A stretch of 64,000 nt of DNA. Source: Candidatus Peribacter sp. UBA6535 (GTDB lineage Bacteria > Patescibacteriota > Gracilibacteria > Peribacterales > Peribacteraceae). Position numbers and translations under genes: made by a program. The notes under the pieces were generated by a model. That model was not told where the DNA came from. It was given only the letters and a program-made list of their open reading frames with translations, and did no database searches. This document shows, in pieces, positions 1 through 64,000 of the stretch (position 1 is its first letter; every line of letters begins with the position of its first letter). The stretch spans positions 4,055 through 68,054 of the forward strand of contig DJKT01000001.1 of assembly GCA_002436205.1 (NCBI GenBank), given 5' to 3'.

Positions 1-105
1 CGTGAAGCGGTCATCAATGTCTTAGGCATGATCGATATGGGTCAGGTGGATCATTACCAAAAAATTAGAAACGGAAGTAATACATCTCGAGAGCAGTCTG
101 CCTAG
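1..105 (+). CDS. C-terminal fragment of an unidentified protein (gene starts upstream of the window)
   Basis: Frame 1 is open from base 1 to TAG 103-105 (34 codons). No recognisable motif. Confidence 0.3.
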   Translation, partial: REAVINVLGMIDMGQVDHYQKIRNGSNTSREQSA

Positions 106-110
106 TAGTG

Positions 111-791
111 CTATCTATTCGGTCCAATCACTACAACAAACTCGCCCTTCTTTGTAATAGTGTTCGCGGTTTCTTTGAGGTCTGCAACGGTTGTATGGAT
201 TGCTTCTTCATGCATCTTGGTCAGTTCTCTGGCGATGACCATTTTGCGATCTGGTTGATCGGATAGCGCATCAGCAATCTCACATAATGTTTTTTCGATG
301 CGATGAACGGATTCATACAGAACAATTGTACGATCTTCATCTTTGAATGATCCAAATAATGTTTGTCGTCCTTTTTTGAGAGGAGGGAATCCAATATAGA
401 GGAACTGATTGATGGGGAGACCGGATACGCTCAAAGCTGCCAGGAATGCAGAAGGACCAGGAATAACTTCAATTCGTATTTCGTATTTCGTATTTCGTAT
501 TTTGCTTACGACCTTATATCCAGGATCTGAGATCCCAGGAGTACCCGCATCCGAGACCAAAACCAGATGTTCTCCTGCTTCGAGTCGTTCGATGATCCGA
601 TCGATCTTTTTCTCATCACTGTATCCGTGACAAGAGATCAGTTCCTTTTTTTCTATCTCCAAAGCTTTGAGGAGGCTGCCGGTTACGCGTGTATCTTCAC
701 AGACGATAGCATCACAGGCTTTCAGTGTTTCGATACTACGCAATGTGATGTCTCCGAGGTTGCCGATAGGAGTGGAAACGATGCTTAACAC
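111..791 (-). CDS. rsmI: 16S rRNA (cytidine1402-2'-O)-methyltransferase RsmI
   Basis: 226-aa ORF with [29 protein letters not shown] and IPGPSA motifs typical of RsmI (tetrapyrrole-methylase fold). Confidence 0.9.
474..501. repeat. (TCGTATT)x4 heptanucleotide tandem repeat inside rsmI
   Basis: Four perfect 7-nt units, translated on the minus strand as [10 protein letters not shown]. Confidence 0.9.
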
Positions 792-878
792 GCAGAGATC
801 CTATCAAAATATTGCGGTTTTGCCCCTTTCTTCCTGAGGAATTTTCGGTATGATCTTAGAGATCCGCGAGGGTTTTCT

Positions 879-3602
879 ATGGCGAAAAAAGACGACAACG
901 ACGGCGTTCAAGATGAACTTCCTTTTGAGGAAGAGGGTAATGATGAAGGTGCAGAGGTATCAGAGGAGGTAGAGGAGAATGCGAATGATTCTGGAATTAC
1001 CAAGCCACCGCCACTAGCGGAAGGTGGTGAGACTATTGCCAATGTAGGTCGTTTGGCTCCTCGTCCGATTGTTACGGAGATGGAGGAGAGTTACCTCGAC
1101 TATGCCATGAGTGTGATCGTCACCCGTGCTCTTCCTGATGCACGCGACGGACTAAAGCCTGTTCATCGTCGTATTTTGTACGTGATGCATGAGCTGGGAC
1201 TGCGAAGCTCTGCAAAGTTCCGTAAGTCTGCCGCAGTGGTGGGAGATGTTATGGGTAAGTATCACCCACATGGAGACAGCGCTATCTATGACGCACTTGC
1301 TCGTATGGCACAGGATTTTTCGATGCGTCATATGCTCGTTAATGGTCAGGGTAACTTTGGTTCCATCGATGGAGACAATCCTGCTGCCATGCGATATACC
1401 GAGGCGAAGATGCAAAAAATTACGGAGGAGATGTTGCAGGATATCGAAAAAAATACGGTTCTATTTCGTCCAAACTACGATGGATCGAAAAAAGAACCTT
1501 CGGTGTTGCCGACGAAAGTTCCGAACTTACTGCTTAATGGAACAGTCGGTATTGCTGTTGGAATGGCGACAAACATTCCGCCACATAACCTTGGCGAACT
1601 TATTGATGCTATCAATCATCTTATCGCAAACCCAGATGCGACAGTCGAAGACCTATTAGAATTTATCCAGGGTCCGGATTTTCCAACGGGAGGTATTGTG
1701 TATGACAAAGAAGTATTGAAGCAGGCATATCTTACCGGTCGAGGGTCTGTTGTTGTGCGCGGTAAAGCAGAGATTGAGGAAGGAAAGAATGGGCGCTGGC
1801 ACATCCGTATTAATGAGCTTCCGTATCAGGTCAATAAATCCAATATGATCGAAAAGATGGCACGTCTTGTTACAGACAAGATCATTGCCGGTATTTCGGA
1901 TATTCGTGATGAGTCAGATAGAGAAGGTATTCGCATCATGATTGAACTCAAAAAAGACAGCTATCCGCAGAAAGTGCTTAACCAGCTCTTCAAGCACACA
2001 GAATTACAGAGTAGCTTTGGTTATAACTGTATCGCTCTCGCTGATGGCTTGCAGCCGCGACTCCTCAACTTGCAGGAGATGTTGCAGATTTTCATCAATC
2101 ATCGTCGTGAAGTTATTACGCGTCGCGTAACCTACGATCGTGACAGAGCAAAAGAGCGAGCGCACATCTTGGAAGGACTGAAAATTGCTCTTGATGATAT
2201 CGACAAGGTCATCGAAACCATCAAGAAGAGTGCAGATAAGGACATAGCGAAGGAAAACCTTATAAAGAAATTTAAGCTCTCTGAGTTGCAGGCAGATGCT
2301 ATTTTGCAGATGCGTCTACAGACACTTTCGGGTCTTGAGCGTCAGAAAGTAGAAGACGAACTCGCAGAGAAGCTCAAGTTTATTGCTGAATGTGATGCAA
2401 TACTCAAAGACAAGAAGAAGATTGATGTTATCGTCGTCGAAGAGATCGCTGCTATTAAAGAACGTTTCGCAGAGGAGAGACGAACGACAATAGTCAAACA
2501 TGCCGTTGGACAGTTCTCTGCAAAAGACACAATCCCGAATTCACCAATGATTGTGGCTCTTACAACTGGCGGGTACGTTAAGCGTCTGTCTCCAATGCAG
2601 TTTAGATCTCAGCAACGTGGTGGTAAGGGGGTTAAGGGAATGACTACTAAAGATGAAGATGAGATTCAGACACTGCTCCACGTTATGAACCATGATGACC
2701 TGCTCTTCTTTACGAATACTGGTCGTGTCTTTAAGCTTCCGGCTTACGAACTTCCGCAAGGAAGCCGTATTGCGAAGGGGCAGGCGATTGTGAACTTATT
2801 GCAGTTGCAACCGGATGAAGTGATCACTGCGATTCTCAAATCAGACCTCGAAGATAAGACGCACCTCTTTATGGTGACAGAGAAGGGAACAGTAAAACGT
2901 ACCGAGCTTGCACAGTTTGATAATATTCGACGCTCCGGTCTTATCGCACAGAAAACTATTCCTGGAGACCGTCTCAAATGGGTGCTTGCTACAAGTGGTA
3001 CAGATGAAATTCTGATTGTGACAAAGAAAGGAAAAGCTATTCGTTTCCCAGAGGGTGATGTACGAGCGATGGGAAGAGCTGCTGCTGGAGTGCGTGGTAT
3101 CAAACTTGGAGCAGGAGATATTGTTGTGGAGGCTGGTGAAATTTCTGACTCTAAAACATCAATGCTTCTTGTGGTGATGGAAAATGGTCTCGGAAAGATG
3201 ACATCTGTAGAAGAATATCGTTTCCAAGGACGAGGAGGTAGTGGGGTAAAAGCTGCGCAGTTGACTGCAAAAACTGGAGAGATTGTCGGAGGATGTATTT
3301 TGCAAGAAGGTGAAGACGGAGATTTGATTTGTCTTTCCAAGCAAGGTCAGGCTATTCGTATGAAACTTTCGGCCATTCCTTCTCGAGGTCGAGCAACACA
3401 GGGAGTTATTGTTATGCGTCTTAAATCAAAAGATAAAGTCGCAACAATGAGTGTGGTAATGGAAGATAAAGAAGGGGAAGAAGCAGTAGCAGAAGCTGCA
3501 GGCGAAACACAGGAGGAGGAGCTAGAGGCAATCTTGAAAGAAGAGCGTCGTGTAAAGCGCGCAGCAACTGCAGGAAAGAAAAAGGCAGCTAAGGAAGAGT
3601 AG
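879..3602 (+). CDS. gyrA: DNA gyrase subunit A
   Basis: 907-aa ORF with [27 protein letters not shown] and AAMRYTE active-site region, plus C-terminal beta-pinwheel repeats. It has acidic N-terminal and Lys/Glu-rich C-terminal extensions. Confidence 0.97.
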
Positions 3603-3662
3603 TGTAAGTTCTTGTGCATATTTCTTGCATCCAAGCTCAAATTCCCTAAACTCAGCTCGCTT

Positions 3663-3884
3663 ATGAAAACCGGAATCCACCCAGAAATTCATCAGAAGGC
3701 CAAAATTACCTGTTCTTCCTGTAATGAGATCTATGAGATCCCAACGACTGTTGAGGAGATCACGGTGGAAAAGTGCCGAAATTGCCACCCTGTTTACACT
3801 GGTAAGGAGCAACAGGCTGCTACAGGAGGCCGTGTAGAGCGATTCCGCAAGAGGATGGCTAAGGCCAAAAAGGAGGAGAAATAG
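3663..3884 (+). CDS. rpmE: 50S ribosomal protein L31 (zinc-binding type)
   Basis: ORF 3612-3884 trimmed to ATG 3663 (MKTGIHPE...). It has CxxC...CxxC and the HPVYTG motif. Confidence 0.9.
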   Translation: MKTGIHPEIHQKAKITCSSCNEIYEIPTTVEEITVEKCRNCHPVYTGKEQQAATGGRVERFRKRMAKAKKEEK

Positions 3885-3888
3885 GCAG

Positions 3889-3915
3889 ATAGCACTCAAG
3901 CCAAAAGACTGCTAA
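3889..3915 (+). promoter_or_regulatory. CIRCE-like HrcA operator
   Basis: ATAGCACTC-N9-GACTGCTAA versus consensus TTAGCACTC-N9-GAGTGCTAA (16/18 matches, correct 9-nt spacer), 10 nt upstream of the hrcA ATG. Confidence 0.7.
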
Positions 3916-3924
3916 AATATACAT

Positions 3925-4635
3925 ATGAACGAACGTCAATCTCGGCTTCTAGAGGCCATAATCGACCAGTTTATCCTGAGCGCTTCCCCGGTAGGGAGCA
4001 AGAAGCTTTTGGAGTCTGGAGCGTTTGCCTGTAGCAGCGCGACGATTCGTAATGAGATGGGTCAGTTAGAGGATGAGGGATACCTTGAGCAGCCCCATGT
4101 GTCTGCCGGTCGTATTCCTACAGCTCATGGATATAGGATGTATGTTCGAGAGCACATGAAGCCAACGCAGCATGAGGCAATTGTGCGTAAACGTTTTGCG
4201 ACACTGAAAGATCAATATCTTATGAAGAAAGATCAGGAGAAAGCGTACGAGGGAGTGGCATTGCTTACCCATATGATTCCAAACATTGCCTTTGCTACTG
4301 TGCCGCATAAAGAGCGTGTGTATTACCTGGGCTTAAGTAATGTGCTGAAGCAACCGGAAGTACAGGCAGATCCCGTACTCGCTTCGGGAATTGCTGAGGT
4401 ACTGGAAGAGCATCTGACAACGATGCTTGAAGCAATAGAAGTTGACGATCAAATTCGATACTACATTGGTGAAGAAAACATCCTCGAACAGATTCATAGC
4501 TGTAGTCTTATGGTAACGACCTATCAGATGCGTGATTACGAAGGAGTAATAGGTATACTGGGTCCAATGCGTATGGACTACGGCTACAATACTGTGGCAC
4601 TTGATTTAATATCTGACATGATTCGATCTGCATAA
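3925..4635 (+). CDS. hrcA: Heat-inducible transcription repressor HrcA (short form)
   Basis: N-terminal winged-helix pattern MNERQSRLLEAIIDQF..PVGSKKL..SSATIRNEM..LEDEGYLEQPHVSAGRIPT. At 236 aa it is shorter than typical HrcA. Confidence 0.85.
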   Translation: MNERQSRLLEAIIDQFILSASPVGSKKLLESGAFACSSATIRNEMGQLEDEGYLEQPHVSAGRIPTAHGYRMYVREHMKPTQHEAIVRKRFATLKDQYLMKKDQEKAYEGVALLTHMIPNIAFATVPHKERVYYLGLSNVLKQPEVQADPVLASGIAEVLEEHLTTMLEAIEVDDQIRYYIGEENILEQIHSCSLMVTTYQMRDYEGVIGILGPMRMDYGYNTVALDLISDMIRSA

Positions 4636-7314
4636 GTGAAAGAAACACTCCTCTATATTCGCGCACCAAAAGAAAATGAAGAACGCGGTCCCTTGTATGC
4701 GGAGCCAGCTATTGCTGCTATGCATTCTCTAAAAGGAAAAGATGTACCGGTTTCTTTGGAGATGGGTATGGGGCGTGACGGAAAGATCGGATTCTTTGTG
4801 AGGGCTGCTAGAGGAGCGGTACGTTTAACGGAGTCTCAGCTCTATGCACAATATCCGGAGATCGACATTGAGTATCTCACCGAAGATCCGTTTGATCTGC
4901 AGGAAGGAGAACAGGTAGTCAGTGTAGACTTGGTTCTTACAGATCCGGAAGTGTTCCCTATCAAACGTCATCCGCAGTTTGATGACATGCTTACTCGTGT
5001 AAATGTTGACCCTATTGCCGGTATTACTTCGACACTTGCACACTACAGTGTACCGGGGATGCGCGGCCACGTGGGCATTATTATGAAGCCACTTACCGGG
5101 AGTTTCCGCAGGAGATCTCTGCGGTTTTTACCACTGCTTTCTAGGGGGCTTGCTTCTATTTCTGTACGACATGCGAAGTTCTTTACGCAAATGCAACTAG
5201 CACGAGGATGGCGTCGCCTCGTATACTTTCCCGTTGCATTTTTCTTAGGAGGATTCCGTGCGTGGCCCGGGGTAGCGAAGTTTGCAGGCAAAAGTTTGGC
5301 TGCTATCGAAACAGAGTCGTATGATCCTGATTTGCAAGAAGAACAGCAGGCATCTATGCGGTCTCATGATAGAGAAGATCCAATATCTGCTGCTGCAGAT
5401 AAGGTCAATCGACTGATGTTTACGTGCAATATTCGCATCAGTGTTATTGCTCCTGCGGGGCAGCTGGAAGAAGCAAAAGACAAACTACAGGAGATTGCCG
5501 GAAGTTTCCGGCAGTTTGCATTACCACAGTGCAATGCCTTTGTCGTTGGGAAGGCTAAGATCTCTTCGTTGGTTTCTCATAGCATGCAGACGAAGCCGTA
5601 TATTCTTTCTGTGGAAGAAATTGCAACGATGTGGCATATGCCAACCATTCTTGTACAGACACCAAACATTGACTGGGTTGTTAGCAAGAAGCTGGAACCA
5701 CCCAATAATCTTCCTCTGGCAGATAAAGAGAAGGATCTTACCGTGCTTGGAGAAGCGGTATTTCGTGGTCAGCGTCATACGTTTGGTATTCGACCGGATG
5801 ACCGCCGTCGTCATATCTATACCATTGGAAAAACAGGTATGGGTAAATCTACATTGCTCGAGAATATGGTGTATTCCGATATTCATTCTGGTAAAGGGAT
5901 TGCAGTTATCGATCCTCATGGAGATTTGATTGATGCTATCTTGAAGTTTATCCCCAAAGAGAGGAGCAATGATGTTATTCTCTTCGATCCATCTGATACG
6001 GAGTATCCATTGTCGTTTAATGTTTTAGATTGTGCAGATAAAGATCAGCGAGTCCTTGTGGCTTCGGGTTTGATGAGTGTGTTTACGAAGCTGTGGCCTG
6101 ATGCATTCTCTGGAAGAATGGAACACATCCTGCGCAACACATTACTCGCACTTCTCGAAGCAGAAGGACAGTCGATGCTTGGCATCATGCGTATCTTTGC
6201 AGACGACGCGTACCGTGAAAAGATTGTCGAAAAGGTATCGGACCCAATGGTCAAAAGCTTCTGGGTGGATGAGTACGCGGGATGGTCTGATAAATACAGA
6301 ACAGAAGCGGTTGCCGCTATCCAAAACAAGATTGGTCAGTTGCTTTCCACTCCATTGATTCGCAATATTGTTGGGCAAGTTAAAAGCCGCCTTGATGTGC
6401 GTCATGCAATGGACACAGGCAAAATCATTCTCGTGAATCTTAGTAAAGGAAAGTTGGGAGAAGATACATCAGCATTTATTGGATCGATGCTTGTTACGAA
6501 GTTTCAGATCGATGCAATGAGTCGTGCGGATATCCCCGAGGAAGAGAGGCGTGACTTTTACCTCTACGTGGATGAGTTCCAGAACTTCGCAACAGAAAGC
6601 TTTGCGACTATTCTCTCTGAGGCGAGAAAGTACCGACTCAATCTTACAATGGCGAACCAGTATGTGGCACAGCTGCTTATTGGGGATAACAATACCAAGC
6701 TGCGGGATGCGGTGTTTGGAAACGTCGGAACACTCATTAGCTTCCAAGTAGGTTCTGACGATGCAGAAGTTTTGAGTTTGCAGTTTGAAGAGACGGTAAT
6801 GCCCAAAGATATTCTTAGTCTCCCGAAGTATCACGCGTATTCTCGATTGATGGTGGATGGAATGACAAACTTACCGTTTTCTGTCAGCACACTTCCACCT
6901 CCGAAATTCGAGCAAGATGCAGGACGCACAGAAGTTATTCGCAAGCTTTCCCGTGAGCGATATGCTGAGAAGCGTGAGATTGTAGAAGACAAGGTGAATC
7001 GCTGGGCGGCGCAGGCAGCTGAAGGAAAGACGGAGGCAAAGCAAGTAGCAAAAGCAAAAGAGAAAGAAGAAGAGGAGATCAAAAAAGCACGCAAGAAGGG
7101 GATGAAGCTGGAGGAGTATCGTGCGTGGCGTGACCGGGAGATGTGGCTCAATGATTTTAATATGCTTCGCAAACAGCAGCTCTTGGAGAACAATCTCTCA
7201 GATAAGCAGAAGAGTGATATGGCAGAACTCGAAAAGAAACTTGCAGATACTGGTGGTGTACCGGAAATCAGCAAGACACTTCAAGCAGAAATTGATAAGA
7301 AGAAGAAAAATTAG
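4636..7314 (+). CDS. VirD4/TraD-like P-loop ATPase (type IV coupling-protein family) with an unassigned 380-aa N-terminal region
   Basis: GTG start abuts the hrcA stop (TAAGTG). Walker A is GKTGMGKST, followed by VIDPHGD; Walker B/TraG-D_C-like is FYLYVDEFQNF...RKYRLNLTMANQ. It has a Lys/Glu-rich coiled-coil tail and no N-terminal TM pair. Confidence 0.7.
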   Translation: MKETLLYIRAPKENEERGPLYAEPAIAAMHSLKGKDVPVSLEMGMGRDGKIGFFVRAARGAVRLTESQLYAQYPEIDIEYLTEDPFDLQEGEQVVSVDLVLTDPEVFPIKRHPQFDDMLTRVNVDPIAGITSTLAHYSVPGMRGHVGIIMKPLTGSFRRRSLRFLPLLSRGLASISVRHAKFFTQMQLARGWRRLVYFPVAFFLGGFRAWPGVAKFAGKSLAAIETESYDPDLQEEQQASMRSHDREDPISAAADKVNRLMFTCNIRISVIAPAGQLEEAKDKLQEIAGSFRQFALPQCNAFVVGKAKISSLVSHSMQTKPYILSVEEIATMWHMPTILVQTPNIDWVVSKKLEPPNNLPLADKEKDLTVLGEAVFRGQRHTFGIRPDDRRRHIYTIGKTGMGKSTLLENMVYSDIHSGKGIAVIDPHGDLIDAILKFIPKERSNDVILFDPSDTEYPLSFNVLDCADKDQRVLVASGLMSVFTKLWPDAFSGRMEHILRNTLLALLEAEGQSMLGIMRIFADDAYREKIVEKVSDPMVKSFWVDEYAGWSDKYRTEAVAAIQNKIGQLLSTPLIRNIVGQVKSRLDVRHAMDTGKIILVNLSKGKLGEDTSAFIGSMLVTKFQIDAMSRADIPEEERRDFYLYVDEFQNFATESFATILSEARKYRLNLTMANQYVAQLLIGDNNTKLRDAVFGNVGTLISFQVGSDDAEVLSLQFEETVMPKDILSLPKYHAYSRLMVDGMTNLPFSVSTLPPPKFEQDAGRTEVIRKLSRERYAEKREIVEDKVNRWAAQAAEGKTEAKQVAKAKEKEEEEIKKARKKGMKLEEYRAWRDREMWLNDFNMLRKQQLLENNLSDKQKSDMAELEKKLADTGGVPEISKTLQAEIDKKKKN

Positions 7315-7712
7315 TTTTCGTATGTGCGTGGCTGTCCGTAGTCGCACGTTTGGTGGTAGGTTCTTGGTGCAATGCCACGCTTATAATCATCCAGCTGGCA
7401 GTCGGAGTAATTCAGATTTCCTCCGAATGATGAGACTCTTCTGTAGTAGTTTTTAGGTGTTCCTCCTCCAGGGTGATTGTCTGGACGGTTTGCATCGACG
7501 TACGAGTAGACTACGCAGTCTCCCCAGGAGTTTTTGATCTTACATTCAAAGCCTGGGTAGCGAGTCACGTCCAAACCGCGGTAGGGGTTATCAAACCGTA
7601 GTACTCTTGGCACCCAATCCCAGTTCATAGCATACGCAGGAGTGGGGGCAGCAAGGCTTGCTACGCAGAGCAAACTAGCCAAAAATGAAGGAAACCGCTT
7701 CATATAGCGCAA
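7311..7712 (-). CDS. Small secreted hypothetical protein
   Basis: 133-aa ORF with a signal peptide ending AAPTPAYA and several Cys. No family recognised. Confidence 0.5.
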   Translation of the reverse strand: MRYMKRFPSFLASLLCVASLAAPTPAYAMNWDWVPRVLRFDNPYRGLDVTRYPGFECKIKNSWGDCVVYSYVDANRPDNHPGGGTPKNYYRRVSSFGGNLNYSDCQLDDYKRGIAPRTYHQTCDYGQPRTYEN

Positions 7713-7738
7713 TATCCTAATTTCTGGGGTTTAGTCTG

Positions 7739-8206
7739 TCAACGAACTAGCGCTTCTTTTTGGAGTACGAGATTTCGCTGATAGGCGCAGTTTTTGCTAC
7801 ACGCGCGGCAATTCATCGATTCAATACACCGTGCACACATCATTCCAGGCTTTTGACAGTGTTCACAGGTGATACAGCGGTCTCCTGGGTCTCCACAGTG
7901 TGGACAGAGCCCGTAGCGCTCTGAGGGCTTCATCTCTTCATTTACGGCTACTCTGTGGTCGAATACGAAGCATTCGCCATTCCAGTTACAATGAGGCCTC
8001 TCCTTCATATATCGAAGGATGCCACCTTCAAGCTGAAAGACGTTTTCGTATCCTTGACGCTCCATCTCCAGACAAGCTTTTTCACACCGAATTCCTCCTG
8101 TGCAGTACATCAGTACTTTCTTATCCTTAGGGATACCGGAATTCTCTACGTAGTCAGAGAATTCTTGAAAGGTCTGAATTCGCGGGTCTATTGCTCCTTC
8201 AAACAT
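7739..8206 (-). CDS. Rhodanese-domain protein resembling the C-terminal two thirds of TrhO/YceA (tRNA U34 hydroxylase family)
   Basis: Active-site loop MYCTGGIRCEKA followed by a Cys-rich tail (CPHCGD..CITCEHC..CARC..CRACSKNC). An in-frame stop lies 57 nt upstream of the ATG, so there is no N-terminal domain. Confidence 0.7.
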   Translation of the reverse strand: MFEGAIDPRIQTFQEFSDYVENSGIPKDKKVLMYCTGGIRCEKACLEMERQGYENVFQLEGGILRYMKERPHCNWNGECFVFDHRVAVNEEMKPSERYGLCPHCGDPGDRCITCEHCQKPGMMCARCIESMNCRACSKNCAYQRNLVLQKEALVR

Positions 8207-8262
8207 GCCAATTTCTGTTTCGTAATCATCCGAAGTGCTTTTTGGAAAGTATCTTCTTCAGT

Positions 8263-8290
8263 AAAAAAAGCCCCCGAAGGGACTCTTTTT
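8263..8290. terminator. Weak bidirectional terminator-like hairpin
   Basis: A-run, then AGCCC-CCGAA-GGG(A)CT stem, then T-run, between two minus-strand genes. Confidence 0.4.
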
Positions 8291-8309
8291 ACAACCTTCC
8301 TCAGTCTAA

Positions 8310-8858
8310 TCAGTATCGAATGTTGGTGGAGCTGCAGTCACCGCCTGTACAAATGTAGCGGGTGTGCTCGTACTCTTCGTAATAGTTACTGTTATTATTG
8401 TGGCGTCTTCGACCACCATGGTAATAGTCATTATCACTTTGGTAGCGGTATTTTCGGTAGGTGTCGTCTTCTTCATCGAAGTACCATTGCCACGTTCCAT
8501 CTTTGTATCGATCACCTTTGTTGTAGTATCGGAAGAAATCGTCTTTATCATCGAGGTAGTCGTTGTCGTCGTCTTCATTTTCAAATAGATATGCACGGTA
8601 GTAATTGTTTCGATTGTTGTAACGATTATCCCAAGTATGTCGATTCGTTGACTGTGCATTGTACATACTCCTAAATGGATAGGTTTGTGGACTAAAGAAG
8701 TATGGGTTTTGCACTTGTCTGTTTAAACAAGAACCCGCGATGTCTCTGTAGTGGCAGGTGTAGCCTGGATAGTAACTGGCTGCTTCTATAGTGGTAGGCA
8801 GAAGTGCAGCGCAGATGATTGCACTGAAAGCGAGGATTGGGAGAAGTTTCTTCTTCAC
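8310..8858 (-). CDS. Secreted low-complexity Tyr/Asn/Asp/Arg-rich protein
   Basis: ORF 8310-8987 trimmed to GTG 8858 (VKKKLLPILAFSAIICAALLPTTIEA, signal-peptide-like). The mature part is rich in Y, N, D and R. Confidence 0.5.
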   Translation of the reverse strand: MKKKLLPILAFSAIICAALLPTTIEAASYYPGYTCHYRDIAGSCLNRQVQNPYFFSPQTYPFRSMYNAQSTNRHTWDNRYNNRNNYYRAYLFENEDDDNDYLDDKDDFFRYYNKGDRYKDGTWQWYFDEEDDTYRKYRYQSDNDYYHGGRRRHNNNSNYYEEYEHTRYICTGGDCSSTNIRY

Positions 8859-8989
8859 CCCACTACGCCCTGCGGGCTTCGAGGGGCAAGTCTTTACTGT
8901 GATGCGAGATGCAGTCATTGGAAAAGTTAGGAAAGGGGAGTAGCGTACTGCGGTAGAATTTTTTTGGCAATAGTGTGCTGAATACAAAA

Positions 8990-9640
8990 AAAGATCGATA
9001 CAGGATCGACCTTTTTGTGTTTGTGTTTCTCGGGTGACTATCAGAACCTAAGGGTTGAAAGTTGGCTCTGAGTCGGTAGAGAAGAAGTGAGAGCAGGCAC
9101 TCTCGACTTCCTGCCAAGCTACGGTCACTTATGTATACTCGCGACCAGACGAGTCCTCTTTAAGCAGATTCCAAGACAAGGGTTGCCCCAAGGGAATCAA
9201 AGAGAATTAGGAGTGCATCATTCGAATTCGCCTAAGATTTCGGTGATGTCTACGCTTAGCAGAGAGGGCGCTCAGCACGAGTGGCGCGACCACGCTCTTG
9301 CCACGCTAGCAAAAGGGTGATTGGACGGGAAGAACGTACGCCGAGACGACAGCACCGAGCGATCTCTCTGCGGGTATCTGTGGTGTGAAGGATCAAAATC
9401 AAGTCGGGACACTGGTGCTCTGTTTGTTTCTGTTTTGACTCCTTGTGTGTTTGTTTTTGGTCGGAGTCCCGACTGGTGCTCCTATTTGGGGAGCGAGAGG
9501 GCAGTCCCTTAAGGGGGACAACGGCTGATGGACTTAGACCTCTTCGCGAGGTAAGGATCTGCATTAGCAAATCATCACATCGTACCGCAGGGAGGATATT
9601 GCGCAACTTTTCTAGGTCGCGTAAGAAAGGGAATTATTCT
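8990..9640 (-). ncRNA. Candidate large structured RNA or long structured leader (family unknown)
   Basis: About 650 nt with no convincing ORF. GC is much higher than the adjacent AT-rich spacer, there are many local hairpins, and a terminator-like hairpin lies at 8995-9009. Strand assignment is tentative. Confidence 0.25.
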
Positions 9641-9718
9641 ATGGATACAAAATTTATACAATAATTTACATTGCTTAAAACAGCATTACAGAAAGGATAA
9701 CTCTATGTATGAATACAA

Positions 9719-9732
9719 AATTTGTACAAATT
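9719..9732. promoter_or_regulatory. Perfect 14-bp palindrome AATTTGTACAAATT (operator-like)
   Basis: Self-complementary sequence. A related copy, ATACAAAATTTATACAA, lies at 9645-9661 in the same AT-rich spacer. Confidence 0.25.
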
Positions 9733-9756
9733 AACATACCATGTCACATTCGTCTT

Positions 9757-10881
9757 TTACTCCATTCCCATTCTTACACGGTAGATAATTTCTGCCATAT
9801 CCCCACGGGTGAGTTGCTGATTTGGATCGGAGAAAGTGCTGGGTAATCCTCCAAGACGTGCCAGAGCAAAGACGTATGGCTGCCACCAGATGTCTTTACT
9901 GTCCCCTGGACTTGTTCCTATTCCAAAAGCACCAACGACAATCTTTGCGGCTTCTGCAAAGTTTACGAATGCTCCTGGTCTAAATGTGCCGTCTGGATAT
10001 CCGTCAATCACGCCATCTTTCTTTGCAGTGCAGACAAAGTCTGCAAACCAGTTGCTTTGTAATACATCAGAGAACAGATCATTGGATTCACATGTATCAA
10101 TTGCTTCACGTGTAAAGTTAGCAGCGACAATGATCTTGGTAAATTCTGCACGGTTAATACGTTGATCTGGCTTAAATGAGCCATCTTCGTATCCCTTAAC
10201 GATTCCTTCATTCTTAACGAAGCTAATAGAAGTAAAGTTGCTGTGCTCTTTGCCAACATCGCTAAACCCTTGTGATTCTTCTTGCTCATTTGGTTCAGGT
10301 TTGTTCTCAGGTTCTCCTTCGCCATTACTAAATTGACATGGATGCACAAGGTAGTTGATGGGGGTAGTACCTTCGCAACGAGAGAATCTGTCACCATTTT
10401 TACAGCTGTATGGAGTACAGTCCGGTGGAGGGGGTTCATTTTCAGGTTGCTCTTTAGGTAGTACAGCGACAGTGGTTCCATCAAAGTCATTCAGCCATTT
10501 TACCTGCGTATCCGATGCTACAGCTGTCCCAGAGCAGAGCCCTGTATGGTATTGATTGTCGCTTTGGTATGCGAAAATAATTACAGGTTCATCAATATTG
10601 AGAGTAATACCACATGCTGCACTATCGAGTGCTGTATTTATACTAACTAAGGCATCTGCCTTGCCTTTCCATACCTTTTCTATGGCAACGGAGTACTGCA
10701 CAAGGCGTTCCTCAAATTGCACTTCTATTGGTACACCCTGTACGACAAGATCGGCGTTATTGTAAAAAGCAGCATTACGTTCATTCTCATCTTCGTAGTA
10801 CATGCATGAACACGCGTATGCACTCTGGGGAGCTACCAGGGGGGAGAGGAGTAAAGCGGTGAGGAAAAGTGTCTTTCTCAT
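9757..10881 (-). CDS. Secreted protein with an N-terminal TIMP/NTR-like domain and C-terminal SLH domains
   Basis: The signal peptide ends AYA and is followed by CSC. The downstream sequence parallels the TIMP N-domain. The C-terminus has FSDV...GYEDGSFKPDQRINRAEF and FSDV...GYPDGTFRPGAFVNFAE SLH repeats. Confidence 0.8.
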   Translation of the reverse strand: MRKTLFLTALLLSPLVAPQSAYACSCMYYEDENERNAAFYNNADLVVQGVPIEVQFEERLVQYSVAIEKVWKGKADALVSINTALDSAACGITLNIDEPVIIFAYQSDNQYHTGLCSGTAVASDTQVKWLNDFDGTTVAVLPKEQPENEPPPPDCTPYSCKNGDRFSRCEGTTPINYLVHPCQFSNGEGEPENKPEPNEQEESQGFSDVGKEHSNFTSISFVKNEGIVKGYEDGSFKPDQRINRAEFTKIIVAANFTREAIDTCESNDLFSDVLQSNWFADFVCTAKKDGVIDGYPDGTFRPGAFVNFAEAAKIVVGAFGIGTSPGDSKDIWWQPYVFALARLGGLPSTFSDPNQQLTRGDMAEIIYRVRMGME

Positions 10882-10944
10882 AGAAACGACCGATCCAGTA
10901 TAGCGAAAAAGACGGTAGTAAACAGGGGTCTCACTCTATTTTCT

Positions 10945-12210
10945 CTACCAGTTGCCTGTGGTGATTCCTGGGCAAGGGAAGCTCTCACAGAGCTCTTTTA
11001 CCTCACCGGCGATACGGGTGAGAACGGCTTCATCTCCAGCATTATCGATAGTTTCGGACATCCAGTCACCCAGGCGTTCCATCTCGGATTCCTTCATGCC
11101 ACGAGAGGTGATGGCTGGAGTACCAATACGTACACCGGATGGTTTGAATGGTGGGTTCGGGTCAAACGGTACGGTGTTACAGTTGGTCACGATACCTGCT
11201 GTATCCAATGCCTTAGCAGCGTCACGTCCGGAGATGCCTTTGGATGCTTGCGTTTCAAACAGAATCAAATGGTTATCGGTTCCTCCTGTTACCAATCGGA
11301 AGCCGTGCGTATTCAGACGATCTGCAAGTGCCGCGGCATTTGTGACGATCTGAGCTGCATAGACTTTGAATTCATCAGTCTGTGATTCTTTGAGAGCAAC
11401 AGCGATAGCTGCAGTTGTGTTGTTGTGTGGCCCACCTTGGAGCCCCGGCATGATAGCTTTATCGATTTTCTCCGCATGCTCTTCTTTGCACACAATCAGC
11501 GCACCACGAGGTCCACGGAGTGTTTTGTGTGATGTTGTAATACCGGTATCGGCCATTGGATATGGGCTTGGGTGCACACCACCAACAATCAATCCTGTGA
11601 TATGCGATGTGTCTGCATGAAAGTACGCTCCAACTTCGTCACAGATCTCTCGGAATTTCTGCCAGTCGATAGTGCGTGGGTATGCAGTGTATCCGGCAAT
11701 GATCATCTTTGGCTTAACCTCTTTTGCCTGCTCCAAAATCTTATCGTAGTTGAGTAGTTCTGTCTCAGGATCGAGTTCGTACGGTGATGAGTGGTAGGTC
11801 TTTCCTGAAAAGTTTACCTTCCAACCGTGGGTAAGGTGACCTCCGTGTGGAAGTGCAAGACCCATGATCGTATCTCCGTGTTCGAGTACTGCGTGGTAGA
11901 CCGCCATGTTTGCAGGACTTCCGGAGTACGGCTGTACGTTTGCGTGTGGCATATTAAATACTTCTTTTGCTCTATCAATTGCCAAGAGTTCGACGTCATC
12001 GACAATCTGTTGCCCCTCGTAGTAGCGTTTTTTGGCGTACCCTTCGGAATACTTATTGGTAAGACAAGAGCCTGTTGCTTCCATAACTGCGTGAGATGCG
12101 TAGTTCTCTGATGGAATGAGTCGCATCTTGTCCCATTCACGTTTTTCTTCGGCAATGATCAAGTCACGAATGGTAGGATCTGTGTCTTTAAGGGCAGGGA
12201 GGTACGTCAT
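10945..12210 (-). CDS. glyA: Serine hydroxymethyltransferase
   Basis: SENYASHAVMEATGSCLTNKYSEGY and a TTTTHKTLRGPRG-like PLP-lysine region (TSHKTLRGPRG). The ORF extends to a TTG at 12237; ATG 12210 is preferred. Confidence 0.95.
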   Translation of the reverse strand: MTYLPALKDTDPTIRDLIIAEEKREWDKMRLIPSENYASHAVMEATGSCLTNKYSEGYAKKRYYEGQQIVDDVELLAIDRAKEVFNMPHANVQPYSGSPANMAVYHAVLEHGDTIMGLALPHGGHLTHGWKVNFSGKTYHSSPYELDPETELLNYDKILEQAKEVKPKMIIAGYTAYPRTIDWQKFREICDEVGAYFHADTSHITGLIVGGVHPSPYPMADTGITTSHKTLRGPRGALIVCKEEHAEKIDKAIMPGLQGGPHNNTTAAIAVALKESQTDEFKVYAAQIVTNAAALADRLNTHGFRLVTGGTDNHLILFETQASKGISGRDAAKALDTAGIVTNCNTVPFDPNPPFKPSGVRIGTPAITSRGMKESEMERLGDWMSETIDNAGDEAVLTRIAGEVKELCESFPCPGITTGNW

Positions 12211-12347
12211 GGTGGAGGGGGAATGTGCTTTATGCAAAGCACGCTTCAGGGCGCTTTTGATAGCGATTTTCTGAGTGCCTTTCGTTTGGCGAGTTGTCTT
12301 GTTTGCAGAGGGATCGTACCACGATTGAATTTTGATGCAATTGAAAT

Positions 12348-12923
12348 CTATTCAATCCATTCTTGTGCAGTCGCAACGACGTTCATGGGTACATCATGCA
12401 CTTCTACGGGTACATCATTCATTAGCTGGCATTGCAGACAGGTGCCCCAGAGAGGAGTTTCTGGATGGTGCATCTTGTACCAATTGAGCCACGTGTCGTA
12501 TCCACCAGATCCTCTGCCAAGTCGGTTCCTTTTGCGGTCAAATGCTCTGCCCGGCACCAGTACAATGTTTACTTTTTGATCTCCAAGTTCTTGTGCATTT
12601 TTCGGTGGTTCGGGGATTGTAAACTCTCCCGGAGGAAGATCATGCAGGTTTTGTGCTTTGCGATAGATCATCTTCTTATCTGCTCCAGCAAAGACTGGGA
12701 GGTATACCGTATCTCCACGCTCTATCAGTTCTTTTAAAAGAAGCTGAATATCCACTTCGGATTTTAGCGGGAAGTACGCACAGATGGTGGAGCCTTCGGG
12801 AATCTTTTTGAGAAGTACGCGACTGAGTGTTCTTCCTTCTGCTCGCCTCTGGCCATCATCCATATCATCAATTCTCTTCTTTATCTCTTGTCGCAAGATT
12901 TGCTTTTGTTCAGAGTGATGCAT
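12348..12923 (-). CDS. 5-formyltetrahydrofolate cyclo-ligase
   Basis: 191-aa ORF with the VLVPGRAFDRKRNRLGRGSGGYD motif of the 5-FCL family, next to glyA. Confidence 0.85.
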   Translation of the reverse strand: MHHSEQKQILRQEIKKRIDDMDDGQRRAEGRTLSRVLLKKIPEGSTICAYFPLKSEVDIQLLLKELIERGDTVYLPVFAGADKKMIYRKAQNLHDLPPGEFTIPEPPKNAQELGDQKVNIVLVPGRAFDRKRNRLGRGSGGYDTWLNWYKMHHPETPLWGTCLQCQLMNDVPVEVHDVPMNVVATAQEWIE

Positions 12924-12925
12924 AT

Positions 12926-12960
12926 GGGGACTGGTAGCTGGTAGCTGGGGGGATCGGGAT
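12926..12960. repeat. Heptamer-period array GGGGACT-GGTAGCT-GGTAGCT-GGGGGAT-CGGGATG
   Basis: 7-nt periodicity read directly from the sequence, in the spacer between the 5-FCL start and the dnaX stop. Confidence 0.8.
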
Positions 12961-12979
12961 GATGATATGATAACAAATT

Positions 12980-13010
12980 CCTAACTACTAATCCCTAACT
13001 ACTAATCCCT
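12980..13010. repeat. (CCTAACT-ACTAATC)x2 tandem repeat (14-nt unit made of two heptamers)
   Basis: Two perfect 14-nt copies followed by CCTAA. The last copy overlaps the dnaX stop codon. Confidence 0.85.
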
Positions 13011-14490
13011 AAAAAATTTCTGCTGCCGCATCTGCAAGATTTACGATATCTTCTGCAGGGCTTACTGCGGACGCTTCGTTACTGTGTGCTCCGTTTTCCA
13101 ATTCACATTCGAGTTTGAGTTGTGTTTTAAATATTGCTTCTAGTACTTCTTCTATAGTGCGACAGGCTTGCGTCTCTTGTACTTTGTCCCTATGAAAAGC
13201 AGAAGAGAATGAGATGACAACCTTTTTTCCATCGAGGTTTGTTATTCTTCCGTTCTTGAGAGACATCTTTACAGACGCTGGTGTGGTTTGACTCAGAATA
13301 TCCTGCCAAGATTTTTGTATGCTCTCGACGGAGAGGTCGGGTGCTTGTATCACTGCATCTTGTAGTACAGACTCTTCCTCTGGGCTATGTTCTTCTGTAA
13401 CTTCTATAGTCTCTGAAACTTCTGTCACTTCTGTCACCTCTTCTTTCGGTTCCTCTTTTGGTAAGACAATGGTTGGTGGACTTTCTCCAGATTCTCTGCA
13501 GAGGGTAAGTAGTACAGATTCAAGCACGAGGCCTGGAACCGGACTGATGCGAATGTCGCGGATTGCATTGAGCAATACACCTTGTAATGCCAGTAAGTCG
13601 TTTGTGGATTTCTTTTCTTTGATATTGCTGTGGATGGCATCTCGTACGAGACGGAGGAGTTGTCTAGTAAAGACATCCAGTGGCACACCTGCATCTTCAA
13701 CTTTGGCAATACTAGCAAGAATGCCATCACGATCTTTTTCCTGTAGAGCAGTCATTACTTCCTCTACGTAAATCCGACCGGTTGCGCCAGTACGCTGAGC
13801 AACATCTTCTAAGGTAATACTTTCTAGTGAACGCATTTGATCGAGTAGAGAAATAGCGTCCCGCATTCCACCTTCACTGACATGAGCAATACTTCGCAGA
13901 GCTTCTCGATCGATAGTGATGTGCTCCTGATCGGCTATATACTGCAATCTTCGGATAATGTCATCTTCCCTGATATGTCGAAATGGAAAGCACTGGCATC
14001 GAGATTGTACGGTGACAGGGATCTTATTAAGCTCTGTAGTTGCCAAGATAAAGAAGGCGTACGCAGGTGGCTCTTCTAGTGTTTTCAGTAGAGCGTTAAA
14101 TGCTTCTTTGGTAAGCATATGTACCTCATCAATAATATAGACCTTTGCAGAAGCTACCACAGGGGAGAATTGAATCTTTTCTATTAAGTCGCGTACATCG
14201 TCGATACCACGATTACTCGCTGCATCAATTTCAAGCAGATCAACAATATTTCCATCATCCACCGCCTGTTCGATTTGTTTTTTGAGCACAGCATCTTCGG
14301 TGCTTCTCGTCATTATCAATTTTGCCAGTATGCGAGCAACAGAAGTTTTTCCTGTTCCCCGACTTCCTGCAAATAAATAGGCATGTGCGAGTTTATCGCT
14401 GCTTGAAGCTTTTTCCAGAGTACTGACGACGTGTTCTTGGCCGTAGACATCAGCAAAGAGTTTTGGTCGGTACTTGCGGTAGAGAGACAT
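13009..14490 (-). CDS. dnaX: DNA polymerase III subunit gamma/tau
   Basis: MSLYRKYRPKLFADVYGQEHV, AHAYLFAGSRGTGKTS P-loop, and DEVHML Walker B. Confidence 0.95.
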   Translation of the reverse strand: MSLYRKYRPKLFADVYGQEHVVSTLEKASSSDKLAHAYLFAGSRGTGKTSVARILAKLIMTRSTEDAVLKKQIEQAVDDGNIVDLLEIDAASNRGIDDVRDLIEKIQFSPVVASAKVYIIDEVHMLTKEAFNALLKTLEEPPAYAFFILATTELNKIPVTVQSRCQCFPFRHIREDDIIRRLQYIADQEHITIDREALRSIAHVSEGGMRDAISLLDQMRSLESITLEDVAQRTGATGRIYVEEVMTALQEKDRDGILASIAKVEDAGVPLDVFTRQLLRLVRDAIHSNIKEKKSTNDLLALQGVLLNAIRDIRISPVPGLVLESVLLTLCRESGESPPTIVLPKEEPKEEVTEVTEVSETIEVTEEHSPEEESVLQDAVIQAPDLSVESIQKSWQDILSQTTPASVKMSLKNGRITNLDGKKVVISFSSAFHRDKVQETQACRTIEEVLEAIFKTQLKLECELENGAHSNEASAVSPAEDIVNLADAAAEIF

Positions 14491-14509
14491 TGGAGGAGGA
14501 GTATAGAAC

Positions 14510-14569
14510 GGATAGCGGATAGCGGATAGTGGATAATGAAATCAACTGGTCACAAGTCACAAATCACGT
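14510..14569. repeat. Heptamer arrays GGATAGC-GGATAGC-GGATAGT-GGATAAT and GTCACAA-GTCACAA-ATCACGT
   Basis: Located in the divergent dnaX / DsbA-like intergenic region. The GGATAGY/GGATAAT family recurs at 40704-40724. Confidence 0.85.
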
Positions 14570-14584
14570 TACTCTAGGTCTACT

Positions 14585-15163
14585 ATGAAAACACCACTCA
14601 CACTCCTATCACTTACTATTCTTCTTACCGCTTGCGGAGAGGCAGAAGTTTCGATGCGAACACCAAAGGGTAATCCAAATGCCGCAGTGCTTGTTGAAGA
14701 ATTTGCAGATTTACAATGCCCAGCATGTGGAGCAGGTCATACAAAAATTGTTGCACCACTTCTTGAAAAGTATGGAAATGAAATTCGTTTTGAGCATAAG
14801 CATTTCCCACTAAGATCCATTCATCGTTTTGCATTGGATGCGAGTGAAATGAGTGAGTGTGCAGCTGATCAAGGAAAATTTTGGGAATATGTGGATATTG
14901 CATTTACCAATCAAAAAGACTTAAGCCTTGAATCGATTGTTGAATGGGCGCAGGCTCTAGGACTTGATGCAGATAAGGCAGAACGTTGCTGGAAATCTCA
15001 TAGCAAACGTGACACTGTTCTTGCAGATTACAAAGAAGGTCGAGAAAGAGGTGTTGGTGGTACGCCAACATTCTTTGTAAATGGAGAACAAGTGCAGACC
15101 GGACTCGATACTATTAGCGAAGCAATCGACAAGGCCCTAGAGGGAACGATGATGCGCCTTTAA
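14585..15163 (+). CDS. DsbA-family thiol:disulfide oxidoreductase lipoprotein
   Basis: Lipobox LLTAC, CPAC active site, thioredoxin-fold pattern (GTPTFFVNG). Confidence 0.8.
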   Translation: MKTPLTLLSLTILLTACGEAEVSMRTPKGNPNAAVLVEEFADLQCPACGAGHTKIVAPLLEKYGNEIRFEHKHFPLRSIHRFALDASEMSECAADQGKFWEYVDIAFTNQKDLSLESIVEWAQALGLDADKAERCWKSHSKRDTVLADYKEGRERGVGGTPTFFVNGEQVQTGLDTISEAIDKALEGTMMRL

Positions 15164-15744
15164 AATCGTGGAGTCATCTGTGCGAATCCGTAGAGACGAT
15201 CCAACTTTGTATCCCACAGAACGACTGTGCGGTACTTGATGAAGTCCTCTATTTTTTCGTCGAGAACAAAACCCTGTGCTCCGAATGGCACTTTTACTTC
15301 TCCTAGATCAATTGCTGTAATATCAGGAAATTGCACATCTCGAGGATCAACAGTTACTGTCAGAAACGCGTGAACAGAAGGTCCCGGAGTTGTATCAAAT
15401 GTTGGTCCGAAATACACGGTTTTACCGTTAAACACTACCTCTCCTTCTGTGTATTCTTTCATTGTAGTGAACGATCCTTTCATGCCTTTACGCTGTGCCT
15501 TGCGTGCTTCTTTTGCCTTTTTAAGCCAGTACTCTTTGGTGCTATCCACTACCTTTTGCTTTGCTGCATCTTCCAAAAGCGGATCTTCGTAAATTTCCAA
15601 ATTAACCATCGCATCTACCAATTGCTCTGCATATTGTTCCAAATAGAGAGGATTCTCTAGAAGAGCCTTTTGGTCTGGATTGTATGTTCCACCGCAAGCT
15701 GCAAGCAGAAGTGGGGTAATAAGGGCAATGGAGCGTATTTTCAT
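15160..15744 (-). CDS. Lipoprotein, possible DM13-domain protein
   Basis: Lipobox LLAACGG. The C-terminal half (GPSVHAFL...LGEVKVPFGAQGFVL...VVLWDTKLDRLYGFAQ) resembles the DM13 pattern. The assignment is tentative. Confidence 0.5.
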   Translation of the reverse strand: MKIRSIALITPLLLAACGGTYNPDQKALLENPLYLEQYAEQLVDAMVNLEIYEDPLLEDAAKQKVVDSTKEYWLKKAKEARKAQRKGMKGSFTTMKEYTEGEVVFNGKTVYFGPTFDTTPGPSVHAFLTVTVDPRDVQFPDITAIDLGEVKVPFGAQGFVLDEKIEDFIKYRTVVLWDTKLDRLYGFAQMTPRF

Positions 15745-15789
15745 AAAATGATTAAGAAAGAAGTGGGCTTACTATACTGAGAGTACAGC

Positions 15790-17865
15790 CTAATTCAAGG
15801 AAGAAAGAGGCCCTACTGAGTGGTAGGTCATACCATGGCGATCCAGCACACGGGCTGCCCGTTTAATGCGATGATTGAGGCTATAGGCAACATAGGCATT
15901 TTTACCTGCAGAAACGTCTTTGTCGATATAGTTGGTCCAGTACCAAAATGACCACGTGTTTTTGTTGGCATTTGCCTGTTCGACGAACGCATCTACTCCG
16001 CTGTCTGTTGAAAATACATTCTGTGGCCCAACACCTTTGGTGCGAATAGATGGTTGGTTGAATCCGTCAACGAAGTTATTTTCGTAGCCATCATCATGCC
16101 CGGGCCCAGAATGACTGAGGCGCTGTGCAGTTTCTTCTATGGACTGTTTACGCAGGCGATCCTCCAATCCCTCGGTCAAGTATCCGCGCTCCTGACACCA
16201 GGTGCGGTTGTACACACAAGTCGTTACACACTGCAGACAATCTGCCCCATGTGCCAATGCTTTGCTGTACAGTTTTTGATATGACGGTGGAAGCAGTGCC
16301 ATTACTGCATCGATCTCTTCTCGTGCATCGCGTATTTCTTGCGCTGCATTATCTCCTGCCTCCTCGGTGTCACTTTTGTTTCCAAAGGCTTTGAGATGTT
16401 TTTCCATCGATTGTAGTTCTGCAATATCTTCTGCGGACTGCGCAAGTGGCCAGGCAAGTCCAAGGTAATACTGCGCCTCTTCCCAGTTTTCCGTATCCAG
16501 TGCATGTCGTACTTTACCTTTTTTGTCCTGAATAGGAGTGTCTTTTGGGTCGTTAACCTGAATGTGCAGTCTGCGTTCTGCTTCTTCTACATAACTAAGC
16601 CTCTGTGCGTAACTTAAGTTCAAAAACTTATCCTCAGACAGACGTTGTAACCCTTGGGGTACTCGGTCTTTCATCATCTTTTGTTCCACTTGATCGTAGC
16701 GGTAGCGCACCTTCGCCCAGTCTTTTATAAAGTTTTTTAGCTCTTGCAATGTTCGCTGCCCATTGATCACGTGCTCTGTCCATGGTCCTATTTTTGTACT
16801 ACTGATGTATCCAGCTGATACTGCTGCCCCCAACACATTCTTTGTCTCGCTATGCAGTAGCAGCTTACTTCTTTGGAATGCACTCATCGCGGCACGTGCC
16901 TCTGCGACCATGCCTTCTTTTGTATCAAAGTGCAGAGCACGGAACGCGGTATCATCGGTGAAGGTGCTGAGTTTTTTGAATTCTTTTTCGGTAATCTCTT
17001 TAAAGAGGGGGTCTTTCAACACGTCACTTCTTTCTTTATGTACTTTCTTCCATGCTTTTACGTACGAGGGGAATTGCGATTTTACAAAGTATTCTTTTGC
17101 CTTCAGGTTTACAGAAGGATCTTTGAATCTGGCGATCCATTTTTTCATAGAGGTTGAAGAGATGAGCCCTGCACCAACCGCACTTTTGAGGTCTGCTTCA
17201 AATCCTGTAAAGAGTTTCTCTTCACCTTTAGCCAGTGGTAGTGCATTAAGCACTTCGGTTATTAGGCTCTTGCGCCCATCAAATGAAAGTGTTTCGAGGA
17301 AGTAATTGGAGTCTGATATTTTCGCTGCCAAAGCTTTAAGAGCTGGGTCTGCGGAATTTTCCAGAGCACTAAAGCGTGAGTCTCGCAGTATACCTTCTTT
17401 CTTAGAGGCAAGAGCTTGCCGCTTATCCAGGTAGTCTGGAAGTACTCTGAGAATAGAAGACTCTTTCTCTTTGTAGTCCCTACTTTTATCGCGCACCCAC
17501 TTTACCCATTCATCAAATGATCCCTTCGATATGATACCGGCAGATACTGCACGTTGTAGCGGCGGCAGAAAATCTCCATGGTACAAATCCAATGCAGATT
17601 CTAATTTCTTGGAGTAGTCGAGTTGGTACCACTTGTTTGCTTCGAGAATTTTCTTCGTATCTGTTGGAGCAATACTATCGATCCATTGTTTGAGCGGTGC
17701 AGTCTGAGCAGCAGACGCCAGACCCAATTGGTCGTGTGTTACATGAAAATACTGATCGTACTTCTTTCGCATCGCTTGATATAAACCTTGGGATGATGCT
17801 GTTTCTTCAGTTTTTTCTTTCTTATAAGCCGTTCCCGTTGTAGCGCTATTGTATGTATCTGGCAT
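15790..17865 (-). CDS. Large cytoplasmic hypothetical protein with three internal repeats
   Basis: ORF 15790-17901 trimmed to ATG 17865. The motif AVSAG(I/L/Y)IS(K/S)...W recurs three times. No known family recognised. Confidence 0.6.
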   Translation of the reverse strand: MPDTYNSATTGTAYKKEKTEETASSQGLYQAMRKKYDQYFHVTHDQLGLASAAQTAPLKQWIDSIAPTDTKKILEANKWYQLDYSKKLESALDLYHGDFLPPLQRAVSAGIISKGSFDEWVKWVRDKSRDYKEKESSILRVLPDYLDKRQALASKKEGILRDSRFSALENSADPALKALAAKISDSNYFLETLSFDGRKSLITEVLNALPLAKGEEKLFTGFEADLKSAVGAGLISSTSMKKWIARFKDPSVNLKAKEYFVKSQFPSYVKAWKKVHKERSDVLKDPLFKEITEKEFKKLSTFTDDTAFRALHFDTKEGMVAEARAAMSAFQRSKLLLHSETKNVLGAAVSAGYISSTKIGPWTEHVINGQRTLQELKNFIKDWAKVRYRYDQVEQKMMKDRVPQGLQRLSEDKFLNLSYAQRLSYVEEAERRLHIQVNDPKDTPIQDKKGKVRHALDTENWEEAQYYLGLAWPLAQSAEDIAELQSMEKHLKAFGNKSDTEEAGDNAAQEIRDAREEIDAVMALLPPSYQKLYSKALAHGADCLQCVTTCVYNRTWCQERGYLTEGLEDRLRKQSIEETAQRLSHSGPGHDDGYENNFVDGFNQPSIRTKGVGPQNVFSTDSGVDAFVEQANANKNTWSFWYWTNYIDKDVSAGKNAYVAYSLNHRIKRAARVLDRHGMTYHSVGPLSSLN

Positions 17866-17938
17866 GCCGACCAATTGTAGGTAGGCTACGAAAAACCGCA
17901 ATTGGTTTCCGTGGAAATTGTGGTAGGATTGGTTTCCT

Positions 17939-18568
17939 ATGATCCTATCTGACAGAGATATTAGGCAGGCAATTACCGATGGACGCGTAAAAGTCCAATC
18001 TACCCAGCAGGAGCTCTTTCAATATATTCATGCCTCATCCATGGATTTCCGGCTGGGGAATACCTTCAAGCTCTACGAGCACAGCAAGTTTGCGGTGCTT
18101 GATCCTATGAATCCAGAATCTTTTGCCGGCAATATGCGAACGATTACGGTACCAGACGGAGAGTCGTTTATCGTCCAACCGGGGGAGTTTGTATTGGGGG
18201 TTACCCAGGAGCAAATCAGCTTGCCTGATGATCTTGTGGCACGTGTAGAAGGACGTAGTTCACTTGGGCGATTGGGGATTATCGTGCACTCTACAGCAGG
18301 ATTTGTAGACCCTGGATTCTCTGGAACCATCACCCTTGAAATCAGTAACTTAAACCGCCTTCCGGTGGCGCTATACCCAGGTATGCGTATCTGCCAAATT
18401 GCCTTTGAGCAGATGAGTAGCCCCGCAGAAATGCCCTATCACAGTAAACCCTTTAGCAAGTATCAGGGGCAGGTTTTGCCCGAGGAAAGCCGTCTCTCCG
18501 TAGATCCGGAATTTGCCAAAGAAGCGAAGGAATTGCCGATAGGGGAGGAGGTGAAAGTGGGGTCTTAG
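17939..18568 (+). CDS. dcd: dCTP deaminase
   Basis: MILSDRDIRQAI start, GRSSLGRLGI and HSTAGFVDPGFSGTITLE motifs. Confidence 0.92.
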   Translation: MILSDRDIRQAITDGRVKVQSTQQELFQYIHASSMDFRLGNTFKLYEHSKFAVLDPMNPESFAGNMRTITVPDGESFIVQPGEFVLGVTQEQISLPDDLVARVEGRSSLGRLGIIVHSTAGFVDPGFSGTITLEISNLNRLPVALYPGMRICQIAFEQMSSPAEMPYHSKPFSKYQGQVLPEESRLSVDPEFAKEAKELPIGEEVKVGS

Positions 18569-18712
18569 AGCCTTGATATTTGGCTGCAAATATGGTATTT
18601 AAGCGTCTTCCTTTGGCTTAGGCTAGAGGAATTTTGGTCTTTGACAATATGATGGCAGTGTAGCCGTCTTAACGTGTAGTCAACCACTTTTCAGTTCTAG
18701 GAGGTACGACGG

Positions 18713-19843
18713 ATGAAGCGAGTAATGGAAATGGCAGCGAAGCGAGAGCTTACGCCGCTAAAGATGGAGCATGGACTACTGTTCGTGCTGGGTGTATGCC
18801 TTATTGCTTTCGGGCAAGAGGTGTACGCGGGAGCAAGTCCCGTTGGGCAGGTGGTGATTCTCATCATCTTTCTGGGCCTACTTGTCGGCATTGCCCCTTT
18901 GCCGATGCCTGTGTTCAAGAGTCTCTTTTGGCAGACGTACTTTGCGGGTCTGCTGAGTGGGGTTTTGGACTCCTTCATTGTTTTGGAGCAGTGTAAGCGG
19001 CTCCGGACAGTCGAGAAAGGGCAGACCAGAGAAGAGGTGATGCATCAGCAGGATAATCAGGAAACAGAAGGCGTCCGAGCGAAGTTGCTCGCACTGTTTA
19101 TGATCGCCGCCCTCGTCGGAGGACTCGTAATATGGTTTGGCGAGGTCTACGCTGCGGGAACGTATCTTAACGATGGAAGGACGGGAATTCTCTCCGCCCT
19201 CTATATCGTTCCCCCGGTGCTGGTGTTTCTCGCCGTCCTCGGATTCCATGCTACCCGATTGCCAATCGAGGTGGTGCCAAACAAGGCAGCGAAAGCAAGC
19301 ATGCGTGACGTCATCGAATTCATTGCAGGTGTGGCAGCCTTGCTGATGACTCACAATCCCTTGCTCTGCCTTGGCGGACTACTGGTGTACTCGGTGCTGA
19401 CTCGGCAAGATGAACATCTTCTGGATGCTTGGAAGCATCATACAGAAGTAAACGTCATGCTGGTGTTACTCGTGGCGCTAATCGCCGGTAGTTGGATCGT
19501 TGCAAATGTGATCTCTCCTCTCGGTCTCGACAAAGGGGAGTACTTGCCCATCATCCCAGCCGGAGTGCAGGCGGTTCTCTGGGGTCCTCTCTACACAGAC
19601 CCGACCGTTCACTTCTGGATGAGGATCACCACCCTAGCAACGGGTGCCCTGATTCTGCCGATCAGTTCTCTGGTCGGCGTGATGCTGTTTAAGTCACTGC
19701 GACAGTGGTGGATGTACATGAAGTACTCCATCCCCTATGCAATCCTGTTCTACCTTCTCATGAGGGGGTGGATCTGGCTGACTCTCGAGTCGCCAGTCGG
19801 GCACGCGTTAGAGCAGTGGGCGCACAGCGGCGGACACCACTAA
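18713..19843 (+). CDS. Polytopic membrane protein (possible transporter), compositionally atypical
   Basis: 376-aa ORF with roughly 9-10 hydrophobic segments, preceded by AGGAGG. GC is clearly higher than in the neighbouring genes. Confidence 0.7.
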   Translation: MKRVMEMAAKRELTPLKMEHGLLFVLGVCLIAFGQEVYAGASPVGQVVILIIFLGLLVGIAPLPMPVFKSLFWQTYFAGLLSGVLDSFIVLEQCKRLRTVEKGQTREEVMHQQDNQETEGVRAKLLALFMIAALVGGLVIWFGEVYAAGTYLNDGRTGILSALYIVPPVLVFLAVLGFHATRLPIEVVPNKAAKASMRDVIEFIAGVAALLMTHNPLLCLGGLLVYSVLTRQDEHLLDAWKHHTEVNVMLVLLVALIAGSWIVANVISPLGLDKGEYLPIIPAGVQAVLWGPLYTDPTVHFWMRITTLATGALILPISSLVGVMLFKSLRQWWMYMKYSIPYAILFYLLMRGWIWLTLESPVGHALEQWAHSGGHH

Positions 19844-19870
19844 AGCCATCATCAAGTCAAAAAACCACGT

Positions 19871-19902
19871 ACCGCTGCCCCAAAAGGGCGGCGGTTTTTT
19901 TG
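19871..19902 (+). terminator. Rho-independent terminator
   Basis: ACCGCTGCCC-CAAAA-GGGCGGCGGT stem-loop followed by T8. Confidence 0.8.
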
Positions 19903-19904
19903 TT

Positions 19905-21416
19905 ATGCGCTACAATCACTCTGTGAACGCAAAGCGCTTCCACCAACTCAGCACATTTCTTCTGATAGCCGCCATACTCGTTGCAGCGGTGGGACTTCTT
20001 TCTCGTGTGTGGTACGAACTTTCTTCCGGTGTACTGCATGGTGATGCGCAGATCTTTCAGACCGTGGCGCGCGGGATGTTAAATGGACTTACGCCGTATG
20101 CGGATTTGTTTGAGACCAAGCCTCCCGGAATATTTTTACTGCATGCACTATCCCTTAAACTTTTTGGGAACCAGTTTTTAGTAAAACTTTTGCAGGCAAT
20201 TGCCCTTCTGGGAATTCCAATTCTTGTGGTCGTTCCATCTATCACTTTTGTGCAAGATCGCACAAGCGTGCAGCGAAGAATTATCAGTTTAACTTCTATA
20301 CTTTTTGGATTACTTCTTGCGCTGTATACAGCCAATCAAGCAGGGGAAGGACTGACAGAAAGTTATGGTGCATTCTTCGCAATTACATTCTTTATTGTTC
20401 TGATTACACATCATAAATCACGAATATCTCGATCAATCATTCTCGGTATTTTGATGTTGCTTTCTGTCGGACTTAAAGAGCCGTTTCTCCTTATCATTCT
20501 TGCAGGGGTACTTCTTCTCAAAAAAGATCTTCTCACTTCATTCTTTTATCCATTTTGCATTGCAGTAGTTCTTGGATTTATTGCATTACTTGCACTCGGA
20601 CTTGCTGCACCGTTCTTTCAGATTTATCTGCCACATATGCTGGGGTATCACGTTGTGCAACATAAAGGTAGTTTGTTTGTGTATGCACTGGAGGTGTGGA
20701 GGACGTTTATTAATATAGGGGCGTACTCGTGGTGGCTTGCCATTGGTATTACAGGTCTTTGGTTAGCTGTTTTTGTTCGCATGAGGGCAGTTGGCAGTTG
20801 GCAGTTGGCAGTTAGCTGGCTCGTTGGTTCGTATTTGATGTTTATAGCTATCGCTACCGGTGGAGACTTCTACGGACATCATTTTATTTTTGCTGTGCCG
20901 CTTTACATTGTGTTTTGGTGGGTGCTTTTGCAGCATCTTCCCGAGAAAGTTTCTCCCATCATCGTTTCGGGTTTTGTTGCTTTGCTTGTGGCAACATCAT
21001 TTCTGAGTACGCGTTTTTCTTATAAGGCGTCAGCTCAGTCTTGGAACAAGAGTGAGCAGGAGATGAAGAGCGTTGCTGCAGTGGTAGATACGGTTATGGA
21101 GCGCTGCAATTGGGAGAAGTATTTGCAGATGATTCCGCGTGGAGGAGGGCCCTATGCGTACACAAAGACAAGTCCGTATGGTCCTATCTTCGTGCATTAC
21201 TCAAGGTTTATAGGAGCAAATCCGCTGTATCAGTCAGCATATATTCGTGCTCTTAAAAACACTGAGATAGCGTTGGTGCAAGACATCGAAAATAGTAATT
21301 TCACAGAATACACGTTGCAGTATGTACGATCGAATTTTACCAATGTGCCACCTGCATGTGTGGGGGGTGATTTTGAGCAACCTGCACCATTTCAACTGCT
21401 CTTCCGTCGAAGCTAA
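19905..21416 (+). CDS. GT-C fold glycosyltransferase (ArnT/PMT-like)
   Basis: 503 aa with more than 10 TM segments. The N-terminal loop motif YADLFETKPPG is typical of the ArnT/PMT_2 family. Confidence 0.75.
   Translation: MRYNHSVNAKRFHQLSTFLLIAAILVAAVGLLSRVWYELSSGVLHGDAQIFQTVARGMLNGLTPYADLFETKPPGIFLLHALSLKLFGNQFLVKLLQAIALLGIPILVVVPSITFVQDRTSVQRRIISLTSILFGLLLALYTANQAGEGLTESYGAFFAITFFIVLITHHKSRISRSIILGILMLLSVGLKEPFLLIILAGVLLLKKDLLTSFFYPFCIAVVLGFIALLALGLAAPFFQIYLPHMLGYHVVQHKGSLFVYALEVWRTFINIGAYSWWLAIGITGLWLAVFVRMRAVGSWQLAVSWLVGSYLMFIAIATGGDFYGHHFIFAVPLYIVFWWVLLQHLPEKVSPIIVSGFVALLVATSFLSTRFSYKASAQSWNKSEQEMKSVAAVVDTVMERCNWEKYLQMIPRGGGPYAYTKTSPYGPIFVHYSRFIGANPLYQSAYIRALKNTEIALVQDIENSNFTEYTLQYVRSNFTNVPPACVGGDFEQPAPFQLLFRRS
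20787..20818. repeat. (GCAGTTG)x3-GCAGTTAGCTG element inside the GT-C gene
   Basis: Perfect heptamer triplet. 33 nt (20786-20818) match 30966-30998 with one mismatch. Translated as AVGSWQLAVSW. Confidence 0.9.
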
Positions 21417-21440
21417 GGGGTATGGTAGGATTATGTACTG

Positions 21441-23729
21441 TTGGATCAGGAGCCCATTAGCAATCAAGCACTACTGATGATTGGAACAATTACTGCAGTA
21501 GTTGTCGCTATTTATGTTGGAAACTGGCAGGCAGATTTACTTGCACAGACTGCTGGAGGTGTTCCGGGATTTTCGACATGTGGCAATGGTGTATGTGAAA
21601 AGGGAGAGGATGAAATCGTGTGTCCCAGCTGTGCAGTTGATGCAGCGGGGCAGCCCCTTGGCAATTGCCCTCCATGTCAGATGGTATGTCCGCAGGATTG
21701 TAAAGATGACAGAGATCCTCCTGTCTGTGTGACAGTGGATTGTCAGGCACCACCTCAAAATTGCAAATATGTGGATATCAAGTTCGAAGGAAATTGTCAG
21801 GTGAACTGTGGTCGTCTGGAGTGCGAACCTGTTTGTGGGAATGGAAAGTGTGAAGAAGGAGAGAATGTTGATAACTGTAAAGAGGATTGTCGGATAATCT
21901 GCCCTTCTATCCTATGTGCTGCTCCACCACAGGGGTGCAAGTATGTAGATCCGAGAGAAGATGAAGATGGCTGCCAGACGAGTTGCGGAACAGTTGTCTG
22001 CCCTTCAACGGCAACGTGTGGCAATGGTAAGTGTGAAGAGGGCGAAGCAGATTTTGTCGATGGAGGCGGTTGCGGACCTAATTCGGATCCAGAGTGTCTC
22101 GGGCCTCCTGCGCAATTTATCAAGGGTACGTGTCCGAATGATTGTGAGGCACCACAACATATCGATCGTTGTGCCACGATGTTCTGTCCAAATGGATGCA
22201 AAGATGGAGAATGTATCCAGCCTTCAGCACCACAGGTTTGTCATTACAATGGAGGGGTGTATCACATCGGGGACAGGTTCAAAGATGATGATGGATGTAA
22301 TACCTGTTTCTGCGAAGAGAATGGCTCAGTCTCTTGTACAGAGATGGCGTGTGTCGATGATGACGATGATGCGATAGCTGCAGAACACTTCCGTCGTGTT
22401 CAATTTGGATGTCGAGATGGATCGGTGTTTAACGAGGGGGGTCCTACATCATGTAAGTCACGCATGGAGTGGAATAATTATGTTATAGAAACGTGTAGGA
22501 ATCGTTGTGATGCTCAAGGATGTGGTGAGACTGCATCGAATGTGTATGAATTCTGTGGAGGTAGCGATAATGGAGGTACCGAAGTCTGTATTTCTGGAGG
22601 GCAGAAATATTATCCAGGCGAAAGTTTTATAGCACCGGACGGCTGTAATAAATGTCATTGTGATGAGAATGGAAATGCAGCATGTACGAGAATGGCGTGT
22701 CCCGATCGTCCAATAATAGAATGCGAAGTGGATAGACAGTGTAACGCAGGAGAGGTGTGTATGGGTGGGGATTGCATCAGGAGAAATCCAGGAGGGAATG
22801 ACTACACGTGTATTTCTAGCAACGACTGTAATGCGGGGTATGTCTGCTCTGCAGAGTTTGGCGATTGCATGTCTGCATGTCCCCCTGGTGCAGAGGTCTG
22901 CCCGGATGTTTGTGCAGGATTTTGTATGCGTAAAGAGTTTGCATTCCCAGAGGTATTGCAGAAATGCGAGTTTTCAGATGAGTGCCCCAATGGTCGTATC
23001 TGTACGAAGAATGTTCAATTTGATTGCCTAGAAGAGTGTCCTTTGTCAGGTGATATTTGCGCTGTTCTCTGTGACGGACGTTGTATCATCCCTGATATCG
23101 ATGGAGATGAAGACGATTGGCAACCTCAAGATCACAATGAGTGGAGCAATCAACAGTATTCGGATTACGAAGATGAAGTACGAACCGCACCAATAGAGAG
23201 TCGATTCCGTGATATCGATTCAAGTACCTTAGAAGGTGTGGCAGCGAATGCTTTGGCAAACGAAGGTGTGATTGGTGGATTCCCTGATGGAACGTTCCGC
23301 GGAGGTCAGCCGGTGAATCGTGCAGAAGCTGCGAAGTTCTTACTTCTTGCGCGCTTTGGCCATGTAGGAGACGAGCGTAATGATGGCCTCTTCTTCGATG
23401 TTCTGGAAGGTGAGTGGTATGTGAAGTATGTCATCGCTGCTGCTGAGTTTGGTATCATCTCTGGTTATGCAGATGGAACATTTAGGCCTGCTAACACAGT
23501 AAATACTGCTGAATTCCTCAAGATGCTGAGTGAGGCATTCGGTCTCCCACAAGATCTTGCCCATAATTATGCAGATGTGCCGCGTGGTGCTTGGTTTGCA
23601 CAGTATGCAGGAGCAGCTCAGCTCTTCGATCTGTTCCCAGGACGCCCAACAGGGCAATTGCAGCCAGAGAGGCTACTGACTCGAGGTGAGGTGGCAATTG
23701 CGATCTACAAATTGATGGAGAATCAGTAG
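21441..23729 (+). CDS. Cys-rich secreted modular protein with three C-terminal SLH domains
   Basis: N-terminal TM/signal anchor, repeated CGNGKCEEGE modules, two VWC-like modules, and C-terminal SLH repeats (GFPDGTFRGGQPVNRAE, GYADGTFRPANTVNTAE). The start may be TTG 21441 or ATG 21477. Confidence 0.8.
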   Translation: MDQEPISNQALLMIGTITAVVVAIYVGNWQADLLAQTAGGVPGFSTCGNGVCEKGEDEIVCPSCAVDAAGQPLGNCPPCQMVCPQDCKDDRDPPVCVTVDCQAPPQNCKYVDIKFEGNCQVNCGRLECEPVCGNGKCEEGENVDNCKEDCRIICPSILCAAPPQGCKYVDPREDEDGCQTSCGTVVCPSTATCGNGKCEEGEADFVDGGGCGPNSDPECLGPPAQFIKGTCPNDCEAPQHIDRCATMFCPNGCKDGECIQPSAPQVCHYNGGVYHIGDRFKDDDGCNTCFCEENGSVSCTEMACVDDDDDAIAAEHFRRVQFGCRDGSVFNEGGPTSCKSRMEWNNYVIETCRNRCDAQGCGETASNVYEFCGGSDNGGTEVCISGGQKYYPGESFIAPDGCNKCHCDENGNAACTRMACPDRPIIECEVDRQCNAGEVCMGGDCIRRNPGGNDYTCISSNDCNAGYVCSAEFGDCMSACPPGAEVCPDVCAGFCMRKEFAFPEVLQKCEFSDECPNGRICTKNVQFDCLEECPLSGDICAVLCDGRCIIPDIDGDEDDWQPQDHNEWSNQQYSDYEDEVRTAPIESRFRDIDSSTLEGVAANALANEGVIGGFPDGTFRGGQPVNRAEAAKFLLLARFGHVGDERNDGLFFDVLEGEWYVKYVIAAAEFGIISGYADGTFRPANTVNTAEFLKMLSEAFGLPQDLAHNYADVPRGAWFAQYAGAAQLFDLFPGRPTGQLQPERLLTRGEVAIAIYKLMENQ

Positions 23730-23749
23730 GAATCGTCTAGACTAAGCGC

Positions 23750-24409
23750 ATGCCTATCGCCTCTGACCGTATTTTGTATGAAGACGAGCACCTGCTTGCT
23801 GTAAACAAGTTGTGCGGAGAGTTAGTGGTCAAAGGAAAGGGGAAGGTGGGGAAGTTACCTCTGCTTGATTTTTTGAAGCAAGACTACCCAGGAATCAAGG
23901 CAATTCATCGCTTGGACTTTGAGACTTCTGGAGTAGTGGTATTTGCAAAAAATGCTGAAGTAGAGCGCAAAATTCTGAGTAACAAATTTGATCAATGGAG
24001 GAAGACATACACTGCATTACTTATGGGAAGGATCGCAAAAAAGCAGGGTGCCATCAGAAAGAAACTTCCAGCTCGAGAAAGAGGATTGGTGGAGGCCGAG
24101 ACCTTGTATACCGTTCTTGATTTGTTTGGGAATTCCACTCTTGTTGAGTGCGTTATTACCACCGGTCGACATCATCAGATCCGTCGACACTTTGCGAGCA
24201 TAGATCATCCTCTTGTACTCGACCGTGAGTACGGACATGGAAAATTTAATCAACTGTTTCGCCAAGAGCTTGGGTTTTCTAAATTCTTTTTGCATGCTGC
24301 AGAGATTTCGTTTCCACATCCGATGACAGAAGAGATTGTACGCATAAAAGCACCGATGCCGAAGTCATTTGCGGCATGTGTAAAGAAGCTGCGTACGTTG
24401 GCTCAGTAG
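23750..24409 (+). CDS. RluA-family pseudouridine synthase
   Basis: HRLDFETSGVVVFAK catalytic-Asp motif and TGRHHQIRRHF motif. No S4 domain. Confidence 0.9.
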   Translation: MPIASDRILYEDEHLLAVNKLCGELVVKGKGKVGKLPLLDFLKQDYPGIKAIHRLDFETSGVVVFAKNAEVERKILSNKFDQWRKTYTALLMGRIAKKQGAIRKKLPARERGLVEAETLYTVLDLFGNSTLVECVITTGRHHQIRRHFASIDHPLVLDREYGHGKFNQLFRQELGFSKFFLHAAEISFPHPMTEEIVRIKAPMPKSFAACVKKLRTLAQ

Positions 24410-24453
24410 AGAAAATGTTCGCGAATGTCGCTTTAGTTGCTACAATCTGAAGC

Positions 24454-25410
24454 ATGAAAGTCTTATCTGCTATGCAATCCAGCGGCACGCTTCATCTCGG
24501 AAATTATCTCGGGTCTATGTTGCCCAATTGTGAGTACCAAGATACAGCGGAACAAACCTTCTATTTTATTGTAGATTTACATGCACTCACGACATTGCAT
24601 GATGCAGACCTCTTGAGAAAATATCGCCAGGATGCAGCTCGAGATTATCTTGCTGCAGGATTTGATCCCGAAAAAGCAATCATCTTTTTTCAGTCATACG
24701 TGCCTCAGCACACGGAGTTGCAATGGATACTTTCTACGCTTACACCTATGGGTTTGCTCGAGAGGTCCGTAAGTTATAAAGACAAAGTACAAAAAGGACT
24801 GGATACGAATGCGGGACTGTTTATGTATCCCGTTCTCATGGCAGCAGATATTCTTTTGTATGATGTAGATCGAATTCCTGTGGGGAAAGATCAAAAACAA
24901 CACGTTGAGATGGCGCGAGATATAGCGCAGAAGTTTAATAATGCCTTTGGAGAAACCTTTGTACTTCCGGAGCCTGAGGTTCGAGAAAATGTGGCTGTGG
25001 TCCCTGGTACCGATGGCCAAAAAATGAGTAAGAGTTACGGCAACACTATTCCGCTTTTTGGTGATGAGAAGGCGATACAAAAGGCGATAATGGGAGTAGT
25101 AACTGATAGTAAAGACAAGGATGATCCGAAAGACCCTGACTCCTGTGTGATCTATCAGATTCATAAGCTTCTACTACCTGAAGGAGAGGCCTCTTCGTTG
25201 GCTGATGAATACAAAAACGGGCTCCCGTATGGTGATGCCAAAAAGAAGCTCTTCGAAACCTATATGGATTATTTCGGTGAAATGCGTAAAAAACATGAAT
25301 CTTTGAAGGAGGCTTATCTGTCAGATGTATTAGAGGAGGGGGCTAAAAAGGCTCGAGAAGTAGCAGGGCCCAAGATGGAAGTAGTAAAAAAGGCCGTCGG
25401 ATTGCTGTAG
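24454..25410 (+). CDS. trpS: Tryptophan--tRNA ligase
   Basis: SGTLHLGNYLG (HIGH-like) and KMSKSYGN (KMSKS) motifs. Its 318 aa is typical of TrpRS. Confidence 0.95.
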   Translation: MKVLSAMQSSGTLHLGNYLGSMLPNCEYQDTAEQTFYFIVDLHALTTLHDADLLRKYRQDAARDYLAAGFDPEKAIIFFQSYVPQHTELQWILSTLTPMGLLERSVSYKDKVQKGLDTNAGLFMYPVLMAADILLYDVDRIPVGKDQKQHVEMARDIAQKFNNAFGETFVLPEPEVRENVAVVPGTDGQKMSKSYGNTIPLFGDEKAIQKAIMGVVTDSKDKDDPKDPDSCVIYQIHKLLLPEGEASSLADEYKNGLPYGDAKKKLFETYMDYFGEMRKKHESLKEAYLSDVLEEGAKKAREVAGPKMEVVKKAVGLL

Positions 25411-25492
25411 AGGCTAATATTTACGGTAGAATCGCTGATTGATCAGTTTTTCTATTTCTGCTATACTAATACGAAACATACACAAAACCCTT

Positions 25493-26245
25493 ATGCCTAA
25501 AAAGACACAGAATACAGCTCACGTTTCCCGCGCTCTCGTCGCGGCACTCATTGGCGTTATCGCTATCCCAACTGCGATAACCGGTCTTTTCCAGTCTATT
25601 GATGACGATGGTATCAATACAGTTCCTGTTATTGATCTCCGTCATAGGGCTTTGAATGATGCATCTCGTGTGCGTTACGTTCGTCGCAATTACTGGAGGG
25701 CAGTGGGTATTTACAATGAGCTTGTCCGTCTTGGTGTAGAAGATCTTTCACCACCGGATATCAACGATAACGATAGTATCAACTACTACCTTGACCCAGA
25801 AAACTTTGCAGCTGTAGAAGGATTTGGAGCAACAGTACATGCAGCCGCTCCTCTTGGAGAAGGTGATGGATACGTCTCTTCTATTTCTGAAGCACAGAGG
25901 GAGTATAACAATCTTGCAGAACGATACCGTGATCTTCTAGATGGCTATATGACTACGCGATTTTGTCCTGGAACGCTTAGACAATATCATTTGGCAGGAT
26001 TCTATGAGCTTTGCAACACATTGCTCGATGAACACATTGCAGGATTACAACCCAGTCTCCTTGAGCGCTCCTCATACTTGCGCGGATTCAATTCTGTTGG
26101 TTTTGCACCACTGCGAACGCTACGCAACCGTTTGGAGGTTCTTGAAGAGTCTTTGATCTATGAGGGTGGAACATCAGTTCGCCCACGTACACATAGTGGA
26201 TTCCGTCCAAGACCCGATTACTCTGATCTTCGTACCGGTCGATAA
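25493..26245 (+). CDS. Membrane-anchored hypothetical protein, paralog A
   Basis: ORF 25439-26245 trimmed to ATG 25493. It has an N-terminal TM and shares several collinear motifs with the next gene. Confidence 0.6.
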   Translation: MPKKTQNTAHVSRALVAALIGVIAIPTAITGLFQSIDDDGINTVPVIDLRHRALNDASRVRYVRRNYWRAVGIYNELVRLGVEDLSPPDINDNDSINYYLDPENFAAVEGFGATVHAAAPLGEGDGYVSSISEAQREYNNLAERYRDLLDGYMTTRFCPGTLRQYHLAGFYELCNTLLDEHIAGLQPSLLERSSYLRGFNSVGFAPLRTLRNRLEVLEESLIYEGGTSVRPRTHSGFRPRPDYSDLRTGR

Positions 26246-26928
26246 TGAAACGTCATCCGTATGCCGCTCATAGGCTGATGATGGCATTGCTGGTAGGTAT
26301 TGTGGCTGTGCCCATTACATCCACTGCTTTATTTATTCGTCAGGAGATTACTCCACAGGATGTCACTGCTGAGGAGCTTCGCAAGAGTGCACTTGGAGAT
26401 CGTAGTAGGCTTCGTGCTCAGCGAAGACTTTACTGGCAGGTGATAGAGCGTATGGAATCTGGAAAAATAGATATTGAAAAACCAGATATTAACGATACAG
26501 ATACTCTGCAAAATGCTATGGAGGATCCTGAAGAGGAGGTACATGAGGCAGCTCCTGCTCCGGTGAATTCGCTTACTACCAATCAGCTCAATACTCAGGA
26601 TAGAAGTCTACTTCGTCGATATACTCGTGCAGGCTTCTGCCCTACTGCCCTTCAGAATTTCCGCATCCCAGGGTTCTATCAGCTTTGCGTTTCTCTTGTT
26701 GGAGCTTCGGTAAAGTCTGATCCTATTCGAGGACTTCTCAATCACAATGCACATTTGTATCGTATCTTGCGCCCATCTGCTCCAAATATTGGTGGATTTA
26801 AGCTGCGTATGCAGATGATGCAAGAGGCACGTGATCGCAGTACACGACGTGAATCCAGTGCTCTCCCCGGTCGTCCTACAACGTGTGTGATGAATTTGGA
26901 TTGTCAGATGCCTCGATATAATAATTAG
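26245..26928 (+). CDS. Membrane-anchored hypothetical protein, paralog B
   Basis: The start overlaps the stop of paralog A (TAATG). It shares PDINDxD, VH(A/E)AAP and FCP..L....(A/P)GFY(E/Q)LC motifs with paralog A. Confidence 0.6.
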   Translation: MKRHPYAAHRLMMALLVGIVAVPITSTALFIRQEITPQDVTAEELRKSALGDRSRLRAQRRLYWQVIERMESGKIDIEKPDINDTDTLQNAMEDPEEEVHEAAPAPVNSLTTNQLNTQDRSLLRRYTRAGFCPTALQNFRIPGFYQLCVSLVGASVKSDPIRGLLNHNAHLYRILRPSAPNIGGFKLRMQMMQEARDRSTRRESSALPGRPTTCVMNLDCQMPRYNN

Positions 26929-26954
26929 GGCTAGGGCTGGGGCTATGGCTAGGA
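26927..26954. repeat. Degenerate heptamer array AGGGCTA-GGGCTGG-GGCTATG-GCTAGGA
   Basis: 7-nt periodicity in the spacer before maf. Confidence 0.6.
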
Positions 26955-26967
26955 GTATACTTTTTGT

Positions 26968-27549
26968 GTGTCTCAGCATTTGGTTTTAGCATCGGCAAGT
27001 CCACAGCGAAAACGTTTGATGGAAGGATTGGGATTAACCTTCGAGGTGCATCCCAGTGATTTTGATGAGAGTAGCTGTGAAGAAGAAAACCCCATTGAGC
27101 GCTGTAAGCATCTGGCTGCTCACAAGGCGCAAGAAGTGAATGAGCGTTTCCCGGATAGTTTTGTTATTGGAAGTGACACTCTTGTGGTCTCTGCGGATGG
27201 AGAACTTTTGGAAAAAGCACCGGATGACAAAGCGGCACGGCAGATGGTAGGAAAGCTTTCGGGTAGAACATGCATAGTGCATTCCGGTTTATCAATATTT
27301 GATCCTCAACAGAAACACTTTGATGGTGTGTGCTCCTCTGAGGTGCGATTTGCGAAGTTGAGCGATGATGAGCTTGCGTGGTGGATTGGGACCGGTCTTT
27401 GGAAAGATCGTTCAGGATCCTTTCAAATAGATGGACCTGGACAGTTTATGATCGAAGAGATTCATGGAGACTGGAGCAGTATTGTTGGGCTTCCGGTGTA
27501 TCTTTTGGGAGATCTTTTGAAGAAGGCGGGATATCACATTTTTGTTTGA
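26968..27549 (+). CDS. maf: Maf-like nucleoside triphosphate pyrophosphatase
   Basis: GTG start, LVLASASPQRKRLMEGLGL, and the typical Maf length and pattern (IGSDT, GAFQIDG-like SFQIDG). Confidence 0.9.
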   Translation: MSQHLVLASASPQRKRLMEGLGLTFEVHPSDFDESSCEEENPIERCKHLAAHKAQEVNERFPDSFVIGSDTLVVSADGELLEKAPDDKAARQMVGKLSGRTCIVHSGLSIFDPQQKHFDGVCSSEVRFAKLSDDELAWWIGTGLWKDRSGSFQIDGPGQFMIEEIHGDWSSIVGLPVYLLGDLLKKAGYHIFV

Positions 27550-28346
27550 GCCCACTCCCAAAGCTCATCAAAGATAGGAGCAGTACTTGCAGCACATCGG
27601 TATCCTCCACGACTGTTTCCAGGTTCCAGTGGTTCCATTTTCATATTTCCACCAGCTTCTTTTATCAGTAAAAATCCTGTGGCAATGTCCCACAGTCTGA
27701 TGCCAAGAAAGAATGCGCCATCTGTTTTTCCTCGTAGTACTTCGCCCAACTCTTGTGCGGCACAACCGGTATTTTCGATAGATGCACAGTAGGGCATTGT
27801 TGCCCTGTAAATACCATCCTCTCCTTTGGTGGCTCTGCGCATTGTGTTGCAGTTAAGCACTGCATCAGTCATTCCTTTGGTATTACGCAGTTTTACAAGT
27901 TCAGTATTATAAAACGCTCCTGCACCTTTACCCCCGTGAAATCGTTGATTGAGCAGTGGCATATCCATAGAGCCTGCGAGGATCTCGCCATCTTTTTGTA
28001 CGGCGACAATTGTGCCGAAGTTTTCTCGTGCATGAATAAAGTTTAGTGTGCCGTCTAGAGGATCGATAATCCATTCATAGGGACTGTTTGGATCACCAAT
28101 ATTCTCTGCACCTTCCTCTTCGCCAATGAATCGATGGTCTGGGAAGTGCTGTTGTATCACATCGATAATGAGTTTTTGAGCTTGTCCGTCCACCTTGGTG
28201 AGATAATCTGTAGCAGATTCCTTCGTGGATATTTCCATGTCTTCTCCATCAAGTAATTGCTGATGTTGCGTTACAAGAAAAGCTGCAGCTGCATCTGTTG
28301 CTTCGATAGCAACGGATATAAGCGTATCGATTGAGACGTCACTCAT
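27534..28346 (-). CDS. Inositol monophosphatase family protein (SuhB-like)
   Basis: WIIDPLDGTLNFIH and GEEEG motifs, and a C-terminal WDIATG-like motif. Confidence 0.88.
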   Translation of the reverse strand: MSDVSIDTLISVAIEATDAAAAFLVTQHQQLLDGEDMEISTKESATDYLTKVDGQAQKLIIDVIQQHFPDHRFIGEEEGAENIGDPNSPYEWIIDPLDGTLNFIHARENFGTIVAVQKDGEILAGSMDMPLLNQRFHGGKGAGAFYNTELVKLRNTKGMTDAVLNCNTMRRATKGEDGIYRATMPYCASIENTGCAAQELGEVLRGKTDGAFFLGIRLWDIATGFLLIKEAGGNMKMEPLEPGNSRGGYRCAASTAPIFDELWEWAQTKM

Positions 28347-28489
28347 ACTGGCAAATTGTCGCTACTATCATCTTTTCCAATACGCTCGCCAATATCATCA
28401 TCAAGATCGTAGTCTCCTGTCTCTACCATTGGTTCGGCATCGACTACAGTGTCATCGTCATCGCCGTCGTCATCAAAGAAGTTACTCAT
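28343..28489 (-). CDS. Possible 48-aa highly acidic small protein
   Basis: Hand-translated as MSNFFDDDGDDDDTVVDAEPMVETGDYDLDDDIGERIGKDDSSDNLPV. Its TGA overlaps the IMPase ATG (ATGA). It falls below the ORF-track length cutoff. Confidence 0.3.
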   Translation of the reverse strand: MSNFFDDDGDDDDTVVDAEPMVETGDYDLDDDIGERIGKDDSSDNLPV

Positions 28490-28510
28490 ACGCTTAGATT
28501 AATGCATCTT

Positions 28511-29209
28511 CTAGATTGATGGCAATCGATAATCGTATAAACCGGTTCGTGACTTTTCGTATCCAGGCATTGCCCATGCGACCCACGACCAGTATTGAGG
28601 GCTGTGGTCTGCACGTTTTCTGTGAGCCAGTTCGTGGATGATGACATATTTTATAACCTCTGGACGGGTAAATAGTAGTGCGGCATTGAGCATAATAGTT
28701 CCACTTGGGCTGCAGCTACCCCATTGAGAGGAGGCAAGTTGAAGCTTAACGTCTGAGACATGGACGCCGAAGGTTTCATCATTGAGCTTCATAACTAGCT
28801 GTTCTATGCGGGGTTGCTCCTCTTTGGCAATAGTCCTCCATAGGAGTCTATGAAGCCCTTTCCGGCGCATACTAGGGCCAATCTGAACGTTCCAGCCTCG
28901 GGTAGTGCGACGGACGGAGGTCTTTTTGCCGGGCTTAAGACAGAAGCAGTATTTCTTGCCATTATCCAGTGTAATGGTGGCACTCTCTCCACTATCAAGC
29001 AGCCTTCCGAAAGGGTTGATGAGGATCTTCTCCTGCTCATCTTCTACCTGCCTGAGCATACGTTCTAATAGGTCATCTACGTGCTCTTTTTCTTCGTCTT
29101 CAGAGAGCCCCTTAGCGAGCCTAATGACGATAGTATCGTCATGAAATACAGCACGACTATGTTTGTTTTTCGTGCGTTCTACTCGATGGCGAATGGGGTT
29201 TTTTTTCAT
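28511..29209 (-). CDS. YgjP/DUF45-like (M48/SprT-like) metal-dependent hydrolase
   Basis: HELAHRKRADHSPQYW zinc motif. ORF 28511-29341 trimmed to ATG 29209, because the upstream extension only translates the heptamer arrays. Confidence 0.75.
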   Translation of the reverse strand: MKKNPIRHRVERTKNKHSRAVFHDDTIVIRLAKGLSEDEEKEHVDDLLERMLRQVEDEQEKILINPFGRLLDSGESATITLDNGKKYCFCLKPGKKTSVRRTTRGWNVQIGPSMRRKGLHRLLWRTIAKEEQPRIEQLVMKLNDETFGVHVSDVKLQLASSQWGSCSPSGTIMLNAALLFTRPEVIKYVIIHELAHRKRADHSPQYWSWVAWAMPGYEKSRTGLYDYRLPSI

Positions 29210-29252
29210 GGGGGCTGATGAGTATACACGCCTGTCAAGGCTGCGGCCTGAA

Positions 29253-29283
29253 GTGGAAAGTGGAAAGTGGAAAGTGGAAAGTT
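29253..29283. repeat. (GTGGAAA)x4 heptanucleotide tandem repeat
   Basis: Four perfect units followed by GTTG. Confidence 0.9.
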
Positions 29284-29317
29284 GCGATTCCAAATCAGTA
29301 ATATTGGCTAGTGGAAG

Positions 29318-29352
29318 CCGTTTTCCGTTTTCCGTTTTCACTTTTCCGCTTT
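29318..29352. repeat. (CCGTTTT)x3-CACTTTT-CCGCTTT array, roughly the inverted complement of 29253-29283
   Basis: 7-nt periodicity. The reverse complement reads GGAAAAC/GGAAAAG-type units. It overlaps the last codons of the upstream gene. Confidence 0.85.
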
Positions 29353-30243
29353 CTGTTGCTCAAGTTCTGTGTTCAAGGCGCGCGCATCGCGAGCCGATTT
29401 GATGCAAAATTTTACGTTGGATTGCGCTTGACGAAAGTCGTCGATCAGCGCGTCATTATTATCAACACTCAGAAGTGATTCCAATACTTCTTCCTGGGTC
29501 TCCAGACAGTCGACGGCTTCGTCTATTTTTACCACGACAGACTCTGGTAATTCGGGTCTGGTGCGTACATCATCCAGGCGGATGGCAAGGTGATTGAGCC
29601 AGGCAAGAGACCGGCTGACGCGCATCTGAGCCATCGCGAGGCGCTTGTTGGATCTGTAGACTTCTCCAATACTTTTCTTTGCTGCCTGTAGCCCCTCTTT
29701 GTCTGTATAGACTCCTTCATCAATACCCCTCATGATTGTAGAAATAGCATCGGAGAGGTTTTGACTATGGGAAATAGCACTATTGCGATATTGCTCCGTA
29801 GGCCCCGGTAGGTAGCTTACATATTGGCGCTCTCTTCGGAGTATCTCTAGCTCTGCGCTCAGCGTTGCCTTATAGCAGTTGACCGTGATGGGCATCATTG
29901 CCCCACGGTTGGCTTTGCGGATGTCTGTGCGGCACTCTAGGCGCAAATTTCGACGGTTTTCACGGCGGGTGGCAAGCTCTTCTCTAAATTCCTTATCCGT
30001 TTTTCGATAGTTCATCATGGCAGCCCAGAAGCCAAGGTTACGGGTTCTGCGATCTGCCCATTGGAGATCTTCTTCGGAAATTGAGGACTCAGAGGATGCA
30101 GAAGATTCAGAGGAGGCAGCGGGTTTGTAGCCTTCTTGGAGTCCTACTTTCGCGTCAGCACCAAAGGGTATCAGGAGTATCCCGAGTAGACTGAATACGA
30201 TGAGGATCCATGAAGAGGGGGTCACGGGGAGATAGTGTACCAC
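29338..30243 (-). CDS. Membrane-anchored helical hypothetical protein
   Basis: 301-aa ORF with an N-terminal TM (SWILIVFSLLGILLIPFG), a Ser/Glu-rich linker and a predicted helical ectodomain. It lies 8 nt downstream of the mevalonate operon's last gene. Confidence 0.6.
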   Translation of the reverse strand: MVHYLPVTPSSWILIVFSLLGILLIPFGADAKVGLQEGYKPAASSESSASSESSISEEDLQWADRRTRNLGFWAAMMNYRKTDKEFREELATRRENRRNLRLECRTDIRKANRGAMMPITVNCYKATLSAELEILRRERQYVSYLPGPTEQYRNSAISHSQNLSDAISTIMRGIDEGVYTDKEGLQAAKKSIGEVYRSNKRLAMAQMRVSRSLAWLNHLAIRLDDVRTRPELPESVVVKIDEAVDCLETQEEVLESLLSVDNNDALIDDFRQAQSNVKFCIKSARDARALNTELEQQKAEK

Positions 30244-30251
30244 ATGCCTTC

Positions 30252-31169
30252 TTACGCCTTCACGCGCTCCAAAACCAATCCTCCTAATTGACCAACAACA
30301 ATATCAACATCGTCATTGACGATCAGGTCATCAAAGAGCTCTTTGCGATCTTTGAAGAACGCAAGATCTGCCTCTGCATTCTTTAGGCGGTCTTCTATCT
30401 GTTGCTCGGTATCACGGCCACGATCCCTCAGTCTGTGGAGCAGAGCACTCAGCATTTGTCGTTTACTCTTGCCCGGAGGTAGCAGTCCACAGCTGAGGAT
30501 TGACCGCCTGCCGTAGTGGGAGGCAAGTCCCTGGAGCAGATTCATCTCGGTAATGATGACGGGGATCTTTTTCTCCTTCCAGATTTTTTCAATATCTTCG
30601 CTGCGGTATCCGTAGAGACGCTTTTCATCCCGGGAAGGTATGCTCGTGAAGGTCGCGAGCTTACCGTCATTTTTGAGCGCGAGAAATTCTTCTGGGCTCA
30701 CGTGTGTGTACTCATCCTGATCTCCCTCTTTTACTTTCCGTGTTGTGAGAATGGGAACACGTTCGCAGTTACCTACTTTAGCCGAAAGTAGCAGAGAGAC
30801 CGTAGTTTTTCCGACACCGGAAGGGCCGGTGAGGGCGAGGATGTATCCGGGGAATTCCTCTTTTACGGGTTTTTGGAGCGGGACTTCGTAGGCTATGTCG
30901 TAGGTGCGGAGACCTTGAGCGTTGACTCTGGAGAGGCGCATTTTTGGTATCACTTTCATGCCAATGGCAGTTGGCAGTTGGCAGTTGGCAATTAGCTGAG
31001 CCGTTACTCTCGATCCATCCTCTAGCTCGATCAATCCGATTACCCTTGGTTTAGTGGGGAAACCTTCCGGAGGATGACGAACGATAGTGTGTGACAAAAT
31101 TGTTCCCTCCTGCAATTTGTTCTGCAGATCTTTTTGAGCGCGGTGGTTGGCTGCCGGAGTATTACGCAT
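30252..31169 (-). CDS. Fusion protein: DUF35 acyl-CoA-associated OB-fold domain plus a divergent guanylate-kinase-like P-loop kinase domain
   Basis: ATG 31169 lies within the thiolase stop (ATGCGTAA). N-terminal: GTILSHTIVRHPPEGF..PRVIGLIELEDGSRV..IGMKV (OB-fold pattern, no zinc ribbon). C-terminal: GPSGVGKTT, TTR, RLRDRGRDTEQQIEDRL, LIVNDD (Gmk family). Confidence 0.8.
   Translation of the reverse strand: MRNTPAANHRAQKDLQNKLQEGTILSHTIVRHPPEGFPTKPRVIGLIELEDGSRVTAQLIANCQLPTAIGMKVIPKMRLSRVNAQGLRTYDIAYEVPLQKPVKEEFPGYILALTGPSGVGKTTVSLLLSAKVGNCERVPILTTRKVKEGDQDEYTHVSPEEFLALKNDGKLATFTSIPSRDEKRLYGYRSEDIEKIWKEKKIPVIITEMNLLQGLASHYGRRSILSCGLLPPGKSKRQMLSALLHRLRDRGRDTEQQIEDRLKNAEADLAFFKDRKELFDDLIVNDDVDIVVGQLGGLVLERVKA
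30967..30998. repeat. (GCAGTTG)x3-GCAATTAGCTG element inside the DUF35-kinase gene
   Basis: Matches 20786-20818 at 32 of 33 positions in the same plus-strand orientation. Read on the minus strand as QLIANCQLPTAI. Confidence 0.9.
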
Positions 31170-32268
31170 GAGAGAGAATGTGGATGCCACAGGTTGCAGC
31201 TGCACCACCGAAGTTGTGAGCAAGGCCGTGGCGAGATTTGGATTCTTTAAGTTGCTTGGAAACATCAATGACTTGTTTGATACCAGTAGCTGCAACGGGG
31301 TGGCCACAGGCTTTTAAGCCCCCACTTTGGTTTATAGTCATCTTGTTTTCTTTTTCATAAAGCGCAATACCTTCTCCAGGGTTTGCAAATCCCATATCTT
31401 CTAAAGAGATAAGTGCTGCAATAGAGAAACAGTCATGGAGCTCGATATGTCCGATATCTGTCCGATCAATTTCCGCCTCTTCAAGAGCAGCACGCATTGC
31501 ATCTTTTGTCGCTGCAAACGAAGTGATGGTAGGACGGTCTGCAATACTTAGAGTGTCTGTTGCAAGTTGTGAAGCAGCGATCCGGATAGGACTTTCGAAT
31601 TTTGTAGAAAGGATCACGCTAGCTGCCCCATCGGAAATAGGAGAGCAGTCGAGCATACAGAGTGGGTCTGCAACTTTTGCCGATGCACTGATGCTTTCTG
31701 CGGGGATCTCTTTGCAGAATTGTGCGAAGGGATTACTGACTGCATTTTTGTGATGTCTGGCACTGACATGATTTAGCCTGTCTCGACTTAAGCTATATTC
31801 ATGCATATATCTGGCAGCTATCAGTCCGAAAATTCCTGGGAAGGTGAGTCCAGAAGGTGCATCTTTTTGCGCATCTGCTGCCCCCATAAGTCCTGCGGCT
31901 ATCTTGCCTGGGGCTATATCAGTCATCTTTTCTACTCCGACAACAAGTACTGTCTGCGCCTTACCACTTTCCAGTAATGCACAGGCTGTGTGCAGAGCTA
32001 CAGCTCCTGACGCACACGCTGCCTCTGCGCGAAGTGCTGGAGGATGGTGTGGCAAGAGCGAAGCAGCCATTGCTCCAAGGTGTGCTTGATCTGAGGCAAC
32101 TTCTCCAAGCATGTTGGCAACGACGACCATATCAATATCTAGCGCAGTACATTCCGCAGACTCAATAGCGCTGTCGATAGACTCTTCCATCAGATCTTTG
32201 ATCGACATATCCCAGTGCTCGGCGAAGCGCGTTTGTCCTGTGCCTGTGAGGTAGATGGGAGTGTTCAT
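31162..32268 (-). CDS. Acetoacetyl-CoA thiolase, archaeal/SCP-x type
   Basis: 368 aa. Thiolase-like N-terminus (MNTPIYLTGTGQTRF), catalytic-Cys region EAACASGAVAL, and C-terminal NFGGAAATCGIH. Confidence 0.9.
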   Translation of the reverse strand: MNTPIYLTGTGQTRFAEHWDMSIKDLMEESIDSAIESAECTALDIDMVVVANMLGEVASDQAHLGAMAASLLPHHPPALRAEAACASGAVALHTACALLESGKAQTVLVVGVEKMTDIAPGKIAAGLMGAADAQKDAPSGLTFPGIFGLIAARYMHEYSLSRDRLNHVSARHHKNAVSNPFAQFCKEIPAESISASAKVADPLCMLDCSPISDGAASVILSTKFESPIRIAASQLATDTLSIADRPTITSFAATKDAMRAALEEAEIDRTDIGHIELHDCFSIAALISLEDMGFANPGEGIALYEKENKMTINQSGGLKACGHPVAATGIKQVIDVSKQLKESKSRHGLAHNFGGAAATCGIHILSHA

Positions 32269-33278
32269 GCAACGCGCTGGTATTCGGAGTAGTTGAGGTA
32301 CACAGTTTCTCTTGTATCAGGTTGGAGCTTTACTCCATCCTTAAGCATCGTCATCAAGAATGCATCACTTCCTGCTCCCGATCCATACGATACGAGCAGG
32401 ATACGCTGATCTTTCTTTGCTTGCTGCAATACGTGTGCAAGTCCTAGAGGGCTACAGGCTGAGTACGTGTTTCCGATAGTCTCCACTATAAATCCGTGTT
32501 CCATCTGGTCTTTACTAAAGCCAAATTCTTTTGCAATGCGTGATGGGAACTTAGCGTTTGGCATATGGAAGATCACATGATCAATTTCTTCTGGTTTGAT
32601 CTTTCCTACTTCCAGCATTCCCTTCGTCGCTTCGCGGACATGGTGGAAGTACGCGGGTTCTCCGGTAAAGCGTCCTGCGTGTTCTGGATGGTCTTTTCCA
32701 TTTGCTCTCCAGAAGTCCGGTGTGTCTGTGGTAAACGATAGCGTGTGATCAATCTTACAGAGAGCATTCTTCTCACTAGCTAGACCCATGATGAATGCAG
32801 CAGCACCTGCAGCGGCTGTATACTCCAGTGCATCTCCGGGCTTGGCTTGCGCGCAATCTGCACCTATCGCAAGGCCGTGGCTGATCTGCTTTGCGCGAAT
32901 CATACTATCGACTATCTGCAGAGATGCTGTTCCTGCTTTGCAGGCAAACTCGAGATCTGCGCAGTGACAGAACGGATCACATTCAAGCGCAGCTGCCACC
33001 ATCCCACTTGTCGGCTTTACCGCATACGGGTGACTTTCGGATCCGACAAATACTGCAGATACCTGAGAGCTTTTGATATCTGCAATTTCGATTGCTTGCT
33101 TTCCAGCTTCAAACGCCAGTGTAAATGTATCTTCTCCTTCATTTGGTACGGTTTTTTCCACCACTCCCAATCCTGCCTTTATCGACTCAGCATCTTGTTG
33201 CCACGCAGCGGCAATCTCCTCCGCTTTGATCTTATGGGAGGGTATACTTAAACCGAAACCGAGGATGGCGGATTGCAT
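32265..33278 (-). CDS. Hydroxymethylglutaryl-CoA synthase, archaeal type
   Basis: 337 aa. It has a short archaeal-type HMGCS/KAS-III-like layout (GSESHPYAVKPT, catalytic-Cys region, VSYGSGAGSDAF). ATGA overlap with the thiolase gene. Confidence 0.9.
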   Translation of the reverse strand: MQSAILGFGLSIPSHKIKAEEIAAAWQQDAESIKAGLGVVEKTVPNEGEDTFTLAFEAGKQAIEIADIKSSQVSAVFVGSESHPYAVKPTSGMVAAALECDPFCHCADLEFACKAGTASLQIVDSMIRAKQISHGLAIGADCAQAKPGDALEYTAAAGAAAFIMGLASEKNALCKIDHTLSFTTDTPDFWRANGKDHPEHAGRFTGEPAYFHHVREATKGMLEVGKIKPEEIDHVIFHMPNAKFPSRIAKEFGFSKDQMEHGFIVETIGNTYSACSPLGLAHVLQQAKKDQRILLVSYGSGAGSDAFLMTMLKDGVKLQPDTRETVYLNYSEYQRVA

Positions 33279-33314
33279 CGAGCGGTATATTAGCAGAGAT
33301 TGGGCTCTGTAAAG

Positions 33315-34472
33315 CTATCTAGCCAGCTTTTTATGACTGCTGGCAAGCTTCTGTGCAGCTTGAGCTGCAAGCAGCGATACTTCACCTGCAAGGACAGCGC
33401 CGCCTATGGATTCTGCAAGCTGCTGGACGCGACTGAGTGAAGTAGTTGGTTTAAGGAGAAGGTCTAGACACTGATGTTGTGCAGGGAGAGCAGTGCCTCC
33501 ACCGATGGTGCCAACGAGGATTGCTGGGAGGCGCACCTCGATTTCCAGTTCTCTACTTGAGAGAAGTCTACAAGAAGTATCTGCGAGCGATCCCTCTGTT
33601 ACATGTGCAGCATCTTGCCCTGTAGCAATATACAGTGCCGCAATTATATTGGCTGCATGTAAGTTTGTTCCAATGGCACCGGCAATCTTCGATCCTCGTT
33701 TTAGCTTAGCTTCGTAAACCTTCATCATTTCCTCAGGCGTTGTTTTGAGGACGTCCGAACATATGGAGAATCCAATTGAACATGTTGCCGTTACTTCGTA
33801 CCCACGACCTTTGTCGTGTGTTCTTTGCGATGGTTTTTTATCACTATCTACATTGGCGGCAATTGTGATGAGTTCGCAGTTGCCGTGCTTGGCAATCCAA
33901 TTGCCAATCTCTTGAGCAGCTATCGTTATCATATTCATTCCCATTGCCTCATTGGTATCACCGTTGATTGTTAGAAAAACATAGTCATCTGCCTCATCAA
34001 TCTCGTAATGTATTATCTGAAGATGCTTGCTCGTTGCCTGACCGATTTTCTTCCATTGGTTCTTCTTATCTTTAATGAACGCCGGAAGCCTCGATTCTTT
34101 ATCTGATACTTTGAACGCGATAGAACGACTGATACCATGATAGATTACAGAGGTCTTCACATCGGCTTTTGATAGTGCTTTGCAGCCGCGGTTCACACTC
34201 GCTACCAATGCCCCTTCGGTGGTTGCAAGAGGCAAGTGAATACTATCGGTATCACCGGAACTAAATGTCATTTTCAGTGGCCCTGCATACCCGACAGGAA
34301 TCGGCACACTTCCAAACATCTGCTCGCAGTTATTTTCTTCTGCTTGCCCTATGCGGTTAGGCTCTGTTCCGAGTAGCGAAAGATTGAGATCCAGATTATC
34401 TTGAATCTTCATTCTGCGTACAGCACAACGCTCATGAGGGGAGAGCGATTCGGGGAGATTGCGGAGGTCCAT
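33315..34472 (-). CDS. HMG-CoA reductase, class I
   Basis: TTEGALVASVNRGCKA, EAMGMNM and VGTIGGGT motifs typical of class I enzymes. An alternative GTG start lies at 34475. Confidence 0.92.
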   Translation of the reverse strand: MDLRNLPESLSPHERCAVRRMKIQDNLDLNLSLLGTEPNRIGQAEENNCEQMFGSVPIPVGYAGPLKMTFSSGDTDSIHLPLATTEGALVASVNRGCKALSKADVKTSVIYHGISRSIAFKVSDKESRLPAFIKDKKNQWKKIGQATSKHLQIIHYEIDEADDYVFLTINGDTNEAMGMNMITIAAQEIGNWIAKHGNCELITIAANVDSDKKPSQRTHDKGRGYEVTATCSIGFSICSDVLKTTPEEMMKVYEAKLKRGSKIAGAIGTNLHAANIIAALYIATGQDAAHVTEGSLADTSCRLLSSRELEIEVRLPAILVGTIGGGTALPAQHQCLDLLLKPTTSLSRVQQLAESIGGAVLAGEVSLLAAQAAQKLASSHKKLAR

Positions 34473-35449
34473 CACACTAAGTGTGCACCAGGACCTATCG
34501 AAGCTTCAAATATTTGGCAGCCTTCTTGGGTGTGGGCATACTCTGCGATTCGCTCTTTTGCTTCGTCTGTGCAGAATAAATGCACTGTAGGACCTGCATC
34601 CATCGTGTAGAGCACAGGGAGGTGTTCGGCTTTGCGGAGCGCTTTAACCTCATCCAAAATCCGATAGGTTTCATCAGAAAGATAGTTGAGTGGTGGGTCT
34701 TGCGTCTGCATACAGTGGTGCATTTCCATGCAATCTTCTTCAGCAACCTTCTGTAGTTTTTCGAAATCCTTACTGAGAATTGCATCGATACATTCCTGTT
34801 GGCGATGGCCATTGATCGCATCTACTCGCGCTGCAAAATCCGGGCTTGTCTGAGCCTGCGGATGCCCTTCGGATGATCCTACTTTCTTTTCTTCGGTACT
34901 CGGAACAATGATGATGTCATGCAAATTCCAGTGATGTTCATCTGCCACCTGCCACCCTTTGCATCCATCAATAAATTGATTTTCCTCATTACGAATAGCA
35001 CCGAAACCACCGAAGATTGATCTGGCAGCAGAGCCCGACCCAAGTCTCGCCATGATGCTTATTTGCTCATCGGTTAGATCAAAATCGACAAGACCAGAAA
35101 TGGCTTTGGCAAGAGCAGAAAATACTGCGGCAGAGGAGGCGAGTCCGATAGCGGGAGGGATGTGGGAATCGATCTTTATAGACAGGTTTGATACTTTTGT
35201 AGGCTCAATTGTTCCGAGATAACTTTCGATCAACTCAAGAGTTTTTTTAAAACGTAAGATGTTTTTTTCGGTCATCTCTTTATTGGTTGATGTGATCGAG
35301 AGAGTATCTGCATGATCGATCGTAATATCCAAACTCGGAGTGTTCAGTGTCATAGAGAGACTGTCGTTTGCACACAGGCGAAACTCGTTGTGTCTGTTTC
35401 CCCAGTATTTGATGAGGGCGATATTTGGAGTGGAGCGTGCAGTGATCAT
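34472..35449 (-). CDS. mvaD: Diphosphomevalonate decarboxylase family protein (could equally be a phosphomevalonate decarboxylase)
   Basis: NIALIKYWGNR, NDSLSMTL and GLASSAAVFSALA GHMP motifs. 325 aa. Confidence 0.9.
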   Translation of the reverse strand: MITARSTPNIALIKYWGNRHNEFRLCANDSLSMTLNTPSLDITIDHADTLSITSTNKEMTEKNILRFKKTLELIESYLGTIEPTKVSNLSIKIDSHIPPAIGLASSAAVFSALAKAISGLVDFDLTDEQISIMARLGSGSAARSIFGGFGAIRNEENQFIDGCKGWQVADEHHWNLHDIIIVPSTEEKKVGSSEGHPQAQTSPDFAARVDAINGHRQQECIDAILSKDFEKLQKVAEEDCMEMHHCMQTQDPPLNYLSDETYRILDEVKALRKAEHLPVLYTMDAGPTVHLFCTDEAKERIAEYAHTQEGCQIFEASIGPGAHLV

Positions 35450-36264
35450 AATTGGATAACAGGATACTGAGAGGGGACCTGCGCTGCATCAACATTCACT
35501 GCTAAAACCATCCCACATCCACCGGTCTTGCTTCCTGCCCCGAGCACCTTGGCAGCTCCACCTTCTTGTTCAATTTTTGTGATCAGACTTTTTGCTTCAT
35601 CTGTAACAACTCCAAGAGATTGCTGTGCAAGATTGTGTTCTTTGAAAATATCAGAAAGGTTTTCATGCTGTTGTAATTTTTTACAACAACTTCCGATGGT
35701 ACGGAGAGGTTCTTCCAGCTCATCTTTGCGTTCGGTTACCCACTCGATCAGCTCCGGTGTTTGCTGATCCGGTTCCCCGGTATCAATCAGTAAAGCTCCT
35801 TTTAAAAGATCATCTGGTAATTCAATCACTTCCGGCTCTGTTCCCTTCTGAAACTTGATCGGTCTCTCATTCCAGATGACTGCAAAGTCGATGCCGCTAT
35901 TTCCGGGATTTACTGCATCCTCAATTTCGAGAGCTTTCTCTTTATCTTCTCCAATCAAACATTTCGTAACAGCAATCAACAAGGCAGTTGAAGCTCCCAT
36001 GCCTTTACCGAGGGGGAGTGGACTATTGATAGAAAGTGTTCCACCAAATGTACCGCAATGGCTAATGATCTGCTTGAGATACTCTTGCCAGTGAGGCTTT
36101 CCGGTCATTTGCTGCCACTCCACTGAAAGATCCTTTATCTCTGAGTTTTCTTCATAGACTGCAGAAATACCAAGTGGAGCGGGGATTGCTATTCCCGGGT
36201 ACCCGAAGAGTACGGCGTATTCACCGGAGAGGATGATCTTTCCTGATGCATGAGCAGTTCTCAT
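35446..36264 (-). CDS. mvk: Mevalonate kinase (short GHMP kinase)
   Basis: ORF trimmed to ATG 36264, which overlaps the uppS stop (ATGA). It has GKIILSGEYAVLFG and PLGKGMGASTA GHMP motifs. 272 aa. Confidence 0.8.
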   Translation of the reverse strand: MRTAHASGKIILSGEYAVLFGYPGIAIPAPLGISAVYEENSEIKDLSVEWQQMTGKPHWQEYLKQIISHCGTFGGTLSINSPLPLGKGMGASTALLIAVTKCLIGEDKEKALEIEDAVNPGNSGIDFAVIWNERPIKFQKGTEPEVIELPDDLLKGALLIDTGEPDQQTPELIEWVTERKDELEEPLRTIGSCCKKLQQHENLSDIFKEHNLAQQSLGVVTDEAKSLITKIEQEGGAAKVLGAGSKTGGCGMVLAVNVDAAQVPSQYPVIQL

Positions 36265-36932
36265 TCTCCAAACCTGCGGGTACGATCTGCAAACTTTCCA
36301 ACGGAATCTGATAAATCCTCCACAGTAAAGTCTGGGAAGAACTTGTCGACAAAATCCCACTCGGCATACGTTGCTTGCCAGAGGAAGAAGTTTGAGGTGC
36401 GATGCTCTCCTGAGGTTCGGATGATGAGATCAATATCAGAAAGCTCCGGATGATCGAGCGCAGCTGCTATTGCTTCTTCGCTGACGTCATCAGTTTTACT
36501 GAGTGCTCTTACTACTTCATCCTTCCCACCGTAATCGATAGCGAGGTGCAGAGTGAATCCTGTTTGGTCTTTGGTTTCCTCTTCTACTACAGCAATCAAT
36601 TTGGCAAGTGAAGAGGGGATCCGGTCTTTTCTTCCGGAGTGCACGAAGCGGGTTTGATTCTCCAAAAACGTAGAGCGCTCTTTGGCGAGGTACTCTTCCA
36701 GTAGCCCCATCAACATATCAATTTCCTTTGGGTCACGTTTCCAGTTTTCAGTCGAAAAACACCAGACGGTAAGAGTATGTACTCTTTTGTCTTCCCGACA
36801 CCAGTCTGTCAGTGTACGAAAATTCTCGACGGCTACTTTGTGCCCCTCCCAGGGTTTGAGTGTACGAGACTTTGCCCAACGCCTGTTGCCATCGGGAATG
36901 ATGGCGATGTGAAGAGGGTTATCTGGCATCAA
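36261..36932 (-). CDS. uppS: Isoprenyl transferase (undecaprenyl-diphosphate synthase family)
   Basis: IAIIPDGNRRWAK, FSTENWKR and IRTSGEHRTSNFFLWQ motifs. Confidence 0.93.
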   Translation of the reverse strand: MMPDNPLHIAIIPDGNRRWAKSRTLKPWEGHKVAVENFRTLTDWCREDKRVHTLTVWCFSTENWKRDPKEIDMLMGLLEEYLAKERSTFLENQTRFVHSGRKDRIPSSLAKLIAVVEEETKDQTGFTLHLAIDYGGKDEVVRALSKTDDVSEEAIAAALDHPELSDIDLIIRTSGEHRTSNFFLWQATYAEWDFVDKFFPDFTVEDLSDSVGKFADRTRRFGE

Positions 36933-37440
36933 GAATTATCTGGAGTGCCAGAGGAAACCATGGAGCGTACAAATCAGGATTCTCTTCTAAGTCTTTTTCA
37001 AGCTCATCAATCTCTATCCACTTCATATCCATGATTTCACTCGGATCGGGATTGAGTTCGATAGATTCATCAGCAGTCCCCACTAGCACCGTATCGTATT
37101 CGTACTCTGTTCCTCGCCCCTCAGGGTCGTCTGCTTTATAGATAAACGAGTCTACTGCCTCTACTCCTGCCCGGAATCCACACTCTTCTTTAAGGCGATC
37201 GGAAGCCTCTATTTCTATATCAAACTTCTCTTTGGGGTGGCTACAGCAGGTATTTGCCCAAAACCCCGGAAAGAGCATCTTTACAGAGGCGCGCCTCTGA
37301 ATCAGCAATTTCTGGTGATCAGGGGTAAATATGAAGACAGAGAAGGCTTTGTGGAGCTTTCCCCCCTCTGTGTGAGCTTCGATAATTTCGGACTTTCCGA
37401 GGCTTTGACCCTGTTCATTGGTGAGTATGACTGATTTCAT
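36919..37440 (-). CDS. idi: Isopentenyl-diphosphate delta-isomerase, type 1 (Nudix)
   Basis: LHKAFSVFIF...LLIQRRASVK..FPGFWANTCCSHP pattern. 173 aa. Confidence 0.88.
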   Translation of the reverse strand: MKSVILTNEQGQSLGKSEIIEAHTEGGKLHKAFSVFIFTPDHQKLLIQRRASVKMLFPGFWANTCCSHPKEKFDIEIEASDRLKEECGFRAGVEAVDSFIYKADDPEGRGTEYEYDTVLVGTADESIELNPDPSEIMDMKWIEIDELEKDLEENPDLYAPWFPLALQIILDAR

Positions 37441-37479
37441 GGGTTTATTATACCACTAAAATACGCTATAATAGTTCTA

Positions 37480-38535
37480 ATGGAGCAAATAACACAGATT
37501 CTAGCATATCAGATTGGTGGAAACACCGTAAGTCAACTCGCAATAGCGGTTGGTATCTTCTTGGCGATTTTTGTCGCTATGAAAATAACCAGAAAGCATG
37601 TTGTTGGTCGAATGATAAAACTTTCGAAGAAAACAAGCTCTAAGGTCGATGATACGGTTTCGGCTTTTCTTGGAGGTATTAAAACGCCGATTTATCTACT
37701 TGTTGCCCTGTTTGTCGCTTTGCAAGGTATAGAAGTACCGGAATCACTCAATCTGATTATTGATATTGTCATTTTGGTGGTAGTTGTTTCTCAGGTTATT
37801 AAGCTCCTTGAGGAGGTGTTTGCCATGATGCTTGGCGTTCAGTTTAAGCGTACTAATCCAAACTCCGAGCTCCCTGGTATTTTCCGTGTTGGTATTCGGC
37901 TTCTACTGTGGTCCATAGGAATTTTGCTGATTCTCTCTAATGCAGGAGTAAATATCTCCTCGCTTATTGCAGGTCTTGGTATTGGAGGTTTAGCGATTTC
38001 TCTTGCGCTCCAAAACATCCTCTCAGATCTCTTTGCTTCATTCTCTATCGCAGTCGATAAGCCTTTCGAGATTGGAGACTTTATCATCATTGGAGAGCAC
38101 AAAGGAACCGTAAAACATATTGGCATGAAGACAACTCGCATTACAGCGTTGGAAGGAGAGGAGATTGTCATTTCGAATGCGGAGCTTACTTCTGCTCGTG
38201 TCCAAAACTACAAGAAGATGGAAAAGCGCCGTATCGTCTTTACGTTTGGTTGTACGTACGACACAAAGGCAGATCAAATGGAGAAGATTGCCAAAGATGT
38301 TTCCAAGATTATTGATGATCACAAACTTGCGGAAGTTGATCGTGTGCACTTTAAGCAGTTTGGAGACAGTGATCTTCAGTTTGAGGCGGTCTATTTTATG
38401 CTCACAAGTGACTACGTTGAATATATGGATACGCAGCAGGATATTAATATCCGCCTCATGAAGTACTTTGAGGAGAATGGTCTCGAGATGGCATACCCAA
38501 CACAGACGCTTTTCTTGAAGAAAGAAGAGCAGTAG
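37480..38535 (+). CDS. Small-conductance mechanosensitive channel (MscS family)
   Basis: Three or four N-terminal TMs, then GLGIGGLAISLALQNILSDLFASF...FEIGDFI..G..GTV..IGMKTTRI. Confidence 0.88.
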   Translation: MEQITQILAYQIGGNTVSQLAIAVGIFLAIFVAMKITRKHVVGRMIKLSKKTSSKVDDTVSAFLGGIKTPIYLLVALFVALQGIEVPESLNLIIDIVILVVVVSQVIKLLEEVFAMMLGVQFKRTNPNSELPGIFRVGIRLLLWSIGILLILSNAGVNISSLIAGLGIGGLAISLALQNILSDLFASFSIAVDKPFEIGDFIIIGEHKGTVKHIGMKTTRITALEGEEIVISNAELTSARVQNYKKMEKRRIVFTFGCTYDTKADQMEKIAKDVSKIIDDHKLAEVDRVHFKQFGDSDLQFEAVYFMLTSDYVEYMDTQQDINIRLMKYFEENGLEMAYPTQTLFLKKEEQ

Positions 38536-38615
38536 AAGAAATCGAGATGCAATTACTCGAGTGGAAACAAGTACGCTAGTACGTGTATACTCTCCTCAAC
38601 CTTTTCTCCCTTATT

Positions 38616-39632
38616 ATGCTCGGACTTCAATGTACAGAATCAGCTATTAGAGCTGCTGCTGCAAAAAAAAGTGGACAGTTACTCTCCGTACAAGCAAGAG
38701 CAGAGCAAAAATTAGGAAAAGATATTATCGAAGGCGACATTGTGCAGGACACAGAAAAAGCGATCGAAGCTCTCAAAAAACTGAAGTCTTCGTTAAAGAT
38801 GCGGTCAAGAAAAGTCACACTCTGCTTGTCACCGCGTAGTGTCTACACACACTTGCTTCGTGTACCGAAGGTTCGGTCTGGTCGTTTGACATCTGCCGTA
38901 CAAAAAGAGTTAGAGGCGGTACTTCCAGAGGTTATAGAAGATATGCAGATTCACTTCACGCCAATACGTAGAGATAAAAAAGGAACACGCATTGCAGTAA
39001 CTGCAGTAAAAAAAGATCTTCTTGCTTCCTATAAAGTGTTACTAAAGAAGTCGAAGCTTTCTCTTGGAAACGTTACAACTTCAGCGCTTGCACTCGGAGA
39101 TATGCTAAAGCATGTCGACACATTTCTCTTGGTAAATGCCGAAGATCCAGAGCCAAGTATTGTGGTGTTTTACGGAGGCTTTCCTGTAGATGAGCAGCTT
39201 CTTTCTTCTACGGCTGCACAGACAGTGCTTGCACAAGTACGCAGTCTGCTTGATGAATATAAAGCTGATGACATGCCTGTTCAACATATTGCCGTCCATG
39301 CTTCAAAAGAGTTCTTTGCAAAGATCGAGCAAGGGTTTCTTCCAAAGAAAGCAAAAGAGAAGAAAGAGGAGATAGAAGATGCTGTGACAGTAGAGCACGT
39401 ACTTCCAGGTTTAAAAAAGGCAGACCTCGTCTGGGGTGGATTGATAGCATCCTCACTAGGAAAAGGTTTGGATGTACGCAAAAGTGCATCTTCGTTTTCT
39501 TTTCTCCAATGTGTTCTCTTAGGAGCATTTGTTACTGCTGCTGGCTATTTTGTATGGGTAATTGGTAACGCACAGATCATGGGTCTTTGGGCAGAAATAC
39601 AGTCATTTTTCCCTATCGTTTTTAAGCTCTAA
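38616..39632 (+). CDS. PilM-like (actin-fold) pilus-assembly protein with a C-terminal TM segment
   Basis: The N-terminal layout resembles PilM (LGLQ..SAIRAA...G.I.D...A...LK......KVTLCLSPRSVY..LLRVPKV...L..AV..E). A hydrophobic helix lies near the C-terminus. Weak assignment. Confidence 0.45.
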   Translation: MLGLQCTESAIRAAAAKKSGQLLSVQARAEQKLGKDIIEGDIVQDTEKAIEALKKLKSSLKMRSRKVTLCLSPRSVYTHLLRVPKVRSGRLTSAVQKELEAVLPEVIEDMQIHFTPIRRDKKGTRIAVTAVKKDLLASYKVLLKKSKLSLGNVTTSALALGDMLKHVDTFLLVNAEDPEPSIVVFYGGFPVDEQLLSSTAAQTVLAQVRSLLDEYKADDMPVQHIAVHASKEFFAKIEQGFLPKKAKEKKEEIEDAVTVEHVLPGLKKADLVWGGLIASSLGKGLDVRKSASSFSFLQCVLLGAFVTAAGYFVWVIGNAQIMGLWAEIQSFFPIVFKL

Positions 39633-39826
39633 TAAACAAAACCGCCAACCAATAGAATCAGAAGACGGTGTTTGTTTTTGGCCGTCGAAGATTTGAAGCA
39701 AGCCTCATTTCCAAAACGACACATATATTATAGCAAATTTTACTTAACATTTCAATGGCCATTTTAAGGCAAAATTTAGCAAATATGAGCTGTTTTATGG
39801 CATCGAATTCGCTATGCTGTCTATCC

Positions 39827-40699
39827 ATGGCCTCTCGAAACACTCTTGGCGAGAACTTAGCCGCTATGCTAAAAGGCGGCGTTATTATGGATGTGGTGAA
39901 TGCAGACCAAGCTCAATTAGCCGAAAAAGCAGGGGCGTGCGCGGTTATGGCTCTGGAGCGTGTGCCTGCGGATATTCGTAGAGATGGTGGCGTTGCACGC
40001 ATGAGCGACCCGTTACTTATTAAAGAGATTGCAGCTGCAGTGAGTATTCCTGTTATGGCAAAAGTCCGTATCGGGCACACCACAGAGGCAAAAATCCTCG
40101 AAGCACTTAATGTAGATTTTATCGATGAGAGTGAGGTGCTGACACCTGCAGATCCATTTGATCATATTACAAAGACAGATTTTACAATTCCATTTGTTTG
40201 TGGAGCGACTAACCTTGGAGAAGGGTTGCGTAGAATAAATGAGGGGGCTGCAATGATTCGTACAAAAGGGGAGGCGGGTACAGGAAATGTTGTGGAAGCT
40301 GTGCGTCATCTAAAAATGATTAACAAAGAGATCGCAGGCCTCAAAGAGAAATCCAAAACGGATATGCGTCTGTTTGCGCAGACAGAGCGCATTCCACTAG
40401 AGCTTCTCGAACGTGTGCGCGAGATGCAGAGACTTCCTGTTGTTACGTTTGTTGCCGGCGGTATTGCTACTCCTGCAGATGCTGCTCTTATGATGTCACT
40501 TGGAGCAGAGGGTGTGTTTGTTGGTTCGGGTATCTTTAAGTCGGAAGATCCTGCAAAAACTGCAGTGGCTATAGTGCATGCTACGGTCAATTGGAATGAT
40601 GCGAAGATTGTTACAGAGGCCTCGGAAGGACTCGGTGAAGCTATGGCAGGAAAAGAGATTGAAGAGTTGGAGGTGGTGATGGCTAAGAGAGGACATTAG
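39827..40699 (+). CDS. pdxS: Pyridoxal 5'-phosphate synthase lyase subunit PdxS
   Basis: ORF trimmed to ATG 39827. Motifs [45 protein letters not shown] and [11 protein letters not shown]. Confidence 0.95.
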
Positions 40700-40703
40700 G
40701 AGT

Positions 40704-40789
40704 GGATAATGGATAGTGGATAAAGAATGACCAATGACCAATGACCAATGACCAACAACCGACAACTGGCAACCAACAACCAATAACCA
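40704..40789. repeat. 12 consecutive heptamers plus a short interruption: GGATAAT-GGATAGT-GGATAAA ... (ATGACCA)x4-ACAACCG-ACAACTG-GCAACCA-ACAACCA-ATAACCA
   Basis: Spans the pdxS-pdxT spacer and the first 16 codons of pdxT. Four ATGs are spaced 7 nt apart, and only the one at 40741 is in frame. Confidence 0.9.
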
Positions 40790-41325
40790 TTGGAGTACTT
40801 GCTCTTCAGGGAGACTTTGCAGAGCACAAAGCAATGCTTGCAGCATTGAAAATCCGAAGCATCGAAATCCGAAGTACGAAGGATCTTGAAGGGTGTGATG
40901 CTCTCATCATTCCCGGAGGAGAGAGTACGGTGATGATGAAACTCCTTAAAGAGACCGGTCTTGATCAATCGATTATTGATAGGGTGCGATCTGGTATGTC
41001 GATCTTTGGAACGTGTGCTGGAGCGATAGTGCTTTCTGATTCGCATCTAAAGCTGATGGATATATCAGTCGAAAGGAATGCATACGGGTCTCAACTTCAG
41101 AGTTTTTCCGATCAGATAGACATTAAAAACATAGGATCAATCGAAGCTACGTTTATTCGTGCTCCGATAATCACTCATGTAGGTCAAAATGTATCGATTC
41201 TTGCTACCCATAACGATCATCCAGTTTTGGTGCAGCAGGGCAATATCGTTGCTTCAACATTTCATCCTGAGGTGCGGTCTGAAATGGCGATTCATCAGTT
41301 GTTTGTAGGATGTCTTCACTACTGA
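40741..41325 (+). CDS. pdxT: Pyridoxal 5'-phosphate synthase glutaminase subunit PdxT
   Basis: IGVLALQGDF, GTCAGAIVL catalytic-Cys region, and FHPE at the C-terminus. The N-terminal 15 aa (MTNDQQPTTGNQQPI) are encoded by the repeat array. Confidence 0.92.
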   Translation: MTNDQQPTTGNQQPITIGVLALQGDFAEHKAMLAALKIRSIEIRSTKDLEGCDALIIPGGESTVMMKLLKETGLDQSIIDRVRSGMSIFGTCAGAIVLSDSHLKLMDISVERNAYGSQLQSFSDQIDIKNIGSIEATFIRAPIITHVGQNVSILATHNDHPVLVQQGNIVASTFHPEVRSEMAIHQLFVGCLHY

Positions 41326-41340
41326 CTTCATTTCTTATTT

Positions 41341-41364
41341 GTTACTTTTCAGATGAAAAGTAAC
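41341..41364 (+). terminator. Perfect 10-bp hairpin downstream of pdxT (terminator-like)
   Basis: GTTACTTTTC-AGAT-GAAAAGTAAC. The T-rich run lies 5' rather than 3' of the stem, so its function is uncertain. Confidence 0.4.
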
Positions 41365-41614
41365 CAAAAATCTTTGCCACTGATGTGAACGAAGAAATAG
41401 TAAGAGAACAGAGTGTTCGCTCCTCGGCAAAGTCTCCTACGGAGCTTCGCACTTCGTCGCTACAAGGAATATAAATGCTGTATGATCTTCGTTCACACGA
41501 CAGTGGCAGATGGCCTTGCTTCTCTTTAAACAGAGCTCCCTTCTCCTCCGCAGAGGAGAAGGGTCGGGGATGAGGTTGGCTAGCAGTGCAAACCTGTTGT
41601 AATATTTTACAACA

Positions 41615-42700
41615 GTGAGACCTCTATCCATTGCTCAATTCGCAGGCCTAGCATTACTTTTACTGCCATTTTCTACATTAGCGCAGTCTCCTGATACATT
41701 TCCTCAAAAGCAGATTGGTATTTACTTGAATGCGACAAATGCAGGAGATGATGAGTTTGTTGCAGGGGTAATAGATCGCCTTCCAGATCGAGGAATTCCA
41801 GCTTTGGTGTTTGATATAAAAGGGAACTATGTGTATTTCGATAGTCAGTCGGGACTCGCCAATGAGGCAAATCTTGTTGTGTCTCTAATAGATCTCCCTG
41901 CTCTCGTAGAAAAAGCGCATAGTAAAGGGATTTATACGATTGCACGGTACATTGCAGTGCGCGATAAATTTCTCGGTAGAGCATTTCCTCAGACACGTAT
42001 GTCACATCCAGAAACAGGAGTAGCTCTTGATACTGACTGGGTGCATCCGTCACACGAGACAGTTCTGGAATACAACCGTCAGTTGATTGGCGAAATAGCG
42101 AGTGCTGGCGTCGATGAAATCAATCTCGATTATATTCGTTACCCAACAGATAACTTACGTTCGCTTTCTGCAATGTCTACAGGAGAAAAGATCGTGCACC
42201 TCGAAGCGTTTGTTCGCATGGCACGACGTGCTATTGATATGGCAGACAGTGATACAAAGTTAGGGATTAGCACGTACGCAATTCTTGGATGGTATTACGA
42301 CAGTACCATACAAAATATTGGTCAGGATATTGTTCGATTCGCACCATTTGTTGATGTTATTTCTCCCATGGCATATCCACAGACATTCGCATATGGGGCA
42401 TATTTTGACCCTGCTCTCCATCCACGTACAAGGGAGTATTATCTTGTCTCTAGAACTCTCAAAGGTTACATTGAGATATTGGGAGAACATGCATGGAAAT
42501 TGCGACCGTGGATTCAGGGATATTATGTTGATACAGGAGATATGACTGAGCAAATAGCTGCAGTCTACGACTCAGGTCTTTGCGGCTTTACCGTATGGAG
42601 TGCCAGTAATTACTATCAACCGCTGTATAGTTCATTGCGTGCTTTAGAAGTGCCAGATCGTTGCAGTATTACCGAGGAAGTTGCGCAAGTTATTGAATAA
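41615..42700 (+). CDS. Secreted putative glycoside-hydrolase-like TIM-barrel protein (DUF4015/GHL-type)
   Basis: GTG start, signal peptide, and IPALVFDIKGNYVYFDS...GVDEINLDYIRYP pattern. Assignment is from memory of the family signature. Confidence 0.5.
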   Translation: MRPLSIAQFAGLALLLLPFSTLAQSPDTFPQKQIGIYLNATNAGDDEFVAGVIDRLPDRGIPALVFDIKGNYVYFDSQSGLANEANLVVSLIDLPALVEKAHSKGIYTIARYIAVRDKFLGRAFPQTRMSHPETGVALDTDWVHPSHETVLEYNRQLIGEIASAGVDEINLDYIRYPTDNLRSLSAMSTGEKIVHLEAFVRMARRAIDMADSDTKLGISTYAILGWYYDSTIQNIGQDIVRFAPFVDVISPMAYPQTFAYGAYFDPALHPRTREYYLVSRTLKGYIEILGEHAWKLRPWIQGYYVDTGDMTEQIAAVYDSGLCGFTVWSASNYYQPLYSSLRALEVPDRCSITEEVAQVIE

Positions 42701-42780
42701 CCTTTGGGTTCACGTAAGCCTAGCGTGAATAGTAAATATGGAGCACAGTGTATGTCCTCTTTAACATTTCACTCTCTTTT

Positions 42781-45700
42781 ATGAATGCTCTTCGACGTTT
42801 CCTTGTAACATTCCTTACAGGAGTATTGTTATGTAATCCTGCATACGCTTTTGCACAGGATGTACGTGCAGGCATCGACTTCTTTGGGTCGGGGCCGAGT
42901 GAATTTCATGTTGATAGTTTCTTTGATGTTTTTACAGAGCTCGCAGTTCCAGATGTCTTGTGTGATCCTTGTGATGCGATAGAGGCAGAGATTGCGCAAA
43001 AGGAAGCTGAGATAGAGGGGCTAAAAGAAGACCTGGGAACACTGGAGGGTTGGCTGGATGATATTGCTGGTGATATAGAAGATGCTCAGAGCGATTTAGA
43101 AGATGCACAGGCGGATTTGGATGAATTTACCGATCCTCAGAATTACGTAGAGAGCGAAGGGCGTCGGTATGATTCCAGTGATAATGCTGCGATGAATCGC
43201 AGAAATGCAAATCTTTGGGATGCATATAAGGCAGGGGATTTGACGGCACATGAATATAGCGACGAAGTGGGTAAGCCGTATGATGATCCAGACGTTGCCA
43301 AAGAGCTTGAGAAGCTGAAGAAAGAAATTAAGAAAGAAATGGAAGAAGCGGTGAAGGATGCCAAGAGTCAAGTGGAGGATCTCAAAGAGAAGCAGAAAGA
43401 GTGGAACGAACTTGGTGCAGAAATGACTGCAGAGCTTGAAGAGTGTCTCACAAAACTCGAGGAACTTATTAAGGCGCTGGAGGAATGCAAAAAGCAGTGC
43501 AAAAAGGGTAAAGTAAAAATAGAAGATCTCGGCGTTATTCCTGAGGAGCGAGGATTATTCGATAGTTTCTTTGATATCTTTATCGATCTCTTTTCTGGCC
43601 CACCTCTCGTTTTACCGGGCGGTACGGATACCATTGTCGAGAGACTCGATCCCGATGCTCAACCTCCCGGATCAGATACCGTTCCAATAGAACTGGTTGA
43701 GCTGCAGCTACAGTCTTTTGAGCCTGTTGTTGTAGGTCTTAATGATCCTATAAAAATACTTCCTCCTCCAAAGTGTCAGTTGTGTGATCCGCTGGCAAAA
43801 GATATTGCAGCCAAAGAGGCAGCACTTAAGAAGCTCAAGCAGGAACTTGCCAATGCACAGGCAGCATTACTGGTATTGGATGGATTAATTGGCATTGGAG
43901 AAGGCATGCTGGAGGATGCGAAGGAAAATCTGGAAGATCTGCAAAATCCTTCAGATTACGTTGAGAGTGAAGGCCGTCGATACGATAGTTCTGATCATGC
44001 AGCCATGAAGATACGCAATCAGCGTCTGTGGGGAGAGTACAAAGCAGGAAAACTATCTGCACAAGGCCTCTCTGATGAATGGGCAAAGCCATTTGATGAT
44101 CCGGATGTTGCGAAAGAACTTGAGGAGATCAAAAAAGATCTTGCAGAAGAACTTGAGGATGCAATCGATTCTATAGAAGATTCCATTGACACTCTTAAAA
44201 AACAGAAAGCAGATCTTGAAAAGGATATTGAAGACATGAAAAAGGAGATTGCAGAGTGCGAGAAGAAATTAGCTGAGATGCGTCAGAAATATGAGGAATG
44301 TCAGAAGAAGTGCGTAGCAAAAGTTGAGGATGCATTCGATGACTTCTTCGATGATTTGCCTCCTCTGTTTGTAGATGGGTTTGAAAGTGGAGACACTACA
44401 AGGTGGTCACAGGCCATTGGAGATACAGATGATAAAGATGAAGAAGACGAAGAAGACAACGATGATGAGGGATTCCTCTGTGGAACACTTGGACTATTTT
44501 GTCCGTCGGATCCTATTCCGACACTCGGTGCTTTTGCAGATTGTGTTGTAGAACGTTCTTCCGATCCATTCTGTACGAATAACTTTGATCAAAACGGAGA
44601 TGGACAGACCAATACAGTAGATATTGAACTTGTAGCACTCTCTTTGGTAAGTACAGAACCTATTACCGTGGGCGGTGAGCTTTGGGATGTCCAAGTCGAT
44701 CTTTCGGGTATGGATGGTAATACCGGTAGTATGAGCATAGAAGATCTTCGCCTGGGAAGTGAGTGTTTCGGTGGTGGACCGTGTGATGGCCTCGGCGTCA
44801 CATTGCCACCAGATCTATCTACAGTACCCCTTGATCTTTCTGGTAATGATTTTCAGCCACAACTATCAGGAGGAAATGATGTATTATTAGGAGATCCACT
44901 TTCTGATGATTTCATTGGTGTTGGCGGTGTGAATAATGTTGATTTTGCAGATAATCCTATTCCTGCTGACTTCTTTGGTCCAGGCAGTGCTCCATTTGAT
45001 GGAACAGTTGATTTGCTTCCTTTTGGTGCGCCAGGTCCTGGGTCGGATCTGCCGCCACTTGTTCTTCCAGATCCGGTGCAACCACCACCTGAGCAAGTGC
45101 CACAGGCTGTCAAAGACCTGATTGCTAAGATCATTCGTGATAATCCTTTGGGTCCCTGTGAGCAGTTGATTATCAATGTTCGACGTATCCGCATTGGAAA
45201 CAGAGTTTCGTATACAGTGACTGCCACAAGAACACGAGATGAGTCTGCCTGTCCACCTGCAGTTTGCCCTCCGCAGACACATTTCCAGTCTATTGGGACT
45301 GGTTGTGATGCTTGCCAAAATGGCAATGCCGGATGCACCGTAATTGAAACCCTGCCGGATGGAACGAATTGTATGTTGTGTGCTCCACCATCCGATGATC
45401 AGGATGATATAGACCTAGATGATGGTGATGGATATGAAAATGATGGTGGCGGAGATGACTTGTGTGAGGACATTAGCTGTGATGATGGAGACGAATGTAC
45501 GGAAGACGAATGTGATCCGGAGACTGGCGAATGTCATAACACCCCCATTGATGGATGTGGTGATCCGGTCTTCGATTGCAGTAATAATGATTTGCTACCA
45601 TTTGATAGTAAGACCGAGTGCCAGGCCGGTAGTCCGCTTTGCCCTTCCAGCACTGCTGAATGCCAAAGTCACAGTACACCAAACGGCACGTGTTGGGGTT

Positions 45701-46638
45701 GTGTACCAAAAGAAGTAGATCAGCTTTCTCCTTGTCGCGAAGATGATCGTTGGCAGTTGGAATCCGAAGCGGAGTCCGCTTGTAAGACACAGAATAAAGT
45801 TCATTACAAAGTAACGGATTACTGTTGGGGTTGTAAAGATGCCAAGTGTGATTCGCCACTCGTTGATCACAGTGGAGCAGCTGCTCTTGAAGCAGATGGT
45901 AGCTATGAGTGTAGTCCGGTACGGGTTGGCAACTTAACGTGTTACGACTGTAAAGAGGTGCAGTCAGATCCACCGCCTCCACAGTGTGACGATGGACTTG
46001 TTTCAGATTGTAGCCTGTGTCCAAGTAATACTGAGTGTGGAGGTCGAAACAGTAATGGCTGCCATATCTGTAACCCTGTAGATACAGGGCCCACTTGCCC
46101 AAGTGGTACAACAGCTAGTGAGTCAGATTGTGAGTCACAGTGTCCGAGTGATGGCACCTGTATAGGAGAAGATGGTTGCTACAGTTGCATAGTCGTGAAC
46201 TGCCCAAGTGGTACCACAAAGAACGAGTGTCCAAGTAGCTGCTCAAATGGTTGTGACGTGGTGGGAGAGCAGCACGGTATCAAGTGTTATCAGTGTAAAC
46301 AGGATTGTGAGTCGGTTTGTGCAGAGAATGACTACGGCCCAGAGAGCACAGATCACTCTAATGCGATCTTAAGTGAGCTGAATGGTTACAACTGTGTATC
46401 TGGTGCAAATATCAGCATTCAGACAGCAACGATTGGCGACTGTCACTGTATTGGAGATTACAGTCTGCAGGTTGATACAACGCCACCTGTTTGTGCGGGT
46501 ACGCCTTGTGGAGATGTGGAGTGTGGTGGATCTGCCAGTTGCCCTGGTGGACCGAATGAGACCATTACCGTGAACTGTAACTGGGGTGGATGGGAGAAAT
46601 TACAGAAGCATCAGTTCCGTCCTGTCGTCGGAAATTAA
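42781..46638 (+). CDS. Giant secreted protein (1285 aa): duplicated coiled-coil module plus a Cys-rich C-terminal half
   Basis: ORF trimmed to ATG 42781 (signal peptide ...NPAYAFA). An internal duplication of about 200 aa (YVESEGRRYDSSD..DDPDVAKELE twice). Motifs of the type CDDGDECTEDECDPETGEC and dozens of Cys in the C-terminal part. Confidence 0.8.
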   Translation: MNALRRFLVTFLTGVLLCNPAYAFAQDVRAGIDFFGSGPSEFHVDSFFDVFTELAVPDVLCDPCDAIEAEIAQKEAEIEGLKEDLGTLEGWLDDIAGDIEDAQSDLEDAQADLDEFTDPQNYVESEGRRYDSSDNAAMNRRNANLWDAYKAGDLTAHEYSDEVGKPYDDPDVAKELEKLKKEIKKEMEEAVKDAKSQVEDLKEKQKEWNELGAEMTAELEECLTKLEELIKALEECKKQCKKGKVKIEDLGVIPEERGLFDSFFDIFIDLFSGPPLVLPGGTDTIVERLDPDAQPPGSDTVPIELVELQLQSFEPVVVGLNDPIKILPPPKCQLCDPLAKDIAAKEAALKKLKQELANAQAALLVLDGLIGIGEGMLEDAKENLEDLQNPSDYVESEGRRYDSSDHAAMKIRNQRLWGEYKAGKLSAQGLSDEWAKPFDDPDVAKELEEIKKDLAEELEDAIDSIEDSIDTLKKQKADLEKDIEDMKKEIAECEKKLAEMRQKYEECQKKCVAKVEDAFDDFFDDLPPLFVDGFESGDTTRWSQAIGDTDDKDEEDEEDNDDEGFLCGTLGLFCPSDPIPTLGAFADCVVERSSDPFCTNNFDQNGDGQTNTVDIELVALSLVSTEPITVGGELWDVQVDLSGMDGNTGSMSIEDLRLGSECFGGGPCDGLGVTLPPDLSTVPLDLSGNDFQPQLSGGNDVLLGDPLSDDFIGVGGVNNVDFADNPIPADFFGPGSAPFDGTVDLLPFGAPGPGSDLPPLVLPDPVQPPPEQVPQAVKDLIAKIIRDNPLGPCEQLIINVRRIRIGNRVSYTVTATRTRDESACPPAVCPPQTHFQSIGTGCDACQNGNAGCTVIETLPDGTNCMLCAPPSDDQDDIDLDDGDGYENDGGGDDLCEDISCDDGDECTEDECDPETGECHNTPIDGCGDPVFDCSNNDLLPFDSKTECQAGSPLCPSSTAECQSHSTPNGTCWGCVPKEVDQLSPCREDDRWQLESEAESACKTQNKVHYKVTDYCWGCKDAKCDSPLVDHSGAAALEADGSYECSPVRVGNLTCYDCKEVQSDPPPPQCDDGLVSDCSLCPSNTECGGRNSNGCHICNPVDTGPTCPSGTTASESDCESQCPSDGTCIGEDGCYSCIVVNCPSGTTKNECPSSCSNGCDVVGEQHGIKCYQCKQDCESVCAENDYGPESTDHSNAILSELNGYNCVSGANISIQTATIGDCHCIGDYSLQVDTTPPVCAGTPCGDVECGGSASCPGGPNETITVNCNWGGWEKLQKHQFRPVVGN

Positions 46639-46655
46639 GATTAGGGCATAGCGCG

Positions 46656-46684
46656 AAATGGGTCACAGTATTGTGATCCATTTC
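46656..46684 (+). terminator. Rho-independent terminator-like hairpin
   Basis: AAATGGGTCACA-GTAT-TGTGATCCATTT (12-bp stem with one G:T), then a T-rich tail. Confidence 0.6.
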
Positions 46685-46906
46685 TTGCTATTATGAATTC
46701 ATGCGAAAATTTATCCTTGCTCTCCTAAGCAACCAGAGCAGATAACGCTTTTAGATGGAACACCTGCAGTACTTGAGGATCTGATTGATGGTCGGGCTGC
46801 AATCATTAACTTTTGGGCTACAACATGCCCTTTTTGCAAAGACGAACTTCCACATTTTGAAGAGATCGCTAATGCACATCCCGAGATTGCAGTTATCGGA
46901 ATCAAC

Positions 46907-48112
46907 TTGCAGGAAAGTCCAAAGGCAGCGCTCAAGTACTGGACTGATGGGGGATATAGCTTTCCGACGTTGCTTGATCCAAGCTCTGAACTCAAAGCAC
47001 ACTTCGATGTCTTTACGCAGCCAACGACATTTTATTTGGATGCGCAGGGAAATGAAGTAAGTAAGAAAAACGGTCCTATGAGTGGGGAAGAGATAGAGAG
47101 GAGGATGGGGGAGCTACTTGAGGGGGATATCGAAGAGAGCGAAGATGGCGAGGAGTATGAAGAGAGGCAAATTCGAAATTCGAAATTCGAAATTCGAATT
47201 TCTCCTGTACCTTCATCATTATCAAAATGGTATCAAGGTAAAGTTAATCATTTAATCCCACTACAGGAGATACTATCCGGTGGTCCTCCTAAAGATGGAA
47301 TTCCATCAATAGATGATCCTCAGTTCCTTCTTTCGCGTGAGGTAGATTTCTTGGAAGATGATGATGTTGGGATATTGGTAGAGCTTGATGGTCACGTAAA
47401 GTTTTATCCGTATGCAATTTTAAACTGGCATGAGATAGTGAACGATCGAATGGCTGGAGAAGATATCACAGTTTCATACTGTCCACTCTGTGCTACAGGC
47501 GTTGTGTACAGCAGCCTTATTTCTGAGGGTAGCAGTGAATTTGGCGTATCGGGATTTCTCTATCAGTCGAATTTACTAATGTATGATCGTGCTACAGATT
47601 CACTCTGGAATCAGGTGACAGGACAGGCGGTTGTAGGACCACTCACTGGAGAGTATTTGCATCGCATCAAGAGTGATATTGTTCGATACAGTGCAGCCAA
47701 GGAAGCCTCTTTGGATCTTCTCGTCCTTTCTACAGATACAGGGCATAGCAGAGACTACAGTCGTACGCCGTATGCAGGGTATGAGACAGAAGAGCGAACG
47801 ATCTTTCCCACAAATGCTGCAGGGGATAATCGTCTCCATCCAAAAGCTATTGTTTATGGTGTGACGATTGACGATAAAGCATTGGCAATCTCAGAAGACT
47901 TCATCCTCGATCGAGGAGTATTCCAGGGGTATCTAGGAGAAGGAGTGCAAAAGATCCCGTTGCAGATAGAGTACGATTCACGTACAGAGCGCCTCAAGAT
48001 CACGCGCTTTTACAAAGACGAGCCCGGTCGTAGGGAGGAGCTGGTTCTCATTCCTGCATTCTGGTTCTCTTGGCTTTCGATGTATCCGGAGACAAAGCTG
48101 ATGGCAAAATAG
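46907..48112 (+). CDS. TlpA-like thioredoxin domain fused to a DUF3179 domain (5' end unresolved; homology continues upstream to 46697)
   Basis: DUF3179 pattern DGIPSIDDPQF...YPYAILNWHEIVND...VSYCPLCATG. The same frame upstream of the TTG at 46907 encodes AIINFWATTCPFCKDELPHF (CxxC) but has no ATG/GTG/TTG. Confidence 0.7.
   Translation: MQESPKAALKYWTDGGYSFPTLLDPSSELKAHFDVFTQPTTFYLDAQGNEVSKKNGPMSGEEIERRMGELLEGDIEESEDGEEYEERQIRNSKFEIRISPVPSSLSKWYQGKVNHLIPLQEILSGGPPKDGIPSIDDPQFLLSREVDFLEDDDVGILVELDGHVKFYPYAILNWHEIVNDRMAGEDITVSYCPLCATGVVYSSLISEGSSEFGVSGFLYQSNLLMYDRATDSLWNQVTGQAVVGPLTGEYLHRIKSDIVRYSAAKEASLDLLVLSTDTGHSRDYSRTPYAGYETEERTIFPTNAAGDNRLHPKAIVYGVTIDDKALAISEDFILDRGVFQGYLGEGVQKIPLQIEYDSRTERLKITRFYKDEPGRREELVLIPAFWFSWLSMYPETKLMAK
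47170..47197. repeat. (AATTCGA)x4 heptanucleotide tandem repeat in the Trx-DUF3179 linker
   Basis: Four perfect units, translated as IRNSKFEIRI. Confidence 0.9.
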
Positions 48113-48127
48113 TATATACTTTCTCGT

Positions 48128-49903
48128 ATGTACGATCAGGAGGTTCAAGCGGCTCCTCGTGTTTCCAAACGAAACATTCTCTTGTTTGGTCTCGCAATTG
48201 TTGGATTGATGCTCTTGGTCTATGGGTCGATATTGAATGCGGAGTTTGTTCGGTGGGATGATGATTTGCTGGTATTCGAAAATCCTGCAGTTCGCACAAT
48301 GACCCCTTGGTCGATCAAGCAAATTTTTACGACGTACGATCCGGAGCTCTATATCCCGCTCACACTTTTTAGCTATCAATTAAACGTTCTCGTAGGAGGC
48401 CTTGATCCGTTTGTCTATCACCTCACCAATCTCTTGTTGCATGCAGCAAGTGCTTTAGTACTCAGTGGCATTGTTCTTCTTCTCACACGAAAACGACTGG
48501 TTGCAGCAGTTACCGGAGTACTGTTTGCGATTCACCCGCTGCATACAGAAGCTGTCGCGTGGGTAAGTGCACGCAAAGATGTGCTCTCGATGACGTTTTT
48601 CCTTCTTAGCATTCTTTGTTACCTGCTGTATCAAGATCGTGATAGAAGAAAGTGGTTTCATTACAGTCTCGCATTCTTTGTGTGTGCATTACTTTCTAAA
48701 GTGATCGCTATCACATTACCGATTGTTCTTATCCTGCTGGATTTACAGAAAAAAAAGACAGTCAAAGAATCTCTTCTTCGAGACAAAATTCCCTTCTTTG
48801 TGCTCAGCGTTATCTTTGGAATAATCGCGGTCTTTGGAAAATCGGGACAGGCAAGTGTCACGACGCCATTTGAAACGGTGGTGATGGCAAGTCGCAGCAT
48901 GGTCTTCTATCTGGGTAAGATCTTTGCCCCCTTCAATCTATCGGTGATCTATCCGGAGTCTGGATCAATCAGCTTGGGCAATCCTACCTTTTTGATTGCA
49001 GCTATTTTGGTCATTGCGATTACTATCGCTGCGTTTTTACTGCGTAACAGATTCAGAATTCTGGCGACGAGTTGGCTCTTCTTTTTGGTTACTCTCGGGC
49101 CAACATTCCCACTCTACCGTAAAGGGTTTGAGGGAGGGGATGTGTACTTTGCTTCCGATCGCTATGCGTATATTCCATCGATTGGGATCATTGTCCTCCT
49201 GGTCGTGGTGCTTCATCATCTTCTTAGGCGATGGAGACATGGCTTCTTGGTGGCTTCTATTTTACTTATTGCTTCTTGTTCGTGGCTCTCGTATAAACAA
49301 TCGCGGCATTGGGAGAATAGCGAGGCACTCTTTACCAATGCCTTGTCGCTGTATCCAATGGCGCAAGCCGCGCATAACAATCTCGGCATGGTGTATTACA
49401 TCAAAGGAGATCTGACAAAAGCACAGGAGCATTTTGAAGAGGCCATTACCATACGACCTCTTGCCAGTACGTATGCGAACTTAGGTTCGCTCTATCGACG
49501 CAAGGGGGATCTTTCGACTGCACTTGGTGCGTATCAAACGGCTATCAAGATGAGCCCTTCAGAGCGTGATGCCTACTTTGGTCTGGGTATTCTTTTTGCC
49601 CAAGCAGGAAGAATTTCTGAGTCTGAACTTGCGTACCAAAAAGCAATTGCTATAAGACCTTCGGACGCTTCTACCTACTTAAATCTTGGAGGACTCTATG
49701 CACAGGCAGGGGAGTGGAGTGCAGCGATTGATCAATATCTATTGGCACTGGAACGGAATCCCTACTATGCAAACGCATACTTTAATCTAGGGATGGCGTA
49801 CAAGAAACTTGGTCGCATGGAGGAGGCAAAGGAGGCGTTTACCAAAGCATTGCAGTATGATTCTTCAATGGAGCCAGCTAGAGGGCAGCTTATTGGGCTT
49901 TAA
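48128..49903 (+). CDS. Membrane GT-C-like (TMTC/PMT-type) protein with C-terminal TPR repeats
   Basis: N-terminal FVRWDDDLLVFENP motif, about 10 TM segments, and a C-terminal series of 34-aa TPR units (A..NLG..Y...G....A...F..A). Confidence 0.75.
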   Translation: MYDQEVQAAPRVSKRNILLFGLAIVGLMLLVYGSILNAEFVRWDDDLLVFENPAVRTMTPWSIKQIFTTYDPELYIPLTLFSYQLNVLVGGLDPFVYHLTNLLLHAASALVLSGIVLLLTRKRLVAAVTGVLFAIHPLHTEAVAWVSARKDVLSMTFFLLSILCYLLYQDRDRRKWFHYSLAFFVCALLSKVIAITLPIVLILLDLQKKKTVKESLLRDKIPFFVLSVIFGIIAVFGKSGQASVTTPFETVVMASRSMVFYLGKIFAPFNLSVIYPESGSISLGNPTFLIAAILVIAITIAAFLLRNRFRILATSWLFFLVTLGPTFPLYRKGFEGGDVYFASDRYAYIPSIGIIVLLVVVLHHLLRRWRHGFLVASILLIASCSWLSYKQSRHWENSEALFTNALSLYPMAQAAHNNLGMVYYIKGDLTKAQEHFEEAITIRPLASTYANLGSLYRRKGDLSTALGAYQTAIKMSPSERDAYFGLGILFAQAGRISESELAYQKAIAIRPSDASTYLNLGGLYAQAGEWSAAIDQYLLALERNPYYANAYFNLGMAYKKLGRMEEAKEAFTKALQYDSSMEPARGQLIGL

Positions 49904-49929
49904 GTGGAGTGGGCAGTATGAGTTTATCT

Positions 49930-50256
49930 TTATGCGGCCAACTGGTTCATTGCCTCTCCTCGCAATTTTTCGATGGCTTCATTGATCAACTCTTTAGATA
50001 CAATTACGGTGGTTTCATCAAAAGCAGGATCGCTCACAATGTTTAGTCGATTACCGCGGTTTGGTTGGTGTGTTTCAAACTGAAGGCTACCAACTTCATT
50101 GATGTTGCTTTGCACTGTATCGATCAATTCGCCGATAGTTCGCACAGTCTTTTCTTCGGTAAGAGCTACCAATGCATTTGCGACGCCTTTCATTTCTGCG
50201 CCCAAAGTGCCGTAGATAGTGCCTGCTATCGGTGGTTGGTGAGGTACGTTTTCCAT
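49930..50256 (-). CDS. Hypothetical protein (108 aa)
   Basis: Clean ORF with no overlapping alternative. No motif recognised. Confidence 0.45.
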   Translation of the reverse strand: MENVPHQPPIAGTIYGTLGAEMKGVANALVALTEEKTVRTIGELIDTVQSNINEVGSLQFETHQPNRGNRLNIVSDPAFDETTVIVSKELINEAIEKLRGEAMNQLAA

Positions 50257-50448
50257 CGGCTTTTATAGTACACTAAAATTACTATTTGTCAATGCAGCAA
50301 GCCCGGGGGTGTATCTCGTATTCCTAATGTAAATTGTTGTATAACACAGAAAATGTGTTATTGTCGGGTCGTAAGCTTAGTTTTGAAGGAGGTAGAGATG
50401 CTTCTCGAGGGATTCCGATTACATTTCTATTTATTTCATCCTATTATT

Positions 50449-50643
50449 ATGGATACAGGTACTATTAAGAAGCTGCTCAATGGCTTCGGCTTCATCGCTC
50501 GCGAGGGTGGTGACGATCTATTCTTCCACTCAGCAGATCTTGTTGATGTGCAGTTCGATGATCTCCAAGAGGGAGACAGCGTTTCGTACAAGGAAGGTAG
50601 CGGTCCTAAGGGACCAAAGGCAGAAGAGGTTACAAAAGTATAA
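50449..50643 (+). CDS. Cold-shock domain protein
   Basis: ORF trimmed to ATG 50449. GFGFI (RNP1-like) and DLFFH (RNP2-like) motifs. 64 aa, with a long 5' leader as in the cspA family. Confidence 0.88.
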   Translation: MDTGTIKKLLNGFGFIAREGGDDLFFHSADLVDVQFDDLQEGDSVSYKEGSGPKGPKAEEVTKV

Positions 50644-50662
50644 TTCTCTTAAATCTTAGAAA

Positions 50663-50692
50663 GCACACGAGTGAACTGCTCGTGTGTTTTTT
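50663..50692 (+). terminator. Rho-independent terminator of the csp gene
   Basis: CACACGAG-TGAACTG-CTCGTGTG stem-loop followed by T6. Confidence 0.8.
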
Positions 50693-50808
50693 ATTGGAGC
50701 GGGCGAGCACCACGTCGCGCGGCTCCTCTGTACTGCCTTTTATCCGATTCACTTCCTCATTTCATTCGTCGTTCATCGCATAAAAGCTCCATCATTGCAA
50801 AGCAATGC

Positions 50809-50883
50809 TGGAGCGGGCGAGCGGAATCGAACCGCCATCATCAGCTTGGAAGGCTGGGATAATAACCATTATACGACGCCCGC
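50809..50883 (-). tRNA. tRNA-Gly (anticodon UCC), CCA encoded
   Basis: Minus strand: GCGGGCG acceptor stem pairing with CGCCCGC, anticodon loop CUUCCAA, T-arm GGCGG-TTCGATT-CCGCT, 3' TCCA. 75 nt. Confidence 0.9.
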
Positions 50884-50911
50884 TTGTTTTAAAAGAACTC
50901 TGATATCTTAT

Positions 50912-51184
50912 TCAAAAGGCTTCTTTCTGTGAAGCGATTTTCATTACCTTCTCTTCGCTTATCTTTGCCCACGGATGACAACTGAGGAGCCTTTTGATTA
51001 TCAGTATTGATCCTACGATCAACCCTCGTTTTGCAAGTATTTGTTTGCCGTATTCACTGCAGGTGGGCTCATGTCTGCAGAATCCATAGGGGTGCATACT
51101 TTTTAGGGCCCCGTGATCTGGTGACAGTGTTTTCTGGTAGAGCTCTATAAGCCTGATTGCCGTATTGCGCGGGAACTGCATCAT
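50912..51184 (-). CDS. yidD: Membrane protein insertion efficiency factor YidD
   Basis: LIELYQKTLSP....CRHEPTCSEYGKQ...G...G..L...RLLSCHPW pattern. Start trimmed to the Met at 51184. Confidence 0.85.
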   Translation of the reverse strand: MMQFPRNTAIRLIELYQKTLSPDHGALKSMHPYGFCRHEPTCSEYGKQILAKRGLIVGSILIIKRLLSCHPWAKISEEKVMKIASQKEAF

Positions 51185-51200
51185 ATGTACTCTAGTGTAC

Positions 51201-51473
51201 ATGGAAACAATCGTTACCAGTGCAGATGTCCTCATGTATCTTCAGATTACGGTAGGTGTATTGCTCGTTATCGTTCTCTATCATGTGTTATTTATTACGG
51301 TAGATCTACGAAAGGTGCTGCGAAGGCTAGAGGTTATTACCAATGAGGTAGAGAACATCATCATGAAACCTATTAATGCTGCAGATCAAATCCTTGAGGC
51401 GATATTAAGTTTTGTAGAGTCCCAATCAAAAGAGAAGCCAAAGAAGAAGAAATCTACCAAAAAAAAGAAATAG
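51201..51473 (+). CDS. Small membrane-anchored protein with a Lys-rich tail
   Basis: ORF trimmed to ATG 51201. One N-terminal TM, a helical segment, and a KEKPKKKKSTKKKK tail. Confidence 0.5.
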   Translation: METIVTSADVLMYLQITVGVLLVIVLYHVLFITVDLRKVLRRLEVITNEVENIIMKPINAADQILEAILSFVESQSKEKPKKKKSTKKKK

Positions 51474-51476
51474 GGT

Positions 51477-51782
51477 ATGGCAGTCAAGAAAAAATCGTTC
51501 GGCAAAACTCAGAGCAAGGAACCGGATACAAAGGGTATCATAAAGACGATGCGGAGTTTGGATCGTCATATGGAAATGTTGGCTAGTCACTACCAGCCAC
51601 GTCGTTATCTTTGGATGGGATTCATCCGTGGAATTGTCTACGGTCTTGGTATTATTGTTTCTATTGCTATTGTACTTCCATTTCTTCTCGCAATTTTAAG
51701 TACGATAGATTGGATCCCATACGTGGGGGATCTTATTTCAGAAATAGTGTTTCGGATGGAATCTGCACAGCGTCCGTACTAG
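51477..51782 (+). CDS. Small membrane protein (DUF5665-like?)
   Basis: 101 aa with a basic N-terminus and a hydrophobic hairpin (GFIRGIVYGLGIIVSIAIVLPFLLAIL). Confidence 0.5.
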   Translation: MAVKKKSFGKTQSKEPDTKGIIKTMRSLDRHMEMLASHYQPRRYLWMGFIRGIVYGLGIIVSIAIVLPFLLAILSTIDWIPYVGDLISEIVFRMESAQRPY

Positions 51783-52270
51783 ATAGACTGCTTATCAATA
51801 AAGACTCGAATAAAGAGTCTTTTCAGCACATCAACAGATGTTTCCATCAGCTCTGCCAGCAAACTGTTTAAGCGGCGGATTTTGCCATAGAGATCGTTGA
51901 GCTGGTTGGCGGAACCAGGCTTACTGGCACGAAATGCTTTGCGCCGTACCTGTTTGCGCAGACCTTTGATTTCTTTTTGAATGTACTTTCCAAGCTCCTT
52001 TCGCATCTGGGGAGTATCAGGCAAATTCGCAATAGCCTGTGCACGAGTAGATACTGCAGAGCCATCTCCTTTTCCAGCCCCCTTTGTCCCACCAGAAGAG
52101 CCACCCATATCACCGGATTTATCTTCTCCCATACGCTCAGAAACCTTATCCATTAACGAAATGGTTTCGAGTAATCCTTCGAAGTTTTCAGGTTGTGTAA
52201 CAACCAGGTTTTTACTTTCTGCGGATTCTGTTTGTTGTGCCTGTTTTTCTGGGGATGCTCCACTTGGCAT
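51779..52270 (-). CDS. Hypothetical protein (163 aa)
   Basis: Clean ORF with a Gly/Ser-rich middle and a basic helical C-terminus. No family recognised. Confidence 0.5.
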   Translation of the reverse strand: MPSGASPEKQAQQTESAESKNLVVTQPENFEGLLETISLMDKVSERMGEDKSGDMGGSSGGTKGAGKGDGSAVSTRAQAIANLPDTPQMRKELGKYIQKEIKGLRKQVRRKAFRASKPGSANQLNDLYGKIRRLNSLLAELMETSVDVLKRLFIRVFIDKQSI

Positions 52271-52377
52271 AGTTCTATTGTCTCATGTTTTAGCCAAAAA
52301 ATCAATGTTGATTCGGCGATTCACAAGCGAATTCCTAGCCGTTTGCGGGATTGAGAGAAGTTCGGTACGCTCGGATC

Positions 52378-52719
52378 ATGAGTGAACCGACTATATTCCA
52401 CAAGATCATTGCCGGAGAGATCTCCAGTGACAAGGTCTTCGAGACCGAAGAGGTATTAGGCTTTAAGGATATTCATCCCAAAGCACCGACGCATGTTCTC
52501 TTTATTGCGAAGAAGGAGGAAGATTTTGTGGATTCCATTATTAATCTCACAGAGGAAACGGCGCATGTCCCCGGGAAACTCGTCAGGGCTGCTCAGGAGT
52601 TTGCTGCGCAGAAGGGGATCGAAGGATACAAGCTCACCTTCCACTGTGGTAAGGGTGGTGGGCAGGAGGTGTTTTACCTGCACCTACATCTAATGAGTCA
52701 GGAGACTTACGCGGAGTAA
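52378..52719 (+). CDS. HIT-family (Hint-like) nucleotide hydrolase
   Basis: IFHKIIAGEI start and the histidine triad HLHLHL. Confidence 0.9.
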   Translation: MSEPTIFHKIIAGEISSDKVFETEEVLGFKDIHPKAPTHVLFIAKKEEDFVDSIINLTEETAHVPGKLVRAAQEFAAQKGIEGYKLTFHCGKGGGQEVFYLHLHLMSQETYAE

Positions 52720-54155
52720 CCTGCAGCTTCTGCCTCTTTTTCGTCTTTAAAGTACACGCGGTTTTCCTCTTTGATCTTCTTTCCTCCTGCAGAGTCTGAA
52801 GCGTAATACTTCTTACCAGTCTTGGAGGCGACGAAGGCTGCGTCAGGAGCATCGCCAACATCCATGCTGAGTTGCTCAGCTTTATCGGTCTTCTTTGCTT
52901 TCTCCTTCTTTTCCTTCTTCTCAACTTTTTCCTCCTTTGTATCCTTTGGCTCTTCTGCATCCTTTACATCTTTTGTCTTCGCGGCAGCTTTTTCCTCCTT
53001 CGCTTTCTTCTCTTCCTCAGCTGCCTGCTCTGCTTTGATCTTTTCGAGAGTTTCTTTATCAATAGGGAGAAGTGCTTTTACAGAAAGTCCGATACGGCGC
53101 TCATCAATATCAATATTGATTACCTGTGCATCTACCTTCTGTCCGATAGTCAGTACTTCTGATGGGTCTTCTACTTTAAGGTGAGCGAGTTCTGTCAGGT
53201 GCACAAGACCATTGATGTCTCTCTCCAAACGGAGGAAGGCACCGTAGTCTGCAAAGCGCACAACGGAACCGGATACCTTTTTACCAACAGGATATCGCTC
53301 GGCAATCTCTTCCCATGGGTCAGTGGTAAGCTGCTTAATAGAGAGACTGAGCTTGTCACCCTCGAGGCCGATGATCTTTACGCGTACCTTGTCTCCGACT
53401 TGTGCGTGCTCGGATGGGTTTTTTACGTGTCCCCATGCAATCTCAGAAATGTGCACCAGTCCTTCAAGGCCATCGAAGGCTACGAAGACTCCAAACTTCA
53501 CGATGCCTGTAACCATACCGTCTTTCTCGTCTCCAATCTTGAGGGATTCCAAGGACTTCGATCGTTCTTCGGCCATAGCCTCGCGCTCGGATACGACAAT
53601 CTTTCCGGCTTCCTCATCCATAGTAATAATCTTTACAGTGAAGACGTGACCAATGTACTTCGCAAGTCGTGAGATGATTTCGCTGCTATCTGCATTGTTT
53701 ACTCTAGGGTAGTGCATAGGTGCCAGTTGGCTTACTGGCAGGAATGTTCGAATACCATCAATGTTTGCAAGAAGACCTCCTTTGTTTGCTTCCTGTGCTG
53801 CAAACTTCATTGTTCCTTGTGTATCAACAAGCTCGTGGAACCTGTCCCACGCCTTTTGCTGACTCGCCATACGAAGGCTGAGCACAACCATACCTTCATC
53901 GTTTTCATCCTCCAATACCAGTGCCATCACTTCATCACCGACTTTCAGATCTTTAAAGGTGTTAAAAGAATCACGGAGCTCTCGTCCGGATACAATTCCT
54001 ACTGCAATACCGTTTATATCTATAAGAAGTTTATTCTTTCCACGGTAGACCACTTTACCTTCTACGGACTCACCGGGACGAACTCTAAGAGGTTCTGGGG
54101 CGTCCTTGAGGAGCGCTTCCATAAGATCTGATTTCTCTGCAGTAGCATTAGCCAT
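52707..54155 (-). CDS. rpsA: 30S ribosomal protein S1 with a Lys/Glu-rich C-terminal extension
   Basis: ORF trimmed to ATG 54155. Four S1/OB repeats (G..V.G.V.......v.i..g..G.vh.SE). The tail ends in a short KKYYASDS...ENRVYFKDEKEAEAAGYSA module. Confidence 0.9.
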   Translation of the reverse strand: MANATAEKSDLMEALLKDAPEPLRVRPGESVEGKVVYRGKNKLLIDINGIAVGIVSGRELRDSFNTFKDLKVGDEVMALVLEDENDEGMVVLSLRMASQQKAWDRFHELVDTQGTMKFAAQEANKGGLLANIDGIRTFLPVSQLAPMHYPRVNNADSSEIISRLAKYIGHVFTVKIITMDEEAGKIVVSEREAMAEERSKSLESLKIGDEKDGMVTGIVKFGVFVAFDGLEGLVHISEIAWGHVKNPSEHAQVGDKVRVKIIGLEGDKLSLSIKQLTTDPWEEIAERYPVGKKVSGSVVRFADYGAFLRLERDINGLVHLTELAHLKVEDPSEVLTIGQKVDAQVINIDIDERRIGLSVKALLPIDKETLEKIKAEQAAEEEKKAKEEKAAAKTKDVKDAEEPKDTKEEKVEKKEKKEKAKKTDKAEQLSMDVGDAPDAAFVASKTGKKYYASDSAGGKKIKEENRVYFKDEKEAEAAGYSA

Positions 54156-54280
54156 AGTAAATAGGGGGTGCAAGTGGGAGGAATAAAGGGGGTTTTCCGG
54201 TTGCCCTTGCACGAGCAACAAACCGAAAGTGAGCTTATTTTCCACTAATACGGTCTTCAGTCAACTATATTGACCTATTT

Positions 54281-54982
54281 TTAGAGCTGTAGCTGTGCTG
54301 TGTTTAAGTCCTTGGGCAGTTTTTGCTCCTGACTTGTCTTGGGGTTGTATATCTCGTAATACAGCTCAATGAGCTCCATGGTCGTTAGGCGCCTTGTAGA
54401 GAGGCCAATATTGCGTAGTCCAGCATCTACCAAGTTTACTCGATCTTTTAGCTTCGCTACCTTCTCGTTAAAGTACTTACGGCGGTAGGTAATTTTGGAT
54501 GAAGAATCATCAATACCGATCCAAGAGAAGAATTGTGACAGTGGAGATTTCTTTTCCTCTGCGTCATCAAGAGGAATCACTACGAGGAATTTCTTCTGCA
54601 TAATGTCTGCAACTTCCACAATCTTTTCGACAAACACAGCATAGGATTCTGTCTGTTCACGCAGGAGCTCGTTTTCTTGGGCGATAGCTTTTTGGTGAAT
54701 CTGTTCAATGTATGGGTCGATGTTTACTTTGGTTGAGCGTACAACAATCTGTAGAGGGAAGGTGAGTGTATTAATGAATGCTTCATATCCTGCGATAATA
54801 CCTTGCTGCTCGGTTTCACTCTTTAGGTTAAAGTTCAGTGTTTCGACGTCTAGTACAGCACGTAAGCCTCCTTTTTTGAGAAGTACTGTATCGTTACGGA
54901 TCTCAGAGATGGGTACGAAGCGCTGTGTCGCAACCTTCTTGTTTCGTGAACGCCTGCGGATGCTTTTTATTTTCTTAGGCAT
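54281..54982 (-). CDS. VirB4/TrbE N-terminal-domain-like protein lacking an ATPase domain
   Basis: ATG 54982 overlaps the PrgI-like stop (ATGCCTAA). The pattern QRFVPISEIRNDTVLLKKGGLRAVL.V...NF.LKSE.EQ..II..Y..F.N.L.FP.QIVVRS resembles the N-terminus of Gram-positive/CPR VirB4-like proteins. No Walker motifs. Confidence 0.5.
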   Translation of the reverse strand: MPKKIKSIRRRSRNKKVATQRFVPISEIRNDTVLLKKGGLRAVLDVETLNFNLKSETEQQGIIAGYEAFINTLTFPLQIVVRSTKVNIDPYIEQIHQKAIAQENELLREQTESYAVFVEKIVEVADIMQKKFLVVIPLDDAEEKKSPLSQFFSWIGIDDSSSKITYRRKYFNEKVAKLKDRVNLVDAGLRNIGLSTRRLTTMELIELYYEIYNPKTSQEQKLPKDLNTAQLQL

Positions 54983-55538
54983 GTGAAGGTGGAGGGATAA
55001 AGGGAGGCGCGATGTCATCTACAGGTTTCTCCCGTTTTTCTGCTTTTATGCGATTACGATTAACAGGTTTCTGCACCTGTTGCTCATCGTTCTCCAGTTC
55101 ATTTTCGGCTGGACCTTGGTCAAGTACGCGACTCAGTTCTCCTATTTGCGTGTTCCCCTTTTGCTCAGTTTTCTTTTGTACTGCTTGGTTTTTCTTTTGT
55201 CTCGGCGCTTTGGTAACAATGTTGATATGGATGCCTTGTCTAGGAATCCAAATGCGGGTAGCAGGCTTATCAAGTCTTTCGATAGAAAGAAGTACTATAC
55301 GGAGCAAACTGATACCGTTGATCTTTACAAATGCAAATACAATACCAATAACTGTTGGTGTCCATGCCATAGATGTCTGCGCAGTACTTACAGGACCACC
55401 TGTCTTCATGGCTGCCCAGATAGCGTAGCTGATACCCACTGAGATCATAACAATCATCAGCTGACGTAGTGTTATAGGACCGATAATACGGTCTTCTACG
55501 TATACGTTCTGTGGAATTTTGACAGGGTCGATAGCCAT
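54975..55538 (-). CDS. PrgI-family (T4SS-associated) small membrane protein
   Basis: VKIPQNVYVEDRIIGPITLRQL followed by two TM helices, the signature I recall for PrgI-family proteins. It has a polar C-terminal tail. Confidence 0.6.
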   Translation of the reverse strand: MAIDPVKIPQNVYVEDRIIGPITLRQLMIVMISVGISYAIWAAMKTGGPVSTAQTSMAWTPTVIGIVFAFVKINGISLLRIVLLSIERLDKPATRIWIPRQGIHINIVTKAPRQKKNQAVQKKTEQKGNTQIGELSRVLDQGPAENELENDEQQVQKPVNRNRIKAEKREKPVDDIAPPFIPPPSHA

Positions 55539-55617
55539 GGATATAAGTTTTTATGTAATTCTTAGTATTTTACCACGAATCAGCAATTCTCACGAGGGGA
55601 GGGGTGTTGCGTTTTTA

Positions 55618-58221
55618 CTATTTTGTGGCTTCCTTTGCTTCCTCAATTTTCACTGCATTTCGCGATTTTCGCTCTCCATGGAGGAAATCGAGCTTATCCT
55701 TGCCCTTTTTGACAATGCGGATGATGTCACCTTCCTCAAAGATACCCTTGAGAATGTGTTCGGCTACCTCATCTTCTATTCGCTCTTGAATTACGCGTCT
55801 CACAGGCCTGGCTCCATATTCTGGGTCAAATCCCAGTTCACCTAGGAGATTAATAGCCTTCTGATCTATCTCTAATGAGAATCCTTTGTCCTTTAAGCGT
55901 GCCTCGAGCATGTCGAGATGCATCTTAACGATTTTGCGAATGGAATGCTGGTCGAGGGCATTAAAGACCATAATGTGGTCGATACGGTTGATAAACTCAG
56001 GCCTTAGATGATCTTTGAGTTCTGCGATCACTTCTTTTCGCTTTTCTTCGTATGCTTTTTCTTCTGCTACAGCATCTTCCTCCAGTTTGAATCCAATCTT
56101 TGCCGCTTGTTTCGTTAGCTTGTCTGCACCGATGTTACTGGTCATTACGATGATGGTGTTTCTAAAGTCTACTTGTTTACCCTGTGCATCTGTAAGGACA
56201 CCATCTTCGAGGATTTGCAGTAGAATGTTAAAGAACTCGGGATGTGCTTTTTCGATCTCATCAAACAAGACTACGGAGTACGGTTTGCGTCGAACTGCTT
56301 CTGTCAGCTGACCACCTTCTTCATATCCAACGTATCCGGCTGTTGCTCCTACGAGACGGGAGACATTGTGCTTCTCCATAAACTCAGACATATCAATCTT
56401 GATGAGTGCGTCTTCACGGTTGAAGATCTCTGAGGCAATAGTACGTACGAGTTCTGTCTTACCTACTCCTGTAGGACCAAGGAAGAGGAATGATCCCGTT
56501 GGACGCTTCTGATCGCCGATACCAATACGGCTACGACGAATAGCACGAGCTACTTTCTTAATAGCATCATCTTGTCCGATAACATGTTTGCGCATAACAA
56601 CTTCGAGGTTCTGGAGTTTCTTGCGGTCAGACTTCAGAAGCCTTGTCACAGGAATGCCAGTCATGCGACCGATAACATGTGCGATGTCATCGTTATCAAT
56701 TTTGAGAGGAGTACGTTTGTCACCATCAGCAGCAGCACGCATTTCTCCGATCTTCTCTTGTAGAATCTGTTGTTCCTGCTTGAGCTTGAGTGCTGTGTGA
56801 TACTTTTGTTCTTTTACAGCAGACTGCTGCTTGGCAACCAGCTTCTCGAGCTTGTCTTCTAGCTTTTTAAGTTCTGGGTTTGCATCCATCTCTTGCAGAC
56901 TGCGTCCTGCTGCAGCTTCATCCAGTACGTCGATTGCTTTATCCGGCAGGAATCGGTCGGAAATATATCTCTTACTAAGCATGACAGATGCTTCGAGAGC
57001 TTCGTCAGTGATCTCGAGATTATGGAACTCCTCAAACCCCTTACGGATACCCTTAAGAATTTGAATAGAATCTTCCACAGATGGTTCGGGGACCGAAATG
57101 GATTGGAATCTCCTTTCGAGTGCACGATCTTTTTCTATTGCTCGGTACTCATCCAGAGTGGTAGCTCCTACAACTTGGATAGCTCCACGAGAAAGGGCTG
57201 GCTTTAAAATGTTTGCCGCATCCAGAGAACCTTCTGCAGATCCGGCTCCCACAACGGTATGGATTTCATCAATAAAGAGAATGATCTCATTTTCGCTTTG
57301 CAGAGCCTCTTTGATGATGTCATCAAAGCGTTGCTCAAACTCTCCGCGATACTTGGTACCTGCAATGAGTGACCCCATGTTTAGTACGAGCACTCGTTTA
57401 TTTTTGAGCGTACTAGGAACGTTTCCATCACTGATGCGCTGTGCAAGTCCTTCGATAATGGCAGTCTTACCAACACCGGGTTCTCCAATGAGTACGGGGT
57501 TGTTTTTCGTTTTACGATTGAGGATGTGTACTACTCGTTCTATTTCTTCGTCACGACCAACAATAGGGTCAATCTTTCCTTCCTTTGCGCGTTCTATTAA
57601 GTCATCTGTAAAGTAATCAAGAACAGGTGTTTTACTCTTGCCATCTGCTTTTTGCTTTTTGAGTGCATCAGGATCTGCAGACACCATTCCGTTTTGCATA
57701 CCAACAATTGCACCTTGAAGTCCTTGGAAGAATGATTCAAGTGATTGTTCCATGTTGCGACCTTGTGACTTAAATTGAGAGATTTGTCCAAACATTTCTT
57801 CTACGTGGGATTTCAAATCCTCAGGTTCTACCTGCATTTGTTCTAGTAACATTGTTGCTGCGTTCTTTCCTGTACTAACAAGTGAGTGCAACAGGTGCTC
57901 TGTTCCCACATTTGCGTGACGGAACTTGTGGGCAGTAATGACACTCTGTTCAATAACATTGTGGAGGTAGGTCGATAGCCCGTGCTTGATATGCTTTCCT
58001 TCTATACTCGGTGTCTTCATCGACTTCAGCAAGATACGAACGTTCTCCTGGGTAACCCCTGCTCCTGTAAAGATAGAAAACCCCAAAGACTTTGGAATAC
58101 TGAGAAGACCAAGCAACAAGTGCTCGGATCCTATGTAGTTACTCTTCATGTTCTTTGCTTCCTGCTCTGCAATTTGCAGTGCAAGTTTGGCGTTGGGAGT
58201 AAAGCGATCGAAGGGGTGCAT
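55618..58221 (-). CDS. clpC: AAA+ chaperone ClpC (ATP-dependent Clp protease ATP-binding subunit)
   Basis: Clp_N repeats, two Walker A motifs (GEPGVGKT, GPTGVGKT), a short coiled-coil middle domain of about 60 aa, and a ClpP-docking IGF loop (KIGFKL). Confidence 0.93.
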   Translation of the reverse strand: MHPFDRFTPNAKLALQIAEQEAKNMKSNYIGSEHLLLGLLSIPKSLGFSIFTGAGVTQENVRILLKSMKTPSIEGKHIKHGLSTYLHNVIEQSVITAHKFRHANVGTEHLLHSLVSTGKNAATMLLEQMQVEPEDLKSHVEEMFGQISQFKSQGRNMEQSLESFFQGLQGAIVGMQNGMVSADPDALKKQKADGKSKTPVLDYFTDDLIERAKEGKIDPIVGRDEEIERVVHILNRKTKNNPVLIGEPGVGKTAIIEGLAQRISDGNVPSTLKNKRVLVLNMGSLIAGTKYRGEFEQRFDDIIKEALQSENEIILFIDEIHTVVGAGSAEGSLDAANILKPALSRGAIQVVGATTLDEYRAIEKDRALERRFQSISVPEPSVEDSIQILKGIRKGFEEFHNLEITDEALEASVMLSKRYISDRFLPDKAIDVLDEAAAGRSLQEMDANPELKKLEDKLEKLVAKQQSAVKEQKYHTALKLKQEQQILQEKIGEMRAAADGDKRTPLKIDNDDIAHVIGRMTGIPVTRLLKSDRKKLQNLEVVMRKHVIGQDDAIKKVARAIRRSRIGIGDQKRPTGSFLFLGPTGVGKTELVRTIASEIFNREDALIKIDMSEFMEKHNVSRLVGATAGYVGYEEGGQLTEAVRRKPYSVVLFDEIEKAHPEFFNILLQILEDGVLTDAQGKQVDFRNTIIVMTSNIGADKLTKQAAKIGFKLEEDAVAEEKAYEEKRKEVIAELKDHLRPEFINRIDHIMVFNALDQHSIRKIVKMHLDMLEARLKDKGFSLEIDQKAINLLGELGFDPEYGARPVRRVIQERIEDEVAEHILKGIFEEGDIIRIVKKGKDKLDFLHGERKSRNAVKIEEAKEATK

Positions 58222-58372
58222 AGTGGTAGGGAGTAGGCTTGCGAACCTGTATATATTGTAATCGAGTTGTTGATTAAGGTTCCAACTATTATAGCAAAAA
58301 TAAGAACTACATGGCAGTTACAGAAACAACGTAAATGTCGTGTTATTGTGCTTTGGCAAGTTTAATGTTCTT

Positions 58373-59620
58373 CTACTTCTTTCCTCCAATACGCCAATCT
58401 TCGAGGAAGATTGTAATCAGCGTAGTTGTAGGAACAGCAAGCATGATACCGAGAACAGGGTGAACGGTATCTGGGAAACTTACACCAACAAGCATGGCGA
58501 AGAGAATGGCTATAGGAGAAAGGCCTACAGCACGCTTCATAATGAGCGGTACGAGGAGGTTATTTTCACACCATTGAATAATGTAGTACACACCCATAGT
58601 CACGAGTCCCATGACAAATCCTCCTTGTGTAAAGGCGATGAGTACAGCAGGTACTGCTGCAATAAATGGACCAATAGCGGGAATAAATTCACAAATACCT
58701 GCAAGAACGGCAAGCGTTAGTGCGTATGGCATACGGAGGATAAGCAGGGCTACCAGTGTCAGTGAGAAAATTGTAAGCATGAGCAGCAGCTCTCCTCTGG
58801 CCCATTGGCCAATCTTGGAGTGCATTGCTTCGAACTTGTTGTCGAGGTAGACACGGTAGTCTACTGGGAAGAACGATCGGAACCATCGGATGATTCCCTC
58901 CTTTTCTATCTGCATAAAGAACGCAAGCACCAACACAATAAGCATGCTGATGAAGAAGTTCACCACATTACCTGCTACGCGCGTTGCAAAGCGCACACCA
59001 CCTTGAGCTGCCGATGAAAGGCTTTGTCCAAATTGCGCTAGTGCATCCGTAAACTGATTGATGTTGAGGTTTTGCAGTGTGGAGTTTACAAGCCCTGTTA
59101 AGCGTACATTCACGTCATCTTTAACGAGTGGCAGATCGATTTTTGGATTACTGAGGAATGCATCGACTTCTGCAGAGATGATGATAGCGATGCCCTGAAT
59201 TTGCTCTGCAATGATCGGAATAAATGAGAGCAACAAAAAGAGCAGGATAAAAATAGCGAAGAAGTAATGTACCAATATGGCAATACCTCTGGGAAATCCC
59301 CGGCGTTCCATTTGGTCAACACTTGGATCTATAACTGCGGCAATAAATGCAGCCAGAAGTAGCAGCAGAATCTTGTCGCGTAGGTGATAGACCAAAATAG
59401 TACCTGCGGCGATAGCAAGAATACCAAAAGCAGCTCGTATAACACTCTGCACGGAAATGTGCATAACTACTTCGTCATGTCTTTTTGCTGGACTCGGCCT
59501 GCGCACAGATTTTTTTGAAGAACTTTGATCTGAGTTTTTAGCACGTTGCAGAAGTCGTTGTGCTTTTTTGCCGATGACACGCATGGAGGTAAAAGCGTTC
59601 TGAGATTTCTTAGCAGGCAT
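58373..59620 (-). CDS. AI-2E family transporter (PerM/UPF0118)
   Basis: ORF trimmed to ATG 59620. Eight TM segments with the typical C-terminal ...LAGICEFIPAIGPFIAAVPAVLIAF motif. Confidence 0.85.
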   Translation of the reverse strand: MPAKKSQNAFTSMRVIGKKAQRLLQRAKNSDQSSSKKSVRRPSPAKRHDEVVMHISVQSVIRAAFGILAIAAGTILVYHLRDKILLLLLAAFIAAVIDPSVDQMERRGFPRGIAILVHYFFAIFILLFLLLSFIPIIAEQIQGIAIIISAEVDAFLSNPKIDLPLVKDDVNVRLTGLVNSTLQNLNINQFTDALAQFGQSLSSAAQGGVRFATRVAGNVVNFFISMLIVLVLAFFMQIEKEGIIRWFRSFFPVDYRVYLDNKFEAMHSKIGQWARGELLLMLTIFSLTLVALLILRMPYALTLAVLAGICEFIPAIGPFIAAVPAVLIAFTQGGFVMGLVTMGVYYIIQWCENNLLVPLIMKRAVGLSPIAILFAMLVGVSFPDTVHPVLGIMLAVPTTTLITIFLEDWRIGGKK

Positions 59621-59631
59621 GAGAGAGGGGG

Positions 59632-59991
59632 TTAACCACCAATGGCAGAAATGATGAAGTCCATAATAAAGAAGGACGTTGCAGCCATTATGAATCCAAT
59701 GATAGCCCAAGTAAGCCTATTTTTACCAGACTCGCTACTTCCGCCTGGCAAACTACCGATGACAATCTCGTATCCTGCAAAGATAATCATCACTATGGCA
59801 ATACCTGCTGCAAACCCAAAGACAAATCTGATTGTGTGTGCAATGAAGGCGGGTATGCATTGGCCTGCGTTGATAAAGCCTTCTGTAAAGTCACATCCAA
59901 CACTTTTGAGACTCGAATCAATGAGTGAGGGCGTGCTTGCGGCCTTAGCAATGGGTGCTAGTAGAGAGGAGAAAAGACTGTTCATCGACAC
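59632..59991 (-). CDS. Small two-TM secreted/membrane protein, possibly a TrbC/VirB2-like pilin
   Basis: Signal-like N-terminus, then two long hydrophobic helices separated by a short polar loop (GSLPGGSSESGKNR). Weak, topology-based call. Confidence 0.4.
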   Translation of the reverse strand: MSMNSLFSSLLAPIAKAASTPSLIDSSLKSVGCDFTEGFINAGQCIPAFIAHTIRFVFGFAAGIAIVMIIFAGYEIVIGSLPGGSSESGKNRLTWAIIGFIMAATSFFIMDFIISAIGG

Positions 59992-60065
59992 TATGTTGCC
60001 ACAGCAGCGATTCTCACAGAGTCTTTCTGGCTTTACAAAGCCATATTTTGTTATACTTTGCTTCG

Positions 60066-61028
60066 ATGGCGTTTTCGTGGGAATCCTATCGCCGGCCGAT
60101 GATCTGCCTTGCTCCTATGGCAGGAGTGACAGATGCATCCTATAGGCAGCTTATTAAGAAGCTTGCTCCGGAGACTATTGTGTACACAGAGTTCCTCAGT
60201 ACAGATGCTATTCATTACGGTGCAAAGAAAACGATGAAGGAGTTGGAGTTTGATAAAGAGGATGAACATCCGTTTATCGTGCAGGTGTTTGGCAAAGAGC
60301 CGGAACATTTTTTGTCTGCTGCAAAGGTGATAGAAGAAATGGGTGCAGATGGTATCGATATTAATATGGGATGTCCGGCAGCCAAGGTGGTATCCAGCTG
60401 TCATGGATCTTCCCTTATGAAAAATGCAGACCTCGCGAAGCGTCTAGTGGAAGCTACAACAAAGGAAGTATCAATTCCTGTATCTGTAAAAACACGTTTG
60501 GGTTGGGACTCAATTGATGATCTCATTCCCTTTTGCAAAGGACTCATTGATGCGGGTGCGCAGGCGCTTGCAATCCACGGCCGAACGTACGAAGGAAAGT
60601 TTGGTGGAGAAGCAGACTGGGATCCGATCTATGAGCTGAAGGAAAATATCTCCGTTCCGGTTATCGGAAACGGGGACATCAACTGCGCGCAAGACGCATT
60701 GGATAAAATCGGTAACCTTGATGGGGTAATGGTGGGTCGCGGAACATTTGGGAATCCCTGGTTGATGAAAGACATTGCCGATGCATTAATTCATGGAAAA
60801 CCCCCGGGGGAACCAACGGTCAAAACAATTAGCTTTAAAGAAAAAATCCCGTTCATCATCGAACACTGTGAACTTGCAGTAAAAGTAAAAGGACAGAAGA
60901 GGGGAATGCTGGAGATGCGCAGACACTTGGCAAGTTATGTTAAAGGGATTGATGGAGCATCGGAGCTTCGATCACGTCTTGTACGAGTAGAGAGTGTTGA
61001 GGAGGTGGAGAGTATTTTGTGTGCTTAG
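60066..61028 (+). CDS. dus: tRNA-dihydrouridine synthase
   Basis: ORF trimmed to ATG 60066. LAPMAGVTD, DINMGCP, catalytic-Cys region and GNGDI motifs. Confidence 0.9.
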   Translation: MAFSWESYRRPMICLAPMAGVTDASYRQLIKKLAPETIVYTEFLSTDAIHYGAKKTMKELEFDKEDEHPFIVQVFGKEPEHFLSAAKVIEEMGADGIDINMGCPAAKVVSSCHGSSLMKNADLAKRLVEATTKEVSIPVSVKTRLGWDSIDDLIPFCKGLIDAGAQALAIHGRTYEGKFGGEADWDPIYELKENISVPVIGNGDINCAQDALDKIGNLDGVMVGRGTFGNPWLMKDIADALIHGKPPGEPTVKTISFKEKIPFIIEHCELAVKVKGQKRGMLEMRRHLASYVKGIDGASELRSRLVRVESVEEVESILCA

Positions 61029-61702
61029 ATTGCAACTCTTACCCCCGGCCCCATACTTGGACAGATAGAAATAGTCTTGATGTACTCACCCTTGATTCCC
61101 ACAGGTTGAGCATCTTTGATTTCACTCAAGATCACTTCGAGGTTTTCTTTCAGCTTGTCTCCACCAAAGGAAACCTTACCAAATACCGCGTGGATGATTC
61201 CCTGTTTGTCCATCTTACATTCGATGCGACCTTTCTTGAGTTCATCAATCGCCTTAGCAATATCCGTAGTTACGGTACCGGCTTTGGGGTTTGGCATTAG
61301 TCCTCGCTGACCGAGGATTTTCGCAACTTTACCAAGATCCTTCATGACATCTGGTGATGCAACTGCGATATCGAAATCAATTTTCTCTTTGCTCACATCA
61401 GCAATCAACTCTGTAATACCTGCAATGTCTGCACCGGCTTTCTTGGCGGCGTCTGCTTGGTCGTCTGCTACGAATGCAGCGATACGTACCTTCTTTCCTG
61501 TTCCGTGTGGAAGAGCAACTGTTGTGCGCACCAGCTGATCTGCCTGAGCGGTATCAGCATTAATTTTGATGTGTACTTCTGCAGTAGCATCGAACTTGAC
61601 GGTACTGAGCTTGGGGAGAAGATCAGTAGCCTCTGCTACGGAATACACTTTTCCGTCTTCAATGAGTTTGAGACATTCTTTACGTGCTTTGGATTCAGCC
61701 AT
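61025..61702 (-). CDS. rplA: 50S ribosomal protein L1
   Basis: ORF trimmed to ATG 61702, preceded by AAGGAGG. FDATAEVHIKINAD, LPHGTGK and RGLMPNPKAGTVT motifs. Confidence 0.95.
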   Translation of the reverse strand: MAESKARKECLKLIEDGKVYSVAEATDLLPKLSTVKFDATAEVHIKINADTAQADQLVRTTVALPHGTGKKVRIAAFVADDQADAAKKAGADIAGITELIADVSKEKIDFDIAVASPDVMKDLGKVAKILGQRGLMPNPKAGTVTTDIAKAIDELKKGRIECKMDKQGIIHAVFGKVSFGGDKLKENLEVILSEIKDAQPVGIKGEYIKTISICPSMGPGVRVAI

Positions 61703-61831
61703 GATATTTTGGGGGGGACCCTCCTTCGCTCCTTTGGAGCTTCGGAAGGGCAAGTGTGGTGCTAACGCCTCATACGAGGCTCCCACAAGCAAAGTAGCGA
61801 TATCTTGGGGTAGAAACTAAGTAGATGCAAG

Positions 61832-61855
61832 AAAAAACCGGGGAAACCCCGGTTT
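61832..61855 (-). terminator. Rho-independent terminator between the membrane-protein gene and rplA
   Basis: On the minus strand: AAACCGGGG-TTT-CCCCGGTTT followed by further T residues. Confidence 0.75.
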
Positions 61856-61878
61856 ATTTATCAGATTTGATCCTGTGA

Positions 61879-62508
61879 TTACCTCTTTTTCTTTGTTGAG
61901 CGTTTCTTTGCCTTTGGACGAGAGGCGGAGGATCTTGCAGGAGCAGTCGTTACTTGTAATGCTTTCAGAAGTTCCCAGTCGTTGTTTCCCTTTGTACACC
62001 AACTCAGGAGCATTCCGTAGAGAAGGAGAACGAATGGTGTAACCCACCATCCAGTTTGGAAGGAAGCAAGAACTATACTGAGGAAGATGGAAATAGCAGA
62101 CAGAAGAGCCAGCATGTTTCCGATAATCTTCAGCGTTGTCATGTAGACAGCTTCTGCAACAGCCTTGGATGCACTATCGAGTCCACGAACTGCTTGGTCT
62201 TGCATAAGAAATAGCAGTCCTCCACAAGCAAATACTAGGAGAAGCGCGATGTATGTGCGACCAGTGTAGGCAACACCTGCAAAGACAGAGAATACTGTTG
62301 GCAGTGCACCAATGGTCATTAGTAGTACAGAGACACCATGCATTAAGAATGTGTAGATAGCATCACCAACGTGACGTGGTTTTGCACCGGGTACACTCAT
62401 GCTTGCGAGAAACAGTACCGTTAGAAAGAAGATGGTCAGGAGTGGTAGTACCAGACCGTAGAAGGATCCAATGAATCCGAAAATTGTAGTTAGGGGATTT
62501 TCAACCAT
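61879..62508 (-). CDS. Polytopic membrane protein inserted between rplK and rplA
   Basis: ORF trimmed to ATG 62508. Five or six TM helices and a Lys/Arg-rich C-terminal tail. No family recognised. Confidence 0.6.
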   Translation of the reverse strand: MVENPLTTIFGFIGSFYGLVLPLLTIFFLTVLFLASMSVPGAKPRHVGDAIYTFLMHGVSVLLMTIGALPTVFSVFAGVAYTGRTYIALLLVFACGGLLFLMQDQAVRGLDSASKAVAEAVYMTTLKIIGNMLALLSAISIFLSIVLASFQTGWWVTPFVLLLYGMLLSWCTKGNNDWELLKALQVTTAPARSSASRPKAKKRSTKKKR

Positions 62509-62594
62509 GATTTTTTTGATAAGAAAGGGTAGACACAGACTACAAATCAATGCGTACGAAACCTATTGCAGAAAAATGTTTCGATGCTGCAATA

Positions 62595-63017
62595 TTACTC
62601 AACGGTCACACCCATGCTTCTCGCTGTCCCCGCGATAATTTCCATAGCCCCCTCTATGTCTATAGCATTGAGGTCTGGCATCTTCGCTTCGGCAATCTCT
62701 TTAAGTTGTGCTTTAGAGAGCTTTCCGACTTTATTCTTGTTTGGTTCTCCACTTCCTTTCTTTAGTTTTGCCTTCTCGATAATCATAGAAGCGGCTGGAG
62801 GCTGCTTGAGTTCAAATTCAAAACTGCGATCATCATATACTTTGATAACAATAGGAATCAGTTTTCCCTGTTGGTCTGCTGTACGCTCGTTAAATTGAGT
62901 ACAGAAAGCATTGATATCAACACCAGCTTGACCGAGTACAGGACCCAGTGGCGGCGCAGGATTTGCCTGTCCTCCACGAGCTTGTGCCTTTATAACTTTA
63001 ACAACTTCTTTTGCCAT
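62595..63017 (-). CDS. rplK: 50S ribosomal protein L11
   Basis: [39 protein letters not shown] is canonical L11. Confidence 0.96.
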
Positions 63018-63057
63018 TGCCGACGCAGTCTACGAATCAGGGGGAGCTGGGTCAACT

Positions 63058-63663
63058 CTATTCCGTCAAATCTTCAATCAAATTGAATATTGCCTCGCTA
63101 GACCCTTCTACTATGTGAAATTCATACAGCCTTTCCCGTACGCGTACAAATACGACACGCTCAGGCAGTATTCCGGTATCGAGGAAGGTAAGGAGGTTTC
63201 TGGTTGGGTGGTTTTCTCTTCGCTGTGTCTCATCTAGAAGATCTTTTACTTCTGGGGTAAAGGCAGAGTGTAGAGCCTCTTTGAGCACGAGGTAGTGCTT
63301 TTTTACATTAGGTGAACTGACCCAGCCTATAGCTCCAGCGCGATCTCCATCAATCAGGAGTGCCTTTGCCTCTAGAGAATCACTGCTATCTCGCAGCACA
63401 GGTGCGAGTATAAATTTCTCCCGCGTATCATTAAACGTAAATTGATTACTGACGAGAGTCTGTAAGATATCCGGACCAGTTGCCTTACGCACTCCGCCGT
63501 TCGGTGGGGGAGGAAGATTGGGTTGCGTTGGTTGAGCGACTACCGGATCTGCTTGAGCTATTTCTGCTTTTTCTGGAGCACCCTCAAGGAATGTTGCATC
63601 CGCAACTCCAAGGAGGAGCATAAGAGCCAGAAGACCTACGGTGACTTTAACCTTTTCGTTCAT
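63058..63663 (-). CDS. Secreted hypothetical protein
   Basis: ORF trimmed to ATG 63663 (MNEKVKVTVGLLALMLLLGVADA signal peptide). No family recognised. Confidence 0.5.
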   Translation of the reverse strand: MNEKVKVTVGLLALMLLLGVADATFLEGAPEKAEIAQADPVVAQPTQPNLPPPPNGGVRKATGPDILQTLVSNQFTFNDTREKFILAPVLRDSSDSLEAKALLIDGDRAGAIGWVSSPNVKKHYLVLKEALHSAFTPEVKDLLDETQRRENHPTRNLLTFLDTGILPERVVFVRVRERLYEFHIVEGSSEAIFNLIEDLTE

Positions 63664-63705
63664 TGGATATGATTGTACATCGTTCTCTGCTATTATCCAC
63701 CTCCC

Positions 63706-64000
63706 ATGGCTATCAAACGTCACAAGCGAAAAGAACCGGCCGTTGAGCCAACAACATCACCGAGTGAAAGTGATGCATTTGAGGTGACACTGCGCCCAAA
63801 AAAACTTTGTGACTATGTGGGACAGAGTTCCATTAAAGAACATTTGATTGTGTATATAGAAGCAGCGAAAAAAAGAAGTGAACCACTCGGGCATGCCGTA
63901 CTTCATGGACCGCCGGGGCTTGGAAAAACCACTCTCGCAAACATCATCGCACGCGAGATGGGTTCGCAGATGCGCGGGACTTCCGGCCCTGCGATAGAAA
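63706..64000 (+). CDS. ruvB: Holliday junction branch-migration helicase RuvB (5' part; runs off the window)
   Basis: Hand-translated from ATG 63706: ...[19 protein letters not shown]....[34 protein letters not shown]. The frame is open to base 64000. Confidence 0.9.

Follow-up and report, generated by a model that had tools for sequence, protein, structure and literature searches.

The window, that is, the whole 64,000-nt stretch of DNA analyzed here, belongs to a marine Candidatus Peribacteria (CPR) bacterium. The relatives of its DnaX and RsmI proteins are all from Candidatus Peribacteria, Peribacteraceae, or Peregrinibacteria, in agreement with the preliminary description of the sequence, which had taken the genome to be non-cyanobacterial. 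Arrays of tandem heptanucleotide units, located with Tandem Repeats Finder, are found within genes and at gene borders, and typically consist of ~4–5 units (28–34 nt).

In the gene encoding RsmI, the 16S rRNA 2'-O-methyltransferase (ORF 111–791, minus strand), a perfect (AAATACG)4.3 array at 473–502 (100% match) encodes 11 residues of a length-variable loop in the TP_methylase domain. RsmI relatives have IRNPKSEIRI or IRNTEYEIPI at this spot, or are 7, 5, or 3 amino acids shorter. The gene for a 503-aa membrane protein (19905–21416) carries (GGCAGTT)4 (20786–20813, 4.0 copies, plus strand) followed by AGCTG up to 20818, encoding RAVGSWQLAVSW between transmembrane segments. This peptide aligns without gaps to LATRNRSLVLRF of orthologues. 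A near-identical 33-mer with the same non-repeat tail is located at 30965–30998, where (GGCAGTT)3.7 (30965–30990) is followed by GGCAATTAGCTG in plus-strand letters. There, the minus strand encodes QLIANCQLPTAI within the ChsH2/DUF35 OB-fold domain of an OB-guanylate-kinase fusion, which is a single 305-aa product in other assemblies. The (AAATTCG)4.9 array at 47169–47202 (plus strand) encodes QIRNSKFEIRIS in the linker from a redoxin domain to DUF3179; it shares frame and family with the RsmI array and differs by one base per unit. Two further arrays, absent from the preliminary description, have only about two copies and are near chance level: (CTGCCAC)2.1 at 34942–34956 in the mevalonate diphosphate decarboxylase gene, a marginal array related to the GGCAGTT family, and (TGCTTTT)2.3 at 57646–57661 in a clpC-like gene, which is at about chance level.

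The arrays within genes overwrite variable loops and barely alter gene length. Orthologues of RsmI (P0124) and of the membrane protein (related locus L103) are shorter by exactly 7 codons, a step of three units, at the array sites. As in the membrane protein, loops of HMG-CoA reductase are overwritten at unchanged length, by three arrays in L088 and by one in L086. The repeats are a property of the DNA and not of the protein.

The spacer from dnaX to the FTHF cyclo-ligase gene (12924–13008, minus strand) consists almost entirely of array sequence. Its left half is GGGGACT plus (CTGGTAG)2.6 (12926–12948, the array proper being 12931–12948). GGGGACT, previously listed as a repeat, is present as one unit only. 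The right half, (AATCCCTAACTACT)2.6 at 12976–13012, is a period-14 array of two alternating heptamers and takes in the stop codon of dnaX. Each half is an imperfect inverse complement of the other. L095, L097, and L098 have an orthologous spacer built from the same families of arms. The spacer folds weakly (z ~ −1.2), and only 1 of the 20 pairs of the consensus stem is compensatory, giving weak covariation. At the corresponding junction in L001, a hairpin is retained despite a different sequence (z −8.4).

In the divergent dnaX/dsbA promoter spacer (14509–14567), (CGGATAG)3.9 (14509–14535) directly adjoins the TATACT −10-like box of dnaX and is accompanied by (GTCACAA)2.7 (14549–14567). The TATACT box is kept 11–15 nt upstream of the dnaX ATG among relatives. 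The orthologous spacers have altered units, namely (TCCACTT)4.1 and (GTGATTT)4.3 in L098 and (CACTTTC)3.9 in L103. Three arrays fill the pdxS-pdxT junction (40703–40789, plus strand): (TGGATAR)3 at 40703–40723, (AATGACC)4.3 at 40726–40755, and degenerate (ACCAACA)5.6 at 40751–40789. They supply stop codons in each of the three frames, followed by ATG codons in each frame as well. One of these, at 40741, shares the pdxT frame and contributes an array-encoded N-terminus, MTNDQQPTTGNQQPIT. The repeat at 26926–26954, which is located between a stop codon and the −10-like box of maf, had been counted among the heptamer arrays but has a period of 6, (TAGGGC)4.7.

An inverted pair lies at 29251–29357 (plus strand). 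Its two neighbors, both encoded on the minus strand, are a 301-aa ORF, whose stop flanks it on one side, and a YgjP-like gene, whose promoter flanks it on the other. The pair consists of (AAGTGGA)4.6 (29251–29282), a 35-nt loop, and degenerate (CCGTTTT)5.7 (29318–29357), which forms the right arm and overlaps the last codons of the upstream gene. The predicted RNA fold is more stable on the plus strand (−42.1 kcal/mol, z −4.5) than on the minus strand (−26.1 kcal/mol, z −2.3), and z values of this GTGGAAA/TTTTCCG module range from −3.6 to −4.5. No Rfam family matches the module.

The window contains eight perfect arrays of period 7 with 3 or more copies, while 50 dinucleotide-preserving shuffles gave 0.0, and the other periods from 5 to 15 gave none in the window. 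The specific enrichment of period 7, as supposed at the outset, is thus supported. The array density (9 per 64 kb) is ~26 times that of 79 loci from other bacteria (7 per 1.28 Mb). The arrays are identical in independent assemblies from different pipelines, and related species carry arrays as well. Chance or assembly artefact, to which we assign practically no weight, is refuted, and the arrays are real.

Across 10 arrays, the window is matched at 99.95–100% identity by eleven assemblies obtained independently, from different samples and projects. These assemblies show no indel and no change in unit number, though point differences do occur (6–7 per 21 kb). The arrays are therefore not hypermutable but stable at the population scale. 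This stability bears on a contingency-locus reading, in which gain or loss of units by slippage would switch genes on and off. In its favor, a period of 7 is not divisible by 3, arrays are present in promoters, at 5' ends, and in genes, and heptamer SSRs are reported to drive phase variation in Haemophilus. However, besides the lack of variants, copy number is conserved between species, and the hosts are the housekeeping genes rsmI, HMG-CoA reductase, pdxT, and dnaX. Furthermore, (ATGACCA)n gives an in-frame ATG in any register, buffering frame changes rather than switching. The reading is largely refuted, and we consider it very improbable.

Orthologous loci of related genomes also contain arrays, some of them gained or lost, and filled and empty junctions are both found. 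The trait extends across the clade, with 69 period-7 arrays in 328 kb of relatives' DNA. Non-coding DNA, at most 8% of the total, holds 34 of the 69, an enrichment at gene borders of at least 6-fold. The concentration at start and stop borders described earlier therefore stands, whereas the restriction of the remaining arrays to protein linkers does not, since those at 473 and 30965 are in the TP_methylase and OB-fold domains, respectively. Identical units recur at unlinked loci, as had been noted, in 62 pairs against 3–5 expected.

The RsmI array should be noted with regard to how the units change. At the site where the window has a perfect (AAATACG)4.3, L111, an 85% relative, has (AAATCCG)4.3, likewise perfect. 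All four units are altered, with T-to-P and Y-to-S substitutions, while the gene is 74.6% identical overall. Similarly, TATCCRC units upstream of dnaX in the window correspond to TTTCCAC units in L098 and L103. These comparisons show that arrays last long at orthologous sites and that concerted evolution keeps them perfect; a base change reaches every unit, and the copy number remains near 4. The proposal that the system is actively spreading is supported over evolutionary time for the dispersal of one unit family, but not at the population level; no assembly shows a variant, and from one species to another orthologous arrays are retained in the same place with the same number of copies.

The (AAGTGGA)n-loop-(TTTTCCG)n pair is found at no fewer than six non-orthologous sites in at least six genomes, including L095/L100, L098, and L111, at sites other than that of the window. 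Between L095 and L100, the module is identical at 87 of 88 positions while the flanks are 76% identical (binomial P ~1e−9 for the inferred constraint), and the non-repetitive 19-nt loop is conserved along with the arms. At least this inverted pair is strongly constrained in sequence. In the window, the more stable (G·U) strand runs antisense to the two flanking genes, whereas in L098 it is the sense strand, so a role at the mRNA level is not consistent.

Such dispersal is also expected of REPIN- or MITE-like mobile elements, in which an enzyme acting in trans (e.g., a RAYT or IS200/IS605-type transposase) would copy the inverse-array doublet to new sites in the form of a single-stranded hairpin, with single arrays as remnants. 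REPINs are likewise hairpin-forming doublets (PMC3116915). The borders between filled and empty orthologous junctions are sharp, the orientation is independent of the neighbors, one strand always forms the better hairpin as in elements processed as single strands, and the two 33-mers of the window share their non-repeat tail. However, no transposase, RAYT, or reverse transcriptase is seen in the window or in the gene calls of ~15 related loci, and no target-site duplication is visible at the filled and empty junctions. The 64 kb of the window contain only one such doublet, the units number in the dozens and many form single arrays, and arrays within genes substitute sequence at constant length. 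The in situ change of units in orthologous arrays is also not explained by mobility. We regard this origin as unlikely.

Rather less probable still, in our estimate, is that the arrays are binding sites for a protein reading 7-nt periodic motifs, either a promoter DNA-binding factor or an S1-, Csp-, or CsrA-like RNA-binding regulator of translation of the kind suggested for TAACTGA repeats. The latter would act on Shine-Dalgarno-poor, near-leaderless mRNAs, with ~4 units as the footprint of an oligomer. The narrow, conserved copy number of ~4, the YGGAWW core in many units (GTGGAAA, ACGGAAA, GCGGATA, ATGGATA, and CCGGATT), the adjacency to start codons and −10 boxes, and the conservation of one module in sequence beyond structure are consistent with such sites, for which TAACTGA repeats offer a precedent as a hypothesis (PMC4679880). 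On the other hand, the units are highly diverse (e.g., AAATACG, GGCAGTT, ATGACCA, and GTAGTTA), are found in either orientation with respect to genes as well as within unrelated coding sequences, and differ in sequence between orthologous arrays. GTGGAAA as a single word is barely enriched outside the arrays. The diversity, the two orientations, and this scant enrichment argue against one sequence-specific binder.

The arrays could instead be a functionless by-product of slippage-prone replication or repair, conserved through homogenization only. Mrazek is said to hold that the abundance of 5–11-nt SSRs stems from a tendency to expand rather than from a role in physiology. The diverse units, the occurrence in any tolerant place including enzyme loops, and gain and loss at orthologous spacers agree with the by-product reading. 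Nevertheless, homogenization within an array cannot conserve the loop and flanks of the L095/L100 module together with its arms (87/88 versus 76%). The conserved copy number and the dnaX-FTHF junction hairpin kept in L001 with a different sequence also speak against neutrality, which we think has a small chance of being the full account.

We consider it probable that the arrays form a lineage-specific, DNA-level family of heptanucleotide SSRs, homogenized by 7-nt out-of-register misalignment, some inverted pairs being retained as stem-loops. Heptamers are reported as the commonest class of long SSRs, with polymerase slippage as a suggested origin (Mrazek 2007, as related in PMC4679880 and PMC4692102); convergent pairs of heptamer arrays and unusual stability are known in Xanthomonas (PMC4692102). 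In replication or repair, a nascent strand would transiently mispair one or more units (7 nt) out of register and be copied from a neighboring unit, so that short arrays would be both created and homogenized. Only frame-preserving outcomes would survive in genes, either steps of three units or conversion without length change, and hence arrays there overwrite tolerant loops and linkers. Selection would remove arrays elsewhere, leaving them concentrated in short border spacers. A subset comprises two arrays of inverse orientation folding into long stem-loops. We infer that these inverted pairs are intercistronic or 3'-end structural elements, e.g., terminators, transcript stabilizers, or insulators, and arrays adjoining the −10 box of near-leaderless genes may fill the −35/upstream promoter region.

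Several observations count against parts of this SSR model. The ceiling of ~4–5 copies (28–34 nt) is the same for intergenic arrays and those deep within coding sequences, and frame preservation does not account for it. Simple one-unit slippage predicts a monotonic distribution of lengths and, from species to species, variation in copy number; the arrays show neither. Slippage acting locally leaves unexplained the identical units and unit pairs at many non-orthologous sites in different genomes, as well as the tail common to the two 33-mers, and the model gives no reason for period 7 in particular. The weak covariation in the dnaX spacer, with its single compensatory pair, counts against the model as well.

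Short tandemly repeated repetitive (STRR) sequences are reportedly a cyanobacterial feature, described by Mazel et al. in 1990. We take the (ATGACCA)4 of the window to be the STRR2 unit (TTGGTCA) on the other strand; the letters confirm that (ATGACCA)n is the reverse complement and a rotation of (TTGGTCA)n. As with STRR, several tandem-heptamer families are scattered over the chromosome, mainly between genes, with unexplained function. However, the present host is not a cyanobacterium, its arrays are short, and all but one of them lack STRR units in tandem; no tandem of CCCCAGT, CAACAGT, TAACTGA, or GGGAATC is found in the window. The analogy to STRR drawn earlier is apt, but among documented systems the Xanthomonas GGGAATC repeat, with its many convergent pairs and unusual stability (PMC4692102), arguably comes closest.

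The Xanthomonas GGGAATC and Nostoc GGGGAYT repeats (Rehm et al. 2015, PMC4692102) are likewise intergenic heptamer arrays. Many in Xanthomonas are convergent two-array pairs able to form stem-loops, whose type is kept between species, and the loci are stabler than typical SSRs. Those systems have one G-rich, G-quadruplex-capable unit, whereas dozens of units and no canonical G4 motif are found in the window; array length varies between Xanthomonas species, unlike the conserved copy number here, and arrays within conserved enzyme domains are prominent here. In marine Beggiatoaceae (MacGregor 2015, PMC4679880), TAACTGA sets of 2–6 copies often lie just upstream of starts, in genomes where canonical ribosome-binding sites are few, some within ORFs and beside housekeeping genes, as here. 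There, a single unit is used and related heptamers are rarely repeated, in contrast to the many units and frequent inverse pairs of the present system. REP/REPIN sequences (Bertels and Rainey 2011, PMC3116915) are short extragenic hairpin doublets dispersed at gene borders, which the GTGGAAA/TTTTCCG pair resembles in behavior, but REPs lack tandem units and are tied to RAYT transposases, whereas most arrays here are single and some intragenic. Prokaryotic long SSRs of 5–11 nt (Mrazek, Guo and Shah 2007), to the extent related in PMC4679880 and PMC4692102, share head-to-tail 7-nt units far above expectation, dominance of period 7 over 5, 6, 8, and 9, mostly intergenic placement, and the same proposed origin. 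In that account, the richest genomes are large (Burkholderia, cyanobacteria, actinobacteria, and Xanthomonas), in contrast to the host's CPR clade with complete genomes of ~1.25 Mb, and the present arrays differ in stopping at ~5 units without length variability.

The arrays are probably best read as the same kind of feature as the cyanobacterial STRR, Xanthomonas GGGAATC, and Beggiatoaceae TAACTGA repeats. The heptamer arrays of cyanobacteria and Xanthomonas have long been known, and their likeness is now seen in a Peribacteria (CPR) bacterium.

Tandem Repeats Finder (TRF) detects 14 period-7 arrays, with 78–100% matches, and one period-14 array consisting of two alternating heptamers in the 64-kb window. 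The array coordinates of the preliminary description are reproduced exactly or within a few bases, except that the 26926 locus, taken there for a heptamer array, is actually of period 6. The arrays at 34942 and 57646 contain only approximately two copies each. Eight perfect period-7 runs of three or more copies are present in the window, against 0.0 in 50 dinucleotide-preserving shuffles, and no perfect run of at least three copies is found in the window at the other periods from 5 to 15. The excess of period 7 supposed at the outset therefore holds against both other periods and shuffled controls. When arrays with at least 2.5 perfect copies are counted, the window has nine, whereas 1.28 Mb of sequence from unrelated bacteria (79 loci) has seven, an approximately 26-fold difference in density.

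In 328 kb of non-redundant sequence of the clade, 69 period-7 arrays are found, compared with 18 at period 6 and 16 at period 8. Their median size is 3.9 copies (27 nt), with a range of 2.1–6.7 copies. The copy-number distribution climbs to a mode of 4.0–4.9 and then ends, and only five of the 69 arrays exceed 34 nt. Since intergenic and coding arrays are alike in mode and ceiling, in-frame slippage by three units is rejected as the cause of the four-copy mode, and survives only as an account of 7-codon indels inside genes. The arrays are discrete, the majority of approximately 40 spacers being free of them. A pervasive hidden 7-nt periodicity is also rejected, because the excess in lag-7 autocorrelation is tiny and most of these spacers lack an array. 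In L001, a locus of a more distant Peribacteria MAG, period-9 units (TGGTAAGTA / ACCTACCCA) form inverse array pairs of a like type, approximately 27–32 nt per array, at several loci (5010–5076, 8585–8616, and 12131–12186). This observation indicates that the doublet layout and the array length of approximately 30 nt do not depend on a 7-nt unit, and arrays end at approximately 30–35 nt irrespective of period and coding status.

The window represents ordinary chromosomal DNA, containing gyrA, hrcA, dnaX, SHMT, dcd, a mevalonate-pathway operon, pdxS/pdxT, rpsA, a clpC-like gene, and one tRNA. The operon (30252–36932) encodes a prenyltransferase, a GHMP kinase, diphosphomevalonate decarboxylase, HMG-CoA reductase, an HMG-CoA synthase-like protein, and a thiolase. 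The best genome match of DnaX is a Candidatus Peribacteria MAG (51% identity), and the named relatives of DnaX and RsmI in a large protein database are all Peribacteria, Peribacteraceae, or Peregrinibacteria, including Ca. Peribacter riflensis (58% and 74% identity for DnaX and RsmI, respectively). Contigs identical to the window derive from Tara Oceans and other marine metagenomes. The host is a marine member of a CPR clade, and the genome was thus rightly described as non-cyanobacterial. A metagenome scan with HMG-CoA reductase gave relatives only at 60% identity or less, closer ones being found in the protein database. Among the loci of related genomes, L001 has seven period-7 arrays in 21 kb besides its period-9 arrays, L088 has ten in 21 kb, L091 has eight in 8.6 kb, and L098 has nine. 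L111, from a relative 85% identical, also bears arrays, and L102, L099, and L089 are array-poor. No arrays are found in control loci of other CPR bacteria (Uhrbacteria, Dojkabacteria, and another Patescibacteria MAG).

Four independent assemblies cover positions 3009–24490 of the window and seven cover 28307–41367, from differing samples and pipelines. All 11 are 99.95–100% identical to the window without gaps, and the assemblies carrying six or seven point changes per 14–21 kb have no indel at any array. The arrays are thus the same across samples and pipelines, and are not assembly artefacts. No unit-number variant is present in the 11 assemblies, which are consensus assemblies only. The arrays are not sited for switching of a surface or virulence gene; their hosts are rsmI, dnaX, pdxT, the OB/guanylate-kinase gene and, in relatives, the HMG-CoA reductase gene. 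Classical phase variation at contingency loci is therefore ruled out at the level of consensus assemblies, because the arrays show no indels and the host genes are housekeeping genes. The ends of three independent contigs should be mentioned here. L105 and L108 end at window positions 29253 and 29194, at or next to the start of the (AAGTGGA) array, and L104 ends at 40605, near the pdxS-pdxT arrays. Dispersed identical arrays may break short-read assemblies of this genome.

Syntenic relatives were followed at DnaX identities of 81, 78, 75, 74, and 68–69%. The copy number is conserved between species. The divergent dnaX|dsbA spacer contains (GTGACTT)2.7 and (TATCCRC)3.9 in the window, (GTGATTT)4.3 and (TTTCCAC)4.1 at the same places in L098, and (CACTTTC)3.9 in L103, another related locus. 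The clearest case is found in RsmI, where AGC-A(AAATACG)4-AATTGAA in the window corresponds to AGT-A(AAATCCG)4-AATCGAG in L111. Both arrays are perfect and equal in position and copy number, and a single base differs in all four units. The change replaces T by P and Y by S in the protein, the whole gene being 74.6% identical. The presence of the substitution in every unit, against protein conservatism, shows that the homogenization acts on DNA. Other RsmI relatives have slightly decayed arrays, or are shorter at this site by exactly 7 residues (21 nt, three units), 5 residues, or 3 residues.

Approximately half of the 69 clade arrays lie mostly outside the maximal ORF map, a fraction that makes up 8% of the DNA at most. 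Four gene borders of the window are filled by arrays, namely the spacers dnaX-FTHF and dnaX|dsbA (the latter divergent), the junction of pdxS with pdxT, and the upstream spacer of the YgjP-like gene. The arrays at 12926 and 40726 abut start codons, and others are found after stop codons, in promoters, or inside genes. Four arrays in the window are clearly inside genes, in the TP_methylase domain of RsmI, a membrane protein, the ChsH2/DUF35 OB-fold, and the redoxin-DUF3179 linker. The proposed siting at gene borders and in protein linkers is therefore correct for many arrays in spacers and at starts and stops, but some are located within the RsmI TP_methylase and OB-fold domains.

Two of the proteins hosting in-gene arrays have further features. 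The DUF35/ChsH2 OB-fold, a thiolase partner, and a guanylate kinase domain form a fusion that independent assemblies call as a single gene of 305 residues. Upstream of the 47169 array, the redoxin domain (…NFWATTCPFC…) is complete and in frame, but its open frame lacks any ATG, GTG, or TTG before 46907 (region 46690–46910); a signal-peptide-like sequence, MRKFILALLS, is located just upstream in another frame. The start may thus be non-canonical, or a frameshift or sequencing error may be present; the product of the reading frame would be a redoxin-DUF3179 fusion. A secreted-looking protein of 1296 residues is encoded nearby (42748–46638). It has two near-duplicate coiled-coil modules, a long Cys-rich C-terminal region, a match to the Dictyostelium repeat, and coding repeats of 21 and 12 nt.

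The HMG-CoA reductase gene contains three arrays in L088 and one in L086, two related loci. The peptide FRIPDSGFR of (ATTCCGG)3.9 is aligned with FKVSDKESR of the window, and TTPYSLLTT of (ACTACTC)3.9 with TTPEEMMKV; neither alignment contains a gap. Three residues are added by the remaining two arrays. The L086 array and the first L088 array share a loop but differ in unit. The segment encoded by (GGCAGTT)4 in the window is also aligned without gaps with its orthologues, whose DNA already carries dispersed GTTGG/TTGGT motifs; in L103, exactly 7 codons are missing at this site. The length changes in the alignments, only 0 to +3 residues, exclude plain insertion; the in-gene arrays overwrite more than they insert. 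In-frame steps of three units and length-neutral conversion are both possible readings.

Arrays also provide gene ends. Since 7 leaves a remainder of 1 when divided by 3, (TGGATAR)3 at the pdxS-pdxT junction places stop codons in all frames, and (AATGACC)4 does the same with ATG. The start of dnaX in the related locus L097 is within an (ACTAATG) array. An N terminus with its start codon (MTND…) is derived from (ATGACYA)n both in pdxT (40741–40789) and in dnaX of L097 (9990–10030). The Lys/Arg-rich C-terminal tail NGKRKTENGK of the DUF8128 ATPase is derived from (CGGAAAA)n in the related locus L095 (17374–17408). Annotated start codons, C-terminal tails, and loop sequences in this clade should thus be treated with caution, as they may come from arrays.

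The preliminary description also stated that unit families recur at unlinked loci. Identical units, with rotation and strand allowed, form 62 pairs among the 69 arrays, whereas two null models give 2.8–5.3 (maximum 10), in agreement with this statement. GTGGAAA is found in nine arrays of seven genomes, and at no fewer than eight distinct sites once L111 is included; CGGAAAA is found in five arrays. The window's two GGCAGTT arrays form almost identical 33-mers with the common tail TAGCTG, and the AAATACG and AAATTCG arrays have copy number, frame, and the tail AATT in common. An uptake signal or single-word binding motif is rejected, as GTGGAAA outside arrays occurs 44 times against 27 expected and ranks only approximately 980th of 8189. 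Periodic binding sites may still be considered as the role of the arrays, though the diversity of units speaks against a single binder.

The GTGGAAA and CGGAAAA units are combined in a dispersed module, (AAGTGGA)n-loop-(TTTTCCG)n, which recurs as read on one strand. The module is found in the window (29251–29357), in L095 (17337–17408), at the orthologous position in the related locus L100 (17927–17999), in L098 (12158–12229), and in L111 (8658/8834), and two more sites have a degenerate form. The doublets number one in the 64-kb window and one to three per 10–21-kb locus in some relatives. A small ORF and the DUF8128 ATPase gene meet at a convergent junction that differs among the loci. In the window, L097, and the related loci L101 and L103, the stop codons abut each other. 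In L095 and L100, a 72-nt module lies between the genes, and its right arm forms the 10-residue tail of the ATPase. The module and its immediate flanks are identical at 87 of 88 positions between L095 and L100, compared with 76% for the surrounding genes, from which a binomial P of approximately 1e-9 would follow. Homogenization within arrays cannot explain this conservation, because it extends to the non-repetitive loop.

Convergent array pairs with stem-loop potential are located at 29251/29318 and 12926/12976 in the window, and also in L001, L091, L095, L098, and L111. The GTGGAAA/TTTTCCG modules fold into long stem-loops, with −42.1, −30.2, and −22.2 kcal/mol for the AAGUGGA...UUUUCCG strand in three modules (z = −4.5, −4.5, and −3.6; none of 200 shuffles as stable). 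The opposite strand is weaker by 10–16 kcal/mol, because the arms differ by transitions that give G·U on one strand and A·C on the other. In the window the favored strand is antisense to both neighbors; in L098 it is sense, and in L095 it lies between convergent genes. Compared with intrinsic terminators, the stems are long and rich in A-U and G·U pairs and the 3′ arm is U-rich; U7 follows in L095 and not in L100. In the dnaX-FTHF spacer, a common stem is found in four genomes with weak z-scores. Covariation does not support this hairpin, only one compensatory pair being found in four sequences. L001 has a different, very stable hairpin (z = −8.4) at the same junction. The only Rfam match in the window at the gathering threshold is a tRNA, and the array spacers match only hairpin models of miRNA precursors, far below the threshold. 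A G-quadruplex reading is rejected, as no canonical G4 motif (G3+N1-7 ×4) is present on either strand of the window.

As an extragenic inverted doublet forming a hairpin (z = −3.6 to −4.5), the GTGGAAA/TTTTCCG module resembles REP/REPIN elements, though the likeness applies to a subset of the arrays only. The module may accordingly be read as a REPIN-like mobile element. Against this reading, no transposase is found in any of the sequences analyzed; the window contains no RAYT (IS200/IS605-like) transposase and no reverse transcriptase, and the gene calls of the related loci contain no transposase or RAYT.

The promoter context of the arrays should be noted. A TATACT/TATAAT-like box is located 7–15 nt upstream of the start codon in most genes, for example at 14491–14510 (dnaX), 26955–26967 (maf), 37441–37479 (the divergent nudix/mscS pair), and 48100–48127 (a TPR gene). 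Six of the 32 genes have a Shine-Dalgarno-like motif, and C/T-rich sequence often directly precedes the ATG. The short distance from the box and the scarcity of Shine-Dalgarno motifs suggest that mRNAs of this lineage are near-leaderless or have very short leaders. Eight related genomes share the conserved box upstream of dnaX. The arrays at dnaX (in several genomes) and maf adjoin the box, and therefore occupy the −35/upstream region. A leader is also found upstream of SHMT, where a non-repetitive sequence of approximately 110–145 nt (…GCAAACAAGAC…GAAAGGC…AGCGCCCTGAAGCGTGCTTTGC…) is conserved in four genomes (window 12238–12347, minus strand; L097 12207–12333; L100 12093–12219; L102 12120–12266). 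It has no Rfam match, and could be an unrecognized cis-regulatory RNA. In L095 and L098, a heptamer hairpin takes its place.

In cyanobacteria, tandem heptamers have reportedly been on record since 1990, as STRRs with the units CCCCA(A/G)T, TTGGTCA, and CAACAGT. The arrays resemble STRRs, their presumed closest precedent, in that tandem heptanucleotide units are dispersed in the chromosome, and the 40726 array equals TTGGTCA. The host is not a cyanobacterium, no other window array has an STRR unit, and the other STRR units form no tandems in approximately 340 kb of the clade. In Beggiatoaceae, TAACTGA sets of 2–6 copies are located just upstream of start codons and some are in ORFs (PMC4679880). 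The copy range is alike here (2.1–6.7); some arrays adjoin starts, and others are sited after stops, in promoters, or inside genes. No tandem TAACTGA is found, and as a single word it occurs 13 times, fewer than the 32 expected. Xanthomonas genomes have 70–75 convergent GGGAATC array pairs each, with the pair type kept between species and unusual stability (PMC4692102). Convergent pairs are also frequent here, while the G4 motif of GGGAATC/GGGGAYT repeats is absent from the window. In many bacteria, heptamers make up the most frequent class of long SSR, and polymerase-linked slippage has been proposed (Mrazek 2007, as summarized in PMC4679880 and PMC4692102). The arrays share with heptanucleotide LSSR 5-11 the head-to-tail iteration, and are more numerous and longer in the window than composition predicts; slipped-strand length variability, a usual property of the class rather than its strict definition, is absent among the 11 assemblies. 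By description the arrays are heptanucleotide long SSRs, and in unit sequence and host they differ from STRR, TAACTGA, and G4 repeats. No paper in the literature searched ties Peregrinibacteria or Peribacteria to such repeats. The host is unexpected, as CPR genomes are small and the richest genomes previously listed for long SSRs, in the account of PMC4679880, are large.

The arrays constitute a heptamer SSR family at the DNA level, which is shared across the clade, stable, subject to concerted evolution, concentrated at gene borders, and tolerated in protein loops. The unit families are non-random, and at least one hairpin doublet is constrained. The arrays probably originate and are maintained through transient out-of-register (7-nt) misalignment and templated copying in replication or repair. 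Selection would then filter them, and some inverse pairs would be kept as structural elements between genes. A stronger proposal is that Peribacteria own a dedicated or unusual homogenizing process that writes and keeps approximately 30-nt patches of 7-nt (sometimes 8- or 9-nt) tandem units, leaving length unchanged even in essential enzyme genes, as a DNA-level conversion that rewrites protein loops. Among its products would be dispersed hairpins of a new class, under strong conservation (GTGGAAA/TTTTCCG, two inverse arrays), which would either spread in a way of their own or act in cis-regulation throughout the clade. We consider this proposal rather unlikely.

The origin and function of tandem heptamers have not been understood since their discovery, even though they are the commonest long SSRs in many bacteria. 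The present results extend the phenomenon to the Candidate Phyla Radiation. The clade offers a compact comparative system, with small genomes, conserved gene order, and relatives graded from 100% to 50% identity, in which array behavior can be read in series: arrays are stable in the population, position and copy number are kept between species, units change in concert, loops are overwritten, and one hairpin is over-conserved. Metagenomes and metatranscriptomes already available from marine and groundwater sources can thus be used to test whether such arrays are mutational by-products or functional elements, and why the unit is seven.

Follow-up and report, generated by a model that had tools for sequence, protein, structure and literature searches.

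A mevalonate operon with one GHMP kinase

The mevalonate operon of Candidatus Peribacter sp. UBA6535 ends in a gene that joins a DUF35-type OB fold to a guanylate-kinase-like (Gmk-like) domain. This raises the question of what such a kinase phosphorylates, and what the DUF35 domain does for it. We addressed it in a window of 64,000 nucleotides (the whole stretch of DNA that was analysed) and in homologous loci from other genomes. The operon runs in the order idi, uppS, GHMP kinase, decarboxylase, HMG-CoA reductase (HMGR), HMG-CoA synthase (HMGS), thiolase and fusion, with overlaps of 4–14 nt between adjacent genes:

36919–37440, minus strand: type 1 IPP isomerase, Nudix fold (PF00293; orthologue K01823 in Ca. 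P. riflensis)
36261–36932, minus strand: cis-prenyltransferase, UppS (PF01255, 9.9e-65)
35446–36264, minus strand: sole GHMP kinase of the operon, divergent and mevalonate-kinase-like, 272 aa (TIGR00549; PDB matches; motif I)
34472–35449, minus strand: GHMP-fold decarboxylase with the signature of phosphomevalonate decarboxylases, PMD (6N0X match; discriminating residues)
33315–34475, minus strand: class I HMGR (PF00368, 1.4e-88)
32265–33278, minus strand: archaeal-type HMGS (NF003274, 427.9 bits; TIGR00748, 389.7 bits, over its cut-off of 353)
31162–32268, minus strand: archaeal-type acetoacetyl-CoA thiolase, its stop overlapping the fusion start (Pfam thiolase domains; NF053570; NF004720)
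30252–31169, minus strand: DUF35(OB)–Gmk-like fusion, 305 aa, stop codon included (ORF, start and two Pfam domains)

The thiolase scores 320.6 bits on NF053570 (the Methanothermococcus thiolase model) and 362 bits on NF004720, both under the curated cut-offs (600 and 420). The count of one GHMP kinase and one decarboxylase in the operon, made in an earlier note on this DNA, holds, and the 64-kb window contains no isopentenyl phosphate kinase (IPK) of the amino-acid-kinase type, no second Gmk and no other GHMP kinase.

The same gap is visible in a complete genome of a relative. The authors of the Ca. P. riflensis genome described its mevalonate pathway as "near-complete", with no enzyme identified for the step after mevalonate-5-P. 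In its published gene table, gene 643, which closes the same operon, encodes a 312-aa fusion, and the operon decarboxylase is entered as K01597. None of K00938, K13273, K06981 and K18689 is in that table, so the KOs for IPK, phosphomevalonate kinase (PMK) and PMD are missing in this relative. A canonical gmk is present as a separate gene (gene 213, 200 aa, K00942, 157.7 bits). The genome search proposed earlier for gmk, PMK and IPK thus yields, in this relative, a canonical gmk but neither a PMK nor an IPK that could be recognised.

The fusion joins a DUF35-type OB fold to a kinase domain

The longest ORF at the fusion locus spans 30252–31307 (GTG start, 351 aa). The start adopted here, ATG 31169, sits in the thiolase stop (CTCATGCGTAA; 8-nt overlap) and gives a product of 305 aa. 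On three independent contigs, gene callers arrived at this start as well, with an identical 305-aa protein, and homologues share this N-terminal start point (M..TP..HRAQ). The fusion is translationally coupled to the archaeal-type thiolase and is the last of the eight genes. The KEGG and JGI pipelines name it "guanylate kinase". Its product is divided as follows:

30885–31169, minus strand: N-terminal helix (residues 5–18), then DUF35-type OB fold, residues 1–95 in all (PF01796; 6ESQ_E match; AF2 model)
30846–30884, minus strand: interdomain linker VPLQKPVKEEFPG, residues 96–108 (modelled by AF2 without helix or strand and at lower pLDDT; varies among the aligned family members)
30255–30845, minus strand: P-loop kinase domain of guanylate-kinase fold with a remodelled acceptor pocket, residues 109–305 (PF00625; TIGR03263; Foldseek)

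In Pfam, OB_ChsH2_C (PF01796) matches residues 21–73 (E=1e-12, 48.2 bits, cut-off 27.1) and Guanylate_kin (PF00625) matches residues 112–295 (E=4.8e-11, 43.1 bits, cut-off 25.2). The AF2 model (pLDDT 84.8) has five strands in the OB domain (residues 22–95). A PDB profile search with the family profile matched residues 47–119 of 6ESQ_E (E=3.6e-6), the DUF35 subunit of the archaeal thiolase/HMGS complex, and also ChsH2. Pfam finds no rubredoxin-like zinc ribbon in the fusion: its only cysteines are C63, C135 and C227, residues 1–62 have none, there is no CxxC motif, and the family consensus has no conserved cysteine in its N-terminal region. The earlier note had given the ORF, the ATG in the thiolase stop, the 305-aa product, the DUF35 and guanylate-kinase-family architecture and the absence of an N-terminal CxxC zinc ribbon as they are found here, with both Pfam domains above their gathering scores. 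All the motif strings that it quoted occur in the protein, the P-loop among them; its coordinates for that motif (30804–30827) span GPSGVGKT, and the full GPSGVGKTT occupies 30801–30827.

Like the DUF35 scaffold of the archaeal thiolase/HMGS complex (2018 work as cited in PMC12960953), the fusion has the homologous OB fold and its gene adjoins those of an archaeal-type thiolase and HMGS. From this homology and from gene order, the OB domain probably docks the fusion onto the thiolase/HMGS pair encoded just upstream. DUF35 is joined to an enzyme of the complex in Pseudomonas too, as HMGS–DUF35 fusion proteins (PMC12960953), but there the partner is HMGS itself, and the word "kinase" is absent from that survey. 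In the searchable literature we found no description of a DUF35–kinase fusion or of an IPK or PMK of Gmk fold, and the earlier note likewise knew of no such fusion.

A guanylate kinase fold with a rebuilt acceptor pocket

The best PDB matches of the AF2 model in Foldseek are Gmk structures (target-normalised TM-score 0.8–0.88, rmsd ~2 Å, identity 22–26%). The kinase domain scores 74.5 bits on the guanylate kinase equivalog TIGR03263, under the cut-off of 160.45. We aligned 121 family members and compared them with yeast, E. coli and mouse Gmk, using the numbering of yeast Guk1 for the family. The key segments are:

30801–30827, minus strand: P-loop GPSGVGKTT with K121 (G115, G118, G120 and K121 invariant in the 121 homologues)
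30708–30752, minus strand: ILTTRKVKEGDQDEY, with I140 for the guanine-contact S34, R144 (=R38) and Y154 (=Y50) kept, and K147 for R41 (alignment with the three Gmks)
30606–30641, minus strand: IPSRDEKRLYGY, with a clade-specific 4-residue insertion carrying an invariant R184, Y186 (=Y78) kept, and Y188 for the guanine-contact S/T80 (alignment)
30537–30554, minus strand: ITEMNL, with I206, E208 and L211 for D98, D100 and G103 of the Gmk D-x-D-x-Q-G motif (alignment)
30387–30434, minus strand: lid segment RLRDRGRDTEQQIEDR, with R246, R250 and R261 (= yeast R131, R135 and R146; invariant in the 121 homologues)

Across the alignment, K14, R38, Y50, Y78, R131, R135 and R146 are invariant. Yeast S34, E69, S80 and D100, with D98 and G103 of the DxDxQG motif, we take to be the guanine-recognition residues of structures 1GKY and 1EX7. 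These contacts are replaced in the 121 homologues: S34 by I and S/T80 by Y (100% each), E69 by A/T/S, D98 by I/V, D100 by E and G103 by L. In window numbering the family states at these positions are I140, T/A/S173, Y188, E208, I/V206 and L211, and standalone members have them likewise. The position of R41 is K147, and K is found there in 86% of the family. The guanine-pocket substitutions that had been read by eye are therefore real in the 121-member alignment, with one refinement: the phosphate contacts R38, Y50 and Y78 are kept and R41 is changed to K.

Hence the domain resembles Gmk/Guk1 (PF00625, TIGR03263) in fold, P-loop, lid arginines and the acceptor-phosphate residues R38, Y50 and Y78. 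It differs in its guanine contacts, in R41→K, in the 4-residue insertion before the YGY motif, in its OB-fold partner, in its place in a mevalonate operon and in a score far below the equivalog cut-off. We predict from the alignment that it is a catalytically competent kinase derived from guanylate kinase, with ATP site, lid and phosphate clamp kept, and that its guanine pocket is rebuilt with mostly hydrophobic residues.

We consider it very improbable that the domain is still a guanylate/deoxyguanylate kinase, a second Gmk fused by chance to DUF35. The Gmk fold and Pfam match, a KEGG K00942 score above threshold and the JGI name fit this explanation; D100→E is conservative, Y188 still has a hydroxyl group, and guaA lies a few genes away from some standalone relatives. 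Against it, S34, E69, S/T80, D98 and G103 are all replaced and fixed across the clade, the score is far under the equivalog cut-off, the complete relative genome has its canonical gmk, and the strict position after the thiolase would be left unexplained.

The decarboxylase type points to isopentenyl phosphate

The step that lacks a kinase depends on the type of the decarboxylase. The best PDB match of the operon enzyme is 6N0X, the Anaerolinea PMD (157.6 bits), and the best match to a diphosphomevalonate decarboxylase (MDD) scores 129.9. The discriminating residues of the window enzyme are Y N R S S S S H, against Y N R S S S T H for PMD and Y K I S S S R M for MDD. As a PMD-versus-MDD signature we used S. 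epidermidis positions 21, 27, 193 and 196 (non-Lys, Arg, non-Arg and His in PMD): they are N, R, S and H in the window and N, R, T and H in AthPMD (6N0X), whereas the aligned MDDs of S. epidermidis and E. faecalis have K21, R193 and M196, with I and L, respectively, at position 27. All 36 native operon decarboxylases examined have Y-N-R-S-S-S plus S/T193 and H196 at the positions of Dellas et al. The window enzyme misses the cut-off of 475 of the MvaD equivalog NF040704 (116.7 bits), a model whose name implies a haloarchaeal-type enzyme. These residues lead us to type the operon decarboxylase as a phosphomevalonate decarboxylase, and the missing step is then most likely isopentenyl phosphate (IP) to IPP, not that of phosphomevalonate kinase.

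It is distinctly unlikely, in our estimate, that the kinase domain is instead a PMK (mevalonate-5-P to mevalonate-5-PP) of the classical route, with a decarboxylase acting on the diphosphate. The chemistry would be the same, a phosphate acceptor, with R38, Y50 and Y78 retained; the invariant extra R184 of the clade-specific insertion could bind a carboxylate; and animal PMK is a precedent for a P-loop enzyme at that step. The decarboxylase also passes the TIGR01240 "diphosphomevalonate decarboxylase" model (194.6 against a cut-off of 171.35) and is K01597 in the relative's table. However, Chloroflexi PMDs carried the MDD annotation until they were assayed, which leaves the TIGR01240 and KEGG calls unable to separate PMD from MDD. 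The enzyme lacks Lys21 and Arg193 of MDD and shares Arg27 and His196 with the characterised Anaerolinea PMD, and the corresponding arginine of the Roseiflexus MPD (Arg83) was modelled as clashing with the β-phosphate (Dellas et al. 2013, PMC3857490). The fusion itself has no match to the PMK models TIGR01220, NF040957 and PF04275.

The assignment of kinases to steps is not secure, because the sole GHMP kinase has a PMK-like motif I, GEYAV. It scores 86 bits on TIGR00549, under the cut-off of 163, higher on the mevalonate kinase (MVK) model than on the PMK model, and its PDB matches are MVKs only. The roles might be swapped, with the Gmk-like domain acting as the mevalonate kinase (on the 5-OH) and the divergent GHMP kinase as the PMK. 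The motif would fit, since GHMP-type PMKs have it (GEYAIL in 1K47) and MVKs have GEHAV, as would a locus (L094) that acquired a canonical MVK, lost its Gmk-like site to decay and retained the divergent GHMP kinase. We nevertheless find the swap extremely improbable: the PDB matches and model scores of the GHMP kinase speak for MVK, the Gmk-like domain keeps a complete acceptor-phosphate clamp, a PMD-type decarboxylase makes a PMK unnecessary, and four operons have a canonical MVK and an intact Gmk-like domain together.

We therefore favour, with moderate confidence, a DUF35-docked, Gmk-derived kinase that most likely converts IP to IPP; the substrate and the docking are both inferred. The acceptor, a small phosphomonoester from the lower part of the mevalonate pathway and most likely IP, would receive the γ-phosphate of ATP on its own phosphate, in a route of the "haloarchaeal/Chloroflexi" kind (mevalonate kinase, then PMD, then IP kinase) in which a Gmk-fold enzyme would replace the usual IPK of amino-acid-kinase fold. 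This most likely substrate follows from the typing of the neighbouring decarboxylase and from the pocket as read in the alignment. The idea that the kinase domain supplies the missing step, which the earlier note had put forward with PMK and IPK as alternatives, is supported as a prediction from sequence: the checks on gmk, PMK, IPK and the guanine contacts did not refute it. Of the two alternatives, the PMD-type decarboxylase points to IPK.

Distribution of the fusion and loci with decayed kinase sites

The fusion belongs to a discrete, conserved clade, mostly of Peregrinibacteria (candidate phyla radiation). Among 1.84 billion representative proteins, 17 match below 1e-30; scores then drop to a plateau of ~55 bits made of Gmk-length proteins, of which six were aligned and for the most part have the canonical residues S/T, E, T, D, D and G at these positions. 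A GTDB scan with the full-length alignment gave three true family members, the remainder being swamped by the generic P-loop pattern. A survey of the fusion and its context, suggested in the earlier note, found both the fusion and its operon position kept in >80 metagenomic loci. The eight-gene order is conserved down to ~55% identity, and the order HMGS–thiolase–fusion is found in all loci with visible neighbours, including those with dead kinases, except one (L162) where thiolase and HMGS are apparently swapped.

The kinase site is intact in 37/37 operons with a native PMD. It is degenerate in L094, L130, L095, L096, L119, L177 and L175, whose operons are rearranged wherever the context is visible (cassette versus native operons, Fisher p=0.017, for loci that are not phylogenetically independent). 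In four loci (L105, L151, L155 and L158) a canonical MVK is present in addition and the decarboxylase differs, yet the kinase domain is intact, so complementarity with other kinases is not clean; the rule that a PMK implies a dead kinase domain was dropped on account of these four operons with a canonical-MVK cassette. The extra GHMP kinase of L094 was considered as a PMK and rejected, as it is a canonical MVK. L094 and L130 combine a dead kinase with a PMD-like decarboxylase, hence another IPK would be needed there, and none was found. No amino-acid-kinase-type IPK, second Gmk or other GHMP kinase turned up near L119 and L130, both with a dead kinase, or near L010, where the kinase site is intact and the operon has no decarboxylase, none being found within 20 kb.

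In several lineages the OB domain and the operon position persist despite a decayed kinase site, which implies that catalysis is not all that the protein is retained for. This fits a broader alternative: the domain may act on another phosphorylated metabolite (e.g., a polyprenyl or sugar phosphate of the envelope) or have a regulatory or structural role on thiolase/HMGS, with the IPK provided by another protein such as a ProB-like kinase. Ca. P. riflensis has an orphan ProB-like gene of amino-acid-kinase fold (gene 735, 265 aa; K00931, 173.9 bits against a threshold of 219.4), and its gene table lists neither proA nor proC; gene 735 could therefore be the real IPK. Standalone members of the derived clade adjoin uppS or sit near a PMD-like gene, but some lie inside a block of WecG, UppS, His_Phos_1, epimerase and Wzy genes, where no mevalonate (MVA) genes are nearby, and no mevalonate or isoprenoid genes were seen near the Ca. 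Kentron homologue. PhnN, a ribose 1,5-bisphosphokinase of the Gmk family, phosphorylates a non-nucleotide phosphomonoester, and the fusion matches its models TIGR02322 and NF007485 weakly (only 20–27 bits); the context of PhnN (phosphonate operons) and its substrate differ. Such other roles seem to us unlikely, given that the catalytic residues are invariant in the 37/37 operons of native composition, that the ProB-like gene seems to be a genuine homologue of glutamate kinase (174 bits on the ProB model), and that UppS consumes IPP, so that adjacency to uppS is also expected of an IPK.

For the clade as a whole we advance, tentatively, the possibility that the Gmk-derived IP kinase is a second, non-homologous type of IPK, tethered to thiolase/HMGS in Peregrinibacteria by a stripped-down DUF35, so that one particle would carry the pathway's first and last steps, and that the standalone uppS-adjacent relatives, from genomes without mevalonate genes nearby, phosphorylate salvaged isopentenyl phosphate. 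Such salvage would account for the IPP supply of cell-wall lipid carriers in some reduced bacteria of the candidate phyla radiation.

Relation to known kinases and significance

The proposed conversion of IP to IPP is so far known only from an unrelated enzyme family, the IPKs of amino-acid-kinase fold (Grochowski 2006; Dellas et al. 2013, PMC3857490). The fusion resembles these in its proposed reaction and in its position after a PMD-type decarboxylase. Its fold is unrelated (P-loop, NMP-kinase-like) and lacks the amino-acid-kinase fold and catalytic His60 signature, which would make it a non-homologous isofunctional candidate. Hoshino and Gaucher (2018) regarded the PMD/IPK route as confirmed only in haloarchaea and Chloroflexi, and found amino-acid-kinase-type IPK in the candidate phyla radiation to be mostly limited to Microgenomates. 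In genomes of this radiation, the classical IPK gene shares synteny with MVA genes and with idi (Hoshino and Gaucher), and the fusion gene does likewise. Animal-type PMK (PF04275) is an NMP-kinase-fold enzyme that took over a step of the lower mevalonate pathway from another family of kinases; the fusion shares with it an NMP-kinase-like P-loop fold in that part of the pathway and differs in predicted substrate, and no sequence similarity between the two appears in the Pfam matches or in the best 60 PDB profile matches.

The lower-pathway kinase function is an acknowledged gap in the candidate phyla radiation, for which the fusion is a specific candidate. If the proposal is true, this would be the first IPK (or PMK) on a guanylate-kinase fold, a further non-orthologous displacement in a pathway known for them, and the PMD/IPK route would extend to a phylum of the candidate phyla radiation. 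Hundreds of entries named "guanylate kinase" or "OB-fold domain-containing protein" would be corrected, and engineered isoprenoid pathways would gain a compact kinase. Tethering through DUF35 would add a new case in which the fusion of genes builds a metabolon.

The closing gene of the mevalonate operon

The mevalonate (MVA) operon of the window is tightly coupled: adjacent genes overlap by 4-14 nt, the exception being a 36-nt gap between the HMGR and HMGS genes. Its eighth and closing gene encodes the fusion.

Genes of the operon
36919-37440, minus strand, type 1 IDI
36261-36932, minus strand, UppS
35446-36264, minus strand, divergent MVK-like GHMP kinase
34472-35449, minus strand, GHMP-fold decarboxylase
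33315-34475, minus strand, class I HMGR
32265-33278, minus strand, archaeal-type HMGS
31162-32268, minus strand, archaeal-type thiolase
30252-31169, minus strand, fusion

The longest minus-strand ORF at the fusion gene spans 30252-31307. The earlier note had placed the start at ATG 31169, inside the thiolase stop (CTCATGCGTAA), and this is borne out: the start gives an 8-nt overlap and a 305-aa product, was chosen independently by gene callers on three further contigs with an identical protein, and is shared by the homologues. The proposed architecture, a DUF35 OB fold lacking a zinc ribbon joined to a Gmk-like domain, also holds. Two Pfam domains exceed their gathering scores, OB_ChsH2_C (DUF35 OB fold; residues 21-73, E=1e-12) and Guanylate_kin (residues 112-295, E=4.8e-11). 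DUF35 proteins carry a zinc ribbon, whereas the fusion has no Pfam match to one and no cysteine upstream of residue 63. The family profile matches the DUF35 subunit of an archaeal thiolase/HMGS complex (6ESQ_E, E=3.6e-6). In the AlphaFold2 model (71 homologues, pLDDT 84.8), a helix at the N terminus precedes a five-stranded OB barrel, which a linker joins to the kinase domain; for the kinase domain, Foldseek retrieves guanylate kinases (target-normalised TM-scores 0.8-0.88, rmsd ~2 Å, identity 22-26%).

Among 5.8 billion protein clusters, 566 homologues of the fusion were identified, and nearly all of the best 120 have both Pfam domains. The named ones are mostly from Candidatus Peregrinibacteria or Peribacteraceae, and the protein's database name is 'guanylate kinase' or 'OB-fold domain-containing protein'. 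The operon is kept in relatives at ~55% protein identity, and also in another 80 metagenomic loci. When the kinase domain by itself was run with phmmer on 1.84 billion representatives, it gave 17 matches below 1e-30, followed by a plateau at ~55 bits of Gmk-length proteins, which shows a discrete clade of kinase-domain relatives.

Other features of the window

Directly downstream of the fusion lies a signal-anchored protein of 301 aa (29338-30243), conserved and without Pfam match, paired with a YgjP-like metallopeptidase. Other conserved products without Pfam match are two adjacent, similar-looking membrane-anchored proteins between trpS and maf (25439-26245 and 26245-26928) and a 703-aa ORF (15790-17901). 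Three large cysteine-rich secreted proteins agree with earlier descriptions of such extracellular proteins in Peribacteria: one of 762 aa with pacifastin-like repeats and SLH domains (21441-23729), a 374-aa SLH protein (9757-10881), and one of 1296 aa that has Cys-rich repeats and whose coiled-coil region is internally duplicated (42748-46638). A stretch of ~2 kb (~7700-9750) holds only low-quality ORFs, with no Rfam or tRNA match, and is flanked by a VirD4/TraG-like coupling-protein gene (4636-7314) and the SLH protein gene.

The acceptor pocket

We aligned 121 family members with the Gmk of yeast, E. coli and mouse. Invariant in the 121 members are the P-loop lysine, the lid arginines (R131, R135 and R146 in yeast Guk1 numbering) and the acceptor-phosphate clamp R38, Y50 and Y78; R41 is mostly lysine. 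At the positions that we take, from the 1GKY and 1EX7 structures, to read guanine, the residues are replaced and the replacements fixed: S34 by I (100%), E69 by A/T/S, S/T80 by Y (100%), D98 by I/V, D100 by E and G103 by L. The substitution of GMP- and guanine-contacting segments claimed from the sequence is thus confirmed for the guanine positions, with the phosphate clamp retained. The same derived signature occurs in standalone members of the clade, and the six representatives ranked just under the clade mostly keep canonical Gmk residues. The NCBIfam Gmk equivalog model scores the fusion at 74.5 bits (cut-off 160.45).

The domain shares the fold and catalytic machinery of guanylate kinase, and with them its superfamily, but the features that define Gmk function are absent. 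Its residue pattern is that expected of an active kinase that would still phosphorylate a phosphate group and would no longer recognise guanine. The new pocket residues, I, A/T, Y, I/V and L, would suit a small hydrophobic phosphomonoester.

The missing step of the pathway

Complete Peribacteria genomes encode the steps to mevalonate and mevalonate-5-P and those past mevalonate-5-PP, an MVA pathway termed 'near-complete' (Anantharaman et al., PMC4736985). Within the 64-kb window we found no other Gmk, GHMP kinase or amino-acid-kinase-type IPK lookalike. The genome-wide check proposed earlier, for a separate gmk, PMK or IPK, was made in the closed genome of a relative, Ca. Peribacter riflensis, so that the complete-genome evidence is that of the relative and not of the window's own genome. 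The relative's gene table (PMC4736985) also has this operon, whose last gene is a 'gmk' of 312 aa (gene 643, K00942, 103.7 bits), and a separate canonical gmk (gene 213, 200 aa, 157.7 bits); the full table has no entry for K00938, K13273, K06981 or K18689, sought for IPK, PMK and PMD. Within the candidate phyla radiation, classical IPK occurs mostly in Microgenomates (Hoshino and Gaucher, PMC6107057). An alternative IPK candidate remains in the relative, the orphan ProB-like gene 735, which has the amino-acid-kinase fold (265 aa, K00931 at 173.9 bits, below the threshold of 219.4; PMC4736985, supplementary file 2) and lies in a genome whose table lists neither proA nor proC, but its strong ProB score argues for a glutamate-kinase homologue. 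The relative also has a weak argB-like gene 544 (437 aa), and either of the two could hide an unrecognised kinase function.

The nature of the gap depends on the decarboxylase. It passes the TIGR01240 'diphosphomevalonate decarboxylase' cut-off, and its best PDB match is 6N0X (157.6 bits, versus 129.9 for S. epidermidis MDD), the Anaerolinea thermophila PMD with bound mevalonate-5-P (PMC9254496). We compared eight active-site positions, drawing on those tabulated as separating MDD from PMD by Dellas et al. (PMC3857490, Table 4).

Residues at S. epidermidis MDD positions 18, 21, 27, 139, 141, 192, 193, 196
S. epidermidis MDD: Y K I S S S R M
A. thermophila PMD (AthPMD): Y N R S S S T H
Window decarboxylase: Y N R S S S S H
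Native operon decarboxylases (36/36): Y N R S S S (S/T) H

6N0Z, taken to be the specificity-switched variant mentioned in PMC9254496, differs from 6N0X exactly at the N-to-K and H-to-M positions. Because the 6N0X match and this signature are of PMD type, the operon most likely makes isopentenyl phosphate (IP), and the missing enzyme would be an IP kinase.

The earlier proposal that the fusion supplies the missing kinase of the operon stands as a supported candidate, by residues, genome gap and operon context; the choice it left between PMK and IPK shifts to IPK with the PMD-type decarboxylase, and a phosphomevalonate kinase now seems improbable. The division of labour among the operon kinases is not fully secure, since motif I of the GHMP kinase (GKIILSGEYAVLFG) has the Tyr (GEYAV) of GHMP-type PMKs (1K47: GEYAIL), where MVKs have His, despite PDB matches to MVKs only; its TIGR00549 score is below the cut-off.

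Intact and degenerate kinase sites

Among operons with visible lower-pathway genes, the kinase site is intact in all 37 that have the native PMD. Six other Peregrinibacteria operons (L094, L105, L130, L151, L155, L158) carry a foreign cassette of a canonical MVK (TIGR00549, 215 bits) and an AthPMD-like decarboxylase, much nearer the Anaerolinea PMD (300 bits), which replaces the native one and has K or R at position 21 wherever visible. The divergent GHMP kinase is kept in every case where its part of the operon can be seen, giving three kinase-type genes per operon (cassette at 4260-6208 in L094). The site is degenerate in two of the six (L094, with K121T, Y154S, Y186V, R250G and R261Q in fusion numbering, and L130) and intact in the other four.

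Degenerate fusions (coordinates within each locus)
L094, 9765-10688
L095, 2400-3311
L096, 4064-4951
L119, 8252-9169
L177, 3094-4011

These have lost the P-loop lysine, lid arginines and/or acceptor-site residues, but still have the OB fold and still follow the thiolase. L095, L096, L119 and L177 retain the HMGS-thiolase-fusion order; adjacency to HMGR and the lower-pathway genes is lost in L096, L119 and L177, where the upstream side is visible (only 0.9 kb in L177). An IS200-like transposase lies upstream in L177, and another is inserted in the cassette operon L130. Wherever context is visible, the pseudokinase fusions lie in rearranged operons. Kinase-site state shows a suggestive association with operon type, cassette versus native (Fisher p=0.017, loci not phylogenetically corrected), though the complementarity is not clean. 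Since the degenerate fusions keep the HMGS-thiolase order, the pattern is suggestive of an OB part that travels with thiolase and HMGS and a kinase part under selection only in native lower-pathway operons. Where the kinase domain is dead, the lineage must have another source of the activity; none was found around L119 and L130.

Standalone relatives

Members of the same derived clade also occur without the OB domain.

Standalone kinases, 194-213 aa (coordinates within each locus)
L088, 5597-6187
L091, 10001-10642
L092, 3345-3929

They share a conserved block of WecG, His_Phos_1, UppS, His_Phos_1, kinase, UDP-GlcNAc 2-epimerase, Wzy_C and GuaA (L092 shows no UppS, and L088, a short contig, stops just past the kinase gene), with no MVA genes within 14-20 kb. 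UppS consumes IPP, so this linkage agrees with an IPK role, and it parallels the classical IPK that stays beside idi in candidate-phyla-radiation genomes lacking other MVA genes (Hoshino and Gaucher, PMC6107057). These kinases may serve in IP salvage or have a polyprenyl-phosphate function; a different substrate, from polyprenyl or envelope metabolism, would also be compatible with their setting. Locus L093 has a more distant standalone kinase (10001-10648; 35% identity) and, 8 kb away from it, a PMD-like decarboxylase (952-2001; C21, T27, H196) and a truncated FMN_dh gene, which may encode a type 2 IDI; T9SS-type secretion tails are found on the same GC-rich contig. In Ca. Kentron sp., a gammaproteobacterial sulfur-oxidising ciliate symbiont, a 224-aa standalone kinase (L089/L090, 10001-10675) has the full derived signature and shares a 90% cluster with P0123, a homologue with 54% identity to the kinase domain of the window. 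Its neighbours are a defence-like KAP NTPase/QatB pair and genes for type II secretion; it has no isoprenoid context and was likely acquired by horizontal transfer.

Identity of the fusion

The literature searched yielded no description of a DUF35-kinase fusion or of a Gmk-fold IPK or PMK. The IPK family has the amino-acid-kinase fold, so the fusion cannot be a member; it may nonetheless work like an IPK, in the way that the animal P-loop PMK does the job of the GHMP-type enzyme. We give about even chances that the fusion is the missing lower-pathway kinase with isopentenyl phosphate as its substrate, and a small further chance that it is a phosphomevalonate kinase.

Follow-up and report, generated by a model that had tools for sequence, protein, structure and literature searches.

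Known mevalonate gene clusters and the operon

The mevalonate pathway of Peribacteria has already been described as "near-complete" (Anantharaman 2016, PMC4736985), and both the archaeal flavour of these genes and their synteny with uppS have been published as well (Hoshino & Gaucher 2018, PMC6107057). In the latter study the mevalonate enzymes of the candidate phyla radiation (CPR) form separate clades adjacent to those of archaea, and IPK-IDI synteny was observed in genomes of the phylum that have no mevalonate genes. The literature that we searched assigns no role to the fusion of a DUF35 domain with a guanylate-kinase-like domain that closes the operon analysed here. What we add is that the decarboxylase of this operon carries, in its sequence, the signature of a phosphomevalonate decarboxylase (PMD), and that the kinase domain of the fusion is without the guanine-reading residues and persists as a stand-alone protein beside uppS in genomes without mevalonate genes.

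The window, a stretch of 64,000 nucleotides, comes from a genome of the Peribacteraceae (Peregrinibacteria, CPR; 1.12 Mb, 92.7% complete, 67 contigs), that of an ultra-small bacterium with a single, conserved isoprenoid-precursor operon, the mevalonate operon. Eight minus-strand ORFs had been placed at 30252-37440 by a sequence-only reading, and profile searches recover all of them there with matching families. Their order is idi, uppS, mevalonate kinase (MVK), GHMP decarboxylase, class I HMGR, HMGCS, thiolase and the DUF35-kinase fusion:

37447..37452, minus strand: TATAAT box, 6 nt upstream of the idi ATG (…GGTATAATAAACCC ATG), read directly
36919..37440, minus strand: idi, type 1 isopentenyl-diphosphate isomerase, 173 aa, operon gene 1 (NF002995 142 bits, cut-off 127; TIGR02150 112.7 bits, cut-off 105.8; PF00293 NUDIX)
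36261..36932, minus strand: uppS-type cis-prenyltransferase, 223 aa (TIGR00055 199.9 bits, cut-off 109.55; PF01255 218.6 bits)
35446..36264, minus strand: divergent GHMP mevalonate kinase, 272 aa from ATG 36264 (TIGR00549 86 bits, cut-off 163)
34472..35449, minus strand: GHMP decarboxylase with PMD signature, 325 aa (TIGR01240 194.6 bits, cut-off 171)
33315..34472, minus strand: class I HMGR, 385 aa from ATG (PF00368 297.8 bits)
32265..33278, minus strand: archaeal-type HMGCS, 337 aa (TIGR00748 389.7 bits, cut-off 353.35; NF003274 427.9 bits)
31162..32268, minus strand: archaeal-type acetoacetyl-CoA thiolase, 368 aa (NF004720 362 bits, cut-off 420; NF053570 320.6 bits, below cut-off)
30252..31169, minus strand: fusion gene, 305 aa (PF01796 47.8 bits; PF00625 42.5 bits)
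30885..31169, minus strand: N-terminal part of the fusion, short helix and DUF35 OB-fold, residues 1-95 (PF01796 47.8 bits)
30252..30854, minus strand: guanylate-kinase-like P-loop kinase domain of the fusion, residues 106-305 plus stop (PF00625 42.5 bits)
28511..30243, minus strand: genes for a 301-aa secreted or coiled-coil protein and a YgjP-like metallopeptidase (the second PF01863, 116 bits)

At least nine further Peribacteraceae genomes have the eight genes in the same order, their proteins being 45-80% identical, so that the arrangement is not due to chance. The overlapping junctions of the translational-coupling type reported earlier are present on direct reading: idi and uppS overlap by 14 nt with the TTG start (11 nt with the following ATG), ATGA is common to the uppS/MVK, MVK/decarboxylase and HMGCS/thiolase junctions, the decarboxylase and HMGR have GTGATG in common, and thiolase and fusion share ATGCGTAA, in which the start ATG of the fusion is embedded, while HMGR and HMGCS are separated by 36 nt. 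The HMGR ORF has an alternative GTG one codon upstream of its ATG, and the longest MVK ORF starts at GTG 36360, with homologues aligning from about residue 30 of that long ORF. We infer that all eight genes lie on one transcript. The TATAAT upstream of idi may be the -10 element of the operon, giving a leaderless or near-leaderless mRNA; a consensus scan of this upstream region gave no full -35/-10 pair. Downstream, the 301-aa ORF begins 8 nt past the fusion stop and is overlapped by 4 nt by the YgjP-like gene; these two co-directional genes are syntenic in close relatives only, and may be co-transcribed with the operon while lying outside its conserved core.

The archaeal flavour that had been proposed for the operon is borne out by the best solved relatives of its products, which for thiolase (6ESQ_A, 232 bits), HMGCS (6ESQ_I, 350.7 bits) and the OB domain of the fusion (6ESQ_E) are all chains of the Methanothermococcus thermolithotrophicus thiolase/HMGCS/DUF35 complex. 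The archaeal-type assignment of the thiolase is due to this structural match, its NF004720 score being below cut-off. HMGR is closest to 6HR7 (archaeal class I), followed by plant and human class I enzymes, and matches no class II HMGR structure. Shared ancestry with archaeal-type genes, one of the two origins suggested before, agrees with the separate CPR clades beside archaea (PMC6107057), which argue against recent acquisition.

Gaps in the host genome and the type of decarboxylase

The MEP pathway, which the sequence-only reading had left to a check of the genome, is not apparent: dxr, ispG and ispH were not found in the 1.12 Mb (92.7% complete), and neither was, genome-wide, a third GHMP protein able to serve as ispE, the only two GHMP proteins being those of the operon. 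The genome likewise has no match to a GHMP-type or animal-type (PF04275) phosphomevalonate kinase (PMVK), nor to the model of the amino-acid-kinase-type isopentenyl phosphate kinase (IPK); its sole AA_kinase match is pyrH, adjoining frr. Thus, the earlier statement that no second kinase is recognisable applies genome-wide to the known kinase families, but not to the eighth gene, whose kinase half is a candidate. A kinase could lie in the unassembled part of a 92.7% complete genome. The same composition, namely two GHMP genes, one pyrH-type AA_kinase and the fusion, is found in three relatives that are 99-100% complete in 2-10 contigs (G007, G018 and G022). The nearest relatives of the operon's MVK elsewhere in the phylum (phmmer) are kinases scoring 150-180 bits on TIGR00549, and a kinase of this type is the only MVK candidate in G328, the sole scanned full operon with a bona fide PMVK.

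Whether the decarboxylase acts on a mono- or a diphosphate had been left undecided, and its residues narrow this question to the PMD signature. According to Dellas 2013 (Table 4), diphosphate enzymes (MDD) have K21, I27 and S192, whereas PMDs have a residue other than lysine at 21 and arginine at 27. The best solved relative is the Anaerolinea thermophila PMD 6N0X (157.6 bits, vs 129.9 bits for Staphylococcus epidermidis MDD), with which the host enzyme shares N21/R27/H196; at positions 21/27/193/196 it has N/R/S/H vs K/I/R/M in MDD. The structures 6N0X and 6N0Z differ at two positions (N to K and H to M), and the host enzyme has N and H there. All 12 native decarboxylases of the Peribacteraceae have N21/R27/(S,T)193/H196. 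The tree unites the K21/M196 enzymes and S. epidermidis MDD in a 100/100 clade, outside which the Peribacteraceae clade falls.

Among sampled relatives in the phylum, K21/M196 enzymes pair with PMVK and non-K21/H196 enzymes with IPK, albeit in only six and five genomes, respectively, of related organisms. None of the six genomes with K21/M196 enzymes has an IPK, and in the three of them with a neighbouring GHMP gene that gene is a bona fide PMVK in every case (in the other three a neighbouring PMVK was not found or the neighbourhood lay outside the scan). All five genomes with non-K21/H196 enzymes have an IPK, which adjoins the decarboxylase in G243 and lies within the cluster in G059. Some operons of the phylum fit neither class, having K21 with H196, two MVK-like kinases and no PMVK or IPK. 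Given the monophosphate signature of the host decarboxylase, the missing step is most likely that from isopentenyl phosphate to isopentenyl diphosphate. However, the A. thermophila enzyme reportedly accepts mevalonate 5-phosphate and 5-diphosphate about equally, so that the same signature is compatible with a diphosphate route too.

The fusion protein and its relatives

The OB-fold of the fusion aligns to residues 50-121 of the 130-aa chain 6ESQ_E, its zinc ribbon being absent, and in the AlphaFold2 model residues 22-95 contain beta strands. The kinase domain scores 73.9 bits on TIGR03263 (below the cut-off of 160.45), and its model (pLDDT 87.5) superposes on GMP-bound guanylate kinases with a TM-score of 0.8-0.88 and an rmsd of 2 A. 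Across 88-122 homologues the P-loop and the equivalents of R38, R41 (as K), Y50, Y78 and lid R131, R135 and R146 are kept, whereas S34, E69 and S80, which read guanine, have given way to I, T/A/S and Y; the normal gmk found elsewhere in the genome retains all three. Judging from sequence and model, the domain seems to be an active kinase that has ceased to recognise guanine. R184, nearly invariant, and R189 (80% or more) do not belong to the canonical guanylate-kinase set; both arginines adjoin the acceptor-site tyrosines and might hold a carboxylate, a property that would fit phosphomevalonate as substrate.

Among 24 genomes of the same family, every one with both mevalonate GHMP genes also has the fusion, except G001, where the contig ends inside the thiolase gene; in the four genomes that gave no mevalonate genes the fusion was not found either. 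Three genomes (G021, G023 and G337) retain the fusion though another PMD-like enzyme replaces the decarboxylase, and in one (G042) operon and fusion are present while the decarboxylase is undetectable, a case for which no model considered here accounts. A stand-alone form of the kinase adjoins uppS in G020 and G024, which have no HMGR or ispH match, and lies beside uppS in three further metagenomic contexts, one with a bona fide IDI-1 two genes away; histidine-phosphatase genes flank uppS in such settings. This location beside uppS or idi parallels the IPK-IDI synteny in genomes without mevalonate genes (PMC6107057). A trans-prenyltransferase was looked for in five genomes of the family and found in none.

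The proposed terminal kinase and comparison with known systems

We consider it probable, on sequence and structural model, that the kinase half of the fusion serves as a non-homologous isopentenyl phosphate kinase, i.e. the second kinase that appears to be missing. Thiolase and HMGCS would then yield HMG-CoA, probably while bound to the OB-fold of the fusion protein, by analogy with the archaeal complex; class I HMGR would convert it to mevalonate and the divergent GHMP kinase this to mevalonate 5-phosphate, on which the PMD-type decarboxylase would act to give isopentenyl phosphate. The guanylate-kinase-like domain, in place of the unrelated amino-acid-kinase-type IPK, would produce isopentenyl diphosphate, from which IDI-1 would make DMAPP and the cis-prenyltransferase polyprenyl diphosphate for the cell envelope. 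Both these activities and the thiolase/HMGCS/OB-fold complex are what we infer from sequence. Several observations speak against an isopentenyl phosphate kinase: genomes with the stand-alone kinase and no mevalonate genes need another source of isopentenyl phosphate, and there are also R184/R189, G042 without its decarboxylase, the operons of neither class and the small, related sample.

One may also consider that the domain is a phosphomevalonate kinase and the decarboxylase an MDD, in a classical pathway with a P-loop enzyme analogous to that of animals. We regard this as unlikely, even though the reaction would be of the same kind (a phosphoryl group passed to a phosphomonoester), the residues that bind phosphate are kept, R184 and R189 might hold the carboxylate, the decarboxylase exceeds the TIGR01240 cut-off and its closest solved relative is said to take both substrates; the gap itself was placed between mevalonate-5-phosphate and the 5-diphosphate by Anantharaman 2016 (PMC4736985). 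Yet K21, I27, R193 and M196, of which all PMVK-associated enzymes sampled in the phylum have at least some, are missing from the decarboxylase, and it lies outside the MDD clade; the acceptor-pocket substitutions I34 and Y80 are hydrophobic, not polar, and stand-alone kinases occur beside uppS/idi in genomes without an MVK, decarboxylase or HMGR match, where a phosphomevalonate kinase would have no substrate. That uppS is the most constant neighbour of the kinase, fused or not, that histidine-phosphatase genes flank it, that primer supply must be unusual where no trans-prenyltransferase is found, and that G042 retains the fusion without a decarboxylase would instead suit a kinase for some other phosphorylated isoprenoid linked to the cis-prenyltransferase (e.g. 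geranyl, farnesyl or polyprenyl phosphate), or a regulatory or inactive domain with the last kinase unrecognised. This we hold to be quite improbable, since the domain keeps every catalytic residue of an active NMP-type kinase, making inactivity unlikely, and mevalonate-bearing genomes still need a terminal kinase, of which none was found; for long-chain lipid phosphates, we know of no soluble enzyme of the guanylate-kinase fold that acts on them. It is very improbable that nothing was replaced, with a conventional PMVK or IPK in the unassembled 7%, or an intermediate supplied by a host, and the domain a second nucleotide kinase: the genome is indeed 92.7% complete in 67 contigs and a symbiotic life is assumed for bacteria of this group (PMC4736985), but the gap is family-wide, including the three genomes at 99-100%, and the domain has lost its guanine-reading residues while a normal gmk is present.

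Compared with published CPR clusters (PMC6107057, PMC4736985), the operon has the same archaeal-type thiolase and HMGCS, class I HMGR, MVK, GHMP decarboxylase, IDI-1 and cis-prenyltransferase synteny, and the host shares its lineage with the 2016 Peribacteria genomes. Those papers, however, list PMVK and/or IPK phylum-wide or pass over the gap at this step in Peribacteria, whereas in this host neither was found and a guanylate-kinase-like domain is fused to DUF35. The archaeal complex (6ESQ/6ET9) is the best solved relative for all three components, and the HMGCS-thiolase-DUF35 order is retained, but the DUF35 part here has no N-terminal zinc ribbon (the alignment begins at chain residue 50) and bears a C-terminal kinase of 200 residues, the complex being a prediction in this case. 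The operon resembles the alternative pathway of Haloarchaea and Chloroflexi (MVK, PMD, IPK; Dellas 2013, VanNice 2014) in having a PMD-type decarboxylase and no PMVK, with isopentenyl phosphate as the predicted intermediate; in contrast, the amino-acid-kinase-family IPK (NF040647) was not found in the host, whose proposed terminal kinase has an unrelated fold, that of the P-loop guanylate kinases, and forms one protein with the scaffold domain for thiolase and HMGCS. A precedent for solving such a step without a GHMP enzyme is the animal-type phosphomevalonate kinase (PF04275, NMP-kinase fold), a P-loop NMP-kinase-like enzyme that turns a phosphate into a diphosphate in the mevalonate pathway, but it belongs to another family, with no match in the host genome, and the substrate proposed here is different. 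With guanylate kinase (Gmk/Guk1, EC 2.7.4.8) the domain shares fold, P-loop, lid arginines and acceptor-phosphate Arg/Tyr, while being only 22-26% identical, with substituted guanine-reading residues, four inserted residues ahead of Y78 and a conserved PPGxSxR insert preceding the lid. Ribose 1,5-bisphosphokinase PhnN has the same fold (matches to TIGR02322 being weak) and provides a precedent for a guanylate-kinase fold that yields a diphosphate from a non-nucleotide phosphomonoester.

Operon layout and archaeal-type entry enzymes

The sequence-only reading had described eight co-directional minus-strand genes at 30252-37440, and these were confirmed by ORF listing and family scans.

Genes of the operon (ORF listing and family scan)
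36919-37440, minus: idi, type 1
36261-36932, minus: uppS-type cis-prenyltransferase
35446-36264, minus: divergent GHMP kinase
34472-35449, minus: GHMP decarboxylase
33315-34472, minus: HMG-CoA reductase (HMGR)
32265-33278, minus: archaeal-type HMG-CoA synthase (HMGCS)
31162-32268, minus: SCP2-type thiolase
30252-31169, minus: 305-aa fusion of a DUF35 OB-fold and a guanylate-kinase-like P-loop domain

The overlapping junctions it had reported were likewise found when the sequence was read directly: idi and uppS overlap by 14 nt (11 nt when counted from the next ATG), an ATGA is common to both genes at the uppS/GHMP kinase, GHMP kinase/decarboxylase and HMGCS/thiolase junctions, GTGATG is common at decarboxylase/HMGR and ATGCGTAA at thiolase/fusion, and the sole gap, of 36 nt, lies 5' of HMGCS. 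A TATAAT box at 37447-37452 is only 6 nt 5' of the idi ATG, and most of the operon's junctions show no Shine-Dalgarno-like sequence, which suggests that the first gene may be leaderless and that translation would depend on coupling. The overlapping or short junctions, the collinearity kept in relatives (at least nine other genomes, with 45-80% identity, share the order from idi to fusion) and the lack of a convincing internal terminator support a single putative transcript from idi to the fusion; no convincing terminator was seen after the fusion gene.

Two more genes follow 3' of the fusion, at junctions of 8 nt and 4 nt, and are syntenic only in close relatives. A 301-aa ORF (29338-30243) begins 8 nt past the fusion stop; its N-terminus is hydrophobic and signal-peptide-like, it contains a long helical region as well as a Ser/Glu-rich stretch, and it is kept only in the same and neighbouring genera. 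We considered it as a hidden kinase and rejected it, given the absence of any match in the family scan, its N-terminus and its restriction to close relatives. Neither the upstream flank (MscS, a PilM-like gene and pdxS) nor the downstream one (a secreted protein, a YgjP-like peptidase and an IMPase-family gene) is related to the mevalonate pathway.

The archaeal flavour claimed from sequence holds in comparisons with solved structures, and the earlier interpretation is supported. The best PDB matches of HMGCS and the thiolase are chains I (350.7 bits) and A (232 bits) of 6ESQ, and the OB domain of the fusion, which matches PF01796, has chain 6ESQ_E as its best solved relative (27 bits). The best solved relative of HMGR is 6HR7, an archaeal class I enzyme, and only class I structures were matched (6HR7, 8ECG, 1DQ8); its score on TIGR00533 is 275 bits, below the cut-off of 441.8. 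Of the 130 residues of the DUF35 chain, the OB domain covers only 50-121, so that the fusion lacks the zinc ribbon; nor is its N-terminus Cys-rich.

The operon, its archaeal flavour and the link to uppS are already published and ordinary for this lineage. Anantharaman et al. 2016 (PMC4736985) described a "near-complete" mevalonate pathway in Peribacteria, in which the steps up to mevalonate 5-phosphate and from mevalonate 5-diphosphate onward were found. According to Hoshino & Gaucher 2018 (PMC6107057), the set of the candidate phyla radiation comprises archaeal thiolase, HMGS, class I HMGR, mevalonate kinase (MVK), phosphomevalonate kinase (PMVK), diphosphomevalonate decarboxylase (DPMD) and IDI-1, sometimes with isopentenyl phosphate kinase (IPK), the mevalonate genes being syntenic with a cis-prenyltransferase. 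What is new here is that the gap in the pathway can be assigned: the pathway most likely runs through a predicted monophosphate-type decarboxylase (PMD), and the fused kinase is most likely its terminal kinase.

Genome inventory and decarboxylase class

The assembly (1.12 Mb, 67 contigs, 92.7% complete) has no match to dxr, ispG or ispH, and only two GHMP proteins, the MVK-like kinase and the decarboxylase, both encoded by the operon. Neither a GHMP-type PMVK (TIGR01220/TIGR01219) nor an animal-type PMK (PF04275) was found in it, and no protein exceeded the 120-bit cut-off for IPK (NF040647) in this or any other sampled Peribacteraceae genome. An IPK hidden among the AA_kinase matches was rejected, as the sole such protein is pyrH, adjoining frr. 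The families searched revealed no route to IPP besides the operon, in which all known second kinases are missing.

The trans-prenyltransferases (PF00348, FPP/GGPP synthase) were searched in five Peribacteraceae genomes (the present one, G000, with G007, G020, G024 and G013), one of them 99% complete in two contigs; none was found, and all five have an uppS-type cis-prenyltransferase. This enzyme may therefore start from DMAPP, or else from a scavenged allylic diphosphate.

The GHMP kinase scores 86 bits on the mevalonate kinase model TIGR00549, below its cut-off of 163. Its nearest phmmer relatives elsewhere in the phylum, however, reach 150-180 bits, and genome G328 pairs a bona fide PMVK with a kinase of this type as its sole MVK candidate; because of these relatives we read the gene at 35446-36264 as a predicted mevalonate kinase. 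The converse assignment, with the GHMP kinase as PMVK and the P-loop domain as MVK, was rejected because these relatives pass or approach the MVK model, because of the case of G328, and because the P-loop domain keeps the guanylate kinase residues for the acceptor phosphate.

Among solved structures the decarboxylase matches 6N0X, the A. thermophila PMD, best (157.6 bits); the diphosphate-type enzyme, MDD, of S. epidermidis reaches 129.9 bits. The solved A. thermophila structure (Thomas et al.) is that of a PMD, whose specificity was turned into that of a DMD by mutagenesis (PMC9254496); in the companion entry 6N0Z, the YWGN motif of 6N0X has K instead of N and its GSTQGH motif M instead of H, and at both sites the decarboxylase of the window has the residue of 6N0X, N and H respectively. 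At the positions that separate the two decarboxylase types in Dellas et al. 2013 (Table 4), residues 21/27/193/196 in S. epidermidis numbering, it carries N/R/S/H, so that diphosphate-binding K21, the I27-type residue, R193 and M196 are all missing, while N21, R27 and H196 are identical to the A. thermophila PMD.

We aligned 31 decarboxylases from phylum genomes with two PDB sequences; in the phylum sample of 401 genomes, 24 possess the enzyme. All 12 native Peribacteraceae decarboxylases have N21/R27/(S,T)193/H196, as in 6N0X. Six others share the pattern K21/(I,V,M)27/M196 with S. epidermidis MDD, and none of their six genomes has an IPK above cut-off; a GHMP gene adjoins the decarboxylase in three, each time a bona fide PMVK (TIGR01220, 215-237 bits), and in the other three a neighbouring PMVK was neither found nor scanned. 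Five more combine a non-Lys residue 21 with His 196, and an IPK (140-220 bits) is present in every one of these genomes, adjoining the decarboxylase in G243 and lying within the cluster in G059, a correlation between residues and kinase that involves small numbers of related genomes. In a maximum-likelihood tree the K21/M196 enzymes and S. epidermidis MDD form a clade with 100/100 support, outside which the enzymes of Peribacteraceae make up a clade of their own on a long branch. Judged by the pattern within the phylum, the Peribacteraceae decarboxylase would belong to the monophosphate class, in which case the missing step would be that from isopentenyl phosphate to IPP.

A third group fits neither class, having K21 with H196, two MVK-like kinases and neither PMVK nor IPK. 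At loci L026, L028, L038 and L039 (genomes G324, G401, G238 and G074) two MVK-like GHMP kinases accompany a decarboxylase, again with neither PMVK nor IPK.

The guanylate-kinase-like domain and its distribution

An AlphaFold2 model of the fusion, built on 88 homologues, has a pLDDT of 87.5, with a pTM of 0.64 for the inter-domain arrangement. Superposition of the last 200 residues of this model on guanylate kinases with bound GMP gives TM-scores of 0.8-0.88 (rmsd ~2 A, 22-26% identity). Across 88-122 homologues the P-loop GPSGVGK, the TTR arginine (R38 in yeast guanylate kinase numbering), K/R at R41, Y50, Y78 and the lid arginines (RLRxRGR…DRL) vary little or not at all. The guanine-reading residues, on the other hand, are lost: S34 is replaced by I, E69 by T, A or S, and S80 by Y (I, T and Y in the present copy), whereas the genome's separate gmk, a normal one on another contig, has S, E and T. 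The domain scores 73.9 bits on TIGR03263, against a cut-off of 160.45, and has features of its own, namely an insertion of four residues ahead of Y78, with P178, S179 and R184 all but invariant, and a family-specific PPGxSxR insertion before the lid.

Among 24 Peribacteraceae genomes, 17 have the full fusion, two (G020 and G024) a stand-alone kinase and five neither; four of these five (G008, G012, G013 and G017) also have no GHMP genes. The fifth, G001, was rejected as a counter-example with an operon but no fusion, as its contig stops inside the thiolase gene. In the 401-genome sample the kinase domain reaches 169 bits or more only in Peribacteraceae, the remaining hits, at about 50 bits, being ordinary gmk, and homologues of the fusion are labelled only Peregrinibacteria, Peribacteraceae or Patescibacteria. 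In three genomes the fusion is kept although the native decarboxylase has been swapped for a canonical MVK and another PMD-like enzyme with R21/R27/H196.

Replacement two-gene cassettes
L011, 14472-16650: genome G021
L013, 1-1834: genome G023
L043, 8852-10834: genome G337

The cassette MVK scores 185 bits on TIGR00549, the cassette decarboxylase has Asn where the catalytic Asp283 is expected, and this gene pair recurs in further lineages of the phylum (G238 and G074). Another departure is the 100% complete genome G042, where the operon (locus L046, G042:C1:23000-42900, at 9494-17005) runs idi-uppS-MVK-HMGR-HMGCS-thiolase-fusion, with a 317-nt gap at the expected decarboxylase site. No decarboxylase, second GHMP protein, UbiD or IPK was found in this genome, and on the search for UbiD the archaeal anhydromevalonate route was set aside for it.

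G020 and G024 have no match to HMGR or ispH. Each encodes a 215-aa stand-alone kinase beside uppS, 60% identical to the kinase domain of the window, and in G020 idi lies elsewhere in the genome. Protein searches show that such kinases, of 200-235 aa, are a recurrent subfamily, abutting a cis-prenyltransferase in three further metagenomic contexts. In one of these, a metagenome-assembled genome labelled Candidatus Kaiserbacteria (L050; GCA_001781725.1, MFMB01000010.1, 950-3535) the stand-alone kinase lies between uppS and IDI-1, two genes from the latter, which is bona fide (NF002995, 205.6 bits). As the kinase is confined to Peribacteraceae in our sample, this copy points to horizontal transfer or a mislabelled bin.

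Genes of the histidine-phosphatase family (His_Phos_1; L007, 5150-5791; L048, 4870-5598 and 6355-7008) flank uppS and directly precede the stand-alone kinase in genomes without mevalonate genes, and phosphatase and kinase could form a pair with prenyl phosphates as substrates.

The candidate terminal kinase and comparison with known systems

Variants of the mevalonate pathway have repeatedly come from chasing "missing" genes, as with IPK, PMD, mevalonate 3-kinase and the anhydromevalonate route. Here we consider it probable that the pathway is PMD-type and that a DUF35-fused enzyme of guanylate kinase fold takes the place of IPK as terminal kinase. One may also consider that this domain is a phosphomevalonate kinase, since the A. 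thermophila relative of the decarboxylase is reportedly equally efficient on mevalonate 5-phosphate and 5-diphosphate; yet such an enzyme would have no substrate in the mevalonate-less genomes that keep the stand-alone kinase, which favours isopentenyl phosphate and makes this alternative unlikely. Together with the module of stand-alone kinase, IDI and cis-prenyltransferase, this is what speaks most strongly for isopentenyl phosphate, not phosphomevalonate, as the probable substrate. The residue pattern is that expected of an active kinase placing phosphate on a phosphomonoester other than GMP; action on another isoprenoid phosphate, or a non-catalytic role, seems improbable. It is very hard to believe that nothing has been replaced and that a conventional kinase is unassembled or supplied by a host; no GHMP-type PMVK was found elsewhere in the family either.

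Taking the terminal-kinase assignment further, we lean slightly towards Peribacteraceae having a third, undescribed solution for the last phosphorylation: an IPK of guanylate kinase fold, related neither to the IPK of the amino-acid-kinase family nor to either PMK type and tethered through the DUF35 OB-fold to the thiolase/HMGCS entry complex. Its stand-alone form, with IDI and cis-prenyltransferase, would be a minimal module by which ultra-small bacteria without mevalonate genes could build their polyprenyl carrier lipid on scavenged isopentenyl phosphate. In the literature searched, no relevant publication was found that gives DUF35 or a guanylate kinase a role in phosphorylating phosphomevalonate or isopentenyl phosphate. 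If true, a non-homologous IPK on a nucleotide-kinase fold would join the known variants, the gap left in the first complete Peribacteria genomes would be closed, and hundreds of entries named "guanylate kinase" or "OB-fold domain-containing protein" would need correcting. It would also hint at how genome-reduced symbionts with neither isoprenoid pathway feed their cis-prenyltransferase, and provide isopentenol-utilisation pathways with a new, compact kinase. It would be unusual for an enzyme of the last step to be fused to the domain that scaffolds the first two.

Compared with known systems, the classical pathway of eukaryotes and Firmicutes needs a PMVK and a decarboxylase with K21, an I27-type residue, R193 and M196, neither of which was found in this genome. 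From the alternative pathway of haloarchaea and Chloroflexi, an MVK candidate and the PMD-type residues (non-Lys 21, Arg 27, His 196) are present, but the expected IPK of the amino-acid-kinase family (NF040647) was not found. With guanylate kinase (EC 2.7.4.8) the fused domain shares the fold, P-loop, lid arginines and acceptor-phosphate Arg and Tyr, but not the guanine-recognising residues or the family score. Homologues of the thiolase, HMGCS and OB-fold of the M. thermolithotrophicus complex (6ESQ) are all in the operon, although its DUF35 protein has an N-terminal zinc ribbon before the OB-fold and the fusion has none. Finally, the IPK-IDI synteny reported where other mevalonate genes are absent (Hoshino & Gaucher 2018, PMC6107057) is mirrored by the module of kinase, IDI and cis-prenyltransferase.
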